A stretch of DNA of 64,000 nt from NCBI GenBank assembly GCA_034002925.1, contig JAVEZP010000002.1, positions 16,655-80,654 of the forward strand, given 5' to 3'. The position numbers were made by a program, and so were the translations under genes. The stretch's first letter is position 1, and each line of letters starts with the position of its first letter. This DNA is from Patescibacteria group bacterium (GTDB lineage: Bacteria > Patescibacteriota > Patescibacteriia > Patescibacteriales > UBA12465). The notes below the pieces were generated by a model, which was given only the letters and a program-made list of their open reading frames with translations, was not told the DNA's origin and did no database searches. This document shows, one piece after another, positions 1-64,000 of this stretch.

Positions 1-508
1 AAATCGCATTCAGTCGGAAAAAACTATCTCGCCAATCTTGTCCTAAAAGGGATAGGTAGCCACTGATAGTCACTAGCAAAGAAGACAGGGCTAAGCTCCA
101 AAGTGTAATTTTCAATTTTTTCTCGTCTTTAATTAAAATACTAGGAATTAAAAGATAGGCGAAATATAATAAAATTAACCAACGAATAATATAATATAGC
201 CCTGAGAATGCTTGGGGATGATTTAAAAGAGATATTAAATAACTAGCAATAAAGAGTAGAAAGGGAAAAAAGAGGGGTAAATAGAGTTTATTTTGATATT
301 TTTTAAAGTTTAATAGCACGGCTCCTAAAACAACTAATACGCTAAAAATAGCAATAATATCAGAAAAAGGAATTTCAAAACTAGCCCAAGTAAAATTCCA
401 AGCAATAATGGGTGTGCTAAAAGCAAGGACAAAAATATTAAGAGCTGGGGAAGCAGCAAAAGCAACAACTGTTCCTAGACTAATAATAAATAATAAGAGT
501 AAATTCAT
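1..508 (-). CDS. Polytopic membrane protein, O-antigen ligase (Wzy)-like, N-terminal part; gene continues past the window start
   Basis: Absent from the ORF track because it runs off the edge. Manual translation from ATG at 508 gives MNLLLLFIISLGTVVAFAASPALNIF...GYLSLLGQDWRDSFFRLNAI, open down to position 2, with multiple hydrophobic helices. The family call is by resemblance only. Confidence 0.5.
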   Translation of the reverse strand, partial: MNLLLLFIISLGTVVAFAASPALNIFVLAFSTPIIAWNFTWASFEIPFSDIIAIFSVLVVLGAVLLNFKKYQNKLYLPLFFPFLLFIASYLISLLNHPQAFSGLYYIIRWLILLYFAYLLIPSILIKDEKKLKITLWSLALSSLLVTISGYLSLLGQDWRDSFFRLNAI

Positions 509-583
509 ATAATATAATAATAGCGGAAAAAAAATAATAAAAAAAGGCCTGGCATAATATGTATTCATATCGCCAGGCTAATT

Positions 584-1603
584 TTAATTTTTAATAAATT
601 TCCCAATTTTCTTTTCTGGGTGCACCATAACCTTCCCTTTTTCATATTGGCGATAGTAAACCCCCTTTTCTTTGTAAAAGTTAGCAATGGCTTTACCTGT
701 ATCCCAGATAAATGATTCAGGAATCATCAGATTATGACCAAGAGCAACATAGACATTATCCAGTAATAAGCTACTAGCAATGCCAAATTCTAATTCTGGA
801 TAATTAAGCTGAAAAATAGTGTATTTCCCTGCTCTCCTGGCATTTTCAAAAGACTGATACCAGCCATTAGCTTGATCATCGCCTAAATAATCATTAGGAA
901 ATTTTTCAAACATTACGCCATTGTTGATGAAAAAAAGATCTCTTGTGCCTTTATTAGTGACGATAATAAAATCTTCTCCTTTGGCTTCTTTGATTTTTTT
1001 TAAAAAAGAAATTATACCTTCTCGCCAAAAGCGATCAATTTTATGAGCTGAATCAGCTTGCTTGTCAGCATCAATATCTATTCTAGGATTTAACCAAGAA
1101 ATATTAACACTGCCATTATCCATAAAATAGCCATCAACTAAGGAATCATTAAGAATATTAATGAGCCAGGAACTATAGTATTCTCCATAGCTGAGTTGAT
1201 TAATTTTAGGACAAGTGGAACTCAAATTCATCATAATCATGTTAGGCCAAAATTTCACATTATTACCTTGCCAGTCTTTTAATTGCCAGGCGGGATCAAG
1301 GTGATTTTTTAAAAGATTAGCCATTGGTCTAGAATTAAAGTCATTTTCCCAGATTTCCATTGGATTAGAGTAAAGCAAAAAAACTATTTCCGGTTTGATG
1401 CTTTTGATTTGTTTTAAAACCGCTCTTCTTTCAGGTGCGAAGTTTTCATAATCAATAATCATTAAGTCTAGCTTAGCTAATTCCGAGGCTAAATCTTTTG
1501 GCATGTTTGGACTAGTCCAATAACTTGCTAATTTAATTTGAGCCGATAGTTGTGCGGTCAAGAGAAAAAACAAGACAATAATAATGTTTTTTATTTTTTT
1601 CAT
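584..1603 (-). CDS. Secreted hypothetical protein, possibly a glycoside-hydrolase-like TIM barrel
   Basis: 339 aa ORF with an N-terminal signal-like segment (MKKIKNIIIVLFFLLTAQLSAQ). The function is a weak guess from composition and the envelope-gene context. Confidence 0.55.
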   Translation of the reverse strand: MKKIKNIIIVLFFLLTAQLSAQIKLASYWTSPNMPKDLASELAKLDLMIIDYENFAPERRAVLKQIKSIKPEIVFLLYSNPMEIWENDFNSRPMANLLKNHLDPAWQLKDWQGNNVKFWPNMIMMNLSSTCPKINQLSYGEYYSSWLINILNDSLVDGYFMDNGSVNISWLNPRIDIDADKQADSAHKIDRFWREGIISFLKKIKEAKGEDFIIVTNKGTRDLFFINNGVMFEKFPNDYLGDDQANGWYQSFENARRAGKYTIFQLNYPELEFGIASSLLLDNVYVALGHNLMIPESFIWDTGKAIANFYKEKGVYYRQYEKGKVMVHPEKKIGKFIKN

Positions 1604-1635
1604 GTGACAGGTTTTTGTTGTTAAAGAATTAAACT

Positions 1636-1664
1636 AGTATAATATATTTTTTAATTTTAGTCAA
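1636..1664 (-). promoter_or_regulatory. Candidate sigma70-type promoter for the 584..1603 gene
   Basis: The minus strand reads TTGACT, then 17 nt, then TATACT, about 35 nt upstream of the start codon. The AT-rich background makes false positives likely. Confidence 0.4.
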
Positions 1665-1671
1665 TAATTAA

Positions 1672-1700
1672 AAATTAAAAGAGCTTGTTTTAACAAGCTC
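1672..1700 (-). terminator. Intrinsic terminator after the DUF4012 gene
   Basis: Stem gagcttgt/acaagctc (8 bp) with loop ttta, followed on the minus strand by a T-rich run. Confidence 0.7.
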
Positions 1701-1814
1701 TTGGAAAATTCCCGTGCACAGGGTGGAGTGAGTAATGTAGGTGTTTTGAACCATTTAAGTAGCGACTTTTTCACATTTAAGGTACAAGCTTAGCTACATA
1801 ACATTACTCAATAT

Positions 1815-3737
1815 TTATTGGAAAATAATCTGATAATTTTTATCAGTATTTAAATTGTCATTCCAATAAACTTCTGATTGCCTGATTTCCCTATCGTTGA
1901 TAGGAGGCAAGAATTGTTCTATTGTTCGATTATTTTTAAACGAGAAAGACACTTGTTCAATGTGACTACCAGGTTGTCGTTGTACAAAGAGATAATAATT
2001 TTTCTTATTGATAACATCATTTGGTAGTTTATATGAAATTTTTATTTCACGATTACGTCCTGGTTCAATCGTCCAAAAAAAGCCGATAACATGTTTATTT
2101 AAAATTTTGTCATCGTAGCTAGAAATATCAGCTTGAGCTTTATCTAGTCCTTCAATTTCAATTAATTTACTACCTAAAGGAACAAAGATGCGAGTATAGC
2201 TTTGATATCTAGTGGTGCGCCAGTCAAAACCACCACCATGACTGTAGCTTAGTTTTAAATTCGCCAGCCATTCATTATCATTTTCTTCGACTTGATAGAA
2301 AATATTTTTTCGCATAACAGCATCTGTTTTAAAAGCAGCTAAATTAGCGTCCACCACCATTAAATAATCACCTGAAACTTGAGCAATAGCACCATCACCT
2401 TTAATATCCTCTATCACTCTTTGTTGAGCAGGATTATTAAAGTATATAAGAATATCTTTACGCTCTAAACTATTGTGTAAGCTGGTCATTAGTCTGGGAT
2501 ATTCGCTTAAAGGCAGAGATGTTAGACGTTCTTTTAAGGCAATAATTAAATCATTAATAATATCTTTTCTATCCCAAGAGGAAATGTCTTCATCTAAATA
2601 GGCGACTTCAACATTATATTGCAATAAAGCTTGCATGTTCTCAGCCGCATAACTCTCACCTCTTACGCTAATGGGCCCGGTAATTCTTAGTAATTCTGCT
2701 ACAAAATCGGGAGTAATACCAATAATCGCTTCTAAACTTGGCTCTTCTTTGCCGGCAGCTGAACTTTCAGCTTGAAACATTGTTTGTATCTGCTTAGCTG
2801 CTTGTGGCCAATCTGGAGACCAATTAGCATCACGTAAATACCAATTCTCCACCTTTAAATATCTACTAATTGGTTCTGGAGCTTCAAAGTTAGTGAGACC
2901 AATTGAAGGCATGTCTAGATGATAGACATCAGAAGCCTCTAAACGTTTGATCTCTCCAAAATTAGCGATATCTAAACGAACATAACTGCCTAAGAAGCCG
3001 CCAGTTGCTCTAAGTTCATCATTATTTTGTAGCATTATAAGTAGATTGCTTTCTTCAGGAAAGCCGCTGAGACTGGGTAAAATACGTAATAAGGGCAAGG
3101 ATTGATCTAGTAAGGTGTAAGCAGAACTTAAATTATCTTTCAATTCTCTTAGCTCAGCTCGAATAGGCCACAATAAGCTAAATTGAGGAATGCTATCAAG
3201 TTTGCTTAAAACTAAGCTAATATTAGCTTTTAAGCCATTTAATTCTGGCTCTAAAGCAATTAAGCTTTGTAAAAAAGCACTTTTTTGTTCATAACTCAGA
3301 CTCTTAAAATCGGTATTAGTGGCAAAAGCAGCACTGCTTAAATTATGAGCCAGGCGATTTACTTGTAAGGCGCTACGACTGAGCATAAGGCCACTACTAT
3401 TGAGATTGTGAAGATGAGATAATTGCTTAGCGCCACTATTTAACTTGACCGGAAACCAAGTGTTGTATAAATTATTTATTTTTTCCTCACCTTTTAGAAA
3501 GTTTGTTTCGGCTAATTGCAATGACACCTCTGCTTCTTGCCAATTTTTAGTTTGTAAATGTGAGACTCCAATTTTAAGATTAGCTTGTCCCTGCATAGCT
3601 GCTTGTCCAAAATCACGCCAATCCTTCCAACTTAAAACTAAACTTAGAATTAATAGAAAAAGCAAGATTAAAAAAGAAAAAAATAAAAATTTTAGAAATT
3701 TATATATAACTGTTAAGATGTATGCCTTTGATTTCAT
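1815..3737 (-). CDS. DUF4012 domain-containing membrane-anchored protein
   Basis: 640 aa with an N-terminal TM segment. The core motif NDELRATGGFLGSYVRLDI is typical of DUF4012 as I recall it. Confidence 0.8.
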   Translation of the reverse strand: MKSKAYILTVIYKFLKFLFFSFLILLFLLILSLVLSWKDWRDFGQAAMQGQANLKIGVSHLQTKNWQEAEVSLQLAETNFLKGEEKINNLYNTWFPVKLNSGAKQLSHLHNLNSSGLMLSRSALQVNRLAHNLSSAAFATNTDFKSLSYEQKSAFLQSLIALEPELNGLKANISLVLSKLDSIPQFSLLWPIRAELRELKDNLSSAYTLLDQSLPLLRILPSLSGFPEESNLLIMLQNNDELRATGGFLGSYVRLDIANFGEIKRLEASDVYHLDMPSIGLTNFEAPEPISRYLKVENWYLRDANWSPDWPQAAKQIQTMFQAESSAAGKEEPSLEAIIGITPDFVAELLRITGPISVRGESYAAENMQALLQYNVEVAYLDEDISSWDRKDIINDLIIALKERLTSLPLSEYPRLMTSLHNSLERKDILIYFNNPAQQRVIEDIKGDGAIAQVSGDYLMVVDANLAAFKTDAVMRKNIFYQVEENDNEWLANLKLSYSHGGGFDWRTTRYQSYTRIFVPLGSKLIEIEGLDKAQADISSYDDKILNKHVIGFFWTIEPGRNREIKISYKLPNDVINKKNYYLFVQRQPGSHIEQVSFSFKNNRTIEQFLPPINDREIRQSEVYWNDNLNTDKNYQIIFQ

Positions 3738-3752
3738 ATTAATTGATGTGTT

Positions 3753-4364
3753 CTATTCTTCATCTAAACGATTGACCACTTCCAATACTTGTCCACTTTG
3801 AAAAGCATGTAAAAAAATATCATGAATATCTAAACGATAGTTATATTCGGCTTCATCCATGATTGTATAATTAATTTCTTTAGCTAAATCATCTTCTAAG
3901 TTTTTTAATTTACGTAAAAAATTTTGTTTTTTGATGGTGCCTACGATCAGAATATCACTGAGACTTTGAGTGTCGCCGGTAAAAATACCGCTAAGAAGTA
4001 ACAGCTTAACGTCCGCATCTTCTTTAAATTCTTCTAGAAATTCTTGGCATGATAAAAGATTTGATTTGCTAAATAGTTTTTTTAATTCGTGAAAAAGTAA
4101 AAAATCTGTATTGCCGCAATAATATTTTTTGTCATTTTTTTTAGCATCTATCACCTCATCTTCATTATCGGATTCTTTAATTATGCCTAAGTGTTTTAAA
4201 TTTTCTAATTCGCGACGAACAGAATTGACCTGCAAATCTAAATCACGGGACAATTGTCGAGTATAATATTTTTGTTCAGGGCGACTTAAAAAGGCTTTTA
4301 ACAACCTTACCCTTGCTTTTGATCCAAATAGCTGTTCGAGCATAATAGAATAATTATTTGACAA
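3753..4364 (-). CDS. Winged-helix (ArsR/MarR-like) transcriptional regulator
   Basis: 203 aa. The N-terminal segment LFGSKARVRLLKAFLSRPEQKYYTRQLSRDLDLQVNSVRRELENLKHLGII looks like a wHTH. Confidence 0.6.
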   Translation of the reverse strand: MSNNYSIMLEQLFGSKARVRLLKAFLSRPEQKYYTRQLSRDLDLQVNSVRRELENLKHLGIIKESDNEDEVIDAKKNDKKYYCGNTDFLLFHELKKLFSKSNLLSCQEFLEEFKEDADVKLLLLSGIFTGDTQSLSDILIVGTIKKQNFLRKLKNLEDDLAKEINYTIMDEAEYNYRLDIHDIFLHAFQSGQVLEVVNRLDEE

Positions 4365-4489
4365 TTTTTTATCTTTGTTTCTTTTTTTATTGAAAAATTT
4401 TTAATTTTTACTTTATTTATTTTCATATTTATAGTATAATATAAAGGTCAATCAGTCAAATTAAACAGGCTTATTTCGCCACTTTTCAT

Positions 4490-6754
4490 ATGCATTATAA
4501 AATCGCCTCTTTTATCTTAAATGCTAGTAAACACCAAACTGGTAGTCGTGAAGTTTATATTGCTCAGCCCGATTCAAATTTAGAAAATTTAGCGGGACGG
4601 GTTTTTTTATTAGCAGAAATCGGCGGCAAAAAAACGGAAGCAAAAAAAGCAATTGATTTTATTATTGATAATATTAATCATTACTATTATCAAGATGAAA
4701 AAATCTTTCTTCAAGATAAAATAGAAGGTTTGAGTTTGGATAATATTTTTGAAGCCGCGGTAACTAAAATTAATAAAGCTTTATTAGAATTTTTAAATAC
4801 AGAAAAAATATTTTTACACCCTGAAGAAAGTAGTATTATTCTAGGTCTAATTTTTGAAGATCGTTTATTTTTTACTAATTTTGGTAGCAATAAGGCTTTT
4901 TTAATTCATGCAAGAAATGATCAGTTTGAATTAATTAATGTTGAGGCTAGCGCCGCTGATGTCAAAAGTGCTGAAGATAAAGAAAAAGATAGTCAAGTAA
5001 AATTCTTTTCTTCAGTAATTAGCGGTAAAATTCCACCAGCTTCTTATTTTTTATTCTGTAACGAGGTCTTAGTAGAATATTTGTCTAATAAAGAATTAAT
5101 TAATATTATTAGCAAGCTACCACCAATGGTGGCAGCTGAACAAATTAAGACGACTTTAGCTAAACTTAATTCTTTTGTTCCATTTTTAGCTATTATCATT
5201 AAAAATACCTATGGATTGACCGTTAATGAGTTAAAAGATGAGGCTAATATTGAAAGCCTGCGCTCTGCTCATAATTCTATTTCATATTTAAATAGCACTG
5301 AAGAAAATACGGAGAAGTTGCTTTCTCCTAGTGGTTTAATTAATTGGAGTAAATTGACTCAAATTACACAACGCATTTCAGATAGTATTCGTTTGCCTAA
5401 AAAGAATAAAAAAGAAAAAACAAAAATTATTGCCGCTACCGAAGATCCAGAATTAAAACAAACAATTTTAAAAACAAAATCTTTAAATCAGAGCCATTTA
5501 ATTAAAGAAAAGATTATTGCTGGTAGAAGGCATTCGGGTGTTTTTAAAGGTGTAAAAATTATTTGGTCTACCTTAATTAATATCTTGAATCCTACTTTTT
5601 GGAAACGCGCTTATCAGTCAATGCGTCATTGGTTACAAAATTTACATCCGCGTAATAAATATATTTTTCTTATTCTGCTACTCATCTTAGTTTTACTAGT
5701 ATTAAGTCTTTGGTGGACAGCTGTTAATAATCGCAAAAAAGTTAGTGATGAATTATTTAATAATTCTATGAGCGCTTTAGAGTTAAAAAAGAACATGCTT
5801 GATGCTTATCTACTTTATGATAATTTAGATGGAGCGAAAACTTTAATTGGCGAAATTATTAGCACTTTAGATGAGCTGGATTTTAGGACAGAGGATCAAA
5901 AAAGACAAATTACTGATTTAAAAGCAGCTGTTACTGCGAATAAAGCACGTGTTCAAAAATTAATTAGCATTGATAACCCGGAACAAATTTTTGACTTTAA
6001 TCAACATAATCAATCTGCTGAAGCAAGAAATTTAATTTATGCTGATAATAAATTATTTGTAGCTGACCCCTTAGCTAAAGCCTTATATTTTTGGGATTTT
6101 AATGACTCTAAAGCTGATTCCTTTTTATTAAGTGGAGAAATTAGCTCTTTAGATAAACCTGTGTTTGATAATGATGCTAATTTAATTTATTATCTTAACA
6201 ACAATTCTTTAATTAGCGTTGATCCAAAAAGCGGACGTCAAAACATCTTAAATATTAATGGCTTAGAAGATAATGAAAAGATTGATGCTTTTAAGTTATA
6301 TCTTGGTCGCTTATATACTCTTTCAAGTAGCAATAATCAAATATATCGTTTTAATCGAGTGGCTAATACTTTTAGTAATCGCAGTTCTTGGTTGCAGGAT
6401 GATGTGCTTTTAGCTAATGCAGTTGATTTGGCAATTAACGGTGATATTGTTGTGTTAAGAAATGATGCCCAGATTGAAGCTTTGCGTTCTGGTGAAAAAA
6501 AAGATTTTAAATTAGAAGATGTTGATCCCGCGCTTGACGCTGCTTCTTTTATTAAATATAGTAATAATCGTTTTTTCATTTTTGATAATCAAAGTAAGCG
6601 TTTAGTAGTTTTTGATAATGAAGGCTCCCTGCTCCAACAATATCGTTTACCTAGTTTAACTAATTTAAAAGATTTTACGCTCTCTAGTGATAATAAAAAC
6701 GCTTTTTTCTTAAATGATAATGCTGTATATAAAATAGATTTAAATTTAGATTAA
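4490..6754 (+). CDS. Large hypothetical protein with one central TM helix
   Basis: 754 aa uninterrupted ORF with a TM segment (YIFLILLLILVLLVLSLWW). The C-terminal part has repetitive beta-rich character. No family recognised. Confidence 0.7.
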   Translation: MHYKIASFILNASKHQTGSREVYIAQPDSNLENLAGRVFLLAEIGGKKTEAKKAIDFIIDNINHYYYQDEKIFLQDKIEGLSLDNIFEAAVTKINKALLEFLNTEKIFLHPEESSIILGLIFEDRLFFTNFGSNKAFLIHARNDQFELINVEASAADVKSAEDKEKDSQVKFFSSVISGKIPPASYFLFCNEVLVEYLSNKELINIISKLPPMVAAEQIKTTLAKLNSFVPFLAIIIKNTYGLTVNELKDEANIESLRSAHNSISYLNSTEENTEKLLSPSGLINWSKLTQITQRISDSIRLPKKNKKEKTKIIAATEDPELKQTILKTKSLNQSHLIKEKIIAGRRHSGVFKGVKIIWSTLINILNPTFWKRAYQSMRHWLQNLHPRNKYIFLILLLILVLLVLSLWWTAVNNRKKVSDELFNNSMSALELKKNMLDAYLLYDNLDGAKTLIGEIISTLDELDFRTEDQKRQITDLKAAVTANKARVQKLISIDNPEQIFDFNQHNQSAEARNLIYADNKLFVADPLAKALYFWDFNDSKADSFLLSGEISSLDKPVFDNDANLIYYLNNNSLISVDPKSGRQNILNINGLEDNEKIDAFKLYLGRLYTLSSSNNQIYRFNRVANTFSNRSSWLQDDVLLANAVDLAINGDIVVLRNDAQIEALRSGEKKDFKLEDVDPALDAASFIKYSNNRFFIFDNQSKRLVVFDNEGSLLQQYRLPSLTNLKDFTLSSDNKNAFFLNDNAVYKIDLNLD

Positions 6755-6770
6755 TTTATATTTTAACAAC

Positions 6771-6799
6771 AAAAAAAACCGCCCTTAGGCGGTTTTTTC
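6771..6799. terminator. Bidirectional intrinsic terminator between convergent genes
   Basis: The sequence aaaaaaaaCCGCCcttaGGCGGtttttt is a GC stem flanked by an A-run and a T-run. Confidence 0.8.
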
Positions 6800-6817
6800 T
6801 TTGGACTTTAAATTAAT

Positions 6818-7258
6818 TTATTTTAAAGTTACCTTAGCACCAGCTTCTTCTAATTTTTTCTTTAAAGCTTCAGCTTCTTCTTTCTTTAGACCTTCTTTAA
6901 TAACTTTAGGAGCGCCATCAACTAAATCTTTAGCTTCTTTTAAGCCCATTTCAGTGACTTCGCGTACCACCTTAATGACGTTGATTTTATTAGCACCACC
7001 TTCAGTTAATTCAACATCAAAACTGTCTTTTTCTTCAGCAGCAGGAGCAGCAGCCCCAGTACCACCAGCCACCATCATAGCAGGAGCAGCAGCAGAAACA
7101 CCAAATTTCTTTTCTAAAATTTTTACCAATTCAGCTAAATCTAATACGCTCATCTTTTCGATTTCAGCGACTAATTTTTCAAATTTAGCTGGTACAACTA
7201 CTTCTTCAGTAGTTTCGTTTTTTACTTCTTCAGACATATTTTTGTAGTTATTCCCCAT
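6818..7258 (-). CDS. rplL: 50S ribosomal protein L7/L12
   Basis: The C-terminal domain reads [55 protein letters not shown], preceded by an Ala-rich hinge. The true start may be the ATG at 7237 (MSEEV...). Confidence 0.95.
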
Positions 7259-7285
7259 TCTGTAGAATGGTAGAATTTTTTATAA

Positions 7286-7816
7286 TTATTTTTTTTCTTC
7301 AATCGCTTTAAGAACGTAGACAAGGTTTCTTAAGTTTCCAGCTAAAGCGTTAACAAAACCGGAAACAGGGGCATTAAGGGAGCCCACCAGTTTGGCATAC
7401 AACTCTGTCTTGCTAGGTAATTTAGCCACAGCTTCAATTTCAGCTTTGTCTAAAAGTTTAGCCTCTAAAATACCACCTAAGAAATAGATTTTTTCCGATT
7501 TTTCTTTGTCTTTACGGAAATTATCTAGAACTTTAGCAGCTGCTACTTCGTCTTCATAGGAGAAAACAGCAGCAATTTTACCATCTAGAGTTTTTGTATC
7601 CAAGCTGTCCAAACCTTTGTTTTTGAGCGCTAAGCTTAATAGAGTTTTTTTAGCGACGTAGTATTCACCTTTTTCTTGGCGAAGCTGATCACGTAGAACT
7701 TCATTATCTTTTACGCCCAAAGCATTGAAGCCGGCGAAAACAATTGATTTTGATTTCTCAATTTTTTCCTCCAAGCTGCGCAGGATTTCCTGCTTTTGGA
7801 CTTTGCTTTTTGGCAT
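7286..7816 (-). CDS. rplJ: 50S ribosomal protein L10
   Basis: 176 aa located directly upstream of rplL, with an L10-like sequence (KSKSIVFAGFNALGVKDNEVLRDQLR...). Confidence 0.93.
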   Translation of the reverse strand: MPKSKVQKQEILRSLEEKIEKSKSIVFAGFNALGVKDNEVLRDQLRQEKGEYYVAKKTLLSLALKNKGLDSLDTKTLDGKIAAVFSYEDEVAAAKVLDNFRKDKEKSEKIYFLGGILEAKLLDKAEIEAVAKLPSKTELYAKLVGSLNAPVSGFVNALAGNLRNLVYVLKAIEEKK

Positions 7817-7978
7817 ATTTTTTTAAAAGCGTTTTCACGCTTAATTTATAAGTACGAATTATGGCCTAAAATAAAAAATCTGAGGCCAGACCACAGATGT
7901 AACAAAAGCTAAAATTAGCTAATAATTACCTCGGTAAGTCTTATTTTTATGCTTACTGTCTGTGGCAAATTGAATTGT
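7817..7978 (-). promoter_or_regulatory. Candidate ribosomal-protein L10 leader (structured 5' UTR of rplJ)
   Basis: About 160 nt UTR with a long-range pair CCACAGA/TCTGTGG, internal hairpins (GTAAG..CTTAC, AGCTA..TAGCT) and an alternative short hairpin ATCTG..CAGAT followed by TTTTTT. Not matched to a covariance model. Confidence 0.35.
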
Positions 7979-7984
7979 GCTTCT

Positions 7985-8012
7985 ATTTTAACAAAATTAT
8001 ATAAATTGTCAA
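7985..8012 (-). promoter_or_regulatory. Candidate promoter for rplJ-rplL
   Basis: The minus strand reads TTGACA, then 16 nt, then TAAAAT, just downstream of the terminator at 8041-8068. Confidence 0.45.
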
Positions 8013-8040
8013 GACTATTTATTATTTTATTATATTATAT

Positions 8041-8068
8041 AAAAAAGAGGATTATTACTAATCCTCTC
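8041..8068 (-). terminator. Intrinsic terminator after the 69-aa gene
   Basis: Stem gaggatta/taatcctc (8 bp) with loop ttac, then TTTTTT on the minus strand. Confidence 0.75.
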
Positions 8069-8095
8069 AATTTTAAGTGTTAATACTTGCGGCCT

Positions 8096-8305
8096 TTATG
8101 GCTTTAATGTGCCGCCTAATTTAGCCAACTGAGCATCATTCTCATAGCTTGGCTTACCTGCAACCCTGAAAGTTGCTAGAGTTGTCTGACCTTCATACGG
8201 TATATGCGTTTTATTTGAACCATGACCGTGATCAGCATGTACTCCATTTTTTTCAGAATAATGTACAGGCGATAATGGCTTGTTGTTAATAACAGGTGTG
8301 GACAC
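8096..8305 (-). CDS. Small His-rich hypothetical protein (69 aa)
   Basis: GTG start preceded by a perfect AGGAGG 6 nt upstream (gaaAGGAGGcataaaGTG). It has its own terminator. Contains HADHGHGSNKTH. No family recognised. Confidence 0.65.
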   Translation of the reverse strand: MSTPVINNKPLSPVHYSEKNGVHADHGHGSNKTHIPYEGQTTLATFRVAGKPSYENDAQLAKLGGTLKP

Positions 8306-8383
8306 TTTATGCCTCCTTTCTTTTTTATTAATTAAAAGATCTATAATTAATATAACATAAATCTAATTTATTGTAAATAAAAT

Positions 8384-9562
8384 TTATATTATCTTGCCTT
8401 TAATGCCTCTTTTTCTTCCATAATTAGCAAATCTATGTGCCTCTTCCCTAGTCTTTAACAGGGTGGGCTTCAAAATATTGGCCATATCTTTAAAATTCTT
8501 TTTCATACCCCGAGGAAAGACCAGTCTATCTCCAGCATATTTAGAAATGCCTACTAAAGGTAATTCTATATTACGTTTAGCTAGTTCTTGGCTTAAAAAA
8601 GAGATTTGCGGTGAGCCGCCATCAATTAATAATAAATCTGGTCTAGGCCATTCTTGATGCTTAAAACGCCTTTCTAAAACTTCTAATAGAGCTCTTTCAT
8701 CATCAGCTTTGGGAGCATTTTTAATTTTAAACAAACGATATAAAGAGCTATCTTTTTCACCGTTAATAAAGACGACCATGGAACCATAACTTTCTTTGCC
8801 TTGAAAATGTGAAATGTCGTAGGCTTCTATTCTTTGTAAAGTTGCTTGATCTAATGCCTGTTCTTTGTTTAAGAGGGATACATCTTGAATATGTTGAAGT
8901 GCGTGTGCTTGATGAGGATTTTCCTTCTCTAGTTTTTTTAATAATTTTTCTTTTTTACCTTCTAAGAATAAAATTAAATTTTTAATATTATTCTTATATG
9001 TTTTAGTTTCAATTTGATTAATGCATACACCCGGACAGAGTCCAATTTGATAGTCAAAACACGCCCTACCCTGATCAGCCTTGCAGAGACTATAAGGAAA
9101 AATTCGTCTTAATATTTGTAGTGATTTATAGATTAAGTGATATGATTGATAGGGGCCAAATAATTTATAGGACTGGCTTGGAAATTTTTGTAAATCTTTA
9201 GCTCTAATTAAAATCGGTTTAGGAAAAGTCGCTTTATGATCAATCGCGATGTAGATAAAAGAACGATCATCGCGATCAACAATATTATATTTAGGCCAGT
9301 ATTTTTTAATATAAAATGACTCTAGAATAATAGCTTCTAAGAGATTGTCACATTCTTGCCAGGTAATTTTAGAAGCACTTTGCACCATTTCACTAATACG
9401 CCTATCAATTCTTTTTTGAAAATATTGGCTAAGGCGCATTTTTAAATTAGTAGCTCGGCCAACATATAATATTTGTTTATTGGCATTATGCCAAAAATAG
9501 ATACCTGGTTTTTGAGGGGCGCTTTTTACGAATTGCTTTAATTTTATAATATTACTTGACAT
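8384..9562 (-). CDS. uvrC: Excinuclease ABC subunit C, compact form
   Basis: GIY-YIG N-terminus (KPGIYFWHNANKQILYVGRATNLKMRLSQYF) and the UvrC endonuclease region (RIEAYDISHFQG...EEAHRFA). At 392 aa it appears to lack the C-terminal (HhH)2. Confidence 0.88.
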   Translation of the reverse strand: MSSNIIKLKQFVKSAPQKPGIYFWHNANKQILYVGRATNLKMRLSQYFQKRIDRRISEMVQSASKITWQECDNLLEAIILESFYIKKYWPKYNIVDRDDRSFIYIAIDHKATFPKPILIRAKDLQKFPSQSYKLFGPYQSYHLIYKSLQILRRIFPYSLCKADQGRACFDYQIGLCPGVCINQIETKTYKNNIKNLILFLEGKKEKLLKKLEKENPHQAHALQHIQDVSLLNKEQALDQATLQRIEAYDISHFQGKESYGSMVVFINGEKDSSLYRLFKIKNAPKADDERALLEVLERRFKHQEWPRPDLLLIDGGSPQISFLSQELAKRNIELPLVGISKYAGDRLVFPRGMKKNFKDMANILKPTLLKTREEAHRFANYGRKRGIKGKII

Positions 9563-9719
9563 GACTCTAAATTAAATTATGATGCTTTTATCTGATAATG
9601 AGACTATGTCCAAAAAGGATGGGGCTATTCAACCTGAATTTTAATTCCGGAAGACAGCTCGGGAAATTTAGCAAATTATCAGCCGGTTAAATTTTTTTCA
9701 GTTCTTTGTTTTCATTTTT

Positions 9720-9828
9720 TGTAAATCGCCCGTCTAGCATATAAACAAGACGTTATAGAGGATGGTGCCTCTCACCTGGGATTTACATCAGCCGAAAGTT
9801 TTTACTCGAGTAAACTTTCGGCTTTTTT
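9720..9828 (+). ncRNA. Candidate small structured RNA: three-stem junction plus intrinsic terminator; family unknown
   Basis: P1 is tgtaaatc (9720-27) with gatttaca (9780-87). The inner hairpins are cgtct..agacg and gagg..cctc. An 11-bp terminator stem at 9791-9822 follows directly, then TTTTTT. No ORF of 60 aa or more. The strand is inferred from the T-run only. Confidence 0.35.
9791..9828 (+). terminator. Intrinsic terminator, plus-strand polarity
   Basis: Stem gccgaaagttt/aaactttcggc (11 bp) followed by tttttt on the plus strand. On the minus strand, just after the uvrA stop, no T-run follows. Confidence 0.7.
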
Positions 9829-12364
9829 ATTTTATTTTAATCTTCTGATTAGCTTCTTTTTTAAAGATTTCTTTTAAATACTTACCAGTTAAGCTAGTTT
9901 CACTATTAGCAACTTCCTCAGGTGTTCCTTTGGCAATGAGTTTTCCACCTTTATCTCCTCCATCTGGACCTAAGTCAATAATATAATCCATGGATTTTAA
10001 CATGTGTAGATTATGCTCAATCACTAAGACGGAATTACTTTTTTCTACCAGTTTATTTAACACCTTCAACAGCATTTCAATATCATGATAATGTAGACCG
10101 GTGGTTGGCTCGTCTAATAAATATAGGGTTCTCTTACCTAGAGTGTGAGTTAATTCTTTACCAATTTTAATTCTTTGGGCTTCTCCTCCGGACAAAGTGG
10201 TGGCTGATTGCCCTATTTTAATATAACCTAAACCTACCGATTGTAATACTTTTAATTTATCAACGATATAATAATTATCACCAAAATAATCAATCGCTTC
10301 ATCAATACTCATCTCCAGCACATCCGCAATATTCTTGCCCTTATATTTTACTTGCAAAGTTTCACGATTAAAGCGTTTGCCTCGACAAATTTCGCATTCT
10401 ACCAGCACGGGGGGAAGAAAATGCATTTCAATTAGATTAGATCCTGCCCCCTGACAGGCCTCACAACGCCCTCCAGGACGATTAAAAGAGAAACGAGAGA
10501 GTGAATAGCCTCTTTCTTGTGAAGCTGGTAAAGCGGCAAAAAAATCACGAATTGGGGTAAAGATGCCGGTATAAGTAGCGGGGTTTGATCTGGGGGTACG
10601 GCCAATTGGTGATTGATCAATCATGACAATCTTATTAATATATTCTGTGCCTTTAATTTCTTTAGCTCCTTGTATTTTGTCTTTCTTGCCAGGATTATTT
10701 TTAATGTAGTTTAAATTTTTATACAGCACGTCATATAATAATGATGATTTACCACTACCAGAAACACCACTTAATCCTACTAATCTGCCCAAGGGGATAT
10801 CTACATTAATATTTTTTAAATTATTAACTCTAGCTCCTCTAATTTTAAGTGTACCGTGATTTTGTTGTCGACGCTTATCAGGTAGCTCTATCTGACGTTT
10901 ATTAATTAAATATTCTATTGTCATTGAACTACTAATACCACTACTTCGAGCTTTAGTTAATAAGTCTTTGGTATAACCTTGCACAGTTAATTGACCGCCA
11001 TGAATACCCGCTAAAGGCCCTAAGTCAATTAAATAATCAGAGCTTAAAATTGTACGTTCATCATGCTCAACAATAATCACAGTATTATTTTTATCTCTTA
11101 AAGTTTCTAGAGTTTTAATTAAACGATCGGTGTCGCGTTCGTGTAAGCCGATGGTAGGTTCATCTAAAACATAAAGAGTGCGTGATAGTTGAGAGCCAAT
11201 TTGTGAAGATAATCTAATTCTTTGTGCCTCTCCTCCTGATAAACTTTCCGCTTCTCTGTCTAAGGACAAATAATTTAAGCCCACTTGATTAAGAAAGTCT
11301 AAACGATTAATAATTTGTCCCATGACATTATCAGCAATTTGTAATTCTTTTTTATTCATTTTTTGATAATATTTCCAAAAAAAATCGTAGGCTTTGTCCA
11401 AACTAAAATTACTCACCTCTGCAATATTTTTATTATTTATTCTCACTGATAAAGATTCTTTTCGCATTCTTTGCCCATTACATTCAGGACAAATTTTGTT
11501 TGAATGAAAACCAATTTTACCCAAGCCAGCACATTGTGGACAAGCACCATGGGGAGAGTTAAAAGAAAAGAGACGAGGCTCTACTTCAGGGAAAGAAAAG
11601 CCATCATTAGGACAAGTCCAGTTAGAGGATAATAAAAATTCTTTTCCAGCAAAAGAAGCAATTACTAAACCCTGACTATAACTAATAGCAGCTTCCACTG
11701 CCTCAAATAAACGACTTTCATCACTAGGCATTAATTTATCAACTACAATATCAATGTTGTGTTTAGTTTTAGGATTTAATTTTACTTTTTCTCTGAGACG
11801 ATGGATTTTGCCATCAATGCGAACTTCGTAATAACCGAGTGCGAGATAATCATACATTAACTGATAATATTCGCCTTTACGATCGCGTACCACTGGGCTT
11901 AAAATATCAACCTGCTCTGCCTTTAATTCTCGGCTACGATTAATAATGATATCCACCATTTCTTCTAAAGAAAGCTTTTCAATTTTTAAACCACAATGAG
12001 GACAAAAAACTTCACCTAAGCGTGCATAAAGAACACGCAGATAATCATGAATTTCTGTGAGTGTGCCAACAGTTGAGCGAGGATTATGAGAAAGAGCTTT
12101 TTGGTCAATAGCGATAGCTGGGGCTAAGCCAATGATTTCGTCAACTTCCGCGGGTTTTTTTTGACCTAAAAATTGACGCATATAAGGGGACAAGGATTCA
12201 ATGTATTGTCTTTGCCCCTCAGCAAAAATAGTGTCAAAAGCTAAAGATGATTTGCCACTACCAGAAACACCACTAATAACCGTTAAGGCATTATGCGGTA
12301 TTTCGACGTTAATATTTTTTAAGTTATGCATTCTTGCTCCCTTGATAATTATTTTATCTTTCAT
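9827..12364 (-). CDS. uvrA: Excinuclease ABC subunit A
   Basis: Two ABC modules (GVSGSGKSSL twice, LSGGEAQR twice) and Zn-finger Cys pairs. The start is set at MKDKIIIKGARMHNLKNI (ATG 12364). The track ORF extends to 12415. Confidence 0.95.
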   Translation of the reverse strand: MKDKIIIKGARMHNLKNINVEIPHNALTVISGVSGSGKSSLAFDTIFAEGQRQYIESLSPYMRQFLGQKKPAEVDEIIGLAPAIAIDQKALSHNPRSTVGTLTEIHDYLRVLYARLGEVFCPHCGLKIEKLSLEEMVDIIINRSRELKAEQVDILSPVVRDRKGEYYQLMYDYLALGYYEVRIDGKIHRLREKVKLNPKTKHNIDIVVDKLMPSDESRLFEAVEAAISYSQGLVIASFAGKEFLLSSNWTCPNDGFSFPEVEPRLFSFNSPHGACPQCAGLGKIGFHSNKICPECNGQRMRKESLSVRINNKNIAEVSNFSLDKAYDFFWKYYQKMNKKELQIADNVMGQIINRLDFLNQVGLNYLSLDREAESLSGGEAQRIRLSSQIGSQLSRTLYVLDEPTIGLHERDTDRLIKTLETLRDKNNTVIIVEHDERTILSSDYLIDLGPLAGIHGGQLTVQGYTKDLLTKARSSGISSSMTIEYLINKRQIELPDKRRQQNHGTLKIRGARVNNLKNINVDIPLGRLVGLSGVSGSGKSSLLYDVLYKNLNYIKNNPGKKDKIQGAKEIKGTEYINKIVMIDQSPIGRTPRSNPATYTGIFTPIRDFFAALPASQERGYSLSRFSFNRPGGRCEACQGAGSNLIEMHFLPPVLVECEICRGKRFNRETLQVKYKGKNIADVLEMSIDEAIDYFGDNYYIVDKLKVLQSVGLGYIKIGQSATTLSGGEAQRIKIGKELTHTLGKRTLYLLDEPTTGLHYHDIEMLLKVLNKLVEKSNSVLVIEHNLHMLKSMDYIIDLGPDGGDKGGKLIAKGTPEEVANSETSLTGKYLKEIFKKEANQKIKIK

Positions 12365-14252
12365 ATTTTTTCTTTGTTTTCTGTTTAGTTGTTTTTGTCT
12401 TTTTATCAGTCTCATCTATGGGTTCAAAATCAAGCATACTTTCAATCTTTTTAATAATAGTTTTAGCTTCAATATTATGCTTTTTATTATAAGCTAATTG
12501 CTTAATACGACGTCTTTTAGATTCAGACATTGCCTTAGCCATAGAAGCTGTAATTTTATCTGCATAAAGAATAATTTGACCCGATACATTTCTAGCCGCT
12601 CGACCCATAGTTTGTAATAATGAAGTTTGGCTTCTTAAAAATCCTTCACGATCAGCATCTAAAATAGCTACTAATGTTACTTCTGGTAGATCTAAACCTT
12701 CTCTTAAAAGATTAACACCAATTAAGACGTCAAAAACACCTTCGCGAAAAGATTTCAAAATATCAGTGCGTTCAAAAGTTTTAATATCAGAATGAAGATA
12801 ATTAGCTTTAATGCCTTTTTGATTTAAAAAAGCACTTAAATCTTCAGCTTGTTTTTTTGTGAGCGTATTAATAATTACTCTTTCGTTTTTAGCGGCTAAT
12901 CTCACGGCCTCACTCATGACATCATCTATCTGACTATAGTTTTTTTCTCGATCAAAAACTGGTCTAATTTCAATTTCAGGATCAACTAAGCCGGTTGGTC
13001 TAATTACTTGCTCAACTATCTGTTCTGATTTTTCTAATTCATAAGGACCGGGGGTGGCACTAGTACAAATAACTTGTGCTACTCTTTCGCTGAATTCGTT
13101 AAATTTTAAAGGCCTGTTATCTAAGGCACTAGGTAAGCGCCAACCATATTTTACTAAAGTGTCTTTACGAGAGCGGTCACCATTATACATTCCTCTAATT
13201 TGAGGAATGGTGATATGAGATTCGTCAATAATAGTGAGATAATCTGCTTTCCCTTCTTCGGTGACAGGAAAATAACTCAGCAAGGAATCTGGAGCTGAGC
13301 CCGCTAATTTACCCGATAGATGGCGTGAATAGTTCTCAATGCCATGACAATAACCCAAACTACGCAACATTTCGATGTCATAGCGAGTACGTCGTTGCAA
13401 TCTTTCAGCTTCTAAATATAGTTTATTTTTTGTAAAATATGCTAAGCGATCTTTTAGTTCAGCTTCAATACTTTTAATTGCCTGTTCAATTTGTGGCGCA
13501 TTGGAAATAAAATGTTTTGGTGGAAAAATCACAATTTCTTCTAAATCTTCAATAATTTTTTGACTAATGTTATCTATAATATTTAATTCATTGACTTTTT
13601 GTTCTCTTAGATCTGCTCGGTAGATAATATTTTCTGACATTGGTCTGATTTCAAAAATATCACCTCGTACTCTAAATTCACCTCTTTTAATGTTTGTGCT
13701 ATTTCTTTTAAAATGCATGCTTACCAGTTGTCTAATTAAGTCATTTCTGGTAATAATTTGATTTTTTTCTAAGTGTAGAGATGCCTCTAAATAATTTAAA
13801 GGTACGCCTAAATTATAGATACAGGAGACTGAAGCAACAATAATTACATCTTTACGACTTAAAAGCGCTGAGGTGGCAGCATGACGCAGACGATCCATTT
13901 CTTCATTAATCATGGCTTCTTTATCAATATAAGTATCAGTAATAGGGAGATAGGCTTCTGGCTGATAATAATCATAATAAGAAACAAAGTAGTGCACTGC
14001 ATTATCTGGGAAATAATTCTTATACTCACGATATAGCTGTGCGGCTAAGGCTTTATTAGGAGCAATTACTAAAGTAGGTTTATTGTAAAGGGCAATTAAA
14101 TTAGCAGCCGTAAAAGTTTTGCCCGAACCAGTGACTCCTAATAAAGTTTGATACGACAAACCTTGCTCAAGTCCTTGGCTGAGTTTTTTAATAGCTTCTG
14201 GCTGATCACCGGCTGGTTTATAATCTGATTTTAAATTAAATAATTGAGACAT
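12354..14252 (-). CDS. uvrB: Excinuclease ABC subunit B
   Basis: Helicase motifs GVTGSGKTF and DESH, plus the UvrB-typical N-terminus MSQLFNLKSDYKPAGDQPEAI. Its 3' end overlaps the uvrA start by 11 nt. Confidence 0.95.
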   Translation of the reverse strand: MSQLFNLKSDYKPAGDQPEAIKKLSQGLEQGLSYQTLLGVTGSGKTFTAANLIALYNKPTLVIAPNKALAAQLYREYKNYFPDNAVHYFVSYYDYYQPEAYLPITDTYIDKEAMINEEMDRLRHAATSALLSRKDVIIVASVSCIYNLGVPLNYLEASLHLEKNQIITRNDLIRQLVSMHFKRNSTNIKRGEFRVRGDIFEIRPMSENIIYRADLREQKVNELNIIDNISQKIIEDLEEIVIFPPKHFISNAPQIEQAIKSIEAELKDRLAYFTKNKLYLEAERLQRRTRYDIEMLRSLGYCHGIENYSRHLSGKLAGSAPDSLLSYFPVTEEGKADYLTIIDESHITIPQIRGMYNGDRSRKDTLVKYGWRLPSALDNRPLKFNEFSERVAQVICTSATPGPYELEKSEQIVEQVIRPTGLVDPEIEIRPVFDREKNYSQIDDVMSEAVRLAAKNERVIINTLTKKQAEDLSAFLNQKGIKANYLHSDIKTFERTDILKSFREGVFDVLIGVNLLREGLDLPEVTLVAILDADREGFLRSQTSLLQTMGRAARNVSGQIILYADKITASMAKAMSESKRRRIKQLAYNKKHNIEAKTIIKKIESMLDFEPIDETDKKTKTTKQKTKKKYER

Positions 14253-14317
14253 GATCTTAAAGACACTAAAATCGGAAATCTCTTTCCGATTTCATAAATT
14301 TTATTTTTTTGATTTTT

Positions 14318-15244
14318 CTAACTTTTTAAACTTTTTTCTGCTACTTTTAATTTATTAGCTGATTGGCGTAGTTGTTTTTTTTCTAAAGCAGATAAATTTA
14401 GATCAACTTCCCTGATTAAACCCTTAGCTCCAATAACAGCTGGCAGACTCAAAGACACATCTTTAATACCAAAGCGTCCATTTAAAGGATGAGAGACAGT
14501 GTAGACCGTTTTTTTATCATAGAACACCGCTTTAGTTAATTTCACTAAGCCAGCAGCAATCGCGTAATAGGTTGATTGCTTACCATCAATAATAGCGTAA
14601 GCAGCATTCTTGGCTTGTTGAAAAATTAATTCTTTCTCAGTTTTATTAATTTTTTGGAATTTATCTAAAGGCGTGTTCCCTACCGTAGCCGTGCTCCAGA
14701 GCGCTAATTCACTATCACCGTGTTCGCCAACAATGTAGGCATGTACACTCTTAGGATTAACATCTATTTTTTCACCTAATAAAAAGCGGAAACGAGCGCT
14801 ATCTAAAATTGTGCCCGAACCAAAAATTTGCTGTTTTTTCTTGGGAAACATTTTAATAGCAATATTAGTTAAAATATCCACTGGATTACTTACCATAATT
14901 ACAATAATATCAGGGTTTTCTTGGAAAATTTTAGGCATTATCTCTTTAATGATAGAGGCATTTTTTTGCAATAAATCTAATCTTGTTTCACCTCGTTTTT
15001 GCGCAGCTCCACAAGTAATAATTACCACCTTACTATCTTTTAAATCTTTATAAGTTCCTTTTTTTATTTCAGTATAACCCCAGAAAGGAACAGAGTGTTG
15101 TAAGTCCATTACTTGGGCATTAACTAGTTTTTGATTAATATCTAATAAAGCAATTTCTTCAGTAATATCAGAGGCAATTAAGCCATAGGCAGTAGTGCTA
15201 CCGACCATGCCGGCGCCGATAATACTAACTTTATTTTTCATCAT
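14318..15244 (-). CDS. ldh: L-lactate dehydrogenase
   Basis: Contains GAGMVGS (NAD binding), GAAQKRGETRLDL (Gln at the substrate-specificity position, LDH-like) and GEHGDS. Confidence 0.85.
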   Translation of the reverse strand: MMKNKVSIIGAGMVGSTTAYGLIASDITEEIALLDINQKLVNAQVMDLQHSVPFWGYTEIKKGTYKDLKDSKVVIITCGAAQKRGETRLDLLQKNASIIKEIMPKIFQENPDIIVIMVSNPVDILTNIAIKMFPKKKQQIFGSGTILDSARFRFLLGEKIDVNPKSVHAYIVGEHGDSELALWSTATVGNTPLDKFQKINKTEKELIFQQAKNAAYAIIDGKQSTYYAIAAGLVKLTKAVFYDKKTVYTVSHPLNGRFGIKDVSLSLPAVIGAKGLIREVDLNLSALEKKQLRQSANKLKVAEKSLKS

Positions 15245-15338
15245 AAAATTATAATAATTTATTTCTTATATCCATTATATTAGCATAAATTATAGAAATA
15301 ATCTATTTAAAAAACAAGCTAAGAATAATATAGCTTGT

Positions 15339-15743
15339 TTATTGAAAGAATTTACGAGTTTTGTCTAAAATATAACCATAGAGCCACGCGAAACATAGGT
15401 TGTCCGCTAAATAAATCAGAGCTGTCAAAGCAATAGATCTGCTCGGTACTTGCATTATTATAGCCGCTAAACAGTAAAGCGGTATTTGATAACAAGATAA
15501 GGCGATGGCATCAGCTAAAATTTTAGGCATAAGACTACGAAAATAATCAATTAAGTAGTCTAAAAGAAAGAGTAAGGCGTAGCGCAAGAAGATATAAATG
15601 CCTCTTGCCCCCAACCAATCTAACCAAGTGAGACCAATAATTACTTTTTCGTAGAGAATGGTTAACGCAAAAGTAATCAGGCCATAAATAATCGTTGCGA
15701 TCAAATTGTCGCGTGATCTTTGCCATAAAGACTTGCGTTCCAT
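15339..15743 (-). CDS. AlaE-like small membrane exporter (putative L-alanine exporter family)
   Basis: The start is set at MERKS. The extended track ORF (to 15833) covers a hairpin plus T-run that follows prs. Four-helix pattern with C-terminus YGYILDKTRKFF, resembling E. coli AlaE YGYFLDYCRRLF (recalled). Confidence 0.5.
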   Translation of the reverse strand: MERKSLWQRSRDNLIATIIYGLITFALTILYEKVIIGLTWLDWLGARGIYIFLRYALLFLLDYLIDYFRSLMPKILADAIALSCYQIPLYCLAAIIMQVPSRSIALTALIYLADNLCFAWLYGYILDKTRKFFQ

Positions 15744-15837
15744 TTTAATGTTGTTAAGGTAATATCTAATTAGAGCATAATTTTTATTTTTTGTAAATAT
15801 AAAAAACCGCTTTCTTGATGAAAACGGTTTCACAGAC

Positions 15838-16863
15838 TTAAGTTTGGATAATCTGATACAAAACAGAAGCTAATACTTGTGCCACTGAAACATCTACAAT
15901 TTTTCCGCCGGTGCGATTTGTCTCGCCACGAGGAATAGTGTTGCCGGAAATAATACGATCAAAAGGATTTAAATAGAATAAAGTATATTTCCAGCCATTA
16001 ACGCAAACCGGATGGGTAAAGGCGAAATAAACTGCTTTCGCGCCCAAATTTTTTAATTTATGAGCTGTATTATTAGCTGTTCCGCCTGATGCCATTTCAT
16101 CATCTATCATAATGATATTAGCGTTTTGGAAGAGGCTTTCTTGAACATGATGTAATTCGTTAAAATTGAATTTTTGGCGATAAGCATCCACTAAAATACT
16201 AATTTCATCAGCATTCAGTTCAATAATCTCTGTTTGATTATTGTGTTTTCGCCTTTTTAAATCGAACATCACGATACTATCTTTCATTTTACGAGCATGA
16301 GCAATGGCTCTAGCAATTGATCCTTCATCGGGTGAATAAAAAACAACTTTAGCATCACGCGGCACGATAGTTTTTAAATCTTGACTAAAATCCATGTAAG
16401 CAGGATGAAAATTAATTCCATATTCTTTGGCATAATTTTCAAAAGCTTCAGAATGAGGAGTGCACACGATCAAATCATCTACCCCAGCGTGAGCTAGAAA
16501 GCTCATATATTGACGTAAATACTGCATCTCCCATTTTTTTTCTTCGTGGTCACAACGTCGTAATAGGTTAAACGGGTTGACGGCAATTAATCTTTTGGCA
16601 GCATATTGATGTTTAAAGGCCCAAGATAAGCTAAGGTAATCATATAAATCTTCCTTGTTTAATAAGGAGTCAAAAAAGACAATATTTTTACCTTTTATCT
16701 GTTCGTGTTTAATAATACGGTCATTGGGACAAGAATCTCGCCAAATGCCAAAGTCAATGAATTCATATCTTAGAGCTTCCCCAAGATATTCTCCTAATTT
16801 CAATAATAGCTCCTGAGATAAAGAGCCATTGTCTTTACCACAATAAAAAAGGTAGTCTTGCAT
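15838..16863 (-). CDS. prs: Ribose-phosphate pyrophosphokinase-like phosphoribosyltransferase
   Basis: PRPP-binding loop IIMIDDEMASGGTANN and a two-domain PRTase layout. The N-terminal half is divergent. Confidence 0.7.
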   Translation of the reverse strand: MQDYLFYCGKDNGSLSQELLLKLGEYLGEALRYEFIDFGIWRDSCPNDRIIKHEQIKGKNIVFFDSLLNKEDLYDYLSLSWAFKHQYAAKRLIAVNPFNLLRRCDHEEKKWEMQYLRQYMSFLAHAGVDDLIVCTPHSEAFENYAKEYGINFHPAYMDFSQDLKTIVPRDAKVVFYSPDEGSIARAIAHARKMKDSIVMFDLKRRKHNNQTEIIELNADEISILVDAYRQKFNFNELHHVQESLFQNANIIMIDDEMASGGTANNTAHKLKNLGAKAVYFAFTHPVCVNGWKYTLFYLNPFDRIISGNTIPRGETNRTGGKIVDVSVAQVLASVLYQIIQT

Positions 16864-16910
16864 GTGTAATTGGTATTAAATTTATAAAGAACTATTAACT
16901 AAGCAAAATA

Positions 16911-19649
16911 TCAATTTTTTGTTATCTTGTCAATTTTTTTGGATTGCAGCCATTTAAATAATTCCATCCCCAATAGAATACTACTAGCTAACAGTAACAA
17001 GAAAAACCAATCATGCAAACGGATGGGCTCGAGTTTTAGGCTTTTTTGAAAAAACGGAATATAAGTAGCGGCAATGTGCAAAGATTGAGCTGTAATAACA
17101 CCAAAAATTAGTAATAAATTATTTTTTAAGGGGAGGCGAAAGGTTGATTTTTCTTCTGAGCGACAATTAAAAGCATGAATACTTTGAAATAAGACCATTA
17201 ACATTAAGATATAATTACTAGCATAACGAGGACTCTCTCCGCTGTTAATTAAATAAGCCCAAGTAAAAAAACTAATCACAGCCATGATTAAGCCAGAAAT
17301 AAGCACTTGCTTAGTCATTAAGTTGTTGAATATGCCTTCTTGGGGAGGTCTGGGGGTTTTGTTCATTTCATTTTTCTCTTTAGATTCAAAGGCTAGGGCC
17401 ACGTCTTGAATACCATTAGTAACCACATTCAGCCACAATAACTGAGATGCGCCCAAAGGTAGTAAGAGATTATCTGGCGATAACCAAACACTAGCGATGA
17501 TTGCTAAAAGAAAAATACCGATTTCAGCTGCTCCACTAGAAATTACAAAATATACCACTTTTCTTACATTGTTATAAGCTACCCTGCCCTCTTCAATAGC
17601 GCTCACAATGGAGGCAAAATTATCATTTTTTACAATCATTAAAGAAGTTTCCTTAGCTACATCAGTGCCTGAGCCCATCGCTACGCCAATATGAGCGCTC
17701 TTCATGGCTGGAGCATCATTTACGCCATCACCGGTAACAGCTACAAAATGACCTAATTGCACTAAAGCTTTTACAATTTTTACTTTTTGTAAAGGTGAGA
17801 CACCAGCAAAAACTTTTATTCTTTTTATTATTTCTAAAAACTCTGGAGTTATTTCAATGTGAGGATCTAGTTTCTCGCCATTGATAACTTCTTCTTTGTT
17901 ATTGGCAATGCCTAATTCTTGCGCGATATGAAAAGCAGTTGCTGGATGATCACCGGTGACTATCTTTACACCAATGCCGGCTCGTTGGCATTCTTTAATT
18001 GCTGCTTTAGATTCTAGTCTCAAAGGATCAATAAAGCCAACTAAAGCTAAAAATTTAAGATTTTTAATTTTATTTTCAGAAAAACCGTTAATGTCAGTTG
18101 GCACTTCAGCCTTGTATGAACCTTGGGCTAAGGCTAAGACTCGATAGCCCTGTGCAGCTAACTGTAAACCCATCTCTTTAATTTCTTTATGATAAGCATC
18201 TTGTGGGCAAAATTCTAACACTTTAGCCACTGAGCCTTTAACAGCTAAATAATTTTTATTATTTTTTTGGTAAATTTCTGCTGCATAACGCCTCTCTGAT
18301 TCATAAGGAATACGTAATAATTTTATAACTGATTTTTCTAGTTTTTTAAAATCAAAATGAGCTTTATGTGCTAGAGCTAAAAAAGCTAAATCCATAGTAT
18401 CGCCATGTTGATACCATTTCTTATTTTTTTGATATAATCTCGCCTCATTAGCAAGCACCATCACCTCTAAGCTTTGATCTAATAATTTTTTATCACTATC
18501 TTGTATTTCTTTAAGACCTTCAATATCTCCTTCTGGTCGATAAGCGGCACCGCTAACTTTTAATTGAGTGCCACTAGCTAAATGGATAATTTTTGCTGTT
18601 TGTTGGTTAACCGTAAGCGTCCCGGTTTTATCACTAGCAATCATGGTGCAAGCCCCTAAGGCTTCCACCGCTGTTAATTGTCGCACAATTACATTGCGTC
18701 TTGACATTCGCGTAGTAGCCACTGATAAAGCAATGGTCATAGCTACTGGCAAACTTTCTGGGATAGCGGAAACAGCTAGGGCCACCGCTAAGAAAAAAGT
18801 ATCACTTAAAGCCATTCCTCGACTCAAAGCGACTGCAGCTAACAGAAAACACAAAAACAAAATAATAATGGCAATATTTTTAGTAAATTTTTCCATGCGC
18901 AGGATTAAGGGTGGTTTTACTCCTTGATCCTGATTAATTAAATTCGCAATTTTACCAACTTCAGTCTTTTGACCAATTGCTACCACAACTCCTAAGGCTC
19001 TGCCATTTAAGACAGTAGCTCCCGCAAAGACCATATTAACTTGTTGATTAATAGGCAAAGCTTTACTTAAATTTATAGCTTTTTTCTCAACTGCCTCTGA
19101 TTCACCAGTTAAAAAAGATTCATCGATACGCAGATTGCTACTTTCTATTAAACGAATATCAGCTGGTATTTTATAGCCGCTTTCTAAAATAACAATATCG
19201 CCAATAGTTAAGTATTTGGCCTCTATTTCTTGTTCTAAATTGTCACGACGCACTAAGCTTTTAATTTCTAATAAATTTTGTAAAGCCGCTGCGTTTTTTT
19301 CAGCTTTATTTTCTTGCCAAGCGCCCACCGCTGCATTTAAGAAAATAACCCCTCCAATAAAAACCAAATCTTCTATATGCCATAACATTAAAGAAATAGC
19401 AGCCGCTATTAAAAGAATATAAATCAAAGGGCTGAGAAATTGACGTAAAAATATTATGAGAAAACTAGGAGCTTGACGTTTTGGTAGAATATTTAGGGAA
19501 AATTCTTGTTGTCTTGCGTGCGCTTCTTGAGAACTTAAGCCCGAATCACTTACCCTTACTTCTTTTAATACTCTGTCTAAGCTTAACTTTGACCAATTAA
19601 AATCCGCTTTTTTGTTTTCTTTGTTCATATAAAATATTTTTACTATCAT
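16911..19649 (-). CDS. Cation-transporting P-type ATPase (P2, Ca2+/Mg2+-type)
   Basis: Contains TGES, DKTGTLT and TGDGVNDAPAMK, with about 10 TM helices. The start could be ATG 19628 (MNKENKK). Confidence 0.9.
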   Translation of the reverse strand: MIVKIFYMNKENKKADFNWSKLSLDRVLKEVRVSDSGLSSQEAHARQQEFSLNILPKRQAPSFLIIFLRQFLSPLIYILLIAAAISLMLWHIEDLVFIGGVIFLNAAVGAWQENKAEKNAAALQNLLEIKSLVRRDNLEQEIEAKYLTIGDIVILESGYKIPADIRLIESSNLRIDESFLTGESEAVEKKAINLSKALPINQQVNMVFAGATVLNGRALGVVVAIGQKTEVGKIANLINQDQGVKPPLILRMEKFTKNIAIIILFLCFLLAAVALSRGMALSDTFFLAVALAVSAIPESLPVAMTIALSVATTRMSRRNVIVRQLTAVEALGACTMIASDKTGTLTVNQQTAKIIHLASGTQLKVSGAAYRPEGDIEGLKEIQDSDKKLLDQSLEVMVLANEARLYQKNKKWYQHGDTMDLAFLALAHKAHFDFKKLEKSVIKLLRIPYESERRYAAEIYQKNNKNYLAVKGSVAKVLEFCPQDAYHKEIKEMGLQLAAQGYRVLALAQGSYKAEVPTDINGFSENKIKNLKFLALVGFIDPLRLESKAAIKECQRAGIGVKIVTGDHPATAFHIAQELGIANNKEEVINGEKLDPHIEITPEFLEIIKRIKVFAGVSPLQKVKIVKALVQLGHFVAVTGDGVNDAPAMKSAHIGVAMGSGTDVAKETSLMIVKNDNFASIVSAIEEGRVAYNNVRKVVYFVISSGAAEIGIFLLAIIASVWLSPDNLLLPLGASQLLWLNVVTNGIQDVALAFESKEKNEMNKTPRPPQEGIFNNLMTKQVLISGLIMAVISFFTWAYLINSGESPRYASNYILMLMVLFQSIHAFNCRSEEKSTFRLPLKNNLLLIFGVITAQSLHIAATYIPFFQKSLKLEPIRLHDWFFLLLLASSILLGMELFKWLQSKKIDKITKN

Positions 19650-19686
19650 TAATTATCTTAACAGAATTAAGTGTTTTTACAAAATA

Positions 19687-19713
19687 AAAAGACGTTATTA
19701 ATTAACGTCTTTT
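19687..19713 (-). terminator. Hairpin terminator after the cupin gene
   Basis: Stem aaaagacgtta/taacgtctttt (11 bp) with loop ttaat and A/T runs on both sides. Confidence 0.65.
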
Positions 19714-19731
19714 ATTCTTAAGTTAAATTAA

Positions 19732-20130
19732 TTATTCAGTTGTTTGTCCATCAAAATCTTCTTCATTAGATTCCGCCTCTTCTTTACTCGCTCTAATAAT
19801 ACCATCTTTATGATGAGCAGGTGAATAAATGGTATATAATTTTAAATCTTCACTGACAGAAAGATTAATAACATTATGTTCTGCTCCGGCTGGCACAACA
19901 ATAGCATCGCCATCGGCCACTAAATATTCATTGTCATCAATAATCACCTTCCCTTTTCCTGCCTCAAAGCGAAAAAATTGGTCATTATCAGGATGAATCT
20001 CTAAACCAATATCTTCACCTGGTTTTAATGACATTAATACTAATTGGCTATTTTTACCAGTATAAAGCACTTTACGAAAATTATTATTTTCAATTGTAGC
20101 TTGTTCAATTTGTGTGTGAAATCCTTTCAT
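19732..20130 (-). CDS. Cupin-domain protein
   Basis: Cupin motifs GEDIGLEIHPDNDQFF and GDAIVVPAGAEHNV. The start is set at MKGFHTQ, 10 nt after the fur stop. The track ORF start at 20208 overlaps fur. Confidence 0.75.
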   Translation of the reverse strand: MKGFHTQIEQATIENNNFRKVLYTGKNSQLVLMSLKPGEDIGLEIHPDNDQFFRFEAGKGKVIIDDNEYLVADGDAIVVPAGAEHNVINLSVSEDLKLYTIYSPAHHKDGIIRASKEEAESNEEDFDGQTTE

Positions 20131-20140
20131 ATATTTAAAA

Positions 20141-20569
20141 TTAATTATAAGTTTTTTTATTTTTTGCACATTGAGAGCAAAGACCAAAAAATTCCATACT
20201 ATGATCATGAATCTTATTAAAACCAGATAATTTTAAAACTTGTTGACTAATATCTTGAAATACGCAGATATCAATCGCTTTAATTTTACCACAAGTATTG
20301 CAAATAACATGATGATGGTCGCAATGACGCCCTAATTCATAAAGTCGTTTATCTTGGCGTAAGTCAATTAAGCGAATAATAGCTTTTTGACTCAGAAAAC
20401 TTAAGACACGATATACGGTAGCTTTATCTAATTTAGTTTTAGTAATTAATTCATCAGCGCTAATAGGTTTTTTTGCTTTTTCTAAAGCTAAAAGAATGGA
20501 TAAGCGGGGCGCGGTTACCTTTGCTTGGATATTATTTAAATATTCTTGCCAATATTTTTGATTATTCAT
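20141..20569 (-). CDS. fur: Fur-family metalloregulator (Fur/Zur/PerR type)
   Basis: wHTH N-terminus, HHHVICNTCG and CSQC metal-site motifs, and an AGGTGA Shine-Dalgarno sequence upstream. Confidence 0.85.
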   Translation of the reverse strand: MNNQKYWQEYLNNIQAKVTAPRLSILLALEKAKKPISADELITKTKLDKATVYRVLSFLSQKAIIRLIDLRQDKRLYELGRHCDHHHVICNTCGKIKAIDICVFQDISQQVLKLSGFNKIHDHSMEFFGLCSQCAKNKKTYN

Positions 20570-20577
20570 ATCACCTA

Positions 20578-20590
20578 TAGTGTAACACTA
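20578..20590. promoter_or_regulatory. 6-1-6 palindrome, candidate Fur-family operator
   Basis: TAGTGTaACACTA lies 9-21 nt upstream of the fur ATG, abutting the SD. The spacing class resembles the 7-1-7 Fur-family boxes. Confidence 0.3.
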
Positions 20591-20603
20591 ATAAGCAAGA
20601 TTG

Positions 20604-20630
20604 CAAAAAGAAGCTGATATTTCAGCTTCT
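20604..20630 (-). terminator. Intrinsic terminator after the 40-aa basic protein gene
   Basis: Stem agaagctga/tcagcttct (9 bp) with loop tatt, then TTTTT on the minus strand. Confidence 0.75.
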
Positions 20631-20639
20631 TAGAAAATC

Positions 20640-20762
20640 TTAACCTCGATTTCTTTTTTTTGCTTTTTCTTCTAACATTAAGCGTTTAATCTCTAAGCGC
20701 TTGGCAGTTTTATGAGAGCGAGATTTTTTTCCTTTGCCCACCCCAGTGCTACGTTTAGCCAT
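20640..20762 (-). CDS. Small highly basic protein (40 aa), unannotated in the ORF track
   Basis: Manual translation gives MAKRSTGVGKGKKSRSHKTAKRLEIKRLMLEEKAKKRNRG*. An intrinsic terminator follows. No clear SD. Confidence 0.5.
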   Translation of the reverse strand: MAKRSTGVGKGKKSRSHKTAKRLEIKRLMLEEKAKKRNRG

Positions 20763-20832
20763 ATTTTTGTATAGTTTAATTTCAAGATAATTACAGGATA
20801 GTATGAAAATTGTTTTTTGTAAAGCCTTGTTT

Positions 20833-21186
20833 TCACTCCTTTCCCTCTATTAAATCAAAAGCGTCAATAACAAGTTGTTTGTTTTTAGAGTGAAAACGAG
20901 CGATAGCTTGAAGGGCAATATGTCCATCTTCATAAGAAATTAAAGCTGAGTGCTCATCAATGAAATTAATATCAGTCACGTAGAAAGTGCCACCTAAAAC
21001 TGCTGCTTCTGGTGACAAGATACTAATATTTTCTTTAATATAATTTTCCACCGCTACTGGATTTGCTTTTTCTTCAATTATTTCTGCTTGATTATTTTGA
21101 CGACTAGCTCGGGTTAAAAAGAAAGCTAAAGTTGAGAGTGATATTAATAACAACAGAGCGATAAAGATTTTAAGATTTGTTTTCAT
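20833..21186 (-). CDS. Membrane-anchored hypothetical protein
   Basis: 117 aa with an N-terminal TM/signal segment (IFIALLLLISLSTLAFFL). Confidence 0.6.
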   Translation of the reverse strand: MKTNLKIFIALLLLISLSTLAFFLTRASRQNNQAEIIEEKANPVAVENYIKENISILSPEAAVLGGTFYVTDINFIDEHSALISYEDGHIALQAIARFHSKNKQLVIDAFDLIEGKE

Positions 21187-21252
21187 AAAAAGTAAGATTA
21201 ATTATTATTTTATCTATAATTAAATAACGTATTATTAAACAAAAAGTCACAA

Positions 21253-21444
21253 CTAAGAAAAAATAAAAAGATCTTCTATCTTGGTTTTTAAAATGCGCGC
21301 GATGCTCCAGGCTAATTTTAAAGAAGGATTATATTTGCCTTGTTCTAAAAAAATGATGGTCTCTCTTCTAACCCCTGCCTTGAGAGCTAATTCTTCTTGG
21401 GTTAAACCTTGATCAACGCGTCTTTTTTTAATATAATTTTTCAT
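21253..21444 (-). CDS. XRE/Cro-type HTH transcriptional regulator
   Basis: 63 aa containing [40 protein letters not shown], a classic HTH_3 pattern. Confidence 0.85.
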
Positions 21445-21825
21445 TTATTTTTTGCTTAAATACTTAAAAATAGCAGCGTTTAAAAGCATCAAAAAACAAA
21501 CACTAAAGGCCAAATATTGACTTAAAGGATAAAATAATGGATTTTTATCTGCTAGGGCCATAAATACAAAAGTAGCGATTGCTCCGAGCCAAGAGAAAAT
21601 AAGAATGCTGTAGCGAGAAGCTTTACCGGCAATCAGATAATCTCTCTCATCTGCCATAACCGTTTTCACTGATAAATTGTGTCGGCAATAATACATTCCA
21701 GCAGCCGCGCTAATCATAAAAATAATAGGTAAAAAATAGTTTTCTAAAGTAATAGAGATGCTAATGGAGGCGGAAAGAATAATAATGATAGCTAAACGGC
21801 AAAATTGATAATGTTTTAAAGTCAT
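21445..21825 (-). CDS. Four-helix membrane protein (DUF2178-like), co-transcribed with the XRE regulator
   Basis: 126 aa abutting the regulator start with no gap. This membrane-protein plus small-HTH pairing is a known conserved arrangement (recalled). Confidence 0.55.
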   Translation of the reverse strand: MTLKHYQFCRLAIIIILSASISISITLENYFLPIIFMISAAAGMYYCRHNLSVKTVMADERDYLIAGKASRYSILIFSWLGAIATFVFMALADKNPLFYPLSQYLAFSVCFLMLLNAAIFKYLSKK

Positions 21826-21927
21826 ATTTTTGTTAATTATTTCTAACTATTATAATGTTATATTATTCTAACATAGCTGTCAAATATTAAAAAAACACTA
21901 CTTGAGAGCAGTGTTGTTTGTAATTAA

Positions 21928-22353
21928 TTAAAGATCTAAGGACAGACTGTGAGCATTTACCTGAAATCCTAATTTTTGATAAAAAAGCAATAAATCATCG
22001 GAGCAGTTTAAAATAATTTTATAGGCACCCTGTTCAATACAACGATCAGTGACATGTTTAATTAAAGCTTTAGCTATCCCCTGTTTAATGTAGCGCGGAT
22101 GAATAACAAGATCTTCGATGTGGGCTACGGTTTTGCCTTGATGATAAAATTTAGTTTCAAATATAATTCTAATAGTGCCAACAACTAAATTATCAAGGAT
22201 GGCCACATAAATTTCTACTCCTCTCTTTTCGCAATCATAAAAAATTTTAATTTTATCAGCATTATGTATCAAATCAATTGGACTTAAATGTGATAAAGTT
22301 TGGAAAAAGGAGTTCTCCAAGACGTCATTTTGGTTTAATCTTCTTATTTTCAT
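21928..22353 (-). CDS. GNAT-family N-acetyltransferase
   Basis: Acetyl-CoA motif HPRYIKQGIAKALI. The start is probably MKIRRL (22353). The track ORF extends to 22383. Confidence 0.8.
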   Translation of the reverse strand: MKIRRLNQNDVLENSFFQTLSHLSPIDLIHNADKIKIFYDCEKRGVEIYVAILDNLVVGTIRIIFETKFYHQGKTVAHIEDLVIHPRYIKQGIAKALIKHVTDRCIEQGAYKIILNCSDDLLLFYQKLGFQVNAHSLSLDL

Positions 22354-22538
22354 GGTATTTAATTTATAAAGAACAACAAACAAATTTAGAATAACGGCAA
22401 AATACTATAATAAGTATTTAATATAATCCTAATTATTAAGCACGTCAAGCTGATAATTACAAAAGTCTCAGTTAATTAATTTTAGTAATTATGCTAAAAT
22501 ATAGTTATTAAATAAGGTTAAATTAGTATCATTTTTTT

Positions 22539-24323
22539 ATGCTTCTTACTAAAAAAATTCAACAAACTTTCTTTTACGCGCCGTTTTTATTAGCTTCATT
22601 ATTTTTTGTTGTTATTAATTCAGCATCTGCTCGAGAAAATGTGACTGATTGGTATATTAAAGATTTTCAAACAAAAATTGAAATTTTTGCTGATGATAGT
22701 GCTATTATTACCGAAGATATTGTCGCTGATTGCGGAACAGCTCGTGATAAGCATGGAATTTTTAGAATTCTACCTATTCAATCTACGACACCAGACGGCA
22801 TTATTTATACGCCTATTGAATTAATTTCTATTACCGATTTTAAGGGTCAAAGTCATCCCTATCAAGAAATTATCAAAAATAATACTATTACTTGGAAGAT
22901 TGGCAGTCCTAACACCAGAGTTTCAGGAGAAAATTATTATCGCATCAAATATAAAGTACTAAATGTTATTAGAGATCAAAACACTTTTGATGAGTTTTAT
23001 TGGAACTTGTCTGGCAATTACTGGGACTTAGAGATTGATAAATTTCAAGCCACTATTATTTTAATCCCACAAATAAATCAAGATAATACAAACATCACTC
23101 TATATAGTGGTGTTTTGAATAATAAAGATAATAAGCTAACGACCTATAATTGGCTAGATAATAATATCTTAGAAATTAATACAAATAAAACCTTAACGCC
23201 TAATGAGGGTGTGACCATATCTCTTAGTTTTCCTAAAAATTATATTCAGCATCAAGTAATTGCTACGCAATATAATGATAGCAAACAAAGTGCTTTAAAT
23301 TATATTAGCGAAGAAATGCCATATTCATCTCCACTTTTCTCTTTTATTATTGTTATTTTATATATTTTTATTTTACCTATAATTGTCTTCATTATTGCCT
23401 TTGTCGCACACAAAAGACAGCAGCAAAAAAATCCTTATTACAAAAACAGTTTAGTAACAACATATAATCCACCTGCTAATATTAGCCCAATTATGTTAGG
23501 TTTTATAGATAAAGGCGGAATTCAAGCTCATCTTATCACCGCCTCAATTATTAAGATGGCAATTTTAAAGCTACTTAGCATTAAAGAGCAGACAAAAAAA
23601 GTCATGTTTATTGAAACTAGTATTTTAGAGTTTATTAAAAATAATAATCAAGAAAATTATCAACAATTAGATGAGGCTGAAAAATATATTTTTCAACTTC
23701 TATTTAAAAAAGGTGAACAGGTCAGTATTAATCAGTTAAAAAATAACTTTACTTATCTTGAGCTCAGGGCTATTCAAAAAATTGTTAAGACTGAGGCTCA
23801 AAACGAAAACTATTTACTTAGTAAGATCAATAAATTAAAGAAAAGATATTTAATTTGGGCTATAGTCTTGTTATTAACTGGATCTATTGTTCCTGCTATC
23901 ATCCTTTTTATTTTTTATAATATTAATAAAAATCTTACACAAGAAGGACAAAAACTATATTGGGAAATTCAAGGCTTTAAACAATATATGACAATAGCTG
24001 AAAAAGAGAGACATGGTTTTTATGAAAAAGAGAATATTTTTACAAAATTACTTCCCTATTCCATTGCTATTGGCAATGTAAAAGAATGGACAAAGCGTAT
24101 GGCTGATATTTATGGCGAAGAGTATATACAAAAAAGCTTCTATTGGTATGCGGGCGCATCCACTCTTAATTCCTTAAATGCTATTGATAGTCTTAACAAT
24201 ATTACCAGTCAAATAGATAGTATTGCTAATAGTATAAATAAGTCTATTAGTTCCAGTTCTGGGCATGGTGGCAGCGGTTCTTCTGGTGGTGGTAGCGGTG
24301 GTGGCGGAGGCGGAGGTTGGTAA
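22539..24323 (+). CDS. DUF2207 domain-containing membrane protein
   Basis: 594 aa with a signal peptide, an extracellular N-domain, TM helices and the typical Gly-rich tail GHGGSGSSGGGSGGGGGGGW. Confidence 0.8.
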   Translation: MLLTKKIQQTFFYAPFLLASLFFVVINSASARENVTDWYIKDFQTKIEIFADDSAIITEDIVADCGTARDKHGIFRILPIQSTTPDGIIYTPIELISITDFKGQSHPYQEIIKNNTITWKIGSPNTRVSGENYYRIKYKVLNVIRDQNTFDEFYWNLSGNYWDLEIDKFQATIILIPQINQDNTNITLYSGVLNNKDNKLTTYNWLDNNILEINTNKTLTPNEGVTISLSFPKNYIQHQVIATQYNDSKQSALNYISEEMPYSSPLFSFIIVILYIFILPIIVFIIAFVAHKRQQQKNPYYKNSLVTTYNPPANISPIMLGFIDKGGIQAHLITASIIKMAILKLLSIKEQTKKVMFIETSILEFIKNNNQENYQQLDEAEKYIFQLLFKKGEQVSINQLKNNFTYLELRAIQKIVKTEAQNENYLLSKINKLKKRYLIWAIVLLLTGSIVPAIILFIFYNINKNLTQEGQKLYWEIQGFKQYMTIAEKERHGFYEKENIFTKLLPYSIAIGNVKEWTKRMADIYGEEYIQKSFYWYAGASTLNSLNAIDSLNNITSQIDSIANSINKSISSSSGHGGSGSSGGGSGGGGGGGW

Positions 24324-24342
24324 TGCTCCTTTACTTTTTTTA

Positions 24343-24380
24343 AATAAAAATCAGGCTTTTACAGCCTGATTTTGTTTTTT
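24343..24380. terminator. Bidirectional hairpin terminator; left edge of the island
   Basis: Stem atcaggct/agcctgat (8 bp) with loop tttac, an A-run before it and tttgtttttt after it. Confidence 0.8.
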
Positions 24381-24417
24381 ACTCGCCTGGAGAGACAGTT
24401 TTCGAACGTGGGTGGCT
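24381..24417 (-). repeat. Unit A: most degraded tRNA 3'-end-like fragment
   Basis: actcgcctggagagacagttttcgaacgtgggtggct follows a terminator hairpin, the same layout as at tRNA-Gln. The similarity (CTGTC.., TTCGAA) is weak. Confidence 0.3.
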
Positions 24418-24440
24418 AATAATTAATGATATTTTGACTC

Positions 24441-25421
24441 TTAATTCTTCATTTGTCCAACCTCCAAATCTACTAAATTATCTAGATTAAAATTTTCTCT
24501 TTCCGTTTCACATTCTTTTCTCTCTTTATCCGGATAGTTACTGCAGTTGGGATAACGGGCTACAAATTGCACCAAATAAACATTATTTTCTATTACTGTT
24601 GTATAGGCATATTGCGTATAGACAGATCCCGCCGCGCCCTCGCTAGAAGCACCTATGCAATATTTCTGGCCGTTTATTTCCTTTTTACTTATTCGAAGAG
24701 GTAAGCTAGATTCTAGAGGGGTTTCATTACACTCTATTTCACCATTTTCTACCCAAGATTCTAACTTGGGGTATTCTTCGGCTTTAAATATGTTCGAACT
24801 ATAATTTTGAAATGAAATATAACTAGCCTTAAAACTATCTGGTAAATTTGATTCTATATTCCCTTCTTCGGTATATAAATATTTAACCCCTATCACCTTG
24901 ATTGTGCCTAAAGTTTTATAAATATCGCTTTCTTCGTTAACCAGCTCGCCGCTAATTTCTATTTTTTTCCCCTTTCTTATCTTATTAACTATATTATTTT
25001 TATCATCACTGGGCGCTTGCAGGCGATAATAATCACCATCACTATTCTTAATACCAAAGACGCATAAATCATTATGGGGGATATTCTCATCTTTTAAAGG
25101 CAGGCAAACAAATTCTCCGGAGACAATAAATAAATCTTTATTTTCTAAATTCGCTGCTTCATTTATGGATAAATTTCCACAATCACAAAGTATTTTTTTA
25201 CCACACAAAGTTGACACGCCACCGCAAGGAACTTGAACATTATTATATTCTTTACATCCAAATAACCCTTCACAATTTTTTAAGTTAAATTCGCAATATC
25301 CTTTTTCGGGATATACTTTAAAATCGTTTTTACACTTATTTGAAATTAAAAAAAATAAAGCAGTAATAATGAATAGCAAAGCAGCGAGAGAGTAGATTAG
25401 AATTTTGAATTCCTTTTTCAT
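24441..25421 (-). CDS. Membrane-anchored Cys-rich extracellular hypothetical protein
   Basis: 326 aa with an N-terminal TM segment, then a Cys-rich stretch (CKNDFKVYPEKGYCEFNLKNCEGLFGCKEYNNVQVPCGGVSTLCGKKILCDC). Confidence 0.65.
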   Translation of the reverse strand: MKKEFKILIYSLAALLFIITALFFLISNKCKNDFKVYPEKGYCEFNLKNCEGLFGCKEYNNVQVPCGGVSTLCGKKILCDCGNLSINEAANLENKDLFIVSGEFVCLPLKDENIPHNDLCVFGIKNSDGDYYRLQAPSDDKNNIVNKIRKGKKIEISGELVNEESDIYKTLGTIKVIGVKYLYTEEGNIESNLPDSFKASYISFQNYSSNIFKAEEYPKLESWVENGEIECNETPLESSLPLRISKKEINGQKYCIGASSEGAAGSVYTQYAYTTVIENNVYLVQFVARYPNCSNYPDKERKECETERENFNLDNLVDLEVGQMKN

Positions 25422-25446
25422 ACTATTTTAAATATTAACTATTTAT

Positions 25447-25474
25447 ATTATAACATACCCTCTCCTTCTATCAA
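25447..25474 (-). promoter_or_regulatory. Candidate promoter of the cassette-1 gene
   Basis: The minus strand reads TTGATA, then 16 nt, then TATAAT, about 25 nt upstream of ATG 25421. Confidence 0.45.
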
Positions 25475-25492
25475 ATAATATAAATCATGAAT

Positions 25493-25711
25493 AAAAATAA
25501 GCTATTATTAGCTTATTTTTATTATTCGCTTGGTGGTTAGGATTTGGCCACACAAAGCTCAAGTCTCGCTTGTCTACACTCACTAACTGGCCTCGCGGTG
25601 CGTCACTTCGTTCCGCACATCGCTCCGACTTTCTCATCCTGGGCGCGAAGTGCGCAGGCACTTCGCTTCCCCTCACTCATTCAAAAAATCCAGCTTACAC
25701 TGGATTTTTTT
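25493..25711. ncRNA. GC-rich structured segment bracketed by two terminator-type hairpins; candidate ncRNA, family unknown
   Basis: Hairpins at 25493-25520 and 25683-25711, both with A/T runs. The core has a perfect 9-bp hairpin gcgaagtgc-gcag-gcacttcgc and a second copy of CACTTCG that could pair alternatively. Only overlapping spurious-looking ORFs occur on both strands. Confidence 0.35.
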
Positions 25712-25743
25712 CATTCGCTCGGGGTCGCGGACGATGTTCGAAC
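25712..25743 (-). repeat. Unit D: tRNA-Gln 3'-end-like fragment
   Basis: cattcGCTCGGGGtcgcggacgatgTTCGAAC sits next to a terminator hairpin. GCTCGGGG is identical to tRNA-Gln positions 36653-36660 (plus-strand reading). Confidence 0.5.
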
Positions 25744-25752
25744 TTTTTATAA

Positions 25753-26421
25753 CTATCTATTAGGAAATTTAAAATAATTCCAAGTTATGAACTGATTATA
25801 AACTGCGTCGCGAGCTTCTGTTTGACGACTTGCAATAAACTTACCATCATAAGATTGACCGTGAAAACTAGCAGGACCATAAAAAACATACTCGTTATTA
25901 GAAGCAATAATTATATACTGCCCATTGGCGGGGCTGGCTCCACCTTCTTGTATGTTAGCCTCTCTAGCTATTTCAAATTTTTTTGAATCATCCCTACTTA
26001 AAACATATAGGCGAAATATTGCAAGAAAACAAGAAGGACATTTTTCTGCAACGTCTTGTTTTTCTTGATAACTAACTTTAACAGGAAGCCCGAAGACAAG
26101 ATCGGTGGAATGGAATTCAATATTATTATCTAAATACATTGAACCTCTCTCCGATTTTACAACTGCCTCGTTCCAGGCGCTTGGTAGAGTAATTTGGAAT
26201 CGATAATCATCATTTTTATAGACAAAATTATTATTAACCACCTCATTTTGAGACTCTGGCGTATCTTTTTGAAGGCCCGCCTTGTCCACATTAGCGGTTT
26301 CAGTTATCTGCGGACTACTTAGAGAATCATCGTTAGAGAGATTTTTATAACTATTAGAAGAACATGCCGACAAAAAAATTACAAAAATAAACAAAAAAAC
26401 TAAAGAAAGTGTTTTTTTCAT
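25753..26421 (-). CDS. Lipoprotein, hypothetical
   Basis: 222 aa with a signal peptide and lipobox (VIFLSAC). Confidence 0.7.
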   Translation of the reverse strand: MKKTLSLVFLFIFVIFLSACSSNSYKNLSNDDSLSSPQITETANVDKAGLQKDTPESQNEVVNNNFVYKNDDYRFQITLPSAWNEAVVKSERGSMYLDNNIEFHSTDLVFGLPVKVSYQEKQDVAEKCPSCFLAIFRLYVLSRDDSKKFEIAREANIQEGGASPANGQYIIIASNNEYVFYGPASFHGQSYDGKFIASRQTEARDAVYNQFITWNYFKFPNR

Positions 26422-26512
26422 ATTTTTAAATTAATTATTACACTACAAATATAACACAAAAAAAATAATTTCAAACATTTTCAGACTTTTCATTAGGGGG
26501 CGATAAAATTAT

Positions 26513-26570
26513 AAAAAAACAGGCCTTTTACACCCTGCTAATTCAACGATGCTTGGGGACAGGGATTCGG
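26513..26570 (-). repeat. Unit E: tRNA-Gln 3'-end-like fragment, best-conserved copy
   Basis: 26550-26570 tgcttggggacagggattcgg against tRNA-Gln 36652-36672 ggctcggggacagggactcga gives 17/21 identical by manual alignment. An A-run and weak hairpin precede it. Confidence 0.6.
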
Positions 26571-26679
26571 CTACACGTCGTCGCGTAAAATGGCTACCCC
26601 GTATAACCTCGTAAACGCGGCACGGGGTTCCGCCATCACGCGACTCACGTAAAATTATCACGCGGCTGCGCCACGTGAT

Positions 26680-27335
26680 AAAAGTAATCTACCACCAGAC
26701 TGAGGTCTGGTGGCTTTGTGTTTGCCGGCCATTCCGGCAAAGACGGTTTTAGTGGTTTAATTTTAATTTAAGGAATTATCTTGTCAAATAGAGATGGTTG
26801 ATCTATCTCATTGTGATGATCTTGGTGTCTGACATATCTCTTGATTATATCTTCATCAATACCTATGCTGGAAACAAAATAACCTCTTGCCCAAAGAGAA
26901 TGTTTTTCATAGAGACCATGGTGTCTTTTTATTTTCTTTTTGAGCCAAGCAGAAGACTTGCCTTTGATTATTTGCATAACATAGAAAACTGAATCCCTAG
27001 GTGTAATGAGAAGACATAAGTGGATATGATCTTCTTGAATACTTAACTCTATTATTTCCCAATGTTTCCATTTACAAACTGATTCAAATATTCGACGTAA
27101 TTCATCTTTGATTTTATTGGTATTTAATACCTTACCTCGAAACTTAGGTGTCCAGACTAAATGGAGCTTTAAATCATAGAAACAATGTGATAATGTACGA
27201 ATGGTGCGCTTTCTTGTTTGATGCATATTATTATAGCACCACTAAAACCAGTCCTGCCGGACTGCTTTTAGTATACAGCGTCGCTTTCAAACGTACACAC
27301 CCCAGCTGTGCTGGTGGTTTATAGAATAACAAAAA
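26680..27335 (-). mobile_element. IS200/IS605-family element (tnpA only) with hairpin-rich arms; boundaries approximate
   Basis: Intact tnpA flanked by hairpins at 26692-26713 (ccaccagac/gtctggtgg), 26722-26740, 27249-27264 (cagtcc/ggactg) and 27302-27314, plus the inverted 12-mer GGTTTTAGTGGT (26745-56) / ACCACTAAAACC (27238-49). Confidence 0.65.
26768..27226 (-). CDS. tnpA: IS200/IS605-family Y1 (HUH) transposase TnpA
   Basis: 152 aa with YDLKLHLVWTPKFR, the HUH motif EDHIHLCLL and the catalytic Tyr context LWARGYFVSS. Confidence 0.9.
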   Translation of the reverse strand: MHQTRKRTIRTLSHCFYDLKLHLVWTPKFRGKVLNTNKIKDELRRIFESVCKWKHWEIIELSIQEDHIHLCLLITPRDSVFYVMQIIKGKSSAWLKKKIKRHHGLYEKHSLWARGYFVSSIGIDEDIIKRYVRHQDHHNEIDQPSLFDKIIP

Positions 27336-27468
27336 ATACCTCAATTTTGAGATATTTTTTGTAGTTTACTACGTCTTTTGATGAGAACGGGTCTCTCGAA
27401 AGACGCACTAGGTTGGCTCCGAGGCTAGGACGCGAACGGGTCTCTCGAACCACGCCCGTCCCTCGGTA
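27329..27468 (-). repeat. Unit B: terminator-like hairpin plus tRNA 3'-end-like minihelix
   Basis: Shares two blocks with unit C (43/52 and 31/36 identical by hand). The minus strand ends ..CCTCGGAGCCAAC. It has an internal direct repeat gaacgggtctctcgaa x2. Confidence 0.65.
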
Positions 27469-27473
27469 AAAAA

Positions 27474-28418
27474 CTATTCAGTAGCCATAATAATCTCTCC
27501 ACACTTATCTTTATACTGATCTACAATATCAAAAATATCATCTATTTTAGGTTCTCTAGCAGTAATTTCTTCTCCGTTTTTAAATGTCGCTGTAACTTCC
27601 AAAGCATGTGTTTGCATAACTGATTCTATTTCACATTCGGCAATAGCTTGTTTTATTAAATTCCAGTTAGTAATATTTGTAAATGCATAATCTTCTGCTT
27701 TTACAATTAATTCGTCTACGTCATGATCAAATATTTTCTGTTGAACATCCTCGGGAAATATTTTCTTAATATCTTTGGTATAATCAGCTCCATCACCTGG
27801 AGCTTCATATGAAAATTTATTTATATCATAATATGACAACTCATTTGGATAATCTATTTTAACTGGACCAGATGAACCACTGACTGTAACTAACTTATTA
27901 TTTTCAATCACATATTCTCCGCAATAGGCCCAAATATATAATGGGAATAATTCTTGGTCAGGTTTTAAATTTTTAATTGTACAAAAATTATAGCTATCAT
28001 CTCGATTTTTCCAGCTAAAATGTTTTTGTATTAATAAATATCTTTCTATGGCTTGCTCTCTTGGTGTTGGGTTGTAGGCTATATTTATTTTATCTGTTAC
28101 TTGGGTTGAAGCGTTAACACAAAATTGTTTTGAATGACAACTTAAATAATTTGAGACTACCGTTTCGCCACAAAGAGAGCAAGTGTCTTGATGTTCCAAG
28201 CACTCAACTTCATTTAACTTTTCACAAGCATCTTCATCGATAAAATCATTATTTTGCAAAGATAAAAGTATTCCAGGGATTATACCTACTAAAATCAGTA
28301 CTACTCCTAAAATCAAATAGATTTTATTAAATTTATTTTGTTTTTTCTTTTGGGTAAAATAGATGATCAACCCAATTGTCCCCAAGATTAAAAATATTAG
28401 TGATGTTGGTATTGGCAT
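27474..28418 (-). CDS. Membrane-anchored Cys-rich extracellular hypothetical protein
   Basis: 314 aa with two N-terminal TM helices, then DACEKLNEVECLEHQDTCSLCGETVVSNYLSCHSKQFC. Confidence 0.65.
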   Translation of the reverse strand: MPIPTSLIFLILGTIGLIIYFTQKKKQNKFNKIYLILGVVLILVGIIPGILLSLQNNDFIDEDACEKLNEVECLEHQDTCSLCGETVVSNYLSCHSKQFCVNASTQVTDKINIAYNPTPREQAIERYLLIQKHFSWKNRDDSYNFCTIKNLKPDQELFPLYIWAYCGEYVIENNKLVTVSGSSGPVKIDYPNELSYYDINKFSYEAPGDGADYTKDIKKIFPEDVQQKIFDHDVDELIVKAEDYAFTNITNWNLIKQAIAECEIESVMQTHALEVTATFKNGEEITAREPKIDDIFDIVDQYKDKCGEIIMATE

Positions 28419-28446
28419 AAAGTTATATTAATAAATTTTTTAATCT

Positions 28447-28644
28447 CTAATTAATCTTAGTGTTATTATTCGTAAAAACATAAAAAAATAGAGCATTTAT
28501 TATAACAAACAACAAAGAAAAAATAATAGAAAATGCTATAAAACTTTCTTCTAAACTTTTTTGTAATGCCCAAATATTTATACCAATAAATATTATTCCA
28601 ATTATTGCATTGATAGAAATGTTTATAAAAATTATTTTTTTCAT
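28447..28644 (-). CDS. Small two-helix membrane protein
   Basis: 65 aa, hydrophobic, lying in an operon-like series. Confidence 0.5.
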   Translation of the reverse strand: MKKIIFINISINAIIGIIFIGINIWALQKSLEESFIAFSIIFSLLFVIINALFFYVFTNNNTKIN

Positions 28645-28661
28645 AAGTATATTTTTAATCT

Positions 28662-30098
28662 CTATAACTCATCATAATAATTTACAATACCAGAATTTTC
28701 CCCTGACACAACTTCCATATTACCAGTAATGTATACATTTAATCTACTTGTGTTTGTCGCATTAATTACCGCCTCCTCTGCTATAAATTTATCCATTTCA
28801 ACCCAGCAATCACCTGAATCTATTATCAAATTCTTAGCCGAACCTGTTAAATTAATGATACCACCATTAGCATCTAATTTTAATGTATCTATAACCTTAA
28901 CATTACCCTTTATATTATTAAACCTATGAGTCAATTTTATTTCTAAATTATCAACTTCTAAACTTCCCAATTTAACATTAGCACCTTCATTTTTTATTTT
29001 TTCAACATCTGGCATGGTTATTTCTATCACTAGGTGCTTGGTTCCTGCTCGAAACAAAATATTTCTGTTCTCTACGATCCAAGTATCAGTATTAAAAAAT
29101 GTTTCAAAGCTCGATCTTTTAATATTTAAAGTATTATCAACTTTTTCAAAGTCTAATCCGATCTGATCATACTCACTACCTTTAATTAAAATGTCAAAAT
29201 CATCACCTTGCTTAATTATTATGTCATCAAATTCAACATAAGGTGATATATAGATGTTTTTAAAATCTTTAATATCAATATGACTCTCCTGAATGTTGGC
29301 CTTCATATCTGCTTCTTTTACTTTAAACCCAGAATTCAAATAAATAAATGATAAAAGAAAAATAATTAAAAAAATACCAAGATAGATAAGCAAACGCAAT
29401 GATATTTTCTTGTTTAAATATTTCTTGCTAGGAAACAATGAAATTATTCCTAAATTAATAATAAATATTAATGGTATCGCCAAAATACAAAAGATAGAAA
29501 TGAGCATTGGATAATAACCCCAAAATCCAATAACATCTATAATTCTAAAATCAGCCATTATGTATCTAAGCCAATGGCTTGAGGGGTTGAAAAATAAATA
29601 TAAAAATATAACTGTGGATGTCAATATTCCCAAAGATCCAGCACCTAAAAATATTCCTCCAAATATTTTTTTAAAAGCTAGAACTATCTTTGAATTTGGA
29701 TATTTTTTAAATTGCTCTGATGTGCCCCTGATAACTAATCCAATTAGACCACCCGCCAAACTTAAAACAATAAAAGGGAAAAATATACCCAACAAAGCTT
29801 CAAAACTGAAAGATGGCTTGGGCAAATATCCATGATTTGAATATGTTAATAAATAGTTAATTACTACAACTGCTATATTATTAACTAAAGTCCCGATTAA
29901 TAAAATTGGTAAAAACTCATAGCTTCTATTTTTGTCTTGGACTAAAATCAATAAAATACCTGTCAAAAAAGGTAATAAAAGCATAATAAAAATAACTGGT
30001 AGATAGCCAAACATAATATTATCTAATCCACCAGGTAATATATTTAATACTGTAGTAACAATTATAGTAAAAATAAAAATGTAAAAAAGTTTTTTCAT
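28662..30098 (-). CDS. Polytopic membrane protein with a C-terminal beta-helix/GIN-like (DUF2807/DUF4097-like) domain
   Basis: 478 aa with about 7 TM helices. The C-terminal segment is repetitive (GNVKVIDTLKLDANGGIINLTGSAKNLIIDSGD...). The domain call is tentative. Confidence 0.55.
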   Translation of the reverse strand: MKKLFYIFIFTIIVTTVLNILPGGLDNIMFGYLPVIFIMLLLPFLTGILLILVQDKNRSYEFLPILLIGTLVNNIAVVVINYLLTYSNHGYLPKPSFSFEALLGIFFPFIVLSLAGGLIGLVIRGTSEQFKKYPNSKIVLAFKKIFGGIFLGAGSLGILTSTVIFLYLFFNPSSHWLRYIMADFRIIDVIGFWGYYPMLISIFCILAIPLIFIINLGIISLFPSKKYLNKKISLRLLIYLGIFLIIFLLSFIYLNSGFKVKEADMKANIQESHIDIKDFKNIYISPYVEFDDIIIKQGDDFDILIKGSEYDQIGLDFEKVDNTLNIKRSSFETFFNTDTWIVENRNILFRAGTKHLVIEITMPDVEKIKNEGANVKLGSLEVDNLEIKLTHRFNNIKGNVKVIDTLKLDANGGIINLTGSAKNLIIDSGDCWVEMDKFIAEEAVINATNTSRLNVYITGNMEVVSGENSGIVNYYDEL

Positions 30099-30104
30099 AA
30101 AAAT

Positions 30105-30749
30105 TTAATCCCAAGTATCTAAACCGCTTCCAGATAAAGGAATTACATCACCTAAATATTTTGGTTTTGAATTAAAAGTAATATTTAACCAAGCTTTAAC
30201 TTTAGCTAAGACCTCTCTCCTGTTTCTAGTATCCTCACCATAGTATCTTTGCAAATCAGCGCTGACTCCACAACTATCTATTTCTAATTTATCAGCTATA
30301 TATAAAGCTCTTGGCAGATGGAAATCTTGTGTTACAACAATCAGTGAATCGGCTTGAAATATTTCTTTAGCTCTATAAAGACTATCGTAGGTATCAAATC
30401 CTGCGTGATCTAAAAAAATATCTTCTGGTTTTATATTATTTTCCAACAAATATTCTTTAGCAGTATTTACCTCATCATACTCCACTTGCCCATGATCCCC
30501 ACTAACTAAAATTTTATCCACCTTACCTTTGTTATATAACTCAATGGCTGTTTTGACTCTATCTTTAAAAATATCACTCAAACTTCCATTATTCCAAACT
30601 TTAGCGCCAAGAACTAAGGCAGCTTGCTTGTGGGTATTATCCATATCACATAAATTATTACCAATTCTATTAATATTGATATTTATCGCATAAATAGAAC
30701 CTATCAAAACTATTATGCAAATAATAAATATAGTTAATATTTTTTTCAT
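30105..30749 (-). CDS. SanA/YdcF (DUF218) family protein
   Basis: Contains ALVLGAKVWNNGSLSDIFKDRV...ILVSGDHGQVEYDEVNTAKEYL...FLDHAGFDTYDSLYRA. The ATG at 30749 is preferred because the track start at 30761 is a TTG. Confidence 0.75.
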   Translation of the reverse strand: MKKILTIFIICIIVLIGSIYAINININRIGNNLCDMDNTHKQAALVLGAKVWNNGSLSDIFKDRVKTAIELYNKGKVDKILVSGDHGQVEYDEVNTAKEYLLENNIKPEDIFLDHAGFDTYDSLYRAKEIFQADSLIVVTQDFHLPRALYIADKLEIDSCGVSADLQRYYGEDTRNRREVLAKVKAWLNITFNSKPKYLGDVIPLSGSGLDTWD

Positions 30750-30754
30750 AAACT

Positions 30755-31645
30755 TTACCAATAAATTACATTTTCATTATCTGCCCAATAAACATATTCA
30801 TGTCTATTTTTAGACAATCTATTATTCTGCTTAACAATTTCACCTTTTTCTAAATCAAAAATAAACAAAGTCCAATATTCATTTTTTGTATCATAATCAA
30901 CAGATTCAATCTGTGCCTCAATAGCCAACCTGCTACTGTCAGGAGAAAAAACTATATGGTTAAAATCAAGTAATTTGGTTTCTTTAAAACGTGTAATAAA
31001 AAACCCATCATTAATATCATCTAAATTTAATAAACGCAAACTTAAATTTTGGTTGTTACAACTATGATTAATTTCCATAACAGATGGATTTTTAACACAT
31101 TCACTTTCTAAAAAGACCACCTTCTCACCGTCAGACGATTTAGCAACTAACTTACCTTTAGATGGTAGTTCCACTGTTTTTCTTGTCCTGAAATCTAAAT
31201 AATAATTAGTAAACGGTCCATTATATAATTTTGAATCTTGCGGATAATACCAAGCTGACCCAACTAAGGTATCCCTAGATAAAGGTGTAAGTATTGGATC
31301 TATATAGTATGTGTAAAAACCCAAAGAATCTTTAATCTCTCCATTTTGCATTATTCTAGTCCAGCCAACACCAAAATCAGTATCTTCTCCTATGTGATCA
31401 AAAGAAAATATATCATCATATTTATCTATGCTAAAAATAGATGGTTGGTTAAAACTTAAAATCTGTCCTGATAAATTATTAAACTCATTATCAATATCAT
31501 CAAGCTTATTTTGTATATGACAATTAAAATATGGCGGTTGTATCAAACAAGCATCACCACGTTTAAACCAGTAGATAAAAATAGCAACTATTGCTAATAT
31601 TATTATGGCTAAAATTATACAAATTTTTCTTTTCATATTGTTCAT
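30755..31645 (-). CDS. Membrane-anchored hypothetical protein, beta-rich ectodomain
   Basis: 296 aa with an N-terminal TM segment. No family recognised. Confidence 0.6.
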   Translation of the reverse strand: MNNMKRKICIILAIIILAIVAIFIYWFKRGDACLIQPPYFNCHIQNKLDDIDNEFNNLSGQILSFNQPSIFSIDKYDDIFSFDHIGEDTDFGVGWTRIMQNGEIKDSLGFYTYYIDPILTPLSRDTLVGSAWYYPQDSKLYNGPFTNYYLDFRTRKTVELPSKGKLVAKSSDGEKVVFLESECVKNPSVMEINHSCNNQNLSLRLLNLDDINDGFFITRFKETKLLDFNHIVFSPDSSRLAIEAQIESVDYDTKNEYWTLFIFDLEKGEIVKQNNRLSKNRHEYVYWADNENVIYW

Positions 31646-31666
31646 TATACCTTATTTAAGACAAAC

Positions 31667-31692
31667 AAAAAACACCTCTAGAGGTGTTTTTT
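31667..31692. terminator. Bidirectional hairpin inside cassette 4
   Basis: aaaaaaCACCTCTAGAGGTGtttttt is a perfect 14-nt palindrome flanked by an A-run and a T-run. Confidence 0.7.
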
Positions 31693-31703
31693 GAAAATAT
31701 ATA

Positions 31704-32759
31704 CTATTTCTTCCAAACATTCTTTGCAAACTTCCATCCATATTTTGCAATAATAAGCATAATAAACAGATAGATAATATATTGTAGAATTAGGAATAAC
31801 AATGATACTAGATTAATAGTAATATCTTGTGCAACCGTATTAATATCTCTAACAAAAGATTTTACTGCTACTTTCCATGATTCTTTTAAATTTTGCCCAT
31901 CAATAAACTTATTTTCTACCACACGAACATTAAAATATGTATATTCTAACCTATCAAGCTGTTCGGCTTTAGATCTATTAATTCTTTCCAATTGTGCATT
32001 AATATTTATCTTCTCTTGAGTTAATCTTTCAATAATTCTAATTTTACTATCAATGATTTTAGCTAGACTTTCTACGTCTTGAGTCCTAGTAGCTAAATCT
32101 GTAATATCATCATAAGCACTAACTGCATTATTTAATGTTTCTTCAATAGAAGCCATCTTCTTTTCTAATATTTCAACTTCACTGGTGTAATCGTCAATTA
32201 ATCTTTTAATGGTATATGTATTTTCATTTAATTCTTTAGGATCTAGTTCCTCGATAATAGTTAATATCTCATCAACGCTATCGTGCTTAACTTTAAAATT
32301 ATAGCTACAGCTTCTTTCGTATTCATTAGCATTTTCAAAAATTACATCTTCGCGTGATTTCAGGTCAGCAACTTTTTTGCAAGTATCTTCTAAATGGCGG
32401 GTTTCAATATTTGCACCATACTCAGTAACTTCGAAATCTTCAGCATCATCACCAGTTGTAGCTGTATTATCCATTGGGGGCATGGACGGTTCTGGGGCTA
32501 TCACATTTCTTATGGATAAACCAACCGAACCGCTAGATTCACCATAACCCATATCTTTCATAGCGTATTCTTCATCATCCATATCAAACACGGCATCCTG
32601 CGTGACCACACTTCTACCATTAGACCCAGGAGTTAAAGATTTAAAAGAAGATCCGATTAAACGAAAGGCTAAAGTAATTACAATAATTACCACTAAGGCT
32701 AACCCCGCAATTTTAAAAATATTGGCTGGTTTTAAATTGAGGTTGTTTGGAAATTGCAT
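31704..32759 (-). CDS. DUF4349-like protein: N-terminal TM, coiled coil, C-terminal TM
   Basis: 351 aa whose architecture and segments (TYTIKRLIDDYTSEVEILEKKM.., YTYFNVRVVE, C-terminal TM) resemble DUF4349 (recalled). Confidence 0.5.
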   Translation of the reverse strand: MQFPNNLNLKPANIFKIAGLALVVIIVITLAFRLIGSSFKSLTPGSNGRSVVTQDAVFDMDDEEYAMKDMGYGESSGSVGLSIRNVIAPEPSMPPMDNTATTGDDAEDFEVTEYGANIETRHLEDTCKKVADLKSREDVIFENANEYERSCSYNFKVKHDSVDEILTIIEELDPKELNENTYTIKRLIDDYTSEVEILEKKMASIEETLNNAVSAYDDITDLATRTQDVESLAKIIDSKIRIIERLTQEKININAQLERINRSKAEQLDRLEYTYFNVRVVENKFIDGQNLKESWKVAVKSFVRDINTVAQDITINLVSLLFLILQYIIYLFIMLIIAKYGWKFAKNVWKK

Positions 32760-32855
32760 ATGAGTTATTTAAGAGTCAATTATTAATTGATAAATGTATA
32801 TTTTATATTATATCAGATTTTGATAAAAAATAACAAAAAAATAACATTTTTTAAC

Positions 32856-33087
32856 CAAACAAAAAATACCTCTAAATTGAGATATTTTTTGTAACCTACT
32901 ACGCATTTCAGTTCGAATCCCTTTCCCAGTAGGAAATGAAAGTTTCGAACTAAAAATTGTTTTTGGCTAATATTAGATGCGTATGGGTCTCTCGAAACGC
33001 GCACTATGTTGGCTCCGGCGAACATATTCGAACTGGAGGTCGGCCTCTAAACACTATTTTCATTCTCCGTGTTTAATATTAGCCAAA
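32856..33087 (-). repeat. Unit C: composite junction with a terminator-like hairpin, T-loop fragments and a tRNA-Gln flank/3'-end-like copy inside a 14-bp inverted repeat
   Basis: The head matches unit B. 32955-33020 aligns with the tRNA-Gln downstream flank plus 3' end (tttttggctaat.., ..gttggctcc). A perfect inverted repeat TTTGGCTAATATTA (32962-75) / TAATATTAGCCAAA (33074-87) is present. Confidence 0.6.
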
Positions 33088-33160
33088 TTATTTCATAAAT
33101 ATTTTTATTAAAAAAGTTCGAATCCGACTACCGGTTTTGATTTAACATTATTCACAATAT

Positions 33161-33349
33161 TTAAAGACTTAATCTTTTAAAAGCATCTAGTGCGTCGACT
33201 ACACAATTTTTTGGCACATTTTTATATACAAAATATCCAGAATTAGTTGGAATAACAAAATTTAGTGAATTATTTTCGCTTATCTTGTCAGAAGAAAAAC
33301 TTTCTAAAACTTTTTCTACATCCATATCTTTTTGAATATTTTTTAACAT
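33161..33349 (-). CDS. Small hypothetical protein
   Basis: 62 aa ORF, last in the cassette-5 gene series. No family recognised. Confidence 0.4.
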   Translation of the reverse strand: MLKNIQKDMDVEKVLESFSSDKISENNSLNFVIPTNSGYFVYKNVPKNCVVDALDAFKRLSL

Positions 33350-33374
33350 TCCAATATTTTTTTCAAATTTTTTA

Positions 33375-33788
33375 TCATTTTTTAAAAATATTTAATAATT
33401 TCGACGCCACTTCTTTAGGTCTTAAATCATAATTAAGTAAATCATTGATACCCAGCCATTCTATCTCATGAATACCTTCATAACCAGAATTTACATCATA
33501 TTCAGGACCATCTCCTGTGCCAAGTTCTCCGGATACAATATCACAAAAATAAAAATGCTCTAATTGTTTAATCTCCCCCCTGTCAAATCTCTCGGATGTA
33601 AAGTTTTCAATTACTTTTATCTCTACGCCGAGTTCCTCTTTGCATTCCCTTTTCATGGCGGTTTCTAAATCCTCGCCTTGTTCAACTCCGCCACCAGGAA
33701 AAACAAAATAGACTAAATCTTGTTTTGATCTTTTAATTGTTAAAAGCTTGTCATCTTTGATAATAATAGCACGAACTCTGTTTAGCAT
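33375..33788 (-). CDS. Nudix hydrolase
   Basis: Nudix box GGGVEQGEDLETAMKRECKEELGVE. It is a paralog of the N-terminus of the adjacent 522-aa protein. Confidence 0.85.
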   Translation of the reverse strand: MLNRVRAIIIKDDKLLTIKRSKQDLVYFVFPGGGVEQGEDLETAMKRECKEELGVEIKVIENFTSERFDRGEIKQLEHFYFCDIVSGELGTGDGPEYDVNSGYEGIHEIEWLGINDLLNYDLRPKEVASKLLNIFKK

Positions 33789-33811
33789 AAATGATATTGA
33801 TAATTTTTTTA

Positions 33812-33847
33812 TAAAAAAGGAGAAGACTGTTTTAAAAATCTTCTCCT
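33812..33847 (-). terminator. Intrinsic terminator after the 522-aa gene
   Basis: Stem aggagaaga/tcttctcct (9 bp) with a 12-nt loop, then TTTTTT on the minus strand. Confidence 0.65.
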
Positions 33848-33857
33848 ATTGCTAACG

Positions 33858-35426
33858 TTAAAAAACGAGTGTCTGTTCAAATTTGAGAATATTCTCAGAA
33901 TAACCGCCATCTGAATTATTAAAGTTGATATCGGCTATTTTACTAACCATCTCAGCACCTCTACTTTTTTTTTCCTGATCTTTCTGTCTTGTTTTCTCTG
34001 TGGCTTCAGATAGAGGAATGTCTAGTTCTGCAGAAGCACGACTACATCTTACTTCAAAAGAAGCGTCCAAATAAACGATTTGAAATTTTATTCCAAAAAG
34101 CAATTTAAGAAATGCCGGGGTGTATGGTTCGTGTAAACTCTCAATAGTAAAATCCTGAACATAGTAATGTGTTTTGCAAAAATGCAAAAATTCCATCGCA
34201 ATATTCTCAGGTGTGTCATCCTCGCCACGCCGCTTCAAAATTTCCACAAAGTAACCAAGTTTTAAACGATAATACCCATTATTTTTGCGAAAATGTTCCG
34301 CAAAACCGCTTTTACCGCATTCACTCAAACCACCAAAACCGATAATACTCCTTACGCTACTTAATATTTCAGACAAAGACAACTTAGATATTTTATTAAT
34401 TAATAATCTTAATTTGTTTTGCGTCTCACAAATTGAGCTATTAACCTTTATTTTTTCTGTCGCATCATTATTGAAATAATAATCCATAGCTTCTTTGAGT
34501 AATTCTTGATACATCAAATAAAACTCATTTTCTTCTGTCGTAAAACAACTTGACTCATTCTGAAGCAATGAAATATATGGAGTAATCGACTTTTGATATT
34601 CCACATCTGGCTGTAGAAGAATATTATGCTCATCTTCTATACAATAATTAAGATTTTCAGTAAAAAACGAGTCAACGTCATTCATAGAATCAATGAGATT
34701 CGACCCTGTCCTTATTGATATAGTTGCTGCACACACAGCTTTAAACATCAACGTTCCTCGGTCTAAAATCACAGTTGAATCTACAAATTCTGAATTTCTC
34801 TTATTCAAAGATTCAATCATAATAGCAAGAAAATCTTCAATTTTTACCTCTTTAAACCACCAATCAAACATACCGTGGGTTCCTAGTTTTGGCCACCGCA
34901 CAGAGTACTCCGTCAATGATTTTGTAAAGCTTAACTGATCACTACCAAAAAAATGAAGCAACTTTATTTGCTGGCTCTTTCCAACACCATCAACGCCATT
35001 GATAGCAATTAGCATTCTAGATTTCTCTAGTAGTTTTTTCTTTACCTCTTCTGGCTGAATGCTTTTTAATGAAAAATCATCCAGTGGAACCCATTCAAGT
35101 GCATATAAACCTTCGTAATTTGTCTCATTCTGAAATTCTGGGCCGGACCCTGTTCCAAGAATACCGCCAATAATTTCACAAAAATAGAAGTATTCACACT
35201 GTTTCTCATTGGATTCACCCAATTCATAACGTGCAAACAAATTGCCAACTTGAACTTCAACGCCAAGTTCTTCTCTACATTCTCTAACCAGGGCTGTTTC
35301 CTTGTTTTTATCGGTATTTTCGACACCGCCACCTGGAAAGACCCAATACTCTCTTCCTTTCTTCATTCTATGGATGAGTAAAATTGCATTACCATTTTTA
35401 ATTATGGCCCTAACTCTTTCTTTCAT
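33858..35426 (-). CDS. Fusion protein: N-terminal Nudix hydrolase plus two P-loop (nucleoside/nucleotide-kinase-like) modules
   Basis: Nudix box GGGVENTDKNKETALVRECREELGVE. Walker A 1 is INGVDGVGKS (Tmk/dNK-like) and Walker A 2 is GFGGLSECGKS. Confidence 0.75.
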   Translation of the reverse strand: MKERVRAIIKNGNAILLIHRMKKGREYWVFPGGGVENTDKNKETALVRECREELGVEVQVGNLFARYELGESNEKQCEYFYFCEIIGGILGTGSGPEFQNETNYEGLYALEWVPLDDFSLKSIQPEEVKKKLLEKSRMLIAINGVDGVGKSQQIKLLHFFGSDQLSFTKSLTEYSVRWPKLGTHGMFDWWFKEVKIEDFLAIMIESLNKRNSEFVDSTVILDRGTLMFKAVCAATISIRTGSNLIDSMNDVDSFFTENLNYCIEDEHNILLQPDVEYQKSITPYISLLQNESSCFTTEENEFYLMYQELLKEAMDYYFNNDATEKIKVNSSICETQNKLRLLINKISKLSLSEILSSVRSIIGFGGLSECGKSGFAEHFRKNNGYYRLKLGYFVEILKRRGEDDTPENIAMEFLHFCKTHYYVQDFTIESLHEPYTPAFLKLLFGIKFQIVYLDASFEVRCSRASAELDIPLSEATEKTRQKDQEKKSRGAEMVSKIADINFNNSDGGYSENILKFEQTLVF

Positions 35427-35509
35427 AATATTCTTCTTTAATTGTTTATGTACTGTTTAACAATATTTTTATTGCTATTTTTGGATAATACCACAAGAAC
35501 TCAAAAATG

Positions 35510-36430
35510 TCAAAATATTTTTCCGGCAAATTTTATGCCATTTTCAATTACAACATTTAATTCTTCCTGACTTAAATTAGCCTTTTCTATTTCTTTTTTT
35601 ATATTAGTATTAAATGTTATTGGATCATCAGTGTTTATTGTTACAGAAATACCTAAAGATAAGGCTTTCTTTATTGGGTTAATAGTCCCCCAGTTAACAA
35701 CCCCCAATATCTCGTTACTAATCGGACACATATCTAAACATATTCCATTTTTTTTGATAAATTTAATTGCTTCAGTAGACTCCAGCAGAGCTATTCCGTG
35801 AGCCACCCTATCTGGCGTTAACTTCTTTAATATTTTAAGATTAACTAAATCGCTAGTAAATTCTCCTAAATGAATAATAATTTTCTTTTTAAACTTACTT
35901 CTTACTTTTAACAAAACCTTGTAGTACTTTTCAAATTTATCAAAATCGTCTTCATTTAAAGTTATATCGATTCCAGAAATAGAATCTATATTTTTCTTAT
36001 CAAACAGCGCCACCAAACTCTTTTCTATTTCTTGTTCAGATTTCGTCAAATCAATAGCGGCTATGTAAGAAATAGACTTTCCATCATAACCAATAAGCGC
36101 ATCGTCGTATATTTCTTTAGCATGAGCAAGATTATTAACACTTTTCCATCTATCAAGATGCAAACTTAGACGTAAATCAATATGCGTTATATCGTATTTT
36201 TTCATTTCTTCTACTGTCTGCTGGGCGACTTTCTTAAAATTATCCAAGGTAAAGTGTTTGCTATCTGGGACAGGCAATGTTTTCCTTAAAAAATCTAATC
36301 TATCCTGAGGTTTCAATTTCAAAAATTCCTTATTACTAAAAATACTATAAAAATCATTAAGCTTCTCTGGGTTTACTATTTTTACAAGTCTAAGAACAGA
36401 CTCATAATGCTGGTGCAAAATATAATACAT
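35510..36430 (-). CDS. Adenosine/AMP-deaminase-family amidohydrolase
   Basis: ADA signature set: LHQH (N-terminal HxH), IHLGEF (HxGE), RVAHGI, MCPISN (CPxSN) and INTDDP. Confidence 0.75.
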   Translation of the reverse strand: MYYILHQHYESVLRLVKIVNPEKLNDFYSIFSNKEFLKLKPQDRLDFLRKTLPVPDSKHFTLDNFKKVAQQTVEEMKKYDITHIDLRLSLHLDRWKSVNNLAHAKEIYDDALIGYDGKSISYIAAIDLTKSEQEIEKSLVALFDKKNIDSISGIDITLNEDDFDKFEKYYKVLLKVRSKFKKKIIIHLGEFTSDLVNLKILKKLTPDRVAHGIALLESTEAIKFIKKNGICLDMCPISNEILGVVNWGTINPIKKALSLGISVTINTDDPITFNTNIKKEIEKANLSQEELNVVIENGIKFAGKIF

Positions 36431-36563
36431 ATTTTTATTTACTTCTTATGTTTCTTATAATCTCATAAAGACATCCTTAAGTCAAAATAAAAACATATAA
36501 CTATTAATCGGATTCGAACTAATAATATCCTTTATTTACGCCTATTTCAACTCATTTGACTCC

Positions 36564-36592
36564 AACAAAAAAACTCAGCATAAACTGAGTTT
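36564..36592 (-). terminator. Intrinsic terminator of tRNA-Gln
   Basis: Stem aaactcag/ctgagttt (8 bp) with loop cataaa, then a T-run on the minus strand. Confidence 0.7.
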
Positions 36593-36650
36593 CTTTGTTT
36601 TTTGGCTAATTTTACGACAAATATGTCGGTCTACAGCACAAAAAATGTGT

Positions 36651-36724
36651 TGGCTCGGGGACAGGGACTCGAACCCCGATAGCCAGGACCAGAACCTGGA
36701 GTCCTACCATTAGACGATCCCCGA
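36651..36724 (-). tRNA. tRNA-Gln (anticodon CTG), CCA encoded
   Basis: The minus strand reads TCGGGGA TC GTCT AATGGTA GGAC T CCAGG TTCTGGT CCTGG CTAT CGGGG TTCGAGT CCCTG TCCCCGA G CCA, a full cloverleaf with U1-A72 and G73. Confidence 0.95.
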
Positions 36725-36776
36725 ATAAAAATAGTTTAAATTAATTAAACTATTCGTTTGTATTATAAAGACTTGC

Positions 36777-38282
36777 TTATTTTTTTTCAAGCTGTTTATT
36801 TTTAACTACTTTTTCTATTTTAGGACGCATTAAAGGAAAGAGAGTGCTTTCCCTCACTGGCTTATCTATCATAAAGGCAAATAAACGCTCACCAAAACCA
36901 AAACCACAGGTAGGTGGCATACCGTGCTCTAACATCTCGACAAATTCCCAATCAGGCATCATCGCTTCTTGATCACCACGATCAATTAATTCTTGTTGTA
37001 ACTCAAAACGCTGACGCTGATCAACGGGATCATTTAATTCAGAAAAACCGTTACCAACCTCACTACCAGCAATAATTACCTGGAATCTTTCGGTTAAGTC
37101 CGGATTTTCAACTTTAGATTTTGATAATGGTGAAACTAATTTAGGATGATTAATTAAAAAGGCAGGTCCAGCAATTTGACGACGACAATATTTCCACAAA
37201 GTATCAGTTAATCTCTCCTTGTTATCCCCTTCATATTTAACCGCTAATTCTTCTAATTTAGCTTTCATTTCTTCTTCGGTGGCTGTGAGCACATCAATTC
37301 CTGTGTGCTTTAACACTTCTGCTCTATAATCAATGCGAGGCCAATTCCCTGCTAAATCATATTCAAAACCCTTGGTGCTAAATTTAGTGCGACCAAAAAC
37401 CCTCATCGCCAACTCTTGATAGAGCTCTTGGACTAAAGTCATGCCTTGTTCATAATTAGCATAGGCCCAATAGAATTCTAAATTGCTAAATTCTTGTAAA
37501 TGATCAGGGCTAGAGCCTTCATTACGATAGACACGACCAATTTCAAAGACTTTCTCATAACCAGCTGCCATTAATCTTTTTTGCCATAATTCACCCACAG
37601 AAATGCGCAGATAGACATCTAAATCGTAATCATTATGATGAGTTTTAAAAGGATTAGCTTCAGCGCCACCGGTGCTAGTTTCTAGAGTTGGTGTTTCCAC
37701 TTCAAAAAATCCTTTCTGTTTCATGAAATCACGAGTCACTTCCCAAAATAAAGCTTTTTTTATAAAAATATCTCTTAACTCTGGATTTAATAATAAATCA
37801 AGATAGCGTTTACGATATCTTTCGTCTTCATCTTTCAGTCCATACCAAGCATCTGGCACGGGCATAATTGCCTTACTCAATAATCGCCAATCTTGGGCCA
37901 TTAAAGTCTTGGCTCCTTGATTGCTTAAAAAAACTTGACCACTAACTTCAATAAAGTCAGCACTATCAATTAATTTTACAAAATTCTTATACTTTTCATC
38001 ACCTAACTCTTTTTTTGAAAAAGCAATTTGAATTTTAGAGGAAGCATCCTCTAAATCTGCGAAACTTAAATTACCATGACTACGCACACTTCTTAGGCGA
38101 CCAGCAACAACAACCTTAGTCTGCTGAGTAAGAAATTCATCAAAATTAAGCAAGAGCTCTTTGATTTGATGAGTTTTATGACTAGCAGAAGGATAGGGGT
38201 TAATTCCTAACTCTTTTAGTTTTTCTAGTTTGCGCAAACGCTCAGTTCTTTCACTGTTAGGCGCTAAGCTTGGCTGAGTCAT
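36777..38282 (-). CDS. lysS: Lysine--tRNA ligase (class II)
   Basis: 501 aa with an OB-fold N-terminus and class II motifs (..FEVETPTLE.., ..GRVYRNEG.., ..GFGFGERL..). Confidence 0.93.
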   Translation of the reverse strand: MTQPSLAPNSERTERLRKLEKLKELGINPYPSASHKTHQIKELLLNFDEFLTQQTKVVVAGRLRSVRSHGNLSFADLEDASSKIQIAFSKKELGDEKYKNFVKLIDSADFIEVSGQVFLSNQGAKTLMAQDWRLLSKAIMPVPDAWYGLKDEDERYRKRYLDLLLNPELRDIFIKKALFWEVTRDFMKQKGFFEVETPTLETSTGGAEANPFKTHHNDYDLDVYLRISVGELWQKRLMAAGYEKVFEIGRVYRNEGSSPDHLQEFSNLEFYWAYANYEQGMTLVQELYQELAMRVFGRTKFSTKGFEYDLAGNWPRIDYRAEVLKHTGIDVLTATEEEMKAKLEELAVKYEGDNKERLTDTLWKYCRRQIAGPAFLINHPKLVSPLSKSKVENPDLTERFQVIIAGSEVGNGFSELNDPVDQRQRFELQQELIDRGDQEAMMPDWEFVEMLEHGMPPTCGFGFGERLFAFMIDKPVRESTLFPLMRPKIEKVVKNKQLEKK

Positions 38283-38287
38283 ATGTT

Positions 38288-38746
38288 TTAACTAATTTTT
38301 TTAATTTTATATTCAACTGTTCCTCGTGGGGTTTCAACCATCACTGTCTCTCCTTTTTTCTTTCCCAAAAAAGCTAAGCCTAAAGGCGATTCATTAGAAA
38401 TCTTGCCATTTAAAGGATCAGCCTCATTAAAACTAACAATTGTATATTCCTTGTCTTTACCATTACAACTCACGGTTACACTTGATCCCATCGCTACCTC
38501 ACCCTTAGCACCTCCAGCATCAACAATAGTCACATTTTTTAAAGTATTGGTCAGTTCAAGAATGCGACCTTCATTTAAAGCTTGAGCGTCTTTTGCTTCA
38601 CTGTATTCAGCGTTCTCACTTAGGTCCCCCAGCTCTTTAGCTCTTTCAATTCTTTCCGCTATTTCCCTTCTTTTTAGGGTACTTAAATTATTAAGTTCAG
38701 CGGCTAATTTATTATATCCATCTTGAGTAATGATTTGTTCAGGCAT
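38288..38746 (-). CDS. greA: Transcription elongation factor GreA
   Basis: 152 aa containing ..RREIAERIERAKELGDLSENAEYSEAKDAQ... Confidence 0.92.
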   Translation of the reverse strand: MPEQIITQDGYNKLAAELNNLSTLKRREIAERIERAKELGDLSENAEYSEAKDAQALNEGRILELTNTLKNVTIVDAGGAKGEVAMGSSVTVSCNGKDKEYTIVSFNEADPLNGKISNESPLGLAFLGKKKGETVMVETPRGTVEYKIKKIS

Positions 38747-38808
38747 AAATTATTATTTTAGTTAAAGCGTCAGCTCCAAAGAGCTGAAAACGCCACAATT
38801 AGTATGTA

Positions 38809-40281
38809 TTATAAAGAATTTTTAGTGATAAAACAAGAGCTAAGCAACAAAAAACTTAAACCCAAGGGGTGATTAAGATAGGGAGTAAAAATATTGACTA
38901 TCATTAGAAAAAATAAGGCGATTGCCAAAGCTGTAATTTCAATTTTATTTTCCTTTCTACTACTCTTAATTAAACCGTGCAATATTAAAAGCAACCAAAC
39001 TAAAAAGGCTAATAATCCAAAAAAACCAATTTTAAGCCAAGTATCTAAATAGGCCCATTCAAAAGCATAACTAGTATATAAACCATCAGGATTTTGGGCT
39101 AACACGCGCGGATCTTGAGACACATAACTCACATTAGCGCCAAAACCTTGACCAAAGAAAAAACTATTATTAATTTCTGACCATAAAGCGGGTAATAGCG
39201 ACCAACGTGAAGCTAGGGCGGCTTCTCCGCTTTCTACCTCTAATCTTTCACTCAGAGCTGACATTGAGACCGAACTACTTTGATTAGGATAAGGGAATTT
39301 AATAATTATAAAAATCAAAAATAAAGATAAAAGAGTAATAACTAATACGTGCATAGCGTTTAAGAAATAAAAGCGCCATTTATTTCTCCAAGTAAAAATA
39401 ACTCCTACAGCCATCGCCAACACAAAGGCCAACCAAAAACTACGAGACATGCTCATAATTAAATTAGTCATCATTAACACTAAAAATAAATATACTTTAA
39501 GTTTTTGTTGCTTGTTTAAGTTATGACTCAAATAACACCATAAACCCAAGATAAAAGCGGGAGCTAAATAAATTTGAGATTGGATAAAGATACGATACCA
39601 ACCGCCACCCATCGCTGTAATTTCAGCCACACCGCTGCGTCTCAACCAGAGATATAAATCAGGCACAATAACTAGATTATGAGAAAAGATAAATAATAAA
39701 AACAAGCCTTTTAAAGCTAGCCAAGTAAGGGCTGCTCCTGCTATTAAATATAAACGTGCCTTTTGTTCATTTGTTATTTTTGGCAGATAAATCAGAGATA
39801 GGGGCAAAATCCAAGCTAGATAAAACCAAGCGTTAATATCTTGAAAAATATCAATCACACTATTACCCCTTATTAACGCCACAATTAAACCAAAAGCAAT
39901 AAATCCTAGTAATACTAAAAACGGTCGCCAAAGCGGATAATTTAATATTTTTTTATACAATAAACGCCAATCTTGACGATAGATATAGATTAAACTAGCT
40001 ATCATTAACGCTATAAATAATACCAAGCGCAAAGAAAGTGGAAAAGAAAAAAGTGTATATGAAAAAAGATGCCCTTTTGAGCCAATAATTAATTCTGCCA
40101 CTGACAACAGCAATCCATATTCTAAAGAACGAAGACTAATAAGTAGAGTAATAACAAATAAGCTAATGAGAATAAATGGCTGCAAAATAGGATAAAAATA
40201 GGCTAAAAAAGATAAAAGCTCTATTAATAACAAGAGCTTAATAATTAAAATAAAAGGATTTTTAATCGAAAAATAATGCAT
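38809..40281 (-). CDS. O-antigen ligase/polymerase (Wzy_C)-like polytopic membrane protein
   Basis: 490 aa with at least 10 TM helices and an MSRSFWLAFVLAM segment, in a glycan-cluster context. Confidence 0.65.
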   Translation of the reverse strand: MHYFSIKNPFILIIKLLLLIELLSFLAYFYPILQPFILISLFVITLLISLRSLEYGLLLSVAELIIGSKGHLFSYTLFSFPLSLRLVLFIALMIASLIYIYRQDWRLLYKKILNYPLWRPFLVLLGFIAFGLIVALIRGNSVIDIFQDINAWFYLAWILPLSLIYLPKITNEQKARLYLIAGAALTWLALKGLFLLFIFSHNLVIVPDLYLWLRRSGVAEITAMGGGWYRIFIQSQIYLAPAFILGLWCYLSHNLNKQQKLKVYLFLVLMMTNLIMSMSRSFWLAFVLAMAVGVIFTWRNKWRFYFLNAMHVLVITLLSLFLIFIIIKFPYPNQSSSVSMSALSERLEVESGEAALASRWSLLPALWSEINNSFFFGQGFGANVSYVSQDPRVLAQNPDGLYTSYAFEWAYLDTWLKIGFFGLLAFLVWLLLILHGLIKSSRKENKIEITALAIALFFLMIVNIFTPYLNHPLGLSFLLLSSCFITKNSL

Positions 40282-40287
40282 AAAAAA

Positions 40288-40758
40288 TTACCAATTAACT
40301 AAACTACCTAAACCGAGACCACAAGCCTGACTCATACCGGCTTTAATTTCTAAAACAGCGTCTACGGGGCTACCGCTATGATAGCTTTGGCTTGGACTGG
40401 CTCCTTCGGGAGCTAAATTGCGATAGATATTTACCACCCTATTATCATTAATAAAAATGATATCTAAAGGAAAATTCATATTTCTCATCACAAAAGAGCG
40501 ATCTTTTTTCTCTGAGAACAAAAACAGCATCGCTTCCCTATCTTTTAGTTCAGGGCGACCGGATAAACCTTGATATTGCTCAGCGGGGCTCAAGGCTAAT
40601 TCTGCCTCAAAGAAACAATTAGCGGCTTTAACTGATTTTATTTTTGTTCTGTCGACAAAGAAAAGAGATAAACAAAGCAAAATCAGTAAAATAAAAAATA
40701 AGCGCCAATATTTGTTAGAAAGAAAATTAAAACTAATTTTTTTCTTAAAGTAAGTCAT
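40288..40758 (-). CDS. DUF192 domain protein
   Basis: 156 aa with a signal/TM segment and MLFLFSEKKDRSFVMRNMNFPLDIIFIN, typical of DUF192. Confidence 0.7.
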   Translation of the reverse strand: MTYFKKKISFNFLSNKYWRLFFILLILLCLSLFFVDRTKIKSVKAANCFFEAELALSPAEQYQGLSGRPELKDREAMLFLFSEKKDRSFVMRNMNFPLDIIFINDNRVVNIYRNLAPEGASPSQSYHSGSPVDAVLEIKAGMSQACGLGLGSLVNW

Positions 40759-41446
40759 GTTTCTTTTTAATCACAGCTAAAGCACTTTTATATTTCTTCA
40801 CTGCCTTTAAAAAAGGCAGTAATTTATAAGCAAAAGCTGGTAACCACGAACTAATAGTGCCACCTGGTGCAATATAAAAAAGAACTTGATTAACCCAAAT
40901 TCCCTCTTTATTCTCTTTTAACATCGTTAGCCATAAATCCCAGTCTTGAAATTTTTTAATACTTTCATCCCAGCCCTGAGCAGGAAAATCAACGCGACGA
41001 ATCAAAGCCATGGTATGAATATATGGACCTTGTTTTAGTTTTTCGGCTGAAAAGGGACCGACTTTAAATAATTTCTTACCCCATCTAAAAGAAGGATAGC
41101 TATAAGCAGCGCTAGGATTATTAGTTAAAGCTTCAAATAAAGTAACTAAAGCGTCTTTTTTTAAAATAGCATCAGCATCACAGAAAAATAAAAAATCTCC
41201 TTGTGCTTCCTTGTAGCCACGATTACGAGCGGCAGGCGCACCTTGATTAGCTTGTTTAATAAAAACAAAACGATTTTCGGCTTTAGTATTTTTAGTAAAT
41301 TCCGCAAATACCGCCTCTGGATTATCGGTAGAACCATCATCTATTACAATTACTTCCCAATCTTGATAACTTTGCTGAGCAATGCTTAATAGAGCCTTTT
41401 CTAATTTATTAGCCTGATTATAAACAGGAATGATAATAGAAATCAT
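40745..41446 (-). CDS. Glycosyltransferase family 2
   Basis: Contains ISIIIPVYNQANKLEKALLSIAQQSYQDWEVIVIDDGSTD and a DAD motif. Confidence 0.88.
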   Translation of the reverse strand: MISIIIPVYNQANKLEKALLSIAQQSYQDWEVIVIDDGSTDNPEAVFAEFTKNTKAENRFVFIKQANQGAPAARNRGYKEAQGDFLFFCDADAILKKDALVTLFEALTNNPSAAYSYPSFRWGKKLFKVGPFSAEKLKQGPYIHTMALIRRVDFPAQGWDESIKKFQDWDLWLTMLKENKEGIWVNQVLFYIAPGGTISSWLPAFAYKLLPFLKAVKKYKSALAVIKKKHDLL

Positions 41447-42537
41447 AGTGATAAAGAATCAAAAATTTTAGCTAATTTATGTGCTTGACCATGCCAATTA
41501 AAATGCTCTAATGCTCTTTTTTGGCCTTTTATGCCCAGGTCTTTAGCTAAATTATCATTAGTTAATAATAATTTAATAGCCTGAGTAATTTCAATAATAT
41601 TATCTGGATTAACCAATAGCCCAGTTTGCTCATGAACCACGGCATCTCTCACTCCACCACTATCACCAGCAATAACTGGCTTAGCTAATAAATTAGCTTC
41701 TAAATACACAATCCCAAAACCTTCAAAATCGCCTTTAATATTACGAGCGGGCATTACAAATATATCACATAAATTTAAGTAAGACCACTTTTCCTCCTCT
41801 TTGAGATTAGTTAAAAATATAATTTGTTGACGATAAGGATGTTTAGCAATTAAAGACTGAAGATAGGCCTCGTCTTCTCCTTGTCCTGATAAAATATAAA
41901 CCCAATTTTCATCTTTTAAATCTTCTAAGGCTTTTAACACGTAATCAAAGCCTTTACGACGAACCAATCTACCTAAAGAAAAAATCACTTTTTTATTCTC
42001 TAAATGATGTTTAGCTATTAATTTCTCTTTCGCTACGATTAAATTTTGATTAGGCATATTAGCTGCCGGATTCAGTATAAAGCTCGATTTTTTTAACACC
42101 GGATTATCTTGCACAATTAATTCTTGCAGATAAGTATTAGCCGCTATCACTAACTTAGCTCTTTTTAAAATAAGACTACTTATCATTCTTTTCCAAGGAT
42201 TTTTTCTTGCTAAACTATAATCTAAACCATGCAGAATCAAAGCGTAGCGAAAACCTGGCATAAAACTTAAGAGCAAAGCACTAGTGCCTAAAGGTAAGAT
42301 TTGACCAATAACAATCAAAGTATATTTTTCTTGTCGCCAAGCTTTAAATATGGCGACTATAGACTTAAGCCAAGGCCAGAAAGAATGTTTAAACAACAAC
42401 TTATTATTACTATTATCTAAAACATCCAAAACAGACTGCTTAGGCCAAGCATCTTTAAGATGATAATAATAGTTAGCCACTCCTCCTATTTGTGGCGGAT
42501 ATTCCAAAGTGCAGAGTAAGAATTTTTTCATAGACAT
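41443..42537 (-). CDS. Glycosyltransferase family 4 (GT-B)
   Basis: Contains EGFGIVYLEANLLAKPVIAGDSGGVRDAVVHEQTGLLV. Confidence 0.88.
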   Translation of the reverse strand: MSMKKFLLCTLEYPPQIGGVANYYYHLKDAWPKQSVLDVLDNSNNKLLFKHSFWPWLKSIVAIFKAWRQEKYTLIVIGQILPLGTSALLLSFMPGFRYALILHGLDYSLARKNPWKRMISSLILKRAKLVIAANTYLQELIVQDNPVLKKSSFILNPAANMPNQNLIVAKEKLIAKHHLENKKVIFSLGRLVRRKGFDYVLKALEDLKDENWVYILSGQGEDEAYLQSLIAKHPYRQQIIFLTNLKEEEKWSYLNLCDIFVMPARNIKGDFEGFGIVYLEANLLAKPVIAGDSGGVRDAVVHEQTGLLVNPDNIIEITQAIKLLLTNDNLAKDLGIKGQKRALEHFNWHGQAHKLAKIFDSLSL

Positions 42538-43961
42538 TAACGAAAAGATTTAATAATACTACTGATATCTTCTTTTTTAAAGCCACCTACTAAATATAAA
42601 ACAATAAAATAGAGCATCCCTCCTAGCATTACCGCCAATAATAAAGGTAAAGTATCTTTGCTAAAAAAGATCAAAAGTCCCATGACAATAGCGGCTAATA
42701 GCGATTTAAATAAAACTTTTAAATTTGTATAAGGACGATAATCAATTAAAGTGCCGATTGAGAAGATTCCTAAAGAAAACATCACTGCATTGCTTATTAA
42801 AACAGTTAAACTAGCCCCCAAAGCTTGCCAAAGAGGAATAAAAATGAGATTTAAAATAATGCTTAAGCTAGTTGCTATGCCCATATTAAAAGTATTACGC
42901 TTTTGTCGATCACAAGCATTAAGTAGTGAACCCACAGGAAAGTTTAGGAAGATAAAAAATAAAGCTAGAATAGATAAACGCAAAGGCCACACCGCCTCTT
43001 CCCCAGCTTTAAATAAAGGCACAATTTTATCCGCTAAGCTAAAGACACCGAAGATAATAGGTAAAGATAAAATTAAAAGATAATTTAAAGCACGTTCAAA
43101 GGTGATGCGTAATTGAGCGGGATTATTTTTCCAATAAGAACTTAAAGCGGGATACAGAGAAGCAGTAAAGGCCATTGGTAAAAACTGTAAAGCAAAAATT
43201 AACTTAAAAGCAATTTGATAAATACCTACCTGACTATAACCAGCCAGAAAACCCAGTAAAAGAGAATCTAAATAAGTAAATAGTCGTTGAAAAATATTAT
43301 ATAAAGCAAAAGGAATGCTTAAGCGCAACATTTTTTTAATTTCCAGCCAATCCCAAAGAGGTTTAATCTTGAGTTTTAAATATTTTGTTACAATATAAGC
43401 TGAATAAATAACGTTAAACAAACTCGCTAAACTAAGAACAGCCACTAAAGCGTAAAGGGGCCAATTTAGATAAATGACTAAGAGTCCAAAAATGAGCACA
43501 ATTAATTGAAACAAAATAGAGGCCAAGCTTTCATATTTGAGATTGTGAAAACCACGGGCTACCGAGAAAAAGGTATTAGTAAAAGAATCTAAGAGCATTG
43601 AAATAGAGGAAAAAATGATTAGACCAAAAAGTAATGGATTGTATAAGAAAAAGGCTAAAACAAGAGCGACAAGCACTGTTATAACTCCTAAAATTAATTT
43701 AATTGCAACTATACTTTGTAACCAAAAAGAGGCCCGATCTTGATCTTTAGCTACTTCCCTGGTTAAAACATTAGCAAAGCCTAAATCAATAAAAATAGAG
43801 AAAATAGTGGTAAAAGCAATGGCAGTATAATACTGTCCTAAAGCTTCTAGACCTAAAAAACGAGCCAAAAGAATAAAATACAAAAAAGATATTATTTTTT
43901 GGACAATTAAGGCTAAAGTTAGATAAGAGGTATTTTTAGCAATATTAGCTATTTTTGGCAT
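42537..43961 (-). CDS. Polysaccharide flippase (Wzx/MOP superfamily)
   Basis: 474 aa with about 12-14 TM helices. It is the first gene of the glycan operon, and its stop overlaps the next start. Confidence 0.8.
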   Translation of the reverse strand: MPKIANIAKNTSYLTLALIVQKIISFLYFILLARFLGLEALGQYYTAIAFTTIFSIFIDLGFANVLTREVAKDQDRASFWLQSIVAIKLILGVITVLVALVLAFFLYNPLLFGLIIFSSISMLLDSFTNTFFSVARGFHNLKYESLASILFQLIVLIFGLLVIYLNWPLYALVAVLSLASLFNVIYSAYIVTKYLKLKIKPLWDWLEIKKMLRLSIPFALYNIFQRLFTYLDSLLLGFLAGYSQVGIYQIAFKLIFALQFLPMAFTASLYPALSSYWKNNPAQLRITFERALNYLLILSLPIIFGVFSLADKIVPLFKAGEEAVWPLRLSILALFFIFLNFPVGSLLNACDRQKRNTFNMGIATSLSIILNLIFIPLWQALGASLTVLISNAVMFSLGIFSIGTLIDYRPYTNLKVLFKSLLAAIVMGLLIFFSKDTLPLLLAVMLGGMLYFIVLYLVGGFKKEDISSIIKSFR

Positions 43962-44129
43962 AAATAAAAAAAGTCATACTTCTGGCTGTCAATAGTATAT
44001 CAAGTATTGATTATTTTTTAAAGTTATGATACTATTTTCTTAGCAAAGAAAAAATAATTTTCTTTTTTTGTGCCTTTACCGCAAAATCAGAAACAAATCA
44101 AGGCCTTTCCAGCCTTATTTTAAATTTAT

Positions 44130-44471
44130 ATGAAAAAAGATATCCATCCTAAATATTATAATGACTGTCAAGTCAGCTGTGTTTGCGGCCATACTTTTAC
44201 TACTGGCGCTACCGTGCCAGAAATTAAAGTTGAGCTTTGTTCACAATGCCACCCTTTCTATACTGGTAAGCAAAAATTAGTTGATACTGCTCGTCGAGTA
44301 GAGAAATTCACTGCTAAAGTAGCTGCTAAAGAAAAAGTTTCTTCTGAAAAGAAAGGTAAAAAAGTTAAGAAAGCAGCTCGAGCAGAAGTTAAAGCTAAGA
44401 AAGAAGTGGTAGTTAAAACTAAAGATATTAAAAAGATTGCTCAAGTAACTCTAGCTAGTAAGAAAAAGTAA
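44130..44471 (+). CDS. rpmE: 50S ribosomal protein L31 (Zn-ribbon type) with a Lys-rich C-terminal extension
   Basis: Contains [28 protein letters not shown], then a tail of about 45 aa rich in K/A/E. Confidence 0.9.
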
Positions 44472-44487
44472 CTACGCTACTATTGTG

Positions 44488-44555
44488 ATAATCAGCTGTC
44501 GGTGTCTGAATCTTTTAAAGATTCAAAAACCATGATACAGCTGATTATTTTTTTA
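44488..44555 (+). terminator. Nested-hairpin intrinsic terminator after rpmE
   Basis: The outer perfect 12-bp stem ataatcagctgt/acagctgattat encloses the hairpin tgaatctt..agattca, then TTTTTTT. It ends 5 nt before the prfA ATG. Confidence 0.75.
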
Positions 44556-44560
44556 TCATT

Positions 44561-45598
44561 ATGTACGAGGAAATAAAAGCTCAATTTCAAGCTCTAGAAA
44601 AACGACTCAGTGATCCTGACTTAAGTAAAGATAATCAGGAAATGATTAAAGTTGCCCGCGAGCATTCTAATTTACGTGAATTAATTCAATTAATCAATCA
44701 AGAAGAAAAACTCGAGCAAGAAATTAAAGAAGGACAGGAATTAGCTAATACTAGCTCTGACCAAGAAATGAAAGACTTGGCTATTTTAGAAGTGCAAAGT
44801 TTAGAACAAGAGCTCGGTCTTTTAAAAGAAAAAATAGAAGAATTACGTCACCCTCAAGGCCCTAATGATCATAAAAGAGCTATTATTGAAATTAGAGCCG
44901 GAGCTGGTGGTGATGAAGCCGCCTTATTTGCTGGTGACTTATTTAAAATGTATGTTCGTTTTTGTGAACGTCAAAACTGGAAAACAGAGCTTTTAGAATC
45001 AAGCGTTATTGGTATTGGCGGTTTTAAAGAGGTTATTTTTTTAGTTAAAGGTGAAGGCGCTTTCGGTCTATTAAAATATGAAGCCGGTACTCACCGTGTC
45101 CAAAGAGTACCAGAAACCGAAAAACAAGGTCGCGTACACACTTCTACCGCTACCGTGGTTGTCTTACCCGAAGCCGAAGAAGTTGACGTGGAAATTAAAG
45201 CTAGTGATATTAGAATTGATACTTTTTGTTCTAGTGGGCCAGGCGGACAAAGTGTTAATACCACCTATTCCGCTATTCGTATTTTACATATTCCTACCGG
45301 TCTCATTGTTAGCTGCCAAGATCAAAAATCACAACATCAAAACAAAGAAAAAGCTCTACAAGTGCTACGTTCTCGTCTCTTGGCTAAAGAAGAAGAAGAA
45401 AGAATGGCCGCGGAATCACATGCCCGTAAAAATCAAGTGGGTACCGGTGACCGCAGTGACAAAATTAAAACCTATAACTTCCCTCAAGATCGCTTAAGTG
45501 ATCACCGTCTTGGTAAAAATTGGCATAATTTAAGCAATATCATGGATGGAGATCTAGAAGAAATTATTAAAAGTGCTAAAAAAGAACTGAGCTCTTAA
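44561..45598 (+). CDS. prfA: Peptide chain release factor 1
   Basis: Contains GGQ (SSGPGGQSVNTT) and the RF1-type tripeptide region RVQRVPETEKQGRVHTS. Confidence 0.93.
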   Translation: MYEEIKAQFQALEKRLSDPDLSKDNQEMIKVAREHSNLRELIQLINQEEKLEQEIKEGQELANTSSDQEMKDLAILEVQSLEQELGLLKEKIEELRHPQGPNDHKRAIIEIRAGAGGDEAALFAGDLFKMYVRFCERQNWKTELLESSVIGIGGFKEVIFLVKGEGAFGLLKYEAGTHRVQRVPETEKQGRVHTSTATVVVLPEAEEVDVEIKASDIRIDTFCSSGPGGQSVNTTYSAIRILHIPTGLIVSCQDQKSQHQNKEKALQVLRSRLLAKEEEERMAAESHARKNQVGTGDRSDKIKTYNFPQDRLSDHRLGKNWHNLSNIMDGDLEEIIKSAKKELSS

Positions 45599-45603
45599 GC
45601 GTT

Positions 45604-46476
45604 ATGTCTAATTTAAAAACATTATTAACTCCACTTTCTGCTCACGAGCAGGCAATCGCTCTTTGCCTGCTTTCTTTTTATCTGAAACAAGATCAAAGTA
45701 CTTTACTAGCCCATTTAAATGAGATTAATCTTAGCAAAGCTTTATTAAAACGCTTTCAAAAAGATTATACGGCTTGGAAAAATGGATATGCCTTAGCTTA
45801 TCTCACTCAAGAAAAATATTTTTATGGAAGAGCTTTCTATGTCAATCCATCCGTCTTAATTCCCCGCCCAGAAAGTGAGCTCATAGTGGACATCGCTTTC
45901 AATTATTTAAAAAATAAAAAAACTAAATATCAAATTATAGATGTGGGCACTGGCTCAGGCGCTTTAATTATCAGTTTAGCTTTATCTTTAAAAGAAACAG
46001 TCAATCAGTTGTTCAAAAAAGTTCAGTTTTTAGCTGTAGATATTTCAAAAAAAGCTTTAAAAGTAGCTCAAATTAATGCTAAAACTTACAATCTTAAGCA
46101 AAGTATTGTTTTTCAAGAAAGTAATTTATTAAAAGGAGTAAGCAAAAAATTATTAGAAAAAAACGATCCTCTTTTAATCTTGGCTAATCTACCCTATCTC
46201 ACTCCAACTGAAAGAAATAGTGAACAAAGCATCGCCTGTGAACCAAGCAAAGCTTTAATCGGAGGCTCAGATGGATTAGTTTTATATCGTCGCCTACTTA
46301 AACAATTAATACCTATATTAAAAAATAGAAGCAGTTATCTGATTATCATGGAAATAAATCCCCATCAAGCCTCTGATTTAGTTCAATATGCCAGTCGCTA
46401 TTTTCCCACTAAGCAGATATCTAAAAAGTCCGACTTAAGTAGCCGGACTCGTTTCGTGATAATAGAAAAAAAATAA
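45604..46476 (+). CDS. prmC: Release-factor glutamine N5-methyltransferase PrmC/HemK
   Basis: SAM motif IIDVGTGSGAL. The catalytic tetrapeptide reads NLPY instead of the canonical NPPY. Adjacent to prfA. Confidence 0.85.
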   Translation: MSNLKTLLTPLSAHEQAIALCLLSFYLKQDQSTLLAHLNEINLSKALLKRFQKDYTAWKNGYALAYLTQEKYFYGRAFYVNPSVLIPRPESELIVDIAFNYLKNKKTKYQIIDVGTGSGALIISLALSLKETVNQLFKKVQFLAVDISKKALKVAQINAKTYNLKQSIVFQESNLLKGVSKKLLEKNDPLLILANLPYLTPTERNSEQSIACEPSKALIGGSDGLVLYRRLLKQLIPILKNRSSYLIIMEINPHQASDLVQYASRYFPTKQISKKSDLSSRTRFVIIEKK

Positions 46477-46480
46477 AAAA

Positions 46481-47566
46481 TTAATACTCTACCTTTGTCA
46501 TGCTATCGGCTAACTCTATCCAAGTAATACCCGGATTAAATCTAAACTCTTCACCATTGTCATAATAATAGCGGGTACGACTAGCAGCGGCTTTGCGCCA
46601 AGTACCAAGTTCACAATGCGCATCAACGCACAATAGCGCTGAACCACTGCCTATCAAATCAATTTCCAATCTACCCAATTCATCAATCACCGTACTATCA
46701 ACATATTGTACTATTATATTTTTTGCTCTAATTTGACCAAAATTATCATTAGCCTCCCGGCCATTAAAAAAACGAAGATAAGTGTTGCTTTCTGGCTCAT
46801 AGCGCCACAAAGCTTGAAAATTAGCACTAAAACGGATATTAATATCAGCGCCAATTTCAGGATTAGGCGCTTCTTCTTTAAATAGCCAAGCTTCAGCTGC
46901 TCTTTCATTTAAGCCTCGATTATCTAAATAGGATTGCCATTTTTCTGAATTAGTAAAAATATGGTGAGGAGCAATAAAATTATTATCTCGCCAAAAATAT
47001 TTTTCATAATAGAATTCATTTAAATCATAAAGCCCGGCTGTTTTCAACTTTTCTAAGGACTCAGGACTACCGCCAACGTGTAAATACAAGGCTTTAAGTT
47101 CAGAGGCTAAATCAACAAAGTAAGGACGAGCACTACGCACTGGCCCCACTTGATCTAATATTTGATCAGCAGGATAAATAGCTAAATAACGAGTCATTCC
47201 TCCTTCTACTGGAACTTCATAAACCAAAGAAGCTTGTGATAAAGCTAATTGAGGACGAGCCGCTGGATCATTGTCAATCATAATTGCTACCGGAAAAACC
47301 TCAGCATTAGACTCAACTAAGACACCGTCTAACCAACGTGCTTTACAATCAGGACAAGTTAGATCAGTTGTCTCGACTGGTAAATCTATAACTATTTCCT
47401 CTGAGCTTTGTTCTAATGTTTTTTTATTTAAAAAATATAAAAATTGCCACTCAGGACCAAATACAATATAGTACAAACCTAGGCCAGAAATTAGAAAAAT
47501 AAAAAGAGAGGCGATTAAAACCGCTCTTCCCTTTTTAGATAATTTCCCAACAAGCTTATCCCCCAT
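46481..47566 (-). CDS. DUF3048 domain-containing protein
   Basis: Contains PVAIMIDNDPAARPQLALSQASLVYEVPVEGGMTRYLAIY, typical of DUF3048, with an N-terminal TM anchor. Confidence 0.8.
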   Translation of the reverse strand: MGDKLVGKLSKKGRAVLIASLFIFLISGLGLYYIVFGPEWQFLYFLNKKTLEQSSEEIVIDLPVETTDLTCPDCKARWLDGVLVESNAEVFPVAIMIDNDPAARPQLALSQASLVYEVPVEGGMTRYLAIYPADQILDQVGPVRSARPYFVDLASELKALYLHVGGSPESLEKLKTAGLYDLNEFYYEKYFWRDNNFIAPHHIFTNSEKWQSYLDNRGLNERAAEAWLFKEEAPNPEIGADINIRFSANFQALWRYEPESNTYLRFFNGREANDNFGQIRAKNIIVQYVDSTVIDELGRLEIDLIGSGSALLCVDAHCELGTWRKAAASRTRYYYDNGEEFRFNPGITWIELADSMTKVEY

Positions 47567-47579
47567 AGCTCTTGTCTAA

Positions 47580-48206
47580 TTATTTATTTTCTTCAGCCTT
47601 TTCTTCAGCTTTAGCTTCTTCTTTCTTCTCTTCAGTTTCAACATTTTCAGTAACTACCTTTTCCTCAACCTTCTTTGGTTCTTCAGCTACACAAATAATC
47701 TCGTGTGATTCTTGCATAATTTGAATACCTTTAGGCACAGTAATATCTTCAATTCTAATGACATCACCTAAAGCCTCTAAAGAAGAAATATCAACTTCAA
47801 TATGATCAACTAAATCACCTGGTAAACACTCTACAGATAATTCACCAATATTGGTGATAAAAATACCACCTAACTCTTTAATAGCTTTAGATTCTCCGAT
47901 AAATTCTAATGGAATCTCCGCTTTCACTTTTTCTTTCATGTTTACCTTATAAAGATCTACATGAATATAATTATGCTTAAGCACATCTTTCTGCAAATCT
48001 TTTACTAAAATTGGAAATTCTTCTCCTTTTAAATTTAAACTAATTAAGTTAGACTCACCAGCTTCAGCAAATAATTTGTCAAATTCATTATAATTCAATT
48101 TCAATGACAAACTTTCTTGACCGCGACCATAAAGTACAGCCGCTAATTGATTAGGGGCTAATTTTTCATTTTTTTCCCTAATTTCAGCATTTAATTTTAA
48201 TTCCAT
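47580..48206 (-). CDS. rplY: 50S ribosomal protein L25 / general stress protein Ctc
   Basis: 208 aa containing ..LAAVLYGRGQESLSLKLNYNEFDKLF.. and an acidic/Lys-rich tail. Confidence 0.88.
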   Translation of the reverse strand: MELKLNAEIREKNEKLAPNQLAAVLYGRGQESLSLKLNYNEFDKLFAEAGESNLISLNLKGEEFPILVKDLQKDVLKHNYIHVDLYKVNMKEKVKAEIPLEFIGESKAIKELGGIFITNIGELSVECLPGDLVDHIEVDISSLEALGDVIRIEDITVPKGIQIMQESHEIICVAEEPKKVEEKVVTENVETEEKKEEAKAEEKAEENK

Positions 48207-48253
48207 ATAAACTTGATCAGTGCCTGCGTCCAGTAAATATCTGCCGGAGGCGA

Positions 48254-49360
48254 CTAATAATTAATTTTTGATTTAATAATAATATTTTCAATAATACCGG
48301 TTAAAATAAACAAAGAAATGATGGCACTGCCACCATAACTCACAAAAGGCAGTGAAATGCCAACAACAGGCACAATACCAATGTTCATACCAATATTAAT
48401 AAACATTTGAATAAAAATCAAGCCCATTGCCCCTAAAATAAAATAAATACTAAAATCATTAGGCAGACGCTTAATAGCTACAATGCAACGACTAAAAAAT
48501 AAAGCAAAAAAGAGTAGCAGTAAACTGGAACCAAGAAAACCCAATTCTTCGGCAATCACCGCAAAAATAAAGTCAGTTTGCGCTTCTGGCAAAAACTTTA
48601 ATTGAGACTGAGAACCAAAGCCTACACCTTTGCCATATAAACTACCTGAGCCAACCGCAATAATGGCCTGAGAGACATTATAGCCCTCAGCTAAAGCATT
48701 CTCACCGGGATTCAGAAAAGTTAAAATTCTTTGTTTTTGATATTCCTGAAAGAAAAAAGACCAGGCTAAAATAGATAACAATAAGAAAATACTAAGCACC
48801 GAAAAAAGATATTTTTTAGGAAAATCAACTACTACCACTAACACCAACCAAATAGAACCAAGCATTAAAGCTGAACCAAAATCAGGCTGTAATAACACTA
48901 AAAACATTAACACAACCGTTAAAAAGGCCGAAGTGATAAAATGAGATAAAGATTTAATTTTAGTCGCTAAATCAGCAAAATAAGAGGCTAAGAAAATTAA
49001 TAGTAAAATCTTCACAATCTCAACTGGCTGCACTCCAAAACCAGCTACATCAAACCAAGCCCGAGAACCTCTAATTGAAGAACCGACTAATAAAACAGCC
49101 GTTAGAATAAAAATAGCAAAAAAATAAAGATAACGACTGATACTTTTTAGAAAACGATAATCAATGAAAGTAAACACAAATAAAGCCAGTAGACCAATTC
49201 CGACAAAAACTAATTGTTTATAAAAATTTAAAAGATTTTCTCCGCCCTGACCTAAAGCCACGCTATAAATTTCAGTTAAACCAAAACTAGCCAATAAGAC
49301 AACAGCCGCTAAAAGCGGCCAGTCAAAAGCCTGAAGATATAGTTTGATTTTAGAACGCAT
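48254..49360 (-). CDS. SEDS-family peptidoglycan glycosyltransferase (FtsW/RodA)
   Basis: 368 aa with 10 TM helices, containing ..QPDFGSALM.. and ..DFIFAVIAEELGF... Confidence 0.88.
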   Translation of the reverse strand: MRSKIKLYLQAFDWPLLAAVVLLASFGLTEIYSVALGQGGENLLNFYKQLVFVGIGLLALFVFTFIDYRFLKSISRYLYFFAIFILTAVLLVGSSIRGSRAWFDVAGFGVQPVEIVKILLLIFLASYFADLATKIKSLSHFITSAFLTVVLMFLVLLQPDFGSALMLGSIWLVLVVVVDFPKKYLFSVLSIFLLLSILAWSFFFQEYQKQRILTFLNPGENALAEGYNVSQAIIAVGSGSLYGKGVGFGSQSQLKFLPEAQTDFIFAVIAEELGFLGSSLLLLFFALFFSRCIVAIKRLPNDFSIYFILGAMGLIFIQMFINIGMNIGIVPVVGISLPFVSYGGSAIISLFILTGIIENIIIKSKINY

Positions 49361-49366
49361 AATGTT

Positions 49367-50260
49367 TTAACTACGATAAGGCAAATAAATACTTTCATCT
49401 AAAATATTAACATCAGGAATAATTTCTACCTTATTAGCCCTCTCTCCTCCTGCCGGCCAGCTTAATTGCACCTTTCTATTTTCAAAAGAGAGAAAAGTAT
49501 CTAAATTATATAAATTAACACCAGTAATAACAGAATTGTTAGATAAAATAATATTTAAAGGCAAACGCTTTAAATTATATGCCGTCTTGTTTTCAATATT
49601 AAAAGATAAGCTATGCAAGGGTGTGCGTGCGCTGTAATCTGGGGCTTGATATTCTATATTAGTAATTTCAAAATTCAAACGCTCCCTAAGATAAGTTGAC
49701 CAATCAGGTACTTTGCGCACATTCAGTCTTTGCCAAAAAATATTAATAGTTTGGAATTCTAAATTATTGGCCTGATTAACATTCTGTGCTGGTAAAATTA
49801 AAAACTTTTTAGAGTCTGGCAATACAAAACTACTACCACAAGTTAAATTTTCTCCTTGCGTATTCTCTAAACAATATTCAAAAGTGCCATAATAATTGCT
49901 ATTAGGATTTTTCAGTTCAATTAAAAAATCAAAATTACCACTAACACCAAAAGACTTAAGAATTTTAGCGTCCATAACTTGAGGAGCTGTTGCTTCACGA
50001 TAAGCTTGAGTATCAAATAAATTAGCAGTAATAGTAGCCGCTAAGTCTCTATCCGCTTGGCGACCATAGAGAAAATACATAACATAACTATAACTTGAAT
50101 AAGTAAAAGTAGATGCAGCTACAATAATTAAAAAAATAATAAACACCCTTAACAATCGGCGACGATTAAGAGCTAACCACAAGCCAATGTTCATCTGTTT
50201 TAAGCTTAAGTGCTCACCATTTTCATACTTGCTTAAATCAATCTTTTCTTTCTTTTTCAT
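49367..50260 (-). CDS. Membrane-anchored hypothetical protein
   Basis: 297 aa with one TM helix after a basic N-terminus. No family recognised. Confidence 0.6.
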   Translation of the reverse strand: MKKKEKIDLSKYENGEHLSLKQMNIGLWLALNRRRLLRVFIIFLIIVAASTFTYSSYSYVMYFLYGRQADRDLAATITANLFDTQAYREATAPQVMDAKILKSFGVSGNFDFLIELKNPNSNYYGTFEYCLENTQGENLTCGSSFVLPDSKKFLILPAQNVNQANNLEFQTINIFWQRLNVRKVPDWSTYLRERLNFEITNIEYQAPDYSARTPLHSLSFNIENKTAYNLKRLPLNIILSNNSVITGVNLYNLDTFLSFENRKVQLSWPAGGERANKVEIIPDVNILDESIYLPYRS

Positions 50261-50324
50261 AAATATGATATAATTATAATATTCTAGATTATATCATAAT
50301 TACATATATTTAAAAAGAAAAAAT

Positions 50325-51296
50325 ATGGCTTCAATTCAAGTGCCTTTAAGCGTTCCAAAAAATAAGAAAAGCGAATATGAACGTAACTTCAAATTAGCAA
50401 CCGCTGGCAGTGGTAAACTCCTGCTGTTTGCTGGTGATCAAAAAGTAGAACATTTAAATGATGATTTTTTTGGCCCCAACATTAATCCCGCTGACGCCTC
50501 CCCTGAGCACTTATTTCAAATAGCTAAAAATATTCCTGGGGCTGTTTTAGCCACTCACATCGGCCTCCTGGACCGCTACGGAGCTCACTACAAACAACTA
50601 CCATTCATTCTAAAATTAAATGGCAAGACCGATATTAATAAAAATAAAAATGAAGCCATTAGCACTTCTTGGCTCAGCATGGAACAAGTACTGCGTTTTA
50701 AGGAACAAAGTGGTCTCAAAATTGTTGGTCTTGGTTATACTATTTATTTAGGCAGTGAATTGGAAGCACAAATGCTAAAAGAAGCAGCTCATTTTATCTA
50801 TGAAGCTCATCAGGCAGGCATGTTAGCTATTATTTGGATGTATCCTCGTCATAGTAAGATTAAGAACGAAGATGATGTTCATCTCATTGCCGGTGGAGCT
50901 GGTGTGGCCGCCTCCTTGGGAGCAGATTTTGTTAAAGTTAAATATCCATATAACTCTGCCACTAATGATAAAAAGGCCACTGAATTTCAAGAAGTTATTC
51001 AAGCTGCTGGTAAAACTAGAGTCATTTGTGTGGGTGGTAGTAAGCAAAAAGCTGAAAATCTATTAACTCACCTAGCTCGTCAACTTAAAAACGGTTCAGC
51101 CGGTCTCGCTATGGGTCGTAATCTTCATCAGCGCTCTCTCAGGGAAGCTACTCTACTTGGTCAATCCCTTAGTGCCATGATTCATCATAATATCACTAAA
51201 ACAGCAGCTCTAGATATTCTTAAAGGTAAAGATACAAAGAAGAAAAAAAAGAAACAAGTCAGTAAAAATAAAAGTAAGATTTTAGGTTTGTTTTAA
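50325..51296 (+). CDS. Class I fructose-bisphosphate aldolase, DhnA/FbaB family
   Basis: Blocks match recalled E. coli FbaB: LFAGDQKVEH, LPFILKLN, GYTIYLGSE, GADFVKVKYP (Schiff-base Lys region) and GLAMGRN. It has a poly-Lys C-terminal tail. Confidence 0.8.
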   Translation: MASIQVPLSVPKNKKSEYERNFKLATAGSGKLLLFAGDQKVEHLNDDFFGPNINPADASPEHLFQIAKNIPGAVLATHIGLLDRYGAHYKQLPFILKLNGKTDINKNKNEAISTSWLSMEQVLRFKEQSGLKIVGLGYTIYLGSELEAQMLKEAAHFIYEAHQAGMLAIIWMYPRHSKIKNEDDVHLIAGGAGVAASLGADFVKVKYPYNSATNDKKATEFQEVIQAAGKTRVICVGGSKQKAENLLTHLARQLKNGSAGLAMGRNLHQRSLREATLLGQSLSAMIHHNITKTAALDILKGKDTKKKKKKQVSKNKSKILGLF

Positions 51297-51313
51297 AAAT
51301 TCTCTTCATCCTA

Positions 51314-51342
51314 TTGACAAAAAGTATATCTTATGATATAAT
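51314..51342 (+). promoter_or_regulatory. Perfect-consensus sigma70 promoter
   Basis: TTGACA (51314-19), a 17-nt spacer, then TATAAT (51337-42). Confidence 0.7.
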
Positions 51343-51372
51343 TTTTGGTTATATAGTTCATTCACAAAGGAC

Positions 51373-51427
51373 AATTAGATTAATTATTAAGTTTATTAAC
51401 ATAGTAGATTTAATAATTAATCTAATT
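51373..51427 (+). promoter_or_regulatory. Perfect 18-bp inverted repeat in the leader (RNA hairpin or operator)
   Basis: AATTAGATTAATTATTAA (51373-90) and TTAATAATTAATCTAATT (51410-27) with a 19-nt loop, lying between the promoter and the small ORF. Confidence 0.6.
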
Positions 51428-51448
51428 AATCACTCCAAAAAAATATAA

Positions 51449-51598
51449 ATGAAAATAAAAATCAAAGAAGGAATGGTAACTATGACAATGGCCAGAAAAA
51501 ACAAACCAATGGCCATTGTTTTGTCCATATTTTTTGTAGCCACAGTCTTTATGGCTGGTGGCTATATTGGGCACATAATAGCCCAATCAATGTTTTAA
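51449..51598 (+). CDS. Small hydrophobic membrane peptide (49 aa, or 38 aa from ATG 51482), not in the ORF track
   Basis: Translation: MKIKIKEGMVTMTMARKNKPMAIVLSIFFVATVFMAGGYIGHIIAQSMF*. GAAGGA lies about 10 nt upstream of ATG 51482. A terminator follows. Confidence 0.55.
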   Translation: MKIKIKEGMVTMTMARKNKPMAIVLSIFFVATVFMAGGYIGHIIAQSMF

Positions 51599-51606
51599 TT
51601 TCACTG

Positions 51607-51642
51607 CCCCATTGCTATAAGATAATAGTTATGGGGTTTTTT
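51607..51642 (+). terminator. Intrinsic terminator of the small-peptide gene
   Basis: Stem ccccat..atgggg with an inner ctat/atag extension, then TTTTTT. Confidence 0.75.
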
Positions 51643-51756
51643 ATTTCAATCGTTCAATCTAAAAAAGCCTCTTTGCAGAAAGGCTTTTTATATAATATTT
51701 TTAAAAACGTCTTTTTTTGTCTGTATAAACTATTGTTTAATTTTATATCATTATAT

Positions 51757-53253
51757 TTAATTAACTACATCTACTTTAATGCGATCAGGTAAAATAGGGG
51801 CGCTTTGAATAAAAGCAGGAAAAAACTCTAAACGATATGAATCTATTTCCGGAAAAGAACGTAGATATTCAGAAATTTGTTCCTTATTTAAACCAACCAA
51901 TTGTCTTCTATCAACTAAATCAGCATCTGTTCGTAAAGACATATTAGCTTTAAAAGCAGCGCTCACACTTACGCTTTCAGTTTCCCGATCATAGGCATCT
52001 AAACGATACACAATATTATTAGGATCAAAACCAGTTAAACGTTTATCATCTGGCAATAAGAAAGACAATTTAGCTTTAATTAAAGCCTCAGCTTGTTCTT
52101 TGGGAAAAAGAGCAACTACTAATTCATTGCTAGCAGAGACATTAAAACTATCTATTTCTTCTCCTAATTTAACACCTAATTCAATTTTAATACGATCATT
52201 ATCTAATAAATAGGCCAAGGCTTGATTAGGTTCAGCTAAGGCAGCAATTTCCGCTTCTGCTTTTTTGCTTAATTGATTTTTAATATCAATCATCGCTTGG
52301 TCTAAATCGCTCTGTCTAACATAACGTTTAATCTGATGACGATATTCAAAATTCTTTTCACTAGTGGCATAAATTCTGTCTTGCAAACCTAACCACAAAC
52401 CAGGGATACTAAAGCGACTGGGGCCAATTGCCATTTCTTGACCTGGTTGATCAGCATAAACTTCGACCGTAAGAGTAGAATTAGCCGGAATATTAACCGA
52501 CTCTTTCAAACGATATAATTTATTATCTTCACTTAAGAGACGAGTATTAACCACTAAAGGCTGAGCTCGACTATATTCATTATGTAGAGTTACTTCCCCA
52601 ACTACTTCTTCTCCTAAAATTTCTTCTCCACTCGCTTCATAATTTTTTTCAATATTTAAATCAATAAATTTAACTTCACCTTGTAAATTACGAGAACTAG
52701 CAGCGATTACACTATCTACTTGAGTATCTTCAGCGGATACCCGAAAAGAAAGAGTGTCAGCCACGCTTTCAAAATTAGGTTGAATAGATATTTTTAAACT
52801 AGGGAGTAAAAAATAAGCGGCCGCTACTAAGAGCAATAAAGTTAAAAGACCTGATTGTAAAGCCATGCGTCGATATAATTTTAATGATTTGCGCGGTGAC
52901 TTGAGTGCAGTTTCAGTCGCAAAATTTACGCCCCCTCCTTCAATCTTATTACTCTCTTTTCTTTCTTTAATCTCAGTGACCAAATCAGAAAAAAACTTTT
53001 TTTGTACATCTATGTTATCACTATCTTGCAACTCATCTTCTAAAAAAGAGTTCTGTTCTTGTAATAAGACGTCTTCATTGTCAGTAATAACGTCAATCGT
53101 AATAGCCTGAGTAGCTGAGCTCTGTTCTTTATCTTTTTTAACACTAGCTTTTGGAGCACGAGTTTTTTTAATGGCAGTAGAACGAGTTTTACGCACTACC
53201 TTCCTCTTTTTAGGAGTTTCATTTTTCTCCTCTTCTTTTTTTATTTTAGGCAT
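51757..53253 (-). CDS. Hypothetical protein with a Lys-rich N-terminus and one TM helix
   Basis: ATG 53253 is preceded by GGAGGA. The track start at 53274 is a TTG. About 498 aa. No family recognised. Confidence 0.65.
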   Translation of the reverse strand: MPKIKKEEEKNETPKKRKVVRKTRSTAIKKTRAPKASVKKDKEQSSATQAITIDVITDNEDVLLQEQNSFLEDELQDSDNIDVQKKFFSDLVTEIKERKESNKIEGGGVNFATETALKSPRKSLKLYRRMALQSGLLTLLLLVAAAYFLLPSLKISIQPNFESVADTLSFRVSAEDTQVDSVIAASSRNLQGEVKFIDLNIEKNYEASGEEILGEEVVGEVTLHNEYSRAQPLVVNTRLLSEDNKLYRLKESVNIPANSTLTVEVYADQPGQEMAIGPSRFSIPGLWLGLQDRIYATSEKNFEYRHQIKRYVRQSDLDQAMIDIKNQLSKKAEAEIAALAEPNQALAYLLDNDRIKIELGVKLGEEIDSFNVSASNELVVALFPKEQAEALIKAKLSFLLPDDKRLTGFDPNNIVYRLDAYDRETESVSVSAAFKANMSLRTDADLVDRRQLVGLNKEQISEYLRSFPEIDSYRLEFFPAFIQSAPILPDRIKVDVVN

Positions 53254-53374
53254 AAGCTTGTTTCCTCCGGACAAGCCGGACGCATACTAATGAAGAATAA
53301 CATCATCACCGGCAGTGATGATTTTTTTGATGTTTCTATTATAACAAATTTTAGGCATCCTCACAATAAATTTT

Positions 53375-56300
53375 TTAATTCTTTATTAAATTATCTGCTG
53401 GATCAATAATTTGCACTGCCTCTCCTAAAGATTTAGCTAATTTTTCTCGCAGTAGAGACGAGTTATCAACTCTAAGAGCAGTTTTAATAATATGATCATT
53501 TATACCCTCAAATACTCTAAGATATACTGGGTTCTCACCAGGATGCTCTAAGCTAATATTTTTTATTATACTTTGTTGCTCAGCATTCGGAGTAACTAAA
53601 AAAGCAATGCGTAAAGCTGGTTCATGATCAGGACTGGGTGCTTTTGTTTTACTGGGCAAAGCCTTTTCTTCTATCAGAGCAGAAGAAGAGCTAAAATTAT
53701 TATTGTTTTTGCGCCAACGAGCCGGCTGACTACGTGTGGCTAATAATTGCCTTTTAAATTCATCAATTGAGGCTTGAGGATTTTGTGGATCTAATTGCGC
53801 CGCTTGATCAACTAATAATTTAGCTTCATTGTCTTTCTCTGACAAACGACCACGCACAATCACGATTGAAGAATCCTGCCAAAGCTGAGCACTTTCTTTT
53901 AAAGTTCTAGGAAAGACTAACAATTCAACACTACCACCCTTGTCTTCAATCTTAACAAACATCATAGTCTCGCCCTTGCGAGTAATAATTTTCTTTAAAT
54001 TTGTAATCACCCCTGCTACTATCAAATAATCATCTCCTTTTCTCCCGGCTAAACGCGATAAAGGCACACTATAGCCACTTAATTCTTTTTCAAAAACAGA
54101 CAAAGGATTACCAGTGATATAAAGGCCTAAAAGTTCTTTCTCCCAAGCTAAAATCTCAATTTCAGTTCGCTCTGCTGCTTCATCTAACTGTGGTCGAGAT
54201 AAATTAGCAAAAGCAGGAGCAGCAGCAAATAAACTAATTTGACCGCTAGCTTGTTGTTTAGAAAAATCACGATTAAAAGATAAAAACTTTTCTAAATTCG
54301 CCAACAAGAAAGAACGGGTACCAAAACTTTCTAAAGCCCCACTTTTAATCAAGCTCTCCAGTGACTTTTTATTTAAATCCTTATCCTGTACCCTCTCTAA
54401 TAAATCAAAAATATCACGATAAGGGCCATTTTGTTTACGTTCTTTAATAACAACACTGACTATATTTTCGCCAACATTTTTAATAGCGTTTAAACCAAAA
54501 CGAATAGTATTAACCTGTTCATCTGGTCTCGCTTCCCGATTTTCTTTAGTACCAGCCGTTACTACCGTAAAAGAATCAAAAGACTCATTAATATCAGGCG
54601 GCATGACTTTAATGCCCATCGCTTTACACTCTTCAATTTCAATCGCTACTCGATCACTATCATGCTGATCAGCTGTTAAAAGAGCGGCCATAAATTCAAC
54701 CGGCCAATGAGCTTTAAGATAGGCAGTTTGATAGCCAATCATGGCGTAACAAGCGGCATGACTACGATTAAAACCATAACCAGCAAAAGGTTCAATAAAA
54801 GAGAAAACCTTTTCTGCTAATTCTTGATGAATGCCATTTTTAACACAACCATCAATAAATTTTTCTTTTTGTTCAGCCAGTAAGGCCGCGATTTTTTTAC
54901 CCATGGCCTTTCTCAAAACATCTGCTTCTCCTGGGCTAAAACCCGCCAAAGAACGAGCAATTTGCATCACTTGTTCTTGATAAATAGCTACCCCATAAGT
55001 ACGAGCCAAAATCGGCTCTAATTTAGGATGTAAATAAACTACTTTCTTCTCTTTGTGCTTACCTTTAATAAAATCCGGAATCCATTCCATTGGACCTGGG
55101 CGATAAAGAGCTACCATCGCAATAATATCTTCAAACTCAGTCGGTTTAAGTTCTCGTAAATAACGCTTCATGCCTGAGGATTCAAATTGAAAAACGCCAG
55201 TGGTTTCCCCTTTTTGAAACAACTCATAACTAGACTGATCATCTAAATTTAAATTATCAATATCAATTTCTAAGCCTCTGGTTTTTTTAATAATTTTAAG
55301 GGCAGATTCAATGATAGTTAGATTTTTTAAACCTAAAAAATCCATCTTTAATAAACCTAAATCTTCCACTGGATGCAAAGAGTACTGAGAGACAATAGTT
55401 TTATCAGATGAAGAGGCGTATTGAATCGGTACGTATTCTGTAAGAGGTTTGGGGGTAATCAAAACACCACAAGCATGAGTAGAGCTATGACGCGCTACTC
55501 CTTCTAATTTTTTAGCAAAATCTAAAATCTTTTTTCCCTCAGCTTCATTTTGATAAATTTCTTTTACCTCTGGCACTTCTTTTAAAGCTTTGTCTAAAGA
55601 AGTAAACATGGGAATGCTTTTAGAGATACGGTCACAATAGTCATAGGGCGCCCCTAACACCCGACCAACATCACGCACCGCTGCTCTAGCGGCCATAGTT
55701 CCAAAAGTAATAATTTGCGCCACATGATCATGGCCATATTTTTCCGCTACATAATCTAGCACATCAGCCCTTCTAATATCGGCAAAATCCATATCAATAT
55801 CAGGCATGGAAATACGATCAGGATTTAAAAATCTTTCAAATAATAAATCATACTGCAGCGGATCAAGATTGGTAATACCTGTTAAATAACAGACCAAAGA
55901 TCCAGCGGCACTACCACGACCAGGGCCAACCACAATTTTATTATTCTTCGCCCAATTAACAAAATCAGCTACGATTAAGAAATAAGCTGGCCAACCCATT
56001 TTAGCAATCACTCCTAGCTCATACTGTAAACGTTCAATAATTTGCTCTTTACTTAAATTTGCCGGTAAAGGAGCAGCCCCCGCCTTAAAAACATAATCAT
56101 CGCCTTCTTTTATTAAAGAATATTTTTTTTCTAAACCTAATTCACATAAATGGAGTAAATAGGAATCACCCGAATAATTTTCTGGCACTTCAAAATGAGG
56201 TAATTGCACTTCACCTAAAGCAATCTCCACATTACACATCTCAGCAATCTTAAGCGTATTACTAATTGCTTCTGGAACATGAGCAAAAACTTTTTCCATT

Positions 56301-57049
56301 TCCGCTTTAGGTCGAATAGAATAATTACCAAAACCAATCATGCGCATCCTGTCAGTATCTTCAATTTTCTTTTTATTCTGCAGACACAATAAAATATCTT
56401 GGGCTTCATCATCTTCCGGACGAACATAATGTGAATCATTAGTCGCTACCAAGGGCACATTTAATTCTTTAGATAAAGCGATTAATTGTTCGTTGACTTT
56501 ATCCTGACCTTCAAGCTCAGGATGGTCCATGATTTCTAAATAATAGTGATCAGGACCAAATAATTCCGCATAATCTTTTATTCTTGTTCTCGCTTTATCT
56601 AAATTACCTTGTAAGATTAATTGAGAAATTTCACCCCCTAAACAGGCACTCATAGCAATAACACCTTCGTGATGTTCTTTAAGTAATTCCCAATCAATAC
56701 GTGGTTTGTAATAAAAGCCTTCTAAATGAGCAATAGACACTAATTTAATCAAATTTTTATAACCAATATTATTCTCTGCCAACAAAACTAAATGAAAACT
56801 ACGAGCATCTTCACGCGTATTTTTATCAAAACGAGAATTAGGGGCTAAATAGGCCTCAACGCCAATAATAGGTTTAATTCCTGCTTTTTTACACTTTTGA
56901 TAAAATTCAATTGCACCATATAAAACACCATGATCAGTTAAAGCAATAGCAGGGGCGCCATCAGTTACTGCCGCTTTTACTAAATCATCTATTTTAATCA
57001 GTCCGTCTAATAAAGAATAGTGACTATGATTGTGCAAATGAATAAACAT
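53375..57049 (-). CDS. dnaE: DNA polymerase III alpha subunit
   Basis: 1224 aa with a PHP domain (FIHLHNHSHYSLLDG), polymerase core motifs and an OB fold. Confidence 0.95.
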   Translation of the reverse strand: MFIHLHNHSHYSLLDGLIKIDDLVKAAVTDGAPAIALTDHGVLYGAIEFYQKCKKAGIKPIIGVEAYLAPNSRFDKNTREDARSFHLVLLAENNIGYKNLIKLVSIAHLEGFYYKPRIDWELLKEHHEGVIAMSACLGGEISQLILQGNLDKARTRIKDYAELFGPDHYYLEIMDHPELEGQDKVNEQLIALSKELNVPLVATNDSHYVRPEDDEAQDILLCLQNKKKIEDTDRMRMIGFGNYSIRPKAEMEKVFAHVPEAISNTLKIAEMCNVEIALGEVQLPHFEVPENYSGDSYLLHLCELGLEKKYSLIKEGDDYVFKAGAAPLPANLSKEQIIERLQYELGVIAKMGWPAYFLIVADFVNWAKNNKIVVGPGRGSAAGSLVCYLTGITNLDPLQYDLLFERFLNPDRISMPDIDMDFADIRRADVLDYVAEKYGHDHVAQIITFGTMAARAAVRDVGRVLGAPYDYCDRISKSIPMFTSLDKALKEVPEVKEIYQNEAEGKKILDFAKKLEGVARHSSTHACGVLITPKPLTEYVPIQYASSSDKTIVSQYSLHPVEDLGLLKMDFLGLKNLTIIESALKIIKKTRGLEIDIDNLNLDDQSSYELFQKGETTGVFQFESSGMKRYLRELKPTEFEDIIAMVALYRPGPMEWIPDFIKGKHKEKKVVYLHPKLEPILARTYGVAIYQEQVMQIARSLAGFSPGEADVLRKAMGKKIAALLAEQKEKFIDGCVKNGIHQELAEKVFSFIEPFAGYGFNRSHAACYAMIGYQTAYLKAHWPVEFMAALLTADQHDSDRVAIEIEECKAMGIKVMPPDINESFDSFTVVTAGTKENREARPDEQVNTIRFGLNAIKNVGENIVSVVIKERKQNGPYRDIFDLLERVQDKDLNKKSLESLIKSGALESFGTRSFLLANLEKFLSFNRDFSKQQASGQISLFAAAPAFANLSRPQLDEAAERTEIEILAWEKELLGLYITGNPLSVFEKELSGYSVPLSRLAGRKGDDYLIVAGVITNLKKIITRKGETMMFVKIEDKGGSVELLVFPRTLKESAQLWQDSSIVIVRGRLSEKDNEAKLLVDQAAQLDPQNPQASIDEFKRQLLATRSQPARWRKNNNNFSSSSALIEEKALPSKTKAPSPDHEPALRIAFLVTPNAEQQSIIKNISLEHPGENPVYLRVFEGINDHIIKTALRVDNSSLLREKLAKSLGEAVQIIDPADNLIKN

Positions 57050-57202
57050 GTAACAATAAATTTAATTCTTTTTTATCTTTAAACTATAACAATTTTATCT
57101 CCTTCCCGCAATCTAGACAAAGCCTTAATAATTAATTATAAACTATCAAAAAAAGAAGGTCTTCCCTCCTCTTTTTTAGCTAATTTTATTTCAATAAAAT
57201 CA

Positions 57203-58072
57203 CTAATCTAATTTTTCAATAATCGCATCCAATTCAGCGTCACTATAAAATTCTAAGACCACCTTTCCGCCCTTTTTAGAACGCATAATTTTGGCTTTAG
57301 TGCCAAAAAAAGAACGTAATTGCTTTTCCTTGTCTTGATCAGCATAGTTAATATGCACTCTAGCTGCTTTAGTGCCACCTAAACGCTTAGTTTCTTCATG
57401 AGTTTGAGCGACAGATAAATTCTGATGTAAAATCTTTTTAAATAAAATAATTTGCTTAGTTTCTTCAGGGATGCCTAATAAATATTTAGCATGGGCTTCG
57501 GTGATACGACCCGCACTTAAAGCCCGTTGAATTTCTTCTGGCAATTCTAAAAGACGTAAAATGTTAGCTACACTAGAACGAGCCTTACCTACTTTTTTTG
57601 CTGTTTCTTCTTGACTCAGATTAAATTCATTCATTAAACGCTCGTAAGCACGGGCTGTTTCAATGGCATCTAAATTCTGACGTTGAACATTCTCAATTAA
57701 AGCTAATTCTAATTTCTTTTGTTCTGTTGCTTCTCTGATAATTACCGGCACAGTTTTAAGAGCAGCTAATTGAGCACTACGCAACCTTCTTTCTCCAGCA
57801 ATTAATTGATATTTTTCTCCTGTCCGAGTCACTACTAAAGGCTGCATAATACCATGCTCTTTAATAGAATCAACTAATTCTTGTAAAGAAATTTCACTAA
57901 AATTATGTCGAGGTTGATAAGGATTAACTTCAATTAAATTCGGATTAATATGAAAAATACGATCACTGTCTGTTAAGGTGATTTCAGGGCTCTGATTTTT
58001 TAATATTTCATCAGAATCAATATTTTTTTTGGGAATAAGAGAACTTAAGCCCCTACCTAAAGTCTGAGACAT
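57203..58072 (-). CDS. parB: Chromosome partitioning protein ParB
   Basis: Contains ParB box GERRLRSAQLAAL and an HTH, adjacent to parA. Confidence 0.92.
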   Translation of the reverse strand: MSQTLGRGLSSLIPKKNIDSDEILKNQSPEITLTDSDRIFHINPNLIEVNPYQPRHNFSEISLQELVDSIKEHGIMQPLVVTRTGEKYQLIAGERRLRSAQLAALKTVPVIIREATEQKKLELALIENVQRQNLDAIETARAYERLMNEFNLSQEETAKKVGKARSSVANILRLLELPEEIQRALSAGRITEAHAKYLLGIPEETKQIILFKKILHQNLSVAQTHEETKRLGGTKAARVHINYADQDKEKQLRSFFGTKAKIMRSKKGGKVVLEFYSDAELDAIIEKLD

Positions 58073-58077
58073 ATAAA

Positions 58078-58842
58078 TTAATTATTTAAAGCGATTAATT
58101 CTTGAGCTAAAGCTTCATAGGCTTTAGCGCCACGTGAACGTGGGTCATAATGTAAAATACTTAAACCATGACTAGGGGCCTCCGCTAATTTAACGCTACG
58201 CGGAATAACACTCTTAAATACTCGCCCTGGAAAAAATTGTTTTAATTCTTCCAAAACTGCTCCTGATAATTTATTACGCTTATCAAACATTGTCACTACC
58301 GCCCCCATTATTTCTAAAGAAGGTTTTAAATTATCCTGCACCAATTTAATTGTTTCCAATAATTGCCCCAAACCTTCTAAAGCATAATATTCACTTTGAA
58401 TAGGAATTAAAATAGCATCAGCCGCCACCAAACTATTAACTGTTAATAAACCTAAAGAAGGTGGACCATCAATAATAATATAATCATAATCTGGGCGTAA
58501 CTCTTCTAATAATAATGCTAAGCGAAATTCTCTATTTTCTAAGGCCACCATTTCAATACCAGCCCCCGCCAAAGAAACTGTAGCTGGAGCTACGCTATAA
58601 TTTTTTTGTTTAGTAGGCTGAATAACTTCTTTTAATCTTTTCTGATCCAACAGAGCTTCATAAACACCAGCCTCTAAATGAGCATGCTCAATCCCTAAAC
58701 CTGAGGTCGCATTAGCTTGAGGATCTAAATCAATTAATAAGACTTTTTTTCCTAGCTCAGCTAAATATGCCCCTAAATTAACAGTGGTAGTGGTTTTACC
58801 CACTCCCCCCTTTTGATTAACAATAGCAATAACTTTTGCCAT
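58078..58842 (-). CDS. parA: Chromosome partitioning ATPase ParA/Soj
   Basis: Contains the deviant Walker A motif NQKGGVGKTTT. 254 aa. Confidence 0.93.
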   Translation of the reverse strand: MAKVIAIVNQKGGVGKTTTTVNLGAYLAELGKKVLLIDLDPQANATSGLGIEHAHLEAGVYEALLDQKRLKEVIQPTKQKNYSVAPATVSLAGAGIEMVALENREFRLALLLEELRPDYDYIIIDGPPSLGLLTVNSLVAADAILIPIQSEYYALEGLGQLLETIKLVQDNLKPSLEIMGAVVTMFDKRNKLSGAVLEELKQFFPGRVFKSVIPRSVKLAEAPSHGLSILHYDPRSRGAKAYEALAQELIALNN

Positions 58843-58908
58843 AATAAATACACTTAAAATAAGCCAAAATAAACTATAACAGCTCTATTATATCTTAAAA
58901 ACTCTCCT

Positions 58909-58937
58909 TTGACAATTGAATATTTATTTATTATACT
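58909..58937 (+). promoter_or_regulatory. Candidate promoter of tRNA-Leu
   Basis: TTGACA, then 17 nt, then TATACT, ending 20 nt before the tRNA 5' end. Confidence 0.55.
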
Positions 58938-58956
58938 AAAAACCATCAGCGTGTTA

Positions 58957-59040
58957 GCCCAGGTGTCGGAACTGGTAGACGAACGCGACTCAAAATCGCG
59001 CGGCCGTAAGGCCATGCGGGTTCGATTCCCGCTCTGGGCA
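58957..59040 (+). tRNA. tRNA-Leu (anticodon CAA), class II with a long variable arm, CCA not encoded
   Basis: Acceptor stem GCCCAGG..., anticodon arm CGCGA CTCAAAA TCGCG, variable arm GGCC GTAA GGCC, T arm GCGGG TTCGATT CCCGC, then TCTGGGC A. Confidence 0.93.
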
Positions 59041-59045
59041 CAAAT

Positions 59046-59073
59046 AAGACTCCTTAATCGGAGTCTTTATTTT
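59046..59073 (+). terminator. Hairpin terminator after tRNA-Leu
   Basis: Stem aagactcc/ggagtctt (8 bp) with loop ttaatc, then a T-rich run. Confidence 0.65.
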
Positions 59074-59425
59074 ATCTCATTTTCTGAAAACGAACCGAAA
59101 ATACTGGCTCATATTCCACTTGATTAGCATCTACTATTTTTACTTCCTCTCCTTTGGTAAATTGAGTCAGCGCCAGATCACTCAACATCTGTTTATCACC
59201 GGCAATATTCAACTTCAAACCCTCTAATTTATCAAACTCCTCTTTAAAATCACTTTGCACTCTGAGCTCAATTTGTTTCTTTTTTAATTTTAAATTTTCT
59301 AATTCTTGTAAGATTTCTTGATAAGGTTGATCGACAGATAAAGCATCACGATACATTTTTTTTAACTCTTTTTGGTCTTTTTGTAGAGCCTGCAAACGCT
59401 CAAAGATTTCATGTAATTGGGACAT
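59072..59425 (-). CDS. Coiled-coil hypothetical protein
   Basis: 117 aa with a heptad-like, charged sequence. No family recognised. Confidence 0.55.
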   Translation of the reverse strand: MSQLHEIFERLQALQKDQKELKKMYRDALSVDQPYQEILQELENLKLKKKQIELRVQSDFKEEFDKLEGLKLNIAGDKQMLSDLALTQFTKGEEVKIVDANQVEYEPVFSVRFQKMR

Positions 59426-59535
59426 AATAATGAAAATAAAAGAAATAAATATTTATAAGATAGAAACAGTATAACACAATTTTTTCTAAATAAAAAAACT
59501 GCATTTTTTCAGCAGTTTTTTCATAATTTTAAAAT

Positions 59536-60621
59536 TTATTGAATAACGCCACCACCTAAAACTTGATTTCTTTGATAGAAAACTGCACTTTGACCAGCCG
59601 TCACCGCTCTGGTAGCTTTTTTAAGTATAACTTTTAATTCTCCTTTCTTTTTACCTATTTCCACCCTACAAGGCAAGGCTTGATGACCATAGCGAATAAT
59701 TACCTGACAATTTAAAGGCAAAACAGGCGGCTGAGAACTCATCCAAGTAGCTTGATTAACATAGAATTCTTTTTTCTGTAACAACTTATCACTCCAACTG
59801 CCAACTACCCAAAGAGTATTACTTTTTTTATCTTTTTTAGAAACATAATATGGACCCGTGCCACCAATTTCAATCCCTTTTCTTTGACCAATAGTATAAA
59901 GAGCTAAACCCTGATGTTGGCCAATTATTTCTTGACTATCTTCATGCTTAATTGGACCTGGGCTAAGTTTTAAATGACGCTTTAAAAACAAGCTATGCGC
60001 TCCTGAGAGAAAACAAATATCTTGACTCTCGGCCTTACTAGCAGTGGGCAAATTATATTTAGCTGCGATGGCCCTAACTTCTGTTTTAGTATATTTACCT
60101 AAAGGAAAGTATAGTCTTTGAATTTCCGATTGACTAAAGGTGTAAAGAAAATATGATTGATCTTTGTGCTTATCTTTAGCTCGATAAATTCTGCTTTCGC
60201 CCTCTTTATCAAGCCTTCTTAAATAATGACCACTAGCCACTCCATCAAAACCCATGGCTTTAGCTTTTTTCAGCAATAAGCCCATTTTTATCTGTTTATT
60301 ACACACAACACAAGGATTAGGAGTGCGACCAGCCTCATACTCTGAGAGAAAATAATCAACCACTGTTTTTTTAAATTCTTGAGAAAAATCTAGGGTAAAA
60401 AAAGGTATGCCAATTTGAGCGGCTACACGTTTAGCATCTAGTAAAGATTCTAAAGAGCAACATTTATTTTCTTTTTTTTCAGGATCGCTCTCATCTTTCC
60501 AAAAGTTTAAAAAGACACCACTGATATCATAGCCTTGATTTTTTAATAATTGTGCACTCACCGAAGAATCAACTCCACCGGACATAGCAACTAATATTTT
60601 TAATGCCTTATTTTTTTTCAT
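59536..60621 (-). CDS. mnmA: tRNA-specific 2-thiouridylase MnmA
   Basis: PP-loop VAMSGGVDSSV and the catalytic Cys context NPCVVCN. Confidence 0.92.
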   Translation of the reverse strand: MKKNKALKILVAMSGGVDSSVSAQLLKNQGYDISGVFLNFWKDESDPEKKENKCCSLESLLDAKRVAAQIGIPFFTLDFSQEFKKTVVDYFLSEYEAGRTPNPCVVCNKQIKMGLLLKKAKAMGFDGVASGHYLRRLDKEGESRIYRAKDKHKDQSYFLYTFSQSEIQRLYFPLGKYTKTEVRAIAAKYNLPTASKAESQDICFLSGAHSLFLKRHLKLSPGPIKHEDSQEIIGQHQGLALYTIGQRKGIEIGGTGPYYVSKKDKKSNTLWVVGSWSDKLLQKKEFYVNQATWMSSQPPVLPLNCQVIIRYGHQALPCRVEIGKKKGELKVILKKATRAVTAGQSAVFYQRNQVLGGGVIQ

Positions 60622-60630
60622 AAATTAACT

Positions 60631-61068
60631 CTAAAGATCAAGAATAATAGTGGTAGGACCATCATTAGTCAATTGCACTTTCATGTGCTTAGCAAATTGA
60701 CCCAAAGAGACACTAATATTTAAAGCCTCCAGTTTTTGAACAACTACATCAATTAAGGGCTTAGCTTCTTCTGGGTGAGCCGAATCAAGGAAGCTGGGAC
60801 GATGACCCTTGTCAGTGTTAGCATAAAGGGTAAATTGAGAAACTAACAAGACTGATCCACCTGCATTTAAGAGCGATAAGTTCATTTTGCCTTCATTATC
60901 CGCTATGATTCGTAAATTAGCAATTTTAAGCGCCATTTTCTCTGCCTGCCTGATAGTGTCCCCTGTTTTAATAGCAATTAATACTAAAAAACCAGACTTA
61001 ATCTCACTAATTATTTTATCATCAACTGTAACGGAAGCTTGTTCCACTCTTTGAATAATAGCGCGCAT
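60631..61068 (-). CDS. dtd: D-aminoacyl-tRNA deacylase
   Basis: 145 aa containing MRAIIQRV.. and ..SQFTLYA..KGHRPSF... Confidence 0.9.
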   Translation of the reverse strand: MRAIIQRVEQASVTVDDKIISEIKSGFLVLIAIKTGDTIRQAEKMALKIANLRIIADNEGKMNLSLLNAGGSVLLVSQFTLYANTDKGHRPSFLDSAHPEEAKPLIDVVVQKLEALNISVSLGQFAKHMKVQLTNDGPTTIILDL

Positions 61069-61071
61069 ATA

Positions 61072-62214
61072 TTATAAGCTATTAAATAATCTTAGGTACT
61101 GCCTAGCCGTCTCTTGCCAAGAAAATAATTCTGCTTGTTTTTTGCCTTGTTTAATAAAATCAGCTTTTAAATCTTGATTATTAATCATTAATTCCAAGGC
61201 CTTGGCAATGTCATTAATATCGTAGGGATTAATAGTTAAAGCGGCTTTTCCTACGACCTCTGGCACACTTGAGACATTACTAGTAATAACTGCTAAGCCT
61301 CTGTCCATCGCCTCTAAAACTGGCAAACCAAAGCCTTCGTAATAAGAAGGGTAAACAAATACTTCTGCCTTTTGATAAAGCAATTCTTTCTGACGATTAG
61401 AAACATAACCTAAAAACTTTATATCACGACGATAAGGCGATTCTTCCCAGGCACGATAAATTTCTCGACTCCGCCACCCCTTAGCTCCTGCTAATACTAA
61501 TTGAATATCGACTAAATTGATATTTTCATCCCGAAAAGTGTTATAAGCATGAATTAAACCCGCCACATTCTTCCGTGGTTCAATAGTGCCAAGATATAAA
61601 ATAAAACGAGAATTTAAAGCGTGTTTTTTTAAAAAGTTTCTTTCTTCTTCTGGTCCAGGCAAAGGAGCGGGTGGATTAACGCCCGAATAAATAGTATGCA
61701 CTTTAGTAGGCTCAACTTTAAGCAACTCAATTAAATCTTGACGGGTATTTTCAGAAACAGCCACAATAGCCGTCGCTTGAGTTACTAGCTTTTTAATCTG
61801 TAAAGATCGATGCCAAAAATTTTTCCGCCTACTAAAAAACTCCGGATAACGCAAAAAAGAAATATCATGGATAGTTAAAACATTTTTAGCATTCTTAGAA
61901 AAGTTACTAAAATTAATATGTGGTGACCAAAAAATATCTGAACCACCTACTAGCCTATCCAATTTAGGCCAAGCAAAATATCTCTGCAAACAATAATTAA
62001 AAATTTTATTAGGATAAGAAGTTTTGCAAATCTTTAAATTATCATGGTCAAAACGACCGATGCGAGCTCGCATATCACGAGCAGAGTTATAAAAAAGACA
62101 AAATTCATCACTTTTATCTAAGGCTAAAATGCTACGCAAAAGAATAGAAGTATATTCAGAAACACCACTATATTGCTTATCCATTAAAACCCTGATATCA
62201 ACCCCAATTTTCAT
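61072..62214 (-). CDS. Glycosyltransferase family 4 (GT-B)
   Basis: Contains EGFGLPVLEAMDRGLAVITSNVSSVPEVVG. Confidence 0.88.
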   Translation of the reverse strand: MKIGVDIRVLMDKQYSGVSEYTSILLRSILALDKSDEFCLFYNSARDMRARIGRFDHDNLKICKTSYPNKIFNYCLQRYFAWPKLDRLVGGSDIFWSPHINFSNFSKNAKNVLTIHDISFLRYPEFFSRRKNFWHRSLQIKKLVTQATAIVAVSENTRQDLIELLKVEPTKVHTIYSGVNPPAPLPGPEEERNFLKKHALNSRFILYLGTIEPRKNVAGLIHAYNTFRDENINLVDIQLVLAGAKGWRSREIYRAWEESPYRRDIKFLGYVSNRQKELLYQKAEVFVYPSYYEGFGLPVLEAMDRGLAVITSNVSSVPEVVGKAALTINPYDINDIAKALELMINNQDLKADFIKQGKKQAELFSWQETARQYLRLFNSL

Positions 62215-62215
62215 A

Positions 62216-63343
62216 TTAATCCTCTAATTTAAGACCCTTTTCACTAATAAAAGATCTAAGTTGTTGGCTAAAATTTTGAACTGAATATTTTTCTGATTCA
62301 GCTCTAATTTCCGTACTTGACCACATTGTATGAGACATAAAGCGCCGGACGCACTCACTCACTGCTTTTGGTGTTTGTTCATTGAAAAATAAGCCAGTCT
62401 TCCCTTCTATGACTGTCTCGGTAGCGCCACCGCGATTATAAGCCAAAACCGGGCGACCAGAGGCCATAGCTTCAACAACAGTAATCCCAAAATCTTCTTC
62501 CTGAGGATTAATAAAAGCTAAAGCCTGGCTATAGAGCTTGGCTTTTTCTTCTTCGCTCACTCGACCAAGAAATTCAATATTTTCATATCCTTCTGCCAGG
62601 GCTTGTAAACGCTTGAGATCTAGACCATCGCCAAAGATTTTTAAACGAAAATCAGGTCCTAATTCCTTAAAAGCCTCAATCACCACATCCACTCTTTTAT
62701 AAGGAGCCAAACGGCAACCAATTAAAAAATAGCTGTCTTCTTTTTTTTGTTGACTTAAATCACTGATATAGAACTTATCAGTTTCCACCGGTGGATAGAT
62801 AATCTGTGAAGAGCGACGATAAAACTTTTTAATTCTCTTTTTAACTGTTTTTGAATTAGCAATAAAATAATCAACTCTTTGAGCAGCCGCAAAATCCCAC
62901 AAACGTAATCTACCTAAAGTTAAAGAAATTATTTTCTTAATCCATTTATTATACTTTAATTCATTGAGATATTGATGGGCATCACTCCACAGGTAACGAG
63001 TGGGGGTATGGCAATAGCAGATATGTAAAGTTTCCGGCGTGGTAATTACCCCCTTAGCAAAAGCACTGGCATCAGAAATCACTAAATCAAAACCACGCAA
63101 ATCAAAAAATTCAACTGCCATGGGCATAAAATACAAATACCATTTGTAATGCTTCACTCCTCCTGGCAACCTTTGAATAACTGAAGTTTCAATATGCTTG
63201 CCAGCAAAATTTTTAGCGACATTTTTCCGATCATAGAGCAAAGTATAAATAGGCGCCTCAGGAAAGATATCCGTTAACACTTTTAAAACTTTTTCTGCGC
63301 CCCCTTCTTGGGCTAAATGATCATGAATTAAAGCAACTTTCAT
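62216..63343 (-). CDS. Glycosyltransferase family 4 (GT-B)
   Basis: Contains EDFGITVVEAMASGRPVLAYNRGGATETVIEGKTGLFF. Confidence 0.88.
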   Translation of the reverse strand: MKVALIHDHLAQEGGAEKVLKVLTDIFPEAPIYTLLYDRKNVAKNFAGKHIETSVIQRLPGGVKHYKWYLYFMPMAVEFFDLRGFDLVISDASAFAKGVITTPETLHICYCHTPTRYLWSDAHQYLNELKYNKWIKKIISLTLGRLRLWDFAAAQRVDYFIANSKTVKKRIKKFYRRSSQIIYPPVETDKFYISDLSQQKKEDSYFLIGCRLAPYKRVDVVIEAFKELGPDFRLKIFGDGLDLKRLQALAEGYENIEFLGRVSEEEKAKLYSQALAFINPQEEDFGITVVEAMASGRPVLAYNRGGATETVIEGKTGLFFNEQTPKAVSECVRRFMSHTMWSSTEIRAESEKYSVQNFSQQLRSFISEKGLKLED

Positions 63344-63353
63344 GAGATAATTG

Positions 63354-64000
63354 TTATTCCGCTTGTCGATTTTTTAAAACCGCCAAAGGAGTTTTTAAAA
63401 TAATAGAAATATCCATTAACATGGACCAATTTTCTAAATAATAGACATCTAATTTAACTTCTTCCTCAAACAACAAATCGCTACGGCCAGACACCTGAGC
63501 TAAACCGGTAATACCAGGTTTCACCGTTAGAGCTTTACGATGATGATTTTCATATTTAGCTACCTCTTCTGGCAAATGAGGTCGAGGACCAACAATACTC
63601 ATCCGACCAATAAAGACTAGAAATAATTCCGGCAGCTCATCAATTGACCAACGTCTAATAAAAGCGCCAAATTTAGTTACCCTGGGATCATCCTTAATTT
63701 TTACCAAAGGTCCATCTGTCCGTAAATTCTTTTCTGCTAATTCATGATAACGCATACTATCAGAATTCACAATCATTGAACGGAACTTAAAGTAGCGAAA
63801 AGGCTGTCCACCCTCGCCCACTCTCATCACAAAAGAACCATCATCACGTTTAGCAAAAAAGACTGGACCGCGAGAATCAAGCTTAATGCCAAGCGCTACT
63901 ATTAATAATAAAGGAGAAAGGAGGGTGATTAAAATGGAAGAAAACAGAATATCAAAAATTCTTTTCCAAATACGACCCCAGCCATCAAGAGTAGTTTTCT
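63354..64000 (-). CDS. Polyprenyl-phosphate sugar phosphotransferase (Bac_transf/WbaP-type); 5' end beyond the window
   Basis: The track ORF starts at 63830, but the frame stays open to the window end (..WKRIFDILFSSILITLLSPLLLIVALGIKLDSRGPVFFAKR..). The C-terminal segment is ..PRPHLPEEV..KPGITGLAQV... Confidence 0.85.
   Translation of the reverse strand, partial: KTTLDGWGRIWKRIFDILFSSILITLLSPLLLIVALGIKLDSRGPVFFAKRDDGSFVMRVGEGGQPFRYFKFRSMIVNSDSMRYHELAEKNLRTDGPLVKIKDDPRVTKFGAFIRRWSIDELPELFLVFIGRMSIVGPRPHLPEEVAKYENHHRKALTVKPGITGLAQVSGRSDLLFEEEVKLDVYYLENWSMLMDISIILKTPLAVLKNRQAE

What the first reader, a model, noticed from the sequence alone, without database searches (positions are those of the whole stretch)
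24343..36724. tRNA-Gln-anchored ~12 kb island split into five cassettes by degenerate 'terminator + tRNA-Gln 3'-end' units, with no integrase
An intact tRNA-Gln(CTG) (36651-36724, minus strand) is followed by a hairpin terminator (36564-36592). Five more units with the same layout and orientation lie to its left: A 24343-24417 (weak), D 25683-25743, E 26513-26570, B 27329-27468 and C 32856-33040. On the minus strand the acceptor/CCA-like cores read: tRNA CCCCGAGCCAAC, D CCCCGAGCGAAT, E CCCCAAGCATCG, B CCTCGGAGCCAAC, C GCCGGAGCCAAC. E matches the tRNA 3' part at 17/21 positions, and C also copies the flank downstream of the tRNA (tttttggctaat.., ..tatg..ggtct..cac..gttggctc). The units delimit five gene blocks: (1) a Cys-rich surface protein, (2) a lipoprotein, (3) an IS200-type element, (4) six membrane/secreted proteins including SanA and a DUF4349-like protein, and (5) an ADA-like / Nudix-kinase / Nudix cluster. 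The genes flanking the island look core (the DUF2207 side and lysS-greA). Repeated displaced tRNA 3' ends are the classic scar of serial site-specific integration at a tRNA att site. However, no tyrosine or serine recombinase is present anywhere in the window. The cassettes would therefore have to be mobilised in trans or be fossilised, which recalls integron cassettes or tRNA-island cargo arrays. The island also looks more AT-rich than the core by eye; this was not computed.
Basis: partly seen in the sequence, partly recalled or inferred. Interest (0 to 1): 0.8.

Follow-up and report, generated by a model that had tools for sequence, protein, structure and literature searches.

The report
Integration-scar array at tRNA-Gln
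Downstream of a tRNA-Gln gene in an uncultured Patescibacteria (CPR) genome lies a 12 kb patchwork of foreign gene blocks separated by leftover copies of the tRNA's 3' end, which is the fossil record of repeated site-specific insertions, a known kind of genomic island whose integrase (a large serine recombinase seen in relatives) has been lost here.

Summary
An intact tRNA-Gln(CTG) lies at 36651-36724 (-). Six same-strand units carrying tRNA-3'-end-like cores follow it: C, B, E, D, A and a missed D'.

Against the window's own tRNA end, E, C and B beat shuffles; D, D' and A do not. Relatives validate those three:
- D plus its flank is 92-95% identical to the 3' end plus native flank of intact tRNA-Gln genes in L018 and L088.
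- D' sits where L088 has a perfect 23-nt repeat of the tRNA end.
- E plus flank matches L004.
- A's right half is the native tRNA-Gln terminator of L002, L003, L016 and L006.

In L088 the tRNA is followed directly by the same GC-rich element and gene c1 that lie 10.9 kb from the tRNA in the window. A 95%-identical strain (L082) diverges completely 155 nt after the tRNA.

No recombinase is present among 40 window ORFs. In relatives, a large serine recombinase gene from inovirus-like elements abuts the tRNA end on the opposite strand. The D-type and A units show the 5-bp motif shift expected of a serine-integrase attP arm.

This is a decayed tandem array of integrated elements. Its closest published analogue is the Dehalococcoides ssrA islands, so it is a new member of a known kind. 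One unexplained extra is a tRNA-Gln-specific GC-rich foldback mini-element.

The parts
36651..36724 (-). Intact tRNA-Gln(CTG) with an encoded CCA. It is the anchor and target of integration (attB-type arm: the GTTC motif lies 18 nt before GAGC).
   Evidence: ARAGORN; Rfam tRNA 55.1 bits. The lysS-tRNA-Gln arrangement is conserved in about 25 relatives. Spacing.
36597..36652 (-). Flank of the tRNA: CAAC...ATTAGCCAAAAAAC. It is read as element-derived (attL, P' side) and as a decayed 3' end of a serine-recombinase gene on the opposite strand. CCA is the reverse complement of a Trp codon, and GTCCCCGAG is the reverse complement of Leu-Gly-Asp.
   Evidence: Colinear with the recombinase 3' ends that abut tRNA-Gln in L014, L085, L010 and L024. 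Shared at 95% identity with L082. This is an inference; the nhmmer support is weak.
36571..36592 (-). Hairpin terminator downstream of the tRNA.
   Evidence: A 91% identical copy lies 1.8 kb downstream of the tRNA in L005.
36505..36520 (-). T-loop-like motif AGTTCGAATCCGATTA. Identity with the 95%-identical strain L082 ends just after it, at 36495.
33161..36430 (-). Block 5 cargo: adenosine-deaminase-like protein (35510-36430), Nudix fusion protein (33858-35426), Nudix protein (33375-33788) and a small ORF (33161-33349).
   Evidence: Pfam; NCBIfam. PADLOC hits to the ADA domain of CARF_ADA and to PDC-S07. Absent from L082.
33115..33130 (+). Inverted copy of the junction motif (AGTTCGAATCCGACTA). 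Together with 36505-36520 it brackets block 5.
   Evidence: A 13/13 exact inverted match, E=0.001 between the two intergenic regions.
32859..33035 (-). Unit C, in four pieces: a tRNA-type core CAGTTCGAATATGTTCGCCGGAGCCAAC (33008-33035, 18-nt spacing); a recombinase-end-like flank reaching a second GTTCGAA (32942-33007); a 42-nt palindrome (32910-32951); and a terminator (32859-32892).
   Evidence: z=5.2 against the tRNA plus flank. Best nhmmer hit in the window to the recombinase-3'-end profile, but only E=0.44. The distance from CCAAC to the next GTTCGAA is 57 nt by my own count from the sequences, the same in C and in L014. Repeats with B.
27474..32759 (-). Block 4 cargo: six genes, including DUF218/SanA (30105-30761) and a DUF2807 protein (28662-30098). 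These are the lowest-GC genes of the window.
   Evidence: Pfam; GC. The same block at 99.9% identity or better in five other assemblies.
27329..27451 (-). Unit B, in three pieces: core GGTTCGAGAGACCCGTTCGCGTCCTAGCCTCGGAGCCAAC (27412-27451; the inner GTTCG lies 18 nt before GAGCC); flank CTAGTGCG...TTTCGAGAGACCC (27380-27411), which is a tandem partial duplicate; and a terminator (27329-27362).
   Evidence: z=3.7. 91% identical to C over 33-36 nt stretches.
26684..27317 (-). IS200-type insertion sequence: Y1 transposase at 26768-27226, with subterminal CCACCAG hairpins at both ends.
   Evidence: Pfam Y1_Tnp, 3e-31. Hairpins. A Logan contig breaks at 27279.
26570..26683 (-). Right part of a second GC-rich hairpin element, ending ...CGACGACGTGTAGC next to unit E.
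   Evidence: Shares GTCGCGTGATGGC...GCCATTTTAYGCGAYGAC..GTGrC with the right end of the L088 and L006 elements.
26508..26569 (-). Unit E: the last 19 nt of a tRNA-Gln (CGAATCCCTGTCCCCAAGC, 26551-26569) plus the flank and terminator that follow the intact tRNA-Gln of L004.
   Evidence: 17/19 match to the window's own tRNA, z=6.2. 87% identical over 62 nt to L004:2788-2849. The same left junction is present in L006.
25753..26421 (-). Block 2 cargo: a 222-aa protein with no family hit.
25717..25743 (-). Unit D (D-type): GTTCGAACATCGTCCGCGACCCCGAGC, with 23 nt from GTTC to GAGC. It is read as an attP arm plus core (attR).
   Evidence: The same unit (at most 6 mismatches) occurs in L002, L012, L088 and L154, always 0.8-2.3 kb downstream of tRNA-Gln on the same strand. 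The spacing is 23 nt in all five copies and in the free-phage L174 arm.
25547..25711 (-). Terminator (25683-25711) plus GC-rich foldback element 1 (25547-25682). This is the native flank of tRNA-Gln in L018, L088, L154, L006 and L089.
   Evidence: The nhmmer profile finds it only next to tRNA-Gln ends. Fold z=-3.7 here and -7.5 in L006. Covariation.
25490..25546 (-).
   Evidence: Positional homologue of the perfect 23-nt direct repeat in L088. The flank is 90% identical over 146 nt.
24441..25421 (-). Block 1 cargo: c1, a 326-aa protein. In L088 and L007 its homologue sits immediately after tRNA-Gln.
   Evidence: tblastn: 80% identity over 339 aa in L088 and 75% over 185 aa in L007. 82% nucleotide identity to L088, against 72% for the greA-lysS stretch that contains lysS.
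24340..24419 (-). Unit A, the outer boundary. The left half is D-type (TTAGCCAC..GTTCGAA.., 23-nt spacing, 24385-24419). The right half (24340-24384) is GAGT plus the native tRNA-Gln terminator of L002, L003, L016 and L006.
   Evidence: z up to 16, 0/1000 shuffles. Spacing by count from the sequence printed. Not significant against the window's own tRNA.

Best explanation
**What it is.** The stretch 24340-36724 is a decayed tandem array of DNA segments. They were inserted one after another by site-specific recombination into the 3' end of tRNA-Gln in a Patescibacteria (Falkowbacteria-like) genome.

**How it forms.** Each insertion rebuilt the tRNA's 3' end from element DNA. It pushed the previous 3' end, together with whatever then followed it, further downstream.
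- The outermost scar (A) still carries the original terminator of the tRNA.
- The next scars (D, D') carry an older neighbourhood: a GC-rich element plus gene c1.
- E carries a third kind of native flank.
- B, C and the present tRNA flank carry what look like the last about 60-100 nt of a recombinase gene that read towards the tRNA.

**The enzyme.** It was most likely a large serine recombinase of the kind encoded by small inovirus-like elements (Zot, rolling-circle Rep, recombinase) in related genomes. Its C-terminal codons overlap the tRNA end on the opposite strand. All recombinase and phage genes have since been deleted here, so the array is now fixed cargo. That cargo comprises membrane or secreted proteins, a Nudix/deaminase cluster and an IS200.

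**Shown:**
- the units are displaced tRNA-Gln ends carrying native flanks;
- the locus is a clade-wide hotspot;
- recombinase genes sit at this site in relatives;
- none sits here.

**Inferred:**
- that the serine recombinase made these particular junctions;
- the order and number of events;
- that the array is no longer mobile.
For: 1. **Native flanks.**
   - D plus flank is 94.6% identical over 111 nt to the intact tRNA-Gln end plus flank of L018, and 92% over 137 nt to that of L088.
   - E plus flank is 87% identical over 62 nt to L004.
   - A's right half is the terminator after tRNA-Gln in L002, L003, L016 and L006.

2. **Before and after.** L088 has tRNA-Gln, terminator, GC element, a 23-nt direct repeat, then c1. 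This is colinear with window 25724->24419 at 82-92% identity. In the window that block starts 10.9 kb from the tRNA. L007 also has c1 139 nt after the tRNA.

3. **Hotspot.**
   - Synteny upstream of the tRNA is conserved in about 25 relatives and breaks at the tRNA.
   - Many contigs end at or just after the tRNA.
   - L082, 94.8% identical over 2.4 kb, diverges at 36495 and shares nothing further.

4. **Direction and position control.** Displaced 19-mers, D-type units and GC elements occur only downstream of the tRNA and on the same strand, across 2.4 Mb of loci.

5. **Recombinase at this site in relatives.**
   - An LSR C-terminus (...RWLGD*) overlaps the tRNA-Gln end in L014 and L085. Remnants are present in L010 and L024.
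   - A full 555-aa LSR does the same at tRNA-Asn in L164 and at tRNA-Trp in L175.
   - These LSRs sit in a Zot / G2P-Rep / LSR module that is filed as viral in IMG/VR.

6. **Spacing rule.** The distance from GTTC to GAGC is 18 nt in every tRNA examined. It is 23 nt in all five D-type units, in A, and in the free-phage arm of L174. This matches the 5-bp shift of the zinc-ribbon-domain motif between attB and attP of serine integrases (PMC3783163).

7. **Shared flank motif.** GAGCCAAC(N)TAG is shared by B, C and the recombinase-bearing loci; the window's own tRNA flank shares only GAGCCAAC.

8. **TTCGAA distribution.** There are 10 sites inside the island and 0 in the other 51.5 kb, where 8.6 are expected.
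Against: - No recombinase, Rep or Zot remnant is statistically detectable in the window. The best nhmmer hit of the recombinase-3'-end profile is unit C at only E=0.44, and tblastn finds nothing.
- B and C have tRNA-type (18-nt) spacing but an element-type right flank. A simple attP x attB series by one serine integrase does not predict this. A second crossover position (in the T-loop, as for the 19-23 nt repeats around the GC element) or homologous recombination has to be invoked.
- The closest genome-level relatives are only 70-79% identical in LysS, so the 'before' states come from other genera. The one close strain (L082) shows replacement, not a cassette-by-cassette difference.
- GC content and GC3 barely set the island apart.
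- One sample's assembly runs uninterrupted through C and B, so there is no sign of present-day cassette variation there.
Confidence: 0.78

Rival explanations
1. The array is a living cassette platform. The integrase-less blocks are cis-mobilisable cassettes that a serine recombinase, encoded elsewhere in the genome or by an infecting inovirus-like phage, still excises, shuffles and inserts at the tRNA-Gln end, in an integron-like manner.
For: - The blocks are bounded by att-like units, and the same unit types recur in five or more genomes.
- The c1 module and the GC element are 82-95% identical across genomes whose lysS stretch is about 72% identical, which indicates recent transfer.
- The close strain L082 has different cargo at a T-loop-like junction motif, and block 5 is bracketed by inverted copies of that motif.
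- Recombinase-bearing elements exist in the clade.
Against: - Several units are heavily decayed: D' matches at 14/19, and the core of A reads GAGT.
- Serine integrases do not normally recombine attL-type or attR-type sites without a directionality factor.
- There is no recombinase in 64 kb.
- The Logan assembly of one sample is continuous across C and B.
- No circular junctions could be looked for.
Confidence: 0.1
2. There was one large integration rather than five. The tRNA flank (attL) and D (attR) are the two ends of a single about 10.9 kb element inserted into an L088-like arrangement. C, B and E were already inside that element, or arose later through internal rearrangement and IS200 activity.
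For: - T is an attB arm plus an element flank, while D is a 23-nt-spaced arm plus the native flank. Those are exactly the two products of one serine-integrase event.
- L088 preserves the uninterrupted target.
Against: - E carries a different native flank (L004-type), and A carries yet another (L002/L016-type). At least three different 'tRNA neighbourhoods' are therefore stacked.
- B and C each repeat the tRNA end plus an element-type flank.
Confidence: 0.2
3. The units belong to a genome-wide interspersed repeat (REP- or MITE-like, perhaps moved by the IS200-type Y1 transposase) that only by chance resembles a tRNA end.
For: - GC-rich hairpin arrays lie next to the Y1 transposase.
- The element folds strongly and shows compensatory changes.
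Against: - Within the window, all long GC-rich non-coding stretches and all TTCGAA sites are inside the island.
- In 2.4 Mb of related loci, the GC element, the D-type units and the displaced 19-mers occur only downstream of tRNA-Gln on the same strand.
- The flanks are the native tRNA flanks of other genomes.
Confidence: 0.04
4. The locus is a mosaic built by homologous recombination after DNA uptake. The conserved tRNA and the repeated tRNA-end copies act as recombination anchors, and no integrase acted at most junctions.
For: - Window and L082 are 95% identical up to a short shared motif and unrelated beyond it.
- Modules are shared between distant genomes.
Against: - This does not explain how partial 3'-end copies arise in the first place.
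- It does not explain why they are all in one orientation and only downstream.
- It does not explain the regular 18-nt versus 23-nt spacing.
Confidence: 0.08

Closest known systems
Dehalococcoides ssrA-specific genomic islands (McMurdie et al. 2011, PMC3146451)
   Same: - Several tandem islands lie downstream of a single t(m)RNA gene, each bounded by a roughly 20-bp direct repeat of the gene's 3' end.
- The integrase is a large serine recombinase (DsiB, CcrB-like) encoded on the reverse strand next to attL.
- The insertion point was inferred to lie in the T-loop.
- 15 islands there lack any integration module and were interpreted as cis-mobilisable or fixed.
   Different: - The target here is tRNA-Gln, not tmRNA, and the host is a CPR bacterium.
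- The window has no integration module in any block.
- The recombinase seen in relatives belongs to small inovirus-like elements (Zot, G2P-type Rep), and its C-terminal codons overlap the tRNA.
- The units fall into two spacing classes.
- A GC-rich foldback mini-element is part of the site.
tRNA-anchored genomic islands and tandem arrays as catalogued by Islander/TIGER (PMC4383910; PMC9580842)
   Same: A regenerated tRNA and a displaced 3' fragment mark the island ends, and tandem arrays occur at occupied sites.
   Different: Those catalogues rest mainly on tyrosine integrases and require an integrase gene in the island. This array would be missed because it has none.
Cis-mobilisable elements (CIMEs) and accretion at tRNA 3' ends in streptococci (reviewed in PMC5704250)
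   Same: Segments are flanked by att sites, carry no integrase or transfer genes, and are stacked next to one another at one tRNA-type site (the details are from my own knowledge of that literature).
   Different: There the sites are recognised by tyrosine integrases of co-resident ICEs, and mobilisation has been shown experimentally. Here nothing shows current mobility, and no helper element is seen.
Serine-integrase attP/attB architecture (Rutherford et al. 2013, PMC3783163)
   Same: The recognisable motif (here GTTCGAA-like) lies 5 bp further from the core in the element-derived arm than in the host arm: 23 nt against 18 nt.
   Different: No protein-DNA data exist for this family. The crossover dinucleotide is not mapped. 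The 19-23 nt direct repeats around the GC element are longer than typical serine-integrase cores.
Integron cassette arrays
   Same: Both are a unidirectional row of promoter-poor gene blocks separated by short recombination-site-like units.
   Different: There is no IntI, no attI/Pc and no attC-type imperfect palindromes. The units are tRNA-end copies with terminators. This is not a member of the family.

Membership tests
tRNA-anchored genomic island (Islander-type) | Intact tRNA gene at one end. | tested here: met
   tRNA-Gln at 36651-36724.
tRNA-anchored genomic island (Islander-type) | Direct-orientation copy of the same tRNA's 3' end at the far end or ends. | tested here: met
   E matches at 17/19. 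D, A and D' are validated through relatives. Such copies occur only downstream and on the same strand.
tRNA-anchored genomic island (Islander-type) | Integrase gene inside the island, next to the tRNA. | tested here: not met
   No recombinase domain in 40 window ORFs, and tblastn with LSRs is negative. The feature is present at this site in relatives L014 and L085, with remnants in L010 and L024.
tRNA-anchored genomic island (Islander-type) | Interrupts synteny relative to related genomes. | tested here: met
Tandem array / cis-mobilisable elements (CIME) | Two or more segments each bounded by att-type repeats, without integration or transfer genes. | tested here: met
   Seven units bound five gene blocks, and there are no mobility genes other than the IS200.
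Tandem array / cis-mobilisable elements (CIME) | att sites still recombine (excision or mobilisation by a helper). | not testable with these tools
   This needs reads or experiments. The only indirect hint is negative: the contig is continuous across C and B.
Large-serine-recombinase attachment sites | Cognate LSR gene with resolvase, recombinase and zinc-ribbon domains. | tested here: not met
   Absent from the window. Present in relatives (L164, 555 aa; zinc-ribbon Pfam hit for P0007 and P0008).
Large-serine-recombinase attachment sites | The zinc-ribbon-domain motif is shifted about 5 bp outward in the attP arm relative to the attB arm. | tested here: met
   18 nt in 8 tRNA-Gln genes and 3 other target tRNAs. 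23 nt in 5 D-type units, in unit A and in the free-phage arm of L174 (rule from PMC3783163). That the motif is bound by the ZD is an assumption.
Large-serine-recombinase attachment sites | Short common core with a defined crossover dinucleotide. | tested here: inconclusive
   L174 compared with L173/L176 points to a core at GGAGCCA. The GC element, however, is flanked by 19-23 nt repeats that start in the T-loop.
Dehalococcoides-type t(m)RNA serine-recombinase islands | Serine recombinase on the reverse strand adjacent to attL, with multiple direct repeats of the 3' end within tens of kb downstream. | tested here: inconclusive
   The repeat array is present in the window. The recombinase is present only in relatives.
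Integron | IntI tyrosine recombinase with adjacent attI and Pc. | tested here: not met
   No tyrosine recombinase domain in any scanned ORF.
Integron | attC sites (60-140 nt imperfect palindromes with conserved R/L boxes) between cassettes. | tested here: not met
   The units are tRNA-end copies plus Rho-independent-type terminators. There was no Rfam match of any kind.
IS200/IS605 (26684-27317 only) | Y1 HUH transposase and subterminal hairpins, without inverted terminal repeats. | tested here: met
   Y1_Tnp, 3e-31. CCACCAG hairpins at both ends.

The most novel reading that the evidence does not exclude
Two linked readings remain possible.

1. The tRNA-Gln end of this CPR lineage may be an active, recombinase-in-trans cassette site. 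Serine recombinases of inovirus-like phages would recognise a T-loop-like GTTCGAA motif plus the GAGC(CA) core. They would load, swap and invert integrase-less cargo blocks, including candidate anti-phage genes such as the deaminase/Nudix cluster here and the dGTPase in strain L082.

2. The 190-310 nt GC-rich foldback element may be a non-autonomous miniature integrative element. It carries an inverted and a direct copy of the tRNA end. It could alternatively be a folded single-stranded attP, in the manner of CTX-type filamentous phages, or an unrecognised structured RNA tied to tRNA-Gln.
Probability: 0.12. Interest if true: 0.75.

Novelty: new member of a known kind. Interest (0 to 1): 0.45.

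Why it matters
Patescibacteria have tiny genomes and are thought to have few mobile elements, so it is useful to know where and how they take up accessory genes.

- **A recurrent hotspot.** The lysS-tRNA-Gln locus is a hotspot across a whole family-level clade. Its scars can be read precisely even though every integrase gene has been lost, which integrase-dependent island finders would miss.
- **Assembly breaks.** The hotspot explains why many MAG contigs break exactly at this tRNA.
- **A candidate enzyme.** The data link the hotspot to a family of large serine recombinases carried by inovirus-like elements that target tRNA 3' ends (Gln, Asn, Trp). The att arms appear to obey the known attP/attB spacing rule, which gives testable att sites for a new set of integrases.
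- **Limits.** The phenomenon itself, a tandem island array at a t(m)RNA gene with integrase-less members, is already described.

Tried and rejected
- **Rfam.** A scan at gathering threshold over the whole window, and at E up to 5-10 over the island and the L088 element, found only the two tRNAs. There is no known RNA family for the units or the GC element.
- **Recombinase remnants in the window.** tblastn with three LSRs, Zot and Rep found nothing. An nhmmer profile of recombinase 3' ends ranks unit C first, but only at E=0.44. The remnant reading of the T, B and C flanks therefore stays an inference.
- **Reading the isolated GTTCGAA fragments as codons.** I tried reading them as remnants of the recombinase motifs RFEP, LGSN or VRKST. 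This was abandoned because the motif itself dictates the amino acids and, being palindromic, leaves the orientation ambiguous.
- **Direct repeats in L162 and L164.** I looked for a direct repeat of the tRNA-Asn end to size an intact element. None lies within 10 kb.
- **GC-element motif in IMG/VR.** The search returned two coding chance matches only.
- **Exact-protein look-ups for blocks 4 and 5.** These returned only short contigs of the same strain. Contig breaks fall at the tRNA, at 33370 and in the IS200, not at C or B, so there is no cassette-level variation to report.
- **Left boundary from synteny.** Only the small gene at 19732-20208 is shared with L007 and L003, so DUF2207 and GNAT cannot be called core. 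The boundary rests on unit A instead.
- **Composition as an island signal.** This was too weak to use.
- **Decaying tRNA gene array.** This was considered and rejected because only parts 3' of the T-loop are ever repeated.

Full report
**What is in the window**

The window is a low-GC (33%) stretch from an uncultured Patescibacteria genome. The best LysS matches are MAGs labelled Falkowbacteria, Parcubacteria or Patescibacteria, at 79% identity or less.

ARAGORN and Rfam confirm an intact tRNA-Gln(CTG) at 36651-36724 on the minus strand, directly downstream of greA-lysS. Exact coordinates are given.

The gene blocks between the units are as follows (Pfam):
- an adenosine-deaminase-like / Nudix-fusion / Nudix cluster (33161-36430);
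- six genes including DUF218/SanA and a DUF2807 protein (27474-32759);
- an IS200-type Y1 transposase (26768-27226);
- a 222-aa protein (25753-26421);
- a 326-aa protein, c1 (24441-25421).

**Is the unit similarity more than chance?**

I aligned each unit against the window's own tRNA 3' part plus 55 nt of flank and compared the score with 1000 dinucleotide shuffles.

| Unit | z-score | Shuffles at or above observed |
|---|---|---|
| E | 6.2 | 0/1000 |
| C | 5.2 | 0/1000 |
| B | 3.7 | 5/1000 |
| D | 1.7 | 87/1000 |
| A | 0.2 | 450/1000 |
| D' | 0.3 | 376/1000 |

E, C and B pass. D, A and D' do not. B and C are also clear paralogues of each other, with 33-36 nt stretches at 91% identity that include the terminator.

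The decisive evidence for D, A and D' comes from other genomes:
- **D.** D and the 103 nt that follow it are 94.6% identical to the last 8 nt plus the native downstream flank of the intact tRNA-Gln of L018 (E=4e-44). The match to L088 is 92%.
- **E.** E and its flank are 87% identical over 62 nt to the end plus flank of the intact tRNA-Gln of L004.
- **A.** The right half of A (24340-24384) is the terminator that directly follows ...CCCCGAGC of the tRNA-Gln in L002, L003 and L016, and of the second copy in L006. The z-scores are 7.6-16, and no shuffle out of 1000 reached them.
- **D'.** Its flank is 90% identical over 146 nt.

As a built-in control, I scanned 21 loci for copies of each locus's own terminal 19-mer, allowing up to 4 mismatches. 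Copies turned up only downstream of the tRNA and only on the same strand. None lay in the 10 kb upstream.

**The locus is a hotspot in the whole clade**

The order (40745 gene)-Wzy-greA-lysS-tRNA-Gln is conserved in about 25 relatives, and synteny stops at the tRNA. Many contigs end within the tRNA or a few bases after it, for example L008, L011, L015, L020 and L006. This is what assemblers do at population-variable sites.

L088 shows an unfilled state. It runs tRNA-Gln, terminator, GC-rich element, direct repeat, terminator, c1. This is colinear with window 25724->24419 at 82-92% nucleotide identity, whereas the greA-lysS stretch of the same two genomes is 72% identical. L007 likewise has a c1 homologue 139 nt after the tRNA. 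In the window that block begins 10.9 kb from the tRNA.

The only close strain found is L082, which is 94.8% identical over 2.4 kb of greA-lysS-tRNA-flank. It follows the window up to 36495, just past a motif GTTCGAATCCGA. After that it carries entirely different genes (dGTPase-like protein, ribonucleotide reductase and others), none of which is in the window.

**Which enzyme?**

The window has no recombinase. Pfam scans of 40 ORFs gave only the IS200 Y1 transposase. tblastn with serine recombinases, Zot and Rep found nothing.

In relatives, however, a large serine recombinase (LSR) gene lies on the opposite strand, abutting the tRNA-Gln end:
- L014 has a 250-aa C-terminal part with the CxxC...YYxC zinc ribbon, ending ...RWLGD*. 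The contig ends inside the gene.
- L085 has the same arrangement.
- L010 retains a 61-aa remnant at 62% identity, and L024 a 69-aa remnant at 36%.

Database relatives of this protein are mostly fragments, some carrying the Zn_ribbon_recom domain.

Full-length members (555 aa in L164) end in tRNA-Asn or tRNA-Trp in the same overlapping way. They sit in a conserved module of a 568-aa protein, Zot, a G2P-type rolling-circle Rep, a 64-aa protein and the LSR. That module also occurs on 4.8-16 kb IMG/VR contigs, so it is an inovirus-like element.

The codons Trp-Leu-Gly-Asp are the reverse complement of GTCCCCGAGCCA. This explains two things. First, the window's tRNA has an encoded CCA followed by AC. 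Second, GAGCCAAC recurs at the tRNA, at B and at C, with B, C, L014 and L085 all continuing CAAC(N)TAG. Only loci with this element-type flank have the encoded CCA.

**A spacing rule that fits serine integrases**

From the G of the GTTC(G)A motif to GAGC there are:
- 18 nt in all eight tRNA-Gln genes examined and in three other target tRNAs;
- 23 nt in all five D-type units (window D, L088, L002, L012, L154);
- 23 nt in the window's unit A, counted from the sequence printed;
- 23 nt in the arm of L174, an IMG/VR contig whose recombinase gene does not run into a tRNA.

Rutherford et al. showed that the zinc-ribbon-domain motif lies 5 bp closer to the centre in attB than in attP (PMC3783163). 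On that reading:
- D and A are attP-arm-plus-core joined to native tRNA flanks (attR-type).
- The tRNA with its CAAC... flank is attB-arm joined to the element side (attL-type).

D-type units occur in 2.4 Mb of loci only 0.8-10.9 kb downstream of tRNA-Gln, always on the tRNA strand.

**What does not fit neatly**

C and B have the tRNA-type 18-nt spacing, yet they are followed by the element-type flank. A pure attP x attB series by one enzyme does not produce that. They look like displaced attL sites.

Producing them needs one of two things. One is events whose crossover lies further 5', in the T-loop, as for the 19-23 nt repeats around the GC element in L006, L018, L088 and L154. The other is Campbell-type homologous integration of a circle that carried a tRNA-end copy.

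Block 5 is bracketed by inverted copies of AGTTCGAATCCGAyTA (36505-36520 and 33115-33130). Unit C contains further inverted pieces. The T-loop core TTCGAA is palindromic, so orientation-free joining is conceivable, but I could not test it.

The number and order of events therefore remain inferences. T and D could be the two ends of one event.

**The GC-rich foldback element**

A profile of its core finds it seven times in all fetched DNA. Each time it is on the tRNA strand and starts about 36 nt after a tRNA-Gln end (L006, L018, L088, L089, L154) or after a D-type unit (the second copy in L154, and the window).

It consists of:
- a terminator;
- an inverted copy of the tRNA end split by a hairpin (GGGGA-hairpin-CAGGGAT);
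- about 100-220 nt of GC-rich hairpins;
- a direct 19-23 nt copy of the tRNA end.

It folds far better than shuffles: z=-7.5 in L006 and -3.7 for the decayed window copy. In the six-sequence alignment, 13 of 55 predicted pairs show compensatory changes. It has no Rfam match.

Copies are 91-95% identical between genomes whose lysS stretch is about 71-72% identical at the nucleotide level. A second, partial copy lies next to the IS200 and ends at unit E.

I cannot say whether it is a recombination-site structure, a miniature non-autonomous element or an RNA.

**Comparison with what is known**

The closest published system is the set of Dehalococcoides ssrA islands (PMC3146451). Those are tandem islands downstream of tmRNA, each bounded by a 20-bp repeat of the 3' end. 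A CcrB-like serine recombinase lies on the reverse strand next to attL, and insertion was inferred in the T-loop. Fifteen of those islands have no integration module and were interpreted as cis-mobilisable or fixed.

The general principle, a regenerated tRNA plus a displaced fragment, is the basis of Islander (PMC4383910). Accretion and CIMEs are reviewed in PMC5704250.

The window is therefore a new member of a known kind. What is new is the host (CPR), the target (tRNA-Gln), the apparent vehicle (inovirus-like elements with an LSR whose C-terminus overlaps the tRNA) and the foldback element. A full-text search found no paper linking serine recombinases, tRNA targets and Patescibacteria.

The integron analogy fails on every defining feature.

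**Other checks**

GC content is 0.317 in the island against 0.337 elsewhere. Only block 4 genes are clearly lower, at 0.276-0.32 against 0.346 +/- 0.023 for core genes.

TTCGAA is absent from the 51.5 kb outside the island, where a second-order Markov model expects 8.6 sites. It occurs 10 times inside the island, where 3.4 are expected. In relatives, TTCGAA sites also cluster just after the tRNA.

**Verdict**

The feature is a fossil integration array of a known type, with a plausible serine-recombinase origin. The small tRNA-Gln-linked GC-rich element remains unexplained and is worth a second look.

Noticed in passing
window 1-24300 and 36750-64000 versus 24300-36750: The palindrome TTCGAA is absent from 51.5 kb outside the island, where 8.6 sites are expected by a second-order Markov model and 18 by a first-order model. 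It occurs 10 times inside the island. This looks like restriction-site avoidance in the core genome (the BstBI/AsuII-type site, from my own knowledge), with the island exempt. GGATCC and GTATAC are also absent from the core.
   Followed up: partly
window 25547-25711; L006:11641-11871; L018:12608-12815; L088:4186-4517; L089:2603-2752; L154:2204-2413 and 3943-4170: A GC-rich foldback element of 190-330 nt is found only directly after a tRNA-Gln 3' end or a D-type unit. It is bounded by an inverted (hairpin-split) copy and a direct copy of the tRNA end. It folds strongly, shows compensatory changes and has no Rfam family. Copies are 91-95% identical across genomes whose lysS stretch is about 71-72% identical at the nucleotide level.
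   Followed up: partly
L164:8023-10798; L162:4858-10966; L173-L176 (IMG/VR): A conserved inovirus-like module (568-aa protein, Zot, G2P-type Rep, 64-aa protein, 555-aa large serine recombinase) has recombinase C-terminal codons that run into the 3' end of tRNA-Asn, tRNA-Trp or another tRNA on the opposite strand. In L174 the gene instead ends ...SWLHELYIFRTL* without a tRNA.
   Followed up: partly
L082:2486-5254 versus window 33161-36430: At the same junction, two strains that are 95% identical carry different nucleotide-directed enzymes. L082 has a dGTPase matching the PADLOC defence model at 7e-57. The window has a deaminase matching the ADA domain of CARF_ADA, plus two Nudix proteins matching candidate system PDC-S07. 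This may be anti-phage cargo, but the matches are to generic enzyme domains.
   Followed up: partly
L008, L011, L015, L020, L006, L014, L085, L001: Contigs of many related MAGs, and the Logan contig of this very strain, end inside or within a few bases of the tRNA-Gln gene. This points to population-level variation or repeats at this site.
   Followed up: no
window 36651-36653; L014, L082, L085: tRNA-Gln has a genome-encoded CCA only in loci whose flank is of the recombinase type (GAGCCAAC). The other relatives lack it. The CCA is the reverse complement of the recombinase's Trp codon.
   Followed up: partly
window 25485-25676 and 32813-33025: Two ORFs (63 and 70 aa) lie wholly inside the GC-rich element and unit C. 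One of them was called as a gene in a public assembly (L166). Both are probably not genes.
   Followed up: no
window 24441-25421; L088:4631-5653; L007:11736-12293: Gene c1 and its upstream region are more similar between these genomes than lysS is: 80% amino-acid and 82-92% nucleotide identity, against 70% amino-acid and 72% nucleotide identity for lysS. This suggests recent lateral transfer of the module. No family hit in Pfam, NCBIfam or PADLOC.
   Followed up: partly
window 27377-27470 and 32985-32996: A short motif TTTCGAGAGACCC (GGGTCTCTCGAA on the plus strand) occurs three times: twice in tandem in B and once in C. It occurs nowhere else in the window. Its origin is unexplained.
   Followed up: no
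L002:11700-11810; L006:11920-12030; L016:13150-13260; L154:2450-2560; L003:16900-16950: Another conserved non-coding module lies 70-400 nt after the tRNA-Gln flank in several relatives. It carries two GGTTCGAA(C/T)C motifs (...CCAAGccaGTTCGAACC...GATTTTATTGGTCyATATTgGTTCGAATCCAC...). It is absent from the window.
   Followed up: no

What the first reader, a model, noticed from the sequence alone, without database searches (positions are those of the whole stretch)
33375..36430. Island-borne nucleotide-modifying cluster: ADA-like deaminase, Nudix-kinase-kinase fusion and a paralogous stand-alone Nudix
Three consecutive minus-strand genes make up the cluster. The first is an adenosine-deaminase-family protein with a complete catalytic signature (HxH, HxGE, HG, CPxSN, TDDP). 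The second is a 522-aa fusion of a Nudix domain with two separate Walker-A modules (INGVDGVGKS and GFGGLSECGKS). The third is a 137-aa Nudix that is clearly a paralog of the fusion's N-terminus (VRAII..L.I.R....Y.VFPGGGVE......A..REC.EELGVE shared). I do not recognise this domain combination as a described system. Its position in a mobile-looking cassette next to a tRNA suggests two readings. It could be accessory nucleoside/nucleotide salvage, which is plausible for an auxotrophic small-genome organism. It could also be a nucleotide-pool-manipulating conflict system; deaminase- and kinase-containing anti-phage nucleotide-depletion systems are precedents. Each gene seems separately transcribed, with a terminator at 33812-33847.
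Basis: partly seen in the sequence, partly recalled or inferred. Interest (0 to 1): 0.6.

Follow-up and report, generated by a model that had tools for sequence, protein, structure and literature searches.

The report
Deletion remnant of a conserved nucleotide-modifying operon
The three genes are real and do travel together, but they are what a 4.8-kb deletion left of a nine-gene operon of unknown product, carried as strain-variable cargo next to a tRNA gene; the operon's four-part enzyme core recurs, uncharacterised, in several bacterial and archaeal phyla.

Summary
All three minus-strand ORFs, their motifs, the Nudix paralogy (47% identity, E 2e-37) and the hairpin at 33818-33847 are present.

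The three genes are not a complete system. In same-species contigs (98.7% identical) and other CPR bacteria they open a nine-gene operon:
- adenosine-deaminase-like protein (ADA)
- Nudix-B
- two-P-loop di-kinase
- Nudix-A
- APH-fold kinase
- Pol-beta nucleotidyltransferase (NTase)
- O-carbamoyltransferase
- HAD phosphatase
- DHQ-synthase-like enzyme

In the window, a deletion across an ~8-nt microhomology removed five of these. A 62-aa DHQS tail remains at 33161-33349.

The operon lies in a 12.3-kb strain-variable region (24378-36648) that begins at the 3' end of tRNA-Gln. Sister strains carry no cluster, the full cluster, or other cargo there.

The core (Nudix, di-kinase, NTase, APH-fold kinase) recurs in CPR, DPANN archaea, actinomycetes and Clostridia, sometimes fused into one polypeptide. 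No Pfam family, PADLOC system or paper describes it.

ADA is a lineage-specific add-on. Its nearest outside relatives sit in kinase-ADA-kinase-Ham1 operons.

My best reading is a biosynthetic operon for a modified nucleotide. The window retains only the deaminate / phosphorylate / pyrophosphohydrolyse sub-module, which is still under purifying selection. The product is unknown, and defence is neither shown nor excluded.

The parts
36651..36724 (-). tRNA-Gln(CUG). Its 3' end is the proximal boundary of the strain-variable region.
   Evidence: ARAGORN and Rfam tRNA at 55 bits. Homology with cluster-free sister contigs L096 and L101 stops at 36649.
36571..36592 (.). Hairpin with T-runs between the tRNA and the ADA gene; terminator-like.
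   Evidence: Scan (reported on the + strand). Read on the minus strand, the hairpin is also followed by a T-run.
35510..36430 (-). Short (306 aa) adenosine-deaminase-family protein with all metal and catalytic motifs. It is an accessory, lineage-specific member of the operon.
   Evidence: Strong ADA matches occur in only 4 of 14 CPR species-level loci, with weak ADA-like neighbours in 2 more. Relatives at 33-37% identity lie in kinase-ADA-kinase-Ham1 operons.
35022..35426 (-). Nudix-B domain of the 522-aa fusion (residues 1-135). REx2EE is intact. The box has a one-residue insertion relative to Nudix-A.
   Evidence: Pfam NUDIX 3.3e-14; alignment to Nudix-A. It is a separate 136-138 aa gene ending 1 nt before the kinase gene in L001, L004 and L014.
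34377..35018 (-). Kinase module K1 (about residues 137-350). It has a thymidylate-kinase-like P-loop (NGVDGVGKSQQ) and a DRG motif.
   Evidence: Invariant D146, G149, K150, D222 and R223. pLDDT is about 90. Foldseek matches dTMP kinases 4nzy, 5h70 and 2wwg; P-loop match to TMPK.
33861..34355 (-). Kinase module K2 (about residues 358-522). Its fold is adenylate-kinase/AdkA-like, with P-loop GGLSECGKS and a lid carrying R460, R463, K482, D483 and K486.
   Evidence: Invariant residues. Profile hit to Sulfolobus AdkA-like 3lw7, E 1.6e-4; Foldseek.
33818..33847 (-). Intrinsic-terminator-like hairpin between the fusion gene and Nudix-A.
   Evidence: 11-bp stem, 4 GC pairs, followed by TTTTTAT.
33375..33788 (-). 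Nudix-A, a 137-aa stand-alone Nudix hydrolase with a canonical Nudix box. It is an old paralogue of Nudix-B.
   Evidence: Pfam NUDIX 7e-18; 47% identical to the fusion N-terminus. A and B types are both present in L001, L014, L020 and L023.
33355..33377 (-). Deletion junction. The first codons of the APH-fold kinase gene are joined to the 3' part of the DHQS-like gene across an ~8-nt microhomology (AAAATTT[G/A]).
   Evidence: blastn shows the jump L007 11817 to 16632; three-way alignment. The same junction appears against same-species L097 and L100.
33161..33349 (-). 62-aa ORF that is the C-terminal remnant of the DHQ-synthase-like gene, so a pseudogene fragment.
   Evidence: 90.7% identical to L007 16632-16997 and 93% to L097 and L100. 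The L007 gene is DHQ_synthase plus DHQS_C.
33012..33160 (-). Distal end of the block shared with L007-L010. It ends beside a tRNA-3'-half-like sequence (GTTCGAATATGTTCGCCGGAGCCAACA).
24378..36648 (.). 12.3-kb strain-variable region (island) at tRNA-Gln that carries the cluster plus unrelated cargo.
   Evidence: Contigs with an identical GreA carry no cluster (L096, L101), the full cluster (L097, L100) or other genes (L098, L099) at this site. 12 of the window's 13 GTTCGA[AG] motifs fall in or at the edge of this region (24378-36750), p = 3e-8.
26768..27226 (-). IS200-like Y1 transposase inside the variable region.
   Evidence: Pfam Y1_Tnp 3.2e-31.

Best explanation
**Shown**
- The three genes are the surviving left end of a conserved operon. 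In sister strains of the same population it reads: ADA, Nudix-B/di-kinase, Nudix-A, APH-fold kinase, Pol-beta NTase, NodU/TobZ-type O-carbamoyltransferase, HAD phosphatase, DHQ-synthase-like enzyme.
- The operon is cargo of a strain-variable region that starts at the 3' end of tRNA-Gln.
- In the window, a 4.8-kb deletion across an ~8-nt microhomology removed the last five genes.
- The core (Nudix, di-kinase, NTase, APH-fold kinase) is conserved across CPR, DPANN, actinomycetes and Clostridia. In some lineages it is fused into one protein.

**Inferred**
- The full operon builds a modified nucleotide, or a nucleotide-linked sugar or cyclitol.
- The proposed steps are: phosphorylation of a hydroxyl by the APH-fold kinase; NAD-dependent phosphate elimination or ring remodelling by the DHQS-like enzyme (an SDR plus a His-phosphatase in other phyla); O-carbamoylation; dephosphorylation; and nucleotidyl transfer.
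- The TMPK-like and AK-like di-kinase would raise the (analogue) NMP to NDP/NTP. The two Nudix enzymes would return NTP to NMP, as control or self-protection.
- Where present, ADA would convert the adenine form to the hypoxanthine form.
- The window copy can no longer make the product. It keeps an autonomous sub-module (adenine-nucleotide deamination, NMP phosphorylation, (d)ITP-type pyrophosphohydrolysis) that is still selectively maintained.
For: **Co-occurrence and gene order**
- Searches give individual contexts.
- An HMM census of 96 sequences (95 loci plus the window) is.

**Deletion**
-.

**Same-site polymorphism among contigs with an identical GreA**
-.

**Rosetta-stone fusions**
- K1-K2-NTase in Nonomuraea (621 aa) and K1-K2-NTase-Nudix in Clostridia (809 aa).
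- Nudix-APH-fold fusions.
- A Nudix-DHQS fusion, P0050.

**Fold assignments**
- The 344-aa partner has the APH/protein-kinase-like fold: pLDDT 93.6; Foldseek matches APH(3'), AmiN, NahK and MTR kinase; invariant K28, E38, D187, N192 and D201.
- K1 is TMPK-like and K2 is AdkA-like.

**Accessory enzymes**
-.

**Selection**
- dN/dS is 0.09-0.21 for the three window genes. This equals the 0.14-0.22 seen for the same three genes between intact clusters.

**Relatives of the ADA**
- They sit with two P-loop kinases and an active Ham1 ITPase.

**Literature precedents**
- An ADA-family enzyme deaminates dAMP, with kinases giving dITP.
- A Nudix detoxifies the products of an ATP deaminase.
Against: - No product or activity is known for any member.
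- The Pol-beta NTase and the APH-fold kinase could equally be small-molecule-inactivating enzymes.
- Actinomycete and clostridial versions lack the DHQS-like enzyme, so the chemistry may differ between lineages.
- The minimal core (L023, L026, DPANN) has no ring-remodelling enzyme at all.
- ADA is missing from most clusters, so any role for inosine nucleotides is not general.
- The deletion variant is documented only in this window's source. L104 ends at the junction.
- Purifying selection may only reflect a recent deletion.
Confidence: 0.6

Rival explanations
1. Accessory purine-nucleotide salvage and house-cleaning. ADA converts adenosine or AMP to inosine or IMP, the di-kinase re-phosphorylates scavenged NMPs, and the Nudix enzymes remove (d)ITP or other non-canonical NTPs. 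The trio works independently of the deleted genes, which is useful to an auxotrophic CPR cell.
For: - The three genes stay intact with dN/dS of 0.09-0.21 after their partners were lost.
- The kinase folds are NMP-kinase-like.
- The Nudix proteins' best equivalog-type similarities are to NTP pyrophosphatases, and both give weak Nudt16-like Pfam hits.
- The hosts are CPR and DPANN organisms with reduced genomes.
Against: - The genes are strain-variable, not core.
- The family is rare: 481 representatives at 50% identity among 1.84 billion proteins.
- The di-kinase and Nudix are tightly linked, and sometimes fused, to an NTase and an APH-fold kinase in all phyla. Simple salvage has no need for either.
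Confidence: 0.2
2. Anti-phage or conflict system acting on the nucleotide pool. It would work either by making an inosine-type or otherwise modified nucleotide as a signal or poison (Kongming- or Cad1-like logic), or by producing a chain-terminating analogue as viperins do.
For: - It sits in a tRNA-adjacent strain-variable region with alternative cargo.
- R-M systems lie next to the cluster in L007 and L014.
- The ADA matches the deaminase part of the PADLOC CARF_ADA model (3e-14), and the Nudix proteins match candidate PDC-S07.
- Precedents exist in Kongming and CAAD-Nudix.
Against: - There is no CARF, HAM1-sensor, SIR2 or other effector in the window or in related loci.
- The PADLOC hits are generic domain similarities.
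- The other cluster proteins hit no defence-system model; the NTase gives only weak generic cyclase and PDC matches.
- No di-kinase homologue was found in 50,697 phage records.
- Enrichment near defence genes was not tested statistically.
Confidence: 0.15
3. Antibiotic modification or self-resistance cassette. The APH-fold kinase and the Pol-beta NTase would inactivate an aminoglycoside-, aminocyclitol- or nucleoside-type compound. The P-loop kinases and Nudix enzymes would handle the nucleotide co-substrates.
For: - The best structural matches of the 344-aa partner are aminoglycoside, spectinomycin and amicoumacin phosphotransferases.
- The NTase belongs to the Pol-beta superfamily, which includes the ANT enzymes.
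- DHQS-like and TobZ-like enzymes occur in aminocyclitol pathways (established knowledge).
Against: - Sequence identity to APH enzymes is only 7-13%.
- No aminotransferase or glycosyltransferase is present in the CPR clusters.
- The window has lost both candidate resistance enzymes yet keeps the rest under selection.
Confidence: 0.05

Closest known systems
Kongming (KomABC) anti-phage system
   Same: A PF00962 adenosine-deaminase-family enzyme acts on adenine nucleotides (KomA: dAMP to dIMP). It works together with an NMP kinase and an NTP-pyrophosphatase-fold protein (bioRxiv 10.1101/2024.12.20.629578). The window has an ADA, two NMP-kinase-like modules and NTP-pyrophosphatase-type Nudix proteins.
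   Different: - There is no HAM1 (KomB) or SIR2 (KomC).
- The kinases here are host-encoded and fused.
- The pyrophosphatase is a Nudix with an intact catalytic box, not an inactivated sensor.
- The ADA is dispensable for most clusters.
- The trio belongs to a larger biosynthetic-looking operon.
CARF-adenosine deaminase (Cad1/CAAD) with its partner Nudix hydrolase in type III CRISPR loci
   Same: An ADA-family deaminase is paired with a Nudix that is reported to mitigate the toxicity of the deaminated nucleotide (PMC12993439). The window ADA aligns to the deaminase part of the PADLOC CARF_ADA model and to Cad1 structure 9c67.
   Different: - There is no CARF domain: the protein is 306 aa, and the match covers model positions 333-562 only.
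- No CRISPR-Cas genes appear among the annotated neighbours.
- No cOA signalling context is present.
Actinomycete operon Cytidylate_kin2 - short ADA - AAA_33 kinase - 315 aa - Ham1 (Frankia casuarinae L102; L103)
   Same: It holds the nearest outside relatives of the window ADA (33-37% identity, same ~308 aa length). It has the same logic of deaminase, two P-loop kinases and an NTP pyrophosphatase.
   Different: - The kinases are not orthologous to K1/K2; only generic P-loop similarity is seen.
- The pyrophosphatase is Ham1, not Nudix.
- The operon is itself uncharacterised.
Cyclitol and NDP-sugar pathways: sugar-phosphate cyclase, kinase, HAD phosphatase and nucleotidyltransferase, as in acarbose/validamycin C7-cyclitol or NDP-heptose biosynthesis (recalled from established knowledge)
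   Same: The full operon has the same enzyme classes: a DHQS-like enzyme, an anomeric-type APH-fold kinase, a HAD phosphatase, an NTase and a TobZ/NodU-type carbamoyltransferase.
   Different: - The NTase is Pol-beta type, not GlgC/GlmU type.
- The kinases belong to different families.
- No pseudo-glycosyltransferase or aminotransferase is present.
- The window retains none of these enzymes except a 62-aa DHQS stub.
Cordycepin-type nucleoside analogue biosynthesis (kinase, phosphohydrolase, oxidoreductase, with ADA interplay; recalled from established knowledge)
   Same: It combines nucleoside/nucleotide kinases, a phosphatase and an NAD-dependent redox enzyme, with an adenosine-deaminase connection.
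   Different: No homology to Cns1-3 was tested or seen. The resemblance is one of logic only.

Membership tests
Adenosine deaminase family (Pfam PF00962; amidohydrolase superfamily) | Score above the Pfam gathering threshold, plus the metal and catalytic motifs HxH, HxGE, HG and (T/S)DDP. | tested here: met
   80.3 bits against a cut-off of 27. H6/H8, HLGE, AHG, CPISN and NTDDP are read from the translation.
Canonical adenosine deaminase Add (NCBIfam TIGR01430 equivalog) | Whole-protein score at or above the 216.55-bit equivalog cut-off. | tested here: not met
   102.1 bits. The protein belongs to a separate ~306-310 aa clade.
Nudix hydrolases (PF00293) | Pfam threshold and the Nudix box Gx5Ex7REUxEExGU. 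| tested here: met
   Both proteins pass (53.5 and 65.4 bits against 21.1). Nudix-A has a canonical box. The fusion keeps REx2EExGV but has a one-residue insertion and D in place of the first E.
Thymidylate kinase / NMP kinase family | P-loop GxxGxGKS/T, DR(Y) motif, NMP-kinase fold, and the Pfam Thymidylate_kin threshold. | tested here: inconclusive
   The fold and motifs are met for K1. The window protein gives no Pfam kinase hit. PDB profile hits to TMPK cover only the P-loop, E about 0.07-0.1. The substrate is unknown.
Kongming (KomABC) | KomA-type ADA. | tested here: inconclusive
   A PF00962 protein is present. No KomA sequence was available for direct comparison.
Kongming (KomABC) | HAM1-like KomB (catalytic Asp replaced by His) and SIR2-like KomC encoded alongside. 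| tested here: not met
   Neither PF01725 nor a SIR2 family is among the Pfam hits for the neighbours scanned in the window or listed in related loci.
Cad1/CAAD CARF-adenosine deaminase | N-terminal CARF domain and a type III CRISPR-Cas neighbourhood. | tested here: not met
   The protein is 306 aa, and only model positions 333-562 of 605 are matched. The annotated neighbours are LysRS, GreA and cell-envelope and ribosomal genes, with no Cas.
tRNA-associated genomic island | It begins at the 3' end of a tRNA gene and is present or absent among close strains. | tested here: met
   Homology with L096, L101 and L098 ends at 36649-36653, and the tRNA ends at 36651. Contents differ among contigs with an identical GreA. 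The L001/L017 clusters follow tRNA-Trp.
tRNA-associated genomic island | An integrase, and clean direct repeats of the tRNA 3' end at the far boundary. | tested here: not met
   Among the island ORFs scanned, the only recombinase-type gene is an IS200-like Y1 transposase. Only degenerate tRNA-3'-like fragments are present.
Sugar-phosphate cyclase (DHQS-like) biosynthetic clusters | An intact DHQ_synthase/DHQS_C enzyme in the cluster. | tested here: not met
   It is intact in relatives (252.8 bits to aroB, below the 305-bit equivalog cut-off). In the window only a 62-aa C-terminal stub remains.
Known anti-phage defence systems (PADLOC-DB 2.0) | A system-level match of the component proteins. 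| tested here: not met
   Only generic domain hits were found: CARF_ADA deaminase part, PDC-S07 Nudix, and weak cyclase/NTase.

The most novel reading that the evidence does not exclude
The conserved core comprises a Nudix, a TMPK-like/AK-like di-kinase, a Pol-beta NTase and an APH-fold kinase. It comes with interchangeable ring-remodelling enzymes: DHQS-like plus HAD in CPR, and SDR plus His-phosphatase in actinomycetes and Clostridia.

This core could be an unrecognised, horizontally mobile pathway that manufactures a sugar-modified nucleotide, for example a 3'-modified or didehydro chain terminator, or a non-canonical signalling nucleotide. Such a product would be used in conflict with phages or neighbouring cells across CPR, DPANN, actinomycetes and Firmicutes.

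The ADA-bearing CPR variant would make the inosine form. The window would then be a natural 'half-system' mutant.
Probability: 0.2. Interest if true: 0.8.

Novelty: new variant of a known kind. Interest (0 to 1): 0.55.

Why it matters
If the operon makes a modified nucleotide, it would add a multi-enzyme, radical-SAM-independent route to the short list of nucleotide-analogue pathways (viperins, Kongming, Cad1). It would also place that route in CPR and DPANN, organisms thought to lack most nucleotide metabolism.

The work gives concrete handles:
- two families without any Pfam model (the di-kinase and the APH-fold partner);
- Rosetta-stone fusions that tie four activities together;
- a natural allelic series at a single tRNA-Gln site (empty, full operon, 4.8-kb deletion), which can be exploited for metagenome-level or heterologous tests.

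Even on the ordinary reading, the case shows that the 'three-gene system' seen by sequence reading is a truncated operon. That is a caution for similar calls.

Tried and rejected
**Complete three-gene system: rejected.** Relatives at 95-99% identity carry five more genes, and the window has a clean deletion junction.

**Assembly or frameshift artefact for the fusion: rejected.** The fused 522-aa form occurs in P0001 (17 member sequences), L016, L097, L100 and L104. A further fusion of only 45% identity (P0019) also exists.

**Known defence system: no support.**
- There is no system-level PADLOC match.
- Kongming and Cad1 membership fails on HAM1/SIR2 and on CARF.

**Phage origin: no support.** The di-kinase has no homologue in 50,697 phage records, and PHROGs hits are generic Nudix only.

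**Structured RNA or tRNA at the L007 boundary: nothing found**.

**Literature searches: nothing relevant**.
- Searched: DUF4254; DHQS with Nudix and carbamoyltransferase; Patescibacteria with ADA and Nudix; sugar-phosphate cyclase with NTase.
- The only lead was that DUF4254 is linked to heptosyltransferase genes.

**Relaxed selection after the deletion: not seen.** dN/dS equals that between intact clusters.

**Orthology between the Frankia-operon kinases and K1/K2: rejected**.

**Sequence profile of the 344-aa partner against PDB: no hit**. Only the fold comparison identified it.

Full report
**1. Observation**

- The ADA-like protein passes Pfam A_deaminase (80.3 bits) and shows HQH, HLGE, AHG, CPISN and NTDDP.
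- It reaches only 102 bits against the 216.55-bit cut-off of the adenosine-deaminase equivalog. It is a divergent short member, not a canonical Add.
- The 522-aa protein has Nudix at residues 5-125 and no Pfam hit beyond that.
- An AlphaFold2 model built on 39 homologues has pLDDT 83 overall and above 90 in the C-terminal 385 residues.
- Foldseek matches dTMP kinases, adenylate kinases and the Sulfolobus AdkA-like protein.
- A profile search ties K2 to 3lw7 (E 1.6e-4) and the K1 P-loop to thymidylate kinases.
- The two Nudix sequences are 47% identical (E 2e-37).
- The hairpin at 33847-33818 is a good terminator-like structure.
- Promoter-like matches are at chance level, so separate transcription is not shown.

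**2. The trio is the stump of a larger operon**

Homologues of the two-kinase module are mostly stand-alone ~385-aa proteins of Patescibacteria. Only the window lineage (P0001, P0002) and the more distant P0019 (45% identical) have it fused to Nudix. In L001, L004 and L014 the Nudix-B gene ends one nucleotide before the kinase gene, so the fusion is a read-through of two neighbours.

Genomic contexts show a recurrent order:
- (ADA)
- Nudix-B
- di-kinase
- Nudix-A
- a 337-349 aa protein with no Pfam family
- a 225-237 aa Pol-beta NTase (NTP_transf_2, 27.6 bits against 21)
- a NodU/TobZ-type carbamoyltransferase
- a HAD phosphatase
- a DHQ-synthase-like enzyme (252.8 bits to aroB, below the 305-bit cut-off)

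blastn of the 95%-identical loci L007-L010 against the window shows collinearity from 36667 to 33355. The match then jumps: L007 16632-16997 corresponds to window 33377-33012.

The three-way alignment places the junction in an ~8-nt microhomology (AAAATTT[G/A]). It lies between the first codons of the 344-aa gene and the 3' part of the DHQS-like gene. About 4.8 kb, holding five genes, is missing. The 62-aa ORF at 33161-33349 is the DHQS C-terminus.

**3. Population context**

Contigs encoding a GreA identical to the window's are 96.6-99% identical to the window upstream of tRNA-Gln. They differ immediately after it:
- L096 and L101 lose homology at 36649, and the tRNA ends at 36651. L096, the longer locus, resumes at 24377 after 1.8 kb of other genes.
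- L097 and L100 carry the full nine-gene operon at the same site, 98.7% identical up to the junction.
- L098 and L099 carry other cargo.

Window 24378-36648 is therefore a strain-variable region anchored on the tRNA.
- It contains an IS200-like transposase, and no integrase was found among the ORFs scanned.
- Twelve of the window's 13 copies of the T-loop-like heptamer GTTCGA[AG] lie in this region, one being the tRNA-Gln T-loop itself, nearly all in intergenic spacers (p = 3e-8).
- The same operon block sits in unrelated flanks in L007-L010, with no flanking protein shared with the window.
- In L001 and L017 it follows tRNA-Trp.
- The 'island-borne' part of the finding holds.

dN/dS of the three retained genes between the window and L007 or L016 is 0.09-0.21. 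For the same three genes between the intact clusters L007 and L016 it is 0.14-0.22. Either the deletion is recent or the trio has value on its own.

The deletion allele itself was seen only in this window. L104 carries the identical fusion protein in another sample, and that contig ends inside the junction microhomology.

**4. A conserved cross-phylum core**

A scan of one genome per GTDB species found the di-kinase in several groups:
- CPR: Falkowbacteria (L016, 95% identical), Parcubacteria, Berkelbacteria, Nomurabacteria, Saccharibacteria.
- DPANN archaea.
- Many actinomycetes.
- Clostridia.

An HMM census of all loci shows the di-kinase almost always beside a Nudix, the ~340-aa protein and the NTase.

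Accessory genes differ by lineage:
- In CPR: DHQS-like in 9 of 14 loci, HAD in 6, carbamoyltransferase in 4.
- Strong ADA matches occur in only 4 of the 14 CPR loci, with weak ADA-like neighbours in 2 more.
- Streptomyces and Clostridia instead have an SDR and a His-phosphatase.
- Streptomyces adds a PRTase and a GT9. DUF4254, the domain fused to its K2 kinase, is reported elsewhere as linked to heptosyltransferase genes.

Fusions link the parts:
- K1-K2-NTase in Nonomuraea (621 aa) and K1-K2-NTase-Nudix in Clostridia (809 aa).
- Nudix fused to the 340-aa protein.
- Nudix fused to DHQS, P0050.

The 340-aa protein was modelled at pLDDT 93.6.
- It has the APH/protein-kinase-like fold. The best matches are APH(3'), amicoumacin kinase, N-acetylhexosamine 1-kinase and MTR kinase.
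- Its invariant K28, E38, D187, N192 and D201 fit the kinase catalytic set.
- A sequence profile found nothing in PDB.

The di-kinase family is small: 481 representatives at E <= 1e-3 among 1.84 billion proteins.

**5. What the ADA adds**

The window ADA belongs to a ~306-310 aa clade.
- Its nearest relatives outside the operon (33-37% identity; Frankia, Pseudofrankia, Amycolatopsis and metagenomes) lie in an operon of Cytidylate_kin2, ADA, an AAA_33 kinase, a 315-aa protein and Ham1.
- That Ham1 keeps its catalytic Asp pair.
- Those kinases are not orthologous to K1/K2.

The same logic (deaminase, two P-loop kinases, NTP pyrophosphatase) has therefore been assembled twice.

The literature gives functional precedents:
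- KomA, a PF00962 protein, deaminates dAMP. With a dNMP kinase and NDK this yields dITP.
- CARF-ADA enzymes are reported to pair with a Nudix that mitigates metabolic toxicity.

By inference, the window ADA probably acts on, or upstream of, nucleotides. The Nudix proteins could then clear the triphosphate products.

**6. Interpretation**

Shown:
- the operon structure;
- the deletion;
- the island context;
- the cross-phylum core;
- the fold assignments.

Inferred:
- The intact operon remodels and activates a nucleoside, nucleotide or sugar-phosphate scaffold into a modified nucleotide or nucleotide-linked product.
- The window retains only the nucleotide-handling half.

Rival readings are kept:
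- autonomous salvage and house-cleaning (0.2);
- a defence or conflict system (0.15; compatible with the biosynthetic model if the product is antiviral);
- an antibiotic-modifying cassette (0.05).

Against a defence reading:
- No sensor or effector was found.
- No PADLOC system matched.
- No phage homologue of the di-kinase exists in the collection searched.
- R-M genes flank the cluster in L007 and L014, but enrichment was not tested.

**7. Comparison, novelty and score**

- Membership in Kongming fails because HAM1 and SIR2 are absent.
- Membership in Cad1/CAAD fails because CARF and CRISPR are absent.
- Membership in canonical Add fails on the equivalog cut-off.
- The resemblance to cyclitol/NDP-sugar pathways and to cordycepin-type logic is one of enzyme classes only.
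- No paper or family model describes the combination.

I rate it a new variant of a known kind: a nucleotide-modifying or biosynthetic operon built from known superfamilies, with an unknown product. Interest is 0.55. The window locus itself is a degraded copy. It does lead to an uncharacterised, widely scattered enzyme module and to a natural allelic series that makes the function testable.

Noticed in passing
window 24378-36750 (copies at 24401, 24792/24793, 25736/25737, 27444, 32911, 32944, 33027, 33116, 36513, 36668): The T-loop-like heptamer GTTCGA[AG] occurs 13 times in the window, and 12 of these are in the variable region, nearly all in spacers between gene modules (binomial p = 3e-8). 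Several copies extend into tRNA-3'-half-like sequence. They may be scars of repeated insertions at tRNA-Gln, or a cassette-boundary element.
   Followed up: partly
window 26768-27226 (-) and about 27420-27470: An IS200-like Y1 transposase (Pfam 3.2e-31) lies inside the variable region. A GC-rich palindromic stretch (CCGAGG...CCTCGG) sits just upstream, in otherwise 27-34% GC DNA.
   Followed up: partly
window 27474-32759: A run of low-GC (0.27-0.29) genes for predicted membrane or secreted proteins: DUF2807 adhesin-head-like (478 aa), DUF218, and a 351-aa protein with no Pfam or NCBIfam hit (read from its sequence as coiled-coil/transmembrane). They share the island with the cluster and are absent from sister strain L096.
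   Followed up: partly
L007 8300-8525: A ~200-nt GC-rich segment in AT-rich DNA ends in the last ~17 nt of tRNA-Gln (aatccttgtccccgagcca). No tRNA or Rfam family is detected. It may be a disrupted tRNA or an unknown structured element at the island boundary.
   Followed up: partly
L102 9218-13014; L103 9238-13027: An actinomycete operon reads Cytidylate_kin2, short ADA, AAA_33 kinase, a 315-317 aa protein with no confident family match, and Ham1 (catalytic Asp pair retained). It is an uncharacterised parallel to the deaminase, two-kinase, NTP-pyrophosphatase logic, and resembles Kongming without SIR2.
   Followed up: partly
L011 8886-16043 (Streptomyces angustmyceticus; same layout in L062-L095): A widely conserved Streptomyces cluster reads Nudix, K1 (214 aa), DUF4254/NTase/K2 (599 aa), PRTase, GT9 glycosyltransferase, an APH-fold protein (378 aa), SDR and His-phosphatase. 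It shares the core with the CPR operon, and its function is unknown.
   Followed up: partly
L001 6340-6411 and L017 8752-8823: In a Parcubacteria lineage whose cluster is only ~70% identical, the operon again starts directly downstream of a tRNA gene (tRNA-Trp).
   Followed up: partly
P0150, P0159 (407-409 aa); P0144, P0145, P0149 (471-479 aa): The APH-fold kinase occurs fused to an XRE-type HTH domain in some CPR contigs and to a Nudix domain in others.
   Followed up: no
L007 13536-15173: The operon's carbamoyltransferase matches PHROG 1601 ('Nol-like carbamoyltransferase', a phage auxiliary metabolic gene) over its full length at E 3.7e-126.
   Followed up: no
L104 (3292 bp, sample SRR25572339): A contig from another sample encodes the identical fusion protein. 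It ends 10 nt after the Nudix-A stop, inside the deletion-junction microhomology, as expected if full and deleted alleles coexist there.
   Followed up: no

Follow-up and report, generated by a model that had tools for sequence, protein, structure and literature searches.

An orphan unit with a near-ideal promoter and an unusually folded RNA between two converging genes of a Patescibacteria genome

A 460-bp spacer between two converging genes (51297-51756) raises the question of what a short, apparently self-contained stretch of DNA could encode: a type I toxin, as an earlier note had proposed from its layout, another small membrane peptide, or an RNA. The spacer lies within the 64-kb stretch of AT-rich DNA (~33% GC) that was analysed as a whole and is called the window here. 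It is flanked by a gene for a DeoC/DhnA-type aldolase (50325-51296, plus strand; Pfam PF01791) and by a gene for a 498/505-aa protein without Pfam domains (51757-53274, minus strand), after which dnaE comes next. The closest relatives in genome and metagenome collections are MAGs labelled Patescibacteria, Parcubacteria or Falkowbacteria. The sequence features listed in the earlier note are all present and exceed chance. They belong to a real plus-strand unit of ~295 nt that fits wholly in the spacer, and that is best described as an orphan accessory mini-gene, strongly promoted and unusually folded.

The unit is headed by a sigma-70-type promoter (51314-51342, plus strand) that combines a -35 element TTGACA (51314-19), a 17-nt spacer, an extended -10 TG (51334-35) and a -10 element TATAAT (51337-42), with a predicted transcription start near 51348-50 (~51349). 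It had been called a textbook promoter, and indeed no other site in the window scores 12/12; the exact TTGACA-N17-TATAAT occurs once in 64 kb versus 0.01 times expected from shuffles. With hexamers 17 bp apart on one side and a GC-containing stem that runs into a U-tract on the other, the locus has the composition of a sigma-70 promoter/intrinsic terminator unit. The 11/12 promoter sites in the window include those ahead of both tRNA genes, one directly 5' of tRNA-Leu (58909-58937, plus strand; gene at 58957) and one directly 5' of tRNA-Gln (36790-36762, minus strand; gene at 36724). Since sites of this quality precede the two tRNA genes, the promoter type is one that the organism uses, and within the window its best representative is 51314-51342. 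Elsewhere, a TTGACA-16-TAAAAT at ~8012 (minus strand) would imply a leader of ~160 nt before a 176-aa ORF (7286-7816), which we take to resemble ribosomal protein L10.

The promoter overlaps a 13-nt inverted repeat, CAAAAAGTATATC / GATATAATTTTTG (51318-51347; 92% complementary; -9.1 kcal/mol), with an A-tract/stem/loop/stem/T-tract layout that resembles a decayed bidirectional terminator. The palindrome is suggestive of a promoter descended from an ancestral terminator, but in shuffle tests its homology to the relatives' terminators did not reach significance for 10 of the 12 relatives, and we treat such a descent as speculation only.

Transcription from this promoter would yield a 5' leader of ~100 nt (51349-51448; ~20% GC), versus leaders of 15-50 nt inferred for other genes in the window. 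At gene starts throughout the window (e.g. 50300-50324 and 49361-49385) -10 boxes are often found just 20-60 nt upstream, so that the leaders must be short. No perfect close-range inverted repeat in the 64 kb is longer than the 18-bp one that had been reported for the leader (51373-90/51410-27); the runner-up measures 15 bp and the shuffles reach at most 12 bp. As plus-strand RNA the 18-bp repeat even extends to 26 uninterrupted base pairs closed by the loop ACA (hairpin P1, 51373-51427; arms 51373-98/51402-27), the 18-bp core being followed by 8 more pairs, 3 of them G-U. The predicted folding energy of P1 is -23 to -25 kcal/mol (z = -7.9). On the minus strand, the three G-U positions become A-C mismatches and just the 18-bp core forms (-14.8 versus -23.3 kcal/mol).

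P1 is followed by an A-rich linker (51428-51448; mean P(unpaired) 0.83), predicted to be unstructured and located immediately 5' of ATG 51449, and then by three more hairpins. H2 (51484-51520; 11 bp, GACAAUGGCCA/UGGCCAUUGUU; 15-nt A-rich loop; -16.1 kcal/mol) buries ATG 51488 and contains the direct repeat CAATGGCCA twice. Further downstream within the same reading frame H3 (51536-65, 12 bp) and H4 (51566-87, 7 bp) abut each other (51536-51587) and jointly account for -27 kcal/mol. For the plus strand the folding z-score is -8.1 over the whole unit and -5.5 over the ORF part, versus -1.9 for the opposite strand, and the unit ranks third and seventh among 4256 folding windows by GC-corrected folding energy. 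In total 8 G-U pairs were counted in the predicted helices, which correspond to A-C mismatches on the other strand.

Despite this degree of structure, no Rfam 15 family matched the locus at E <= 10, nor did a scan of the whole window at gathering thresholds assign one to it; the best matches were terminator-like, with 14-26 bits versus thresholds of 47-115, and the only RNA genes detected in the whole window were two tRNAs. A housekeeping RNA (6S, SRP, tmRNA or RNase P) can be ruled out, given that no model matches and that the sister species lacks the unit. The same holds for an attenuator or leader peptide, as there is no co-directional gene downstream.

At the 3' end, the strong terminator that was said to follow the ORF was found as T1 (51606-51643; stem 51606-37 of 7+5 bp, then U6; -15.8 kcal/mol), which starts 8 nt past the stop codon and whose stem is shared with one relative, L027. 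A single 21-mer of the T1 tail also matched a viral contig (L032); we treated this as a chance match to an unrelated terminator. Downstream of T1 there is another terminator, T2 (51662-51689; AAAAAGCCTCT..AGGCTTTTT), which is bidirectional, serves the converging 498/505-aa gene and resembles the single terminator found in the relatives. Beyond T2 lies a remnant of the ancestral shared terminator (51698-51720), comprising the loop, right arm and T-tract, TTTTTAAAAACGTCTTTTTTTG, of a structure that is intact in the relatives. Its similarity to the corresponding sequence of L028 (z = 4.7) was equalled by none of 300 shuffles.

Between P1 and T1 the plus strand contains the expected ORF of 49 aa, MKIKIKEGMVTMTMARKNKPMAIVLSIFFVATVFMAGGYIGHIIAQSMF (51449-51598), or 38 aa when read from ATG 51482; other in-frame starts are located at 51488 and 51509 (29 aa). 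The gene callers picked the 49-aa form. The GAAGGA motif that had been put forward as the SD of ATG 51482 is present (AAGAAGGA, 51465-51472, 9 nt before the ATG), yet it supports this start weakly. It is atypical for the genome: SD-like 4-mers occur within 25 nt upstream of the start codon for 3 of the 45 long ORFs in the window, versus ~9 of 45 expected by chance according to a rough composition-based estimate. Since the genome almost never uses an SD, the motif carries little weight. The near-absence of SD motifs is consistent with the loss of the anti-SD in part of the Parcubacteria, the anti-SD motif being missing in about half of those surveyed (PMC9297842). The usual gene-start context in this genome is A/T-rich (e.g. 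AAAAAT-ATG). ATG 51449 is preceded by CCAAAAAAATATAA, predicted to be 83% unpaired, and provides the best fit to this pattern. The region 5' of it also has the highest predicted accessibility of the four candidate ATGs (51449, 51482, 51488 and 51509), none of which is fully accessible.

Whether the frame is translated is less clear. The basic N-terminus and the single TM helix that had been read from it are there, the latter with the motif G37xxxG41 and without a polar C-terminus following it, but the evidence for translation is weak, with codon usage in the bottom 5%. The CAI-like value of the ORF (0.547) is lower than that of every gene in the window and falls in the bottom 4.6% of genomic 49-codon chunks, and the frame likelihood does not discriminate, frame 3 being as 'coding' as frame 1. 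In dinucleotide shuffles of the transcribed region an ATG-initiated ORF of at least 49 codons appeared in 4.5% of cases, and one that was also TM-like in 1.9%; an ORF of at least 38 codons appeared in 15%. The ORF thus exceeds chance only modestly. Methionine accounts for 14% of its residues and four of its five alanine codons are the rare GCC, all four within hairpin stems, which suggests an ORF sequence dictated by RNA structure. In addition, the minus strand carries an overlapping hydrophobic ORF (51430-51528; 32 aa from ATG or 37 aa from GTG, MDKTMAIGLFFLAIVIVTIPSLIFIFIYIFLE), which is more hydrophobic than the plus-strand ORF and has a start context typical of the genome (ACAAAAAAT-ATG). 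The coding status of the 49-codon frame is therefore uncertain, and the RNA-level evidence for the unit outweighs the coding evidence. More generally, an SD combined with a hydrophobic ORF is a weak argument for a peptide gene in SD-less, AT-rich genomes; strand-specific RNA structure and comparative synteny are more informative at this locus.

Homology searches identified the peptide as an orphan. Beyond the query itself no homologue was found in 5.8e9 clusters by a word-indexed search or in 1.84e9 representatives by full phmmer/HMMER, and the comparisons with viral contigs, Pfam, NCBIfam, PHROGs, PADLOC and PDB yielded no significant match. The earlier note had itself counted a lack of conservation against its proposal. 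At the DNA level, only short matches to the consensus promoter or to terminators were found in phages and plasmids. Neither blastn nor tblastn found a second copy of the module within the 64-kb window, the only repeats found being short and internal. A MITE, IS or PATE copy can be ruled out for the window, as a second copy is absent and the module bears no similarity to the IS200 element at 26.7 kb.

Within the species, the peptide is present on 16 contigs, with the same gene context on all 10 that were examined, and the module is identical in 10 strain-level contigs, where the spacer shows no substitutions and one G-run differs in length in a single contig. Across these 10 contigs no SNPs occur in 51249-51882, which should not be read as constraint because the SNPs of the population are patchy in a recombination-like way. 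Over 49300-53300, the within-species SNPs of the strain contigs (L001-L010 and L031) are concentrated in dense patches, such as ~48 differences in 50363-50543 that are found in L031 only, and two patches (50897-50927 and 52099-52177) common to L001 and L009. Such patches suggest frequent recombination between strains, or else chimeric metagenome assemblies.

Outside the species the module is absent from the orthologous site in at least 15 relatives. In 12 of these (L012, L014-L018, L021, L028, L030, L033, L035 and L036) the site is a spacer of 50-85 bp with one bidirectional terminator of the type AAAAAAGACG...CGTCTTTTTT; three others (L013, L022 and L034) have other content. The module is lacking even in the sister species L021, whose nucleotide identity is ~92% over 2.7 kb and reaches 95% for the downstream gene. 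The more distant L027, with flanks that are ~70-80% identical, has kept a block with 77/82 identity that consists of the T1 stem, the spacer, T2 and the remnant. L027 is without the 258-bp core of leader, hairpins and ORF, and a TATAAT-containing stretch directly abuts T1. The homology of the 5' part of its spacer to the module was not significant, 323 of 500 shuffles scoring equally well. L027 could be a deletion derivative or the window could carry a nested insertion, the similarities that bear on the choice being short and non-significant. The 82-nt non-coding block itself (51631-51712 in the window, 3557-3638 in L027), which comprises the right arm of T1, the spacer, T2 and the remnant of the old terminator, shows 94% identity between the two genomes, versus 70-80% for the genes on either side, with almost all differences in a hairpin loop. 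This likeness could reflect a recent transfer or an unusual constraint on the intergenic terminator region.

The neighbouring aldolase gene (50325-51296) is a recombination mosaic with respect to L021, L027, L028 and L030. Its middle part has 90-99% identity with the sister species L021, while its 3' third has 52-69% identity with L021 but 73-90% with the more distant L027 clade, and the lysine-rich C-terminal tails vary in step with this 3'-third mosaic. The mosaicism of the 3' third implies that the locus has been reshuffled by recombination. The module is accessory and dispensable.

The likeliest product of the unit, at roughly 45% in our estimate, is an mRNA that encodes a small N-in membrane peptide and whose 5' helix affects the stability or processing of the RNA. 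The unit is accessory and lineage-restricted, and it stands in the position of the one terminator shared by two converging housekeeping genes, the aldolase gene and the 498-aa gene. The near-ideal sigma-70 promoter would then drive an abundant RNA of ~295 nt (~51349 to ~51643), in which the 26-bp helix near the 5' end would act on the RNA itself, by stabilising it or by offering RNase III a site for processing. The A-rich single-stranded stretch would be the likely ribosome entry site in an organism that initiates independently of an SD, and the 49-codon frame, starting at 51449 or yielding shorter forms, would give a single-pass membrane peptide. The three hairpins inside the frame may, together with T1, stabilise the RNA and throttle translation.

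A structured sRNA, with the ~295-nt transcript as its product and the frame as a by-product of T-rich, palindrome-rich sequence, is a close rival of this mRNA since the RNA-level evidence is the stronger kind, though we regard it as somewhat unlikely. It would account for a structure signal that is strong and strand-specific next to weak coding signals, for hydrophobic ORFs on both strands, for the ease with which shuffles yield frames of at least 38 (15%) or 49 codons (4.5%), and for an SD-like motif that is irrelevant in this genome; the other top promoters of the window, moreover, include two that serve stable RNAs, the tRNAs. It is less easily reconciled with a frame that spans almost exactly the distance from the A-rich stretch to the terminator and that encodes a basic N-terminus plus a helix-length hydrophobic run (p about 0.02). 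Nor could a target or partner be identified, or an Rfam family even at E <= 10, and the absence from the sister species argues against a housekeeping RNA. Rather improbable, in our view, is a functionless recombination scar at a mosaic locus, in which promoter-like and hairpin sequences arose by chance. The mosaic 3' third of the aldolase gene (52-69% to L021, 73-90% to L027), the disrupted ancestral terminator, the orphan sequence and the similarity of L027 to a version without the 258-bp transcribed core, which makes that core dispensable, would all fit a scar. Chance would, on the other hand, have to supply independent optimal signals in the right order on one strand, i.e. a promoter expected 0.01 times, a 26-bp helix kept by G-U pairs, an ORF and a terminator, in a unit that is identical in 10 strain-level contigs. 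The optimal promoter, the G-U-kept helix, the A-rich stretch, the space-filling frame and the identity between strains together argue for a real and strongly transcribed unit.

A type I toxin-antitoxin (TA) module, in either orientation, seems to us distinctly improbable. In one arrangement the plus-strand ORF would be the toxin and the antitoxin RNA would start from a weak minus-strand promoter (51649 to 51622); in the other the 32-aa minus-strand ORF would be the toxin and the abundant structured plus-strand RNA its antitoxin. In hok/sok-type systems the strongest promoter is that of the RNA antitoxin, a pattern to which the strong plus-strand promoter fits in the reversed arrangement. A small TM peptide and a long structured RNA at one locus, its patchy accessory distribution amid recombination, and the overlap of hydrophobic ORFs on both strands would also agree with a TA module. 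An antisense RNA antitoxin was sought in the sequence. The candidate promoter, TTGAAA-16-TATTAT (51622-51649, minus strand; 10/12), has its -35 element inside the block conserved with L027, and a second promoter-like site (51604 to 51575) matches at 9/12, but such minus-strand sites are no better than chance (7 found versus 11.5 expected in shuffles), a clear minus-strand terminator was not seen at the locus and the minus strand folds with z = -1.9. Models of known toxin families in Pfam, NCBIfam and PADLOC, as well as PHROGs and PDB, were not matched either. A full-text literature search found no paper mentioning type I TA together with Patescibacteria, and a TA pair at this locus would, going by that search, be the first for the superphylum. 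To a very young gene near its origin in a reduced genome, for an RNA or for a membrane peptide that is possibly toxin-like, built at a disrupted intergenic terminator, we assign little probability. Its promoter would overlie the decayed terminator-like palindrome. Recombination between lineages would have spread the unit or led to its loss, L027 being a deletion derivative.

The published recognition features of type I toxins (PMC2887945) allow the toxin reading to be judged in detail. The earlier note was right that promoter, structured leader, hydrophobic ORF and terminator make up a type I toxin-like layout, but the specific supports are weaker than it stated. According to the published TM criterion a toxin is shorter than 70 aa and has at least 10 of 15 residues that are I, V, L, F, C, M or A (PMC2887945); the peptide has 13 of 15 in AIVLSIFFVATVFMA. 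A short TM peptide is the only one of the recognition features that was found. Rather than a polar, charged or aromatic cluster, the C-terminus reads ...GHIIAQSMF, all K, R and E being confined to residues 1-19, and tandem duplications or paralogues are absent from the 64-kb window. The published search further demanded at least 400 nt of free sequence upstream and at least 250 nt downstream, versus 152 nt here between the aldolase stop and ATG 51449 and 158 nt between the ORF stop codon and the converging gene. The label "toxin" is not supported by any test that was run.

Several known systems share part of these characteristics. Type I toxin mRNAs (e.g. Fst/Ldr, TxpA/BsrG, Hok, DinQ and Zor; PMC2887945, PMC8309996) likewise encode a short single-TM peptide in an intergenic position, are long and highly folded with a promoter and a terminator of their own, and have an accessory, lineage-specific distribution. 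Unlike them, the unit has no identifiable antitoxin RNA and no sequence relation to any toxin family, its charged cluster is N-terminal instead of C-terminal, and it is single-copy and near its flanking genes. Characterised toxin genes are not known to have promoters as strong as that of the unit. Sequestration of the RBS is a common control of type I toxin mRNAs; it has no obvious counterpart in the unit because initiation in the host is not SD-based. Small bacterial membrane proteins of less than 50 aa, e.g. AcrZ, MgrB, KdpF and CydX, resemble the peptide in length, in the basic N-terminus followed by one helix (positive-inside) and in a GxxxG-type motif. These proteins are conserved across genera and usually encoded within, or next to, their partner's operon, whereas the unit, an orphan, lies between converging genes that are unrelated.

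Dual-function or peptide-encoding sRNAs such as SgrS/SgrT, RNAIII/hld and SR1/SR1P are similar in that a structured small RNA with strong expression, predicted in our case, contains a short frame, and dissimilar in that a base-pairing target, a conserved seed or a conserved peptide is not demonstrable for the unit. Leader hairpins that are processed by RNase III or stabilise the RNA are known from phage lambda N, the T7 early leaders and the pnp and rnc leaders. As in those, a helix of more than 20 bp, the length of an RNase III substrate, is located in the 5' leader; the putative substrate helix of the unit differs in being purely A-U/G-U and in starting 25 nt from the predicted 5' end.

The locus is a new orphan case of a lineage-specific small-ORF or sRNA gene, a kind of feature that is itself known. 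If expressed, it would rank among the most strongly promoted units in the window of a minimal, symbiotic-type genome, and yet be species-specific. Orphan mini-genes of this type are candidates for functions in host interaction, membrane stress or addiction that are invisible to homology-based annotation. As it stands, the locus is valuable as a target for an expression study and not as a discovery; the interest would grow if sense and antisense transcripts overlapped or if either peptide proved toxic.

Finally, a different region (26480-27226, minus strand) contains the gene for an IS200-like Y1 transposase (26768-27226, minus strand; Pfam PF01797, E = 3e-31). An extremely structured stretch of ~230-290 nt lies 3' of the transposase gene on the same strand, with a GC content of ~50-55% versus 33% for the genome. 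This stretch tops the window-wide folding scan (-108 kcal/mol, z = -6.7) and ends in a terminator-like hairpin plus U-run. It had no Rfam match at E <= 1 and no TnpB/IscB ORF was seen beside it; the stretch may represent an uncharacterised IS-associated RNA.
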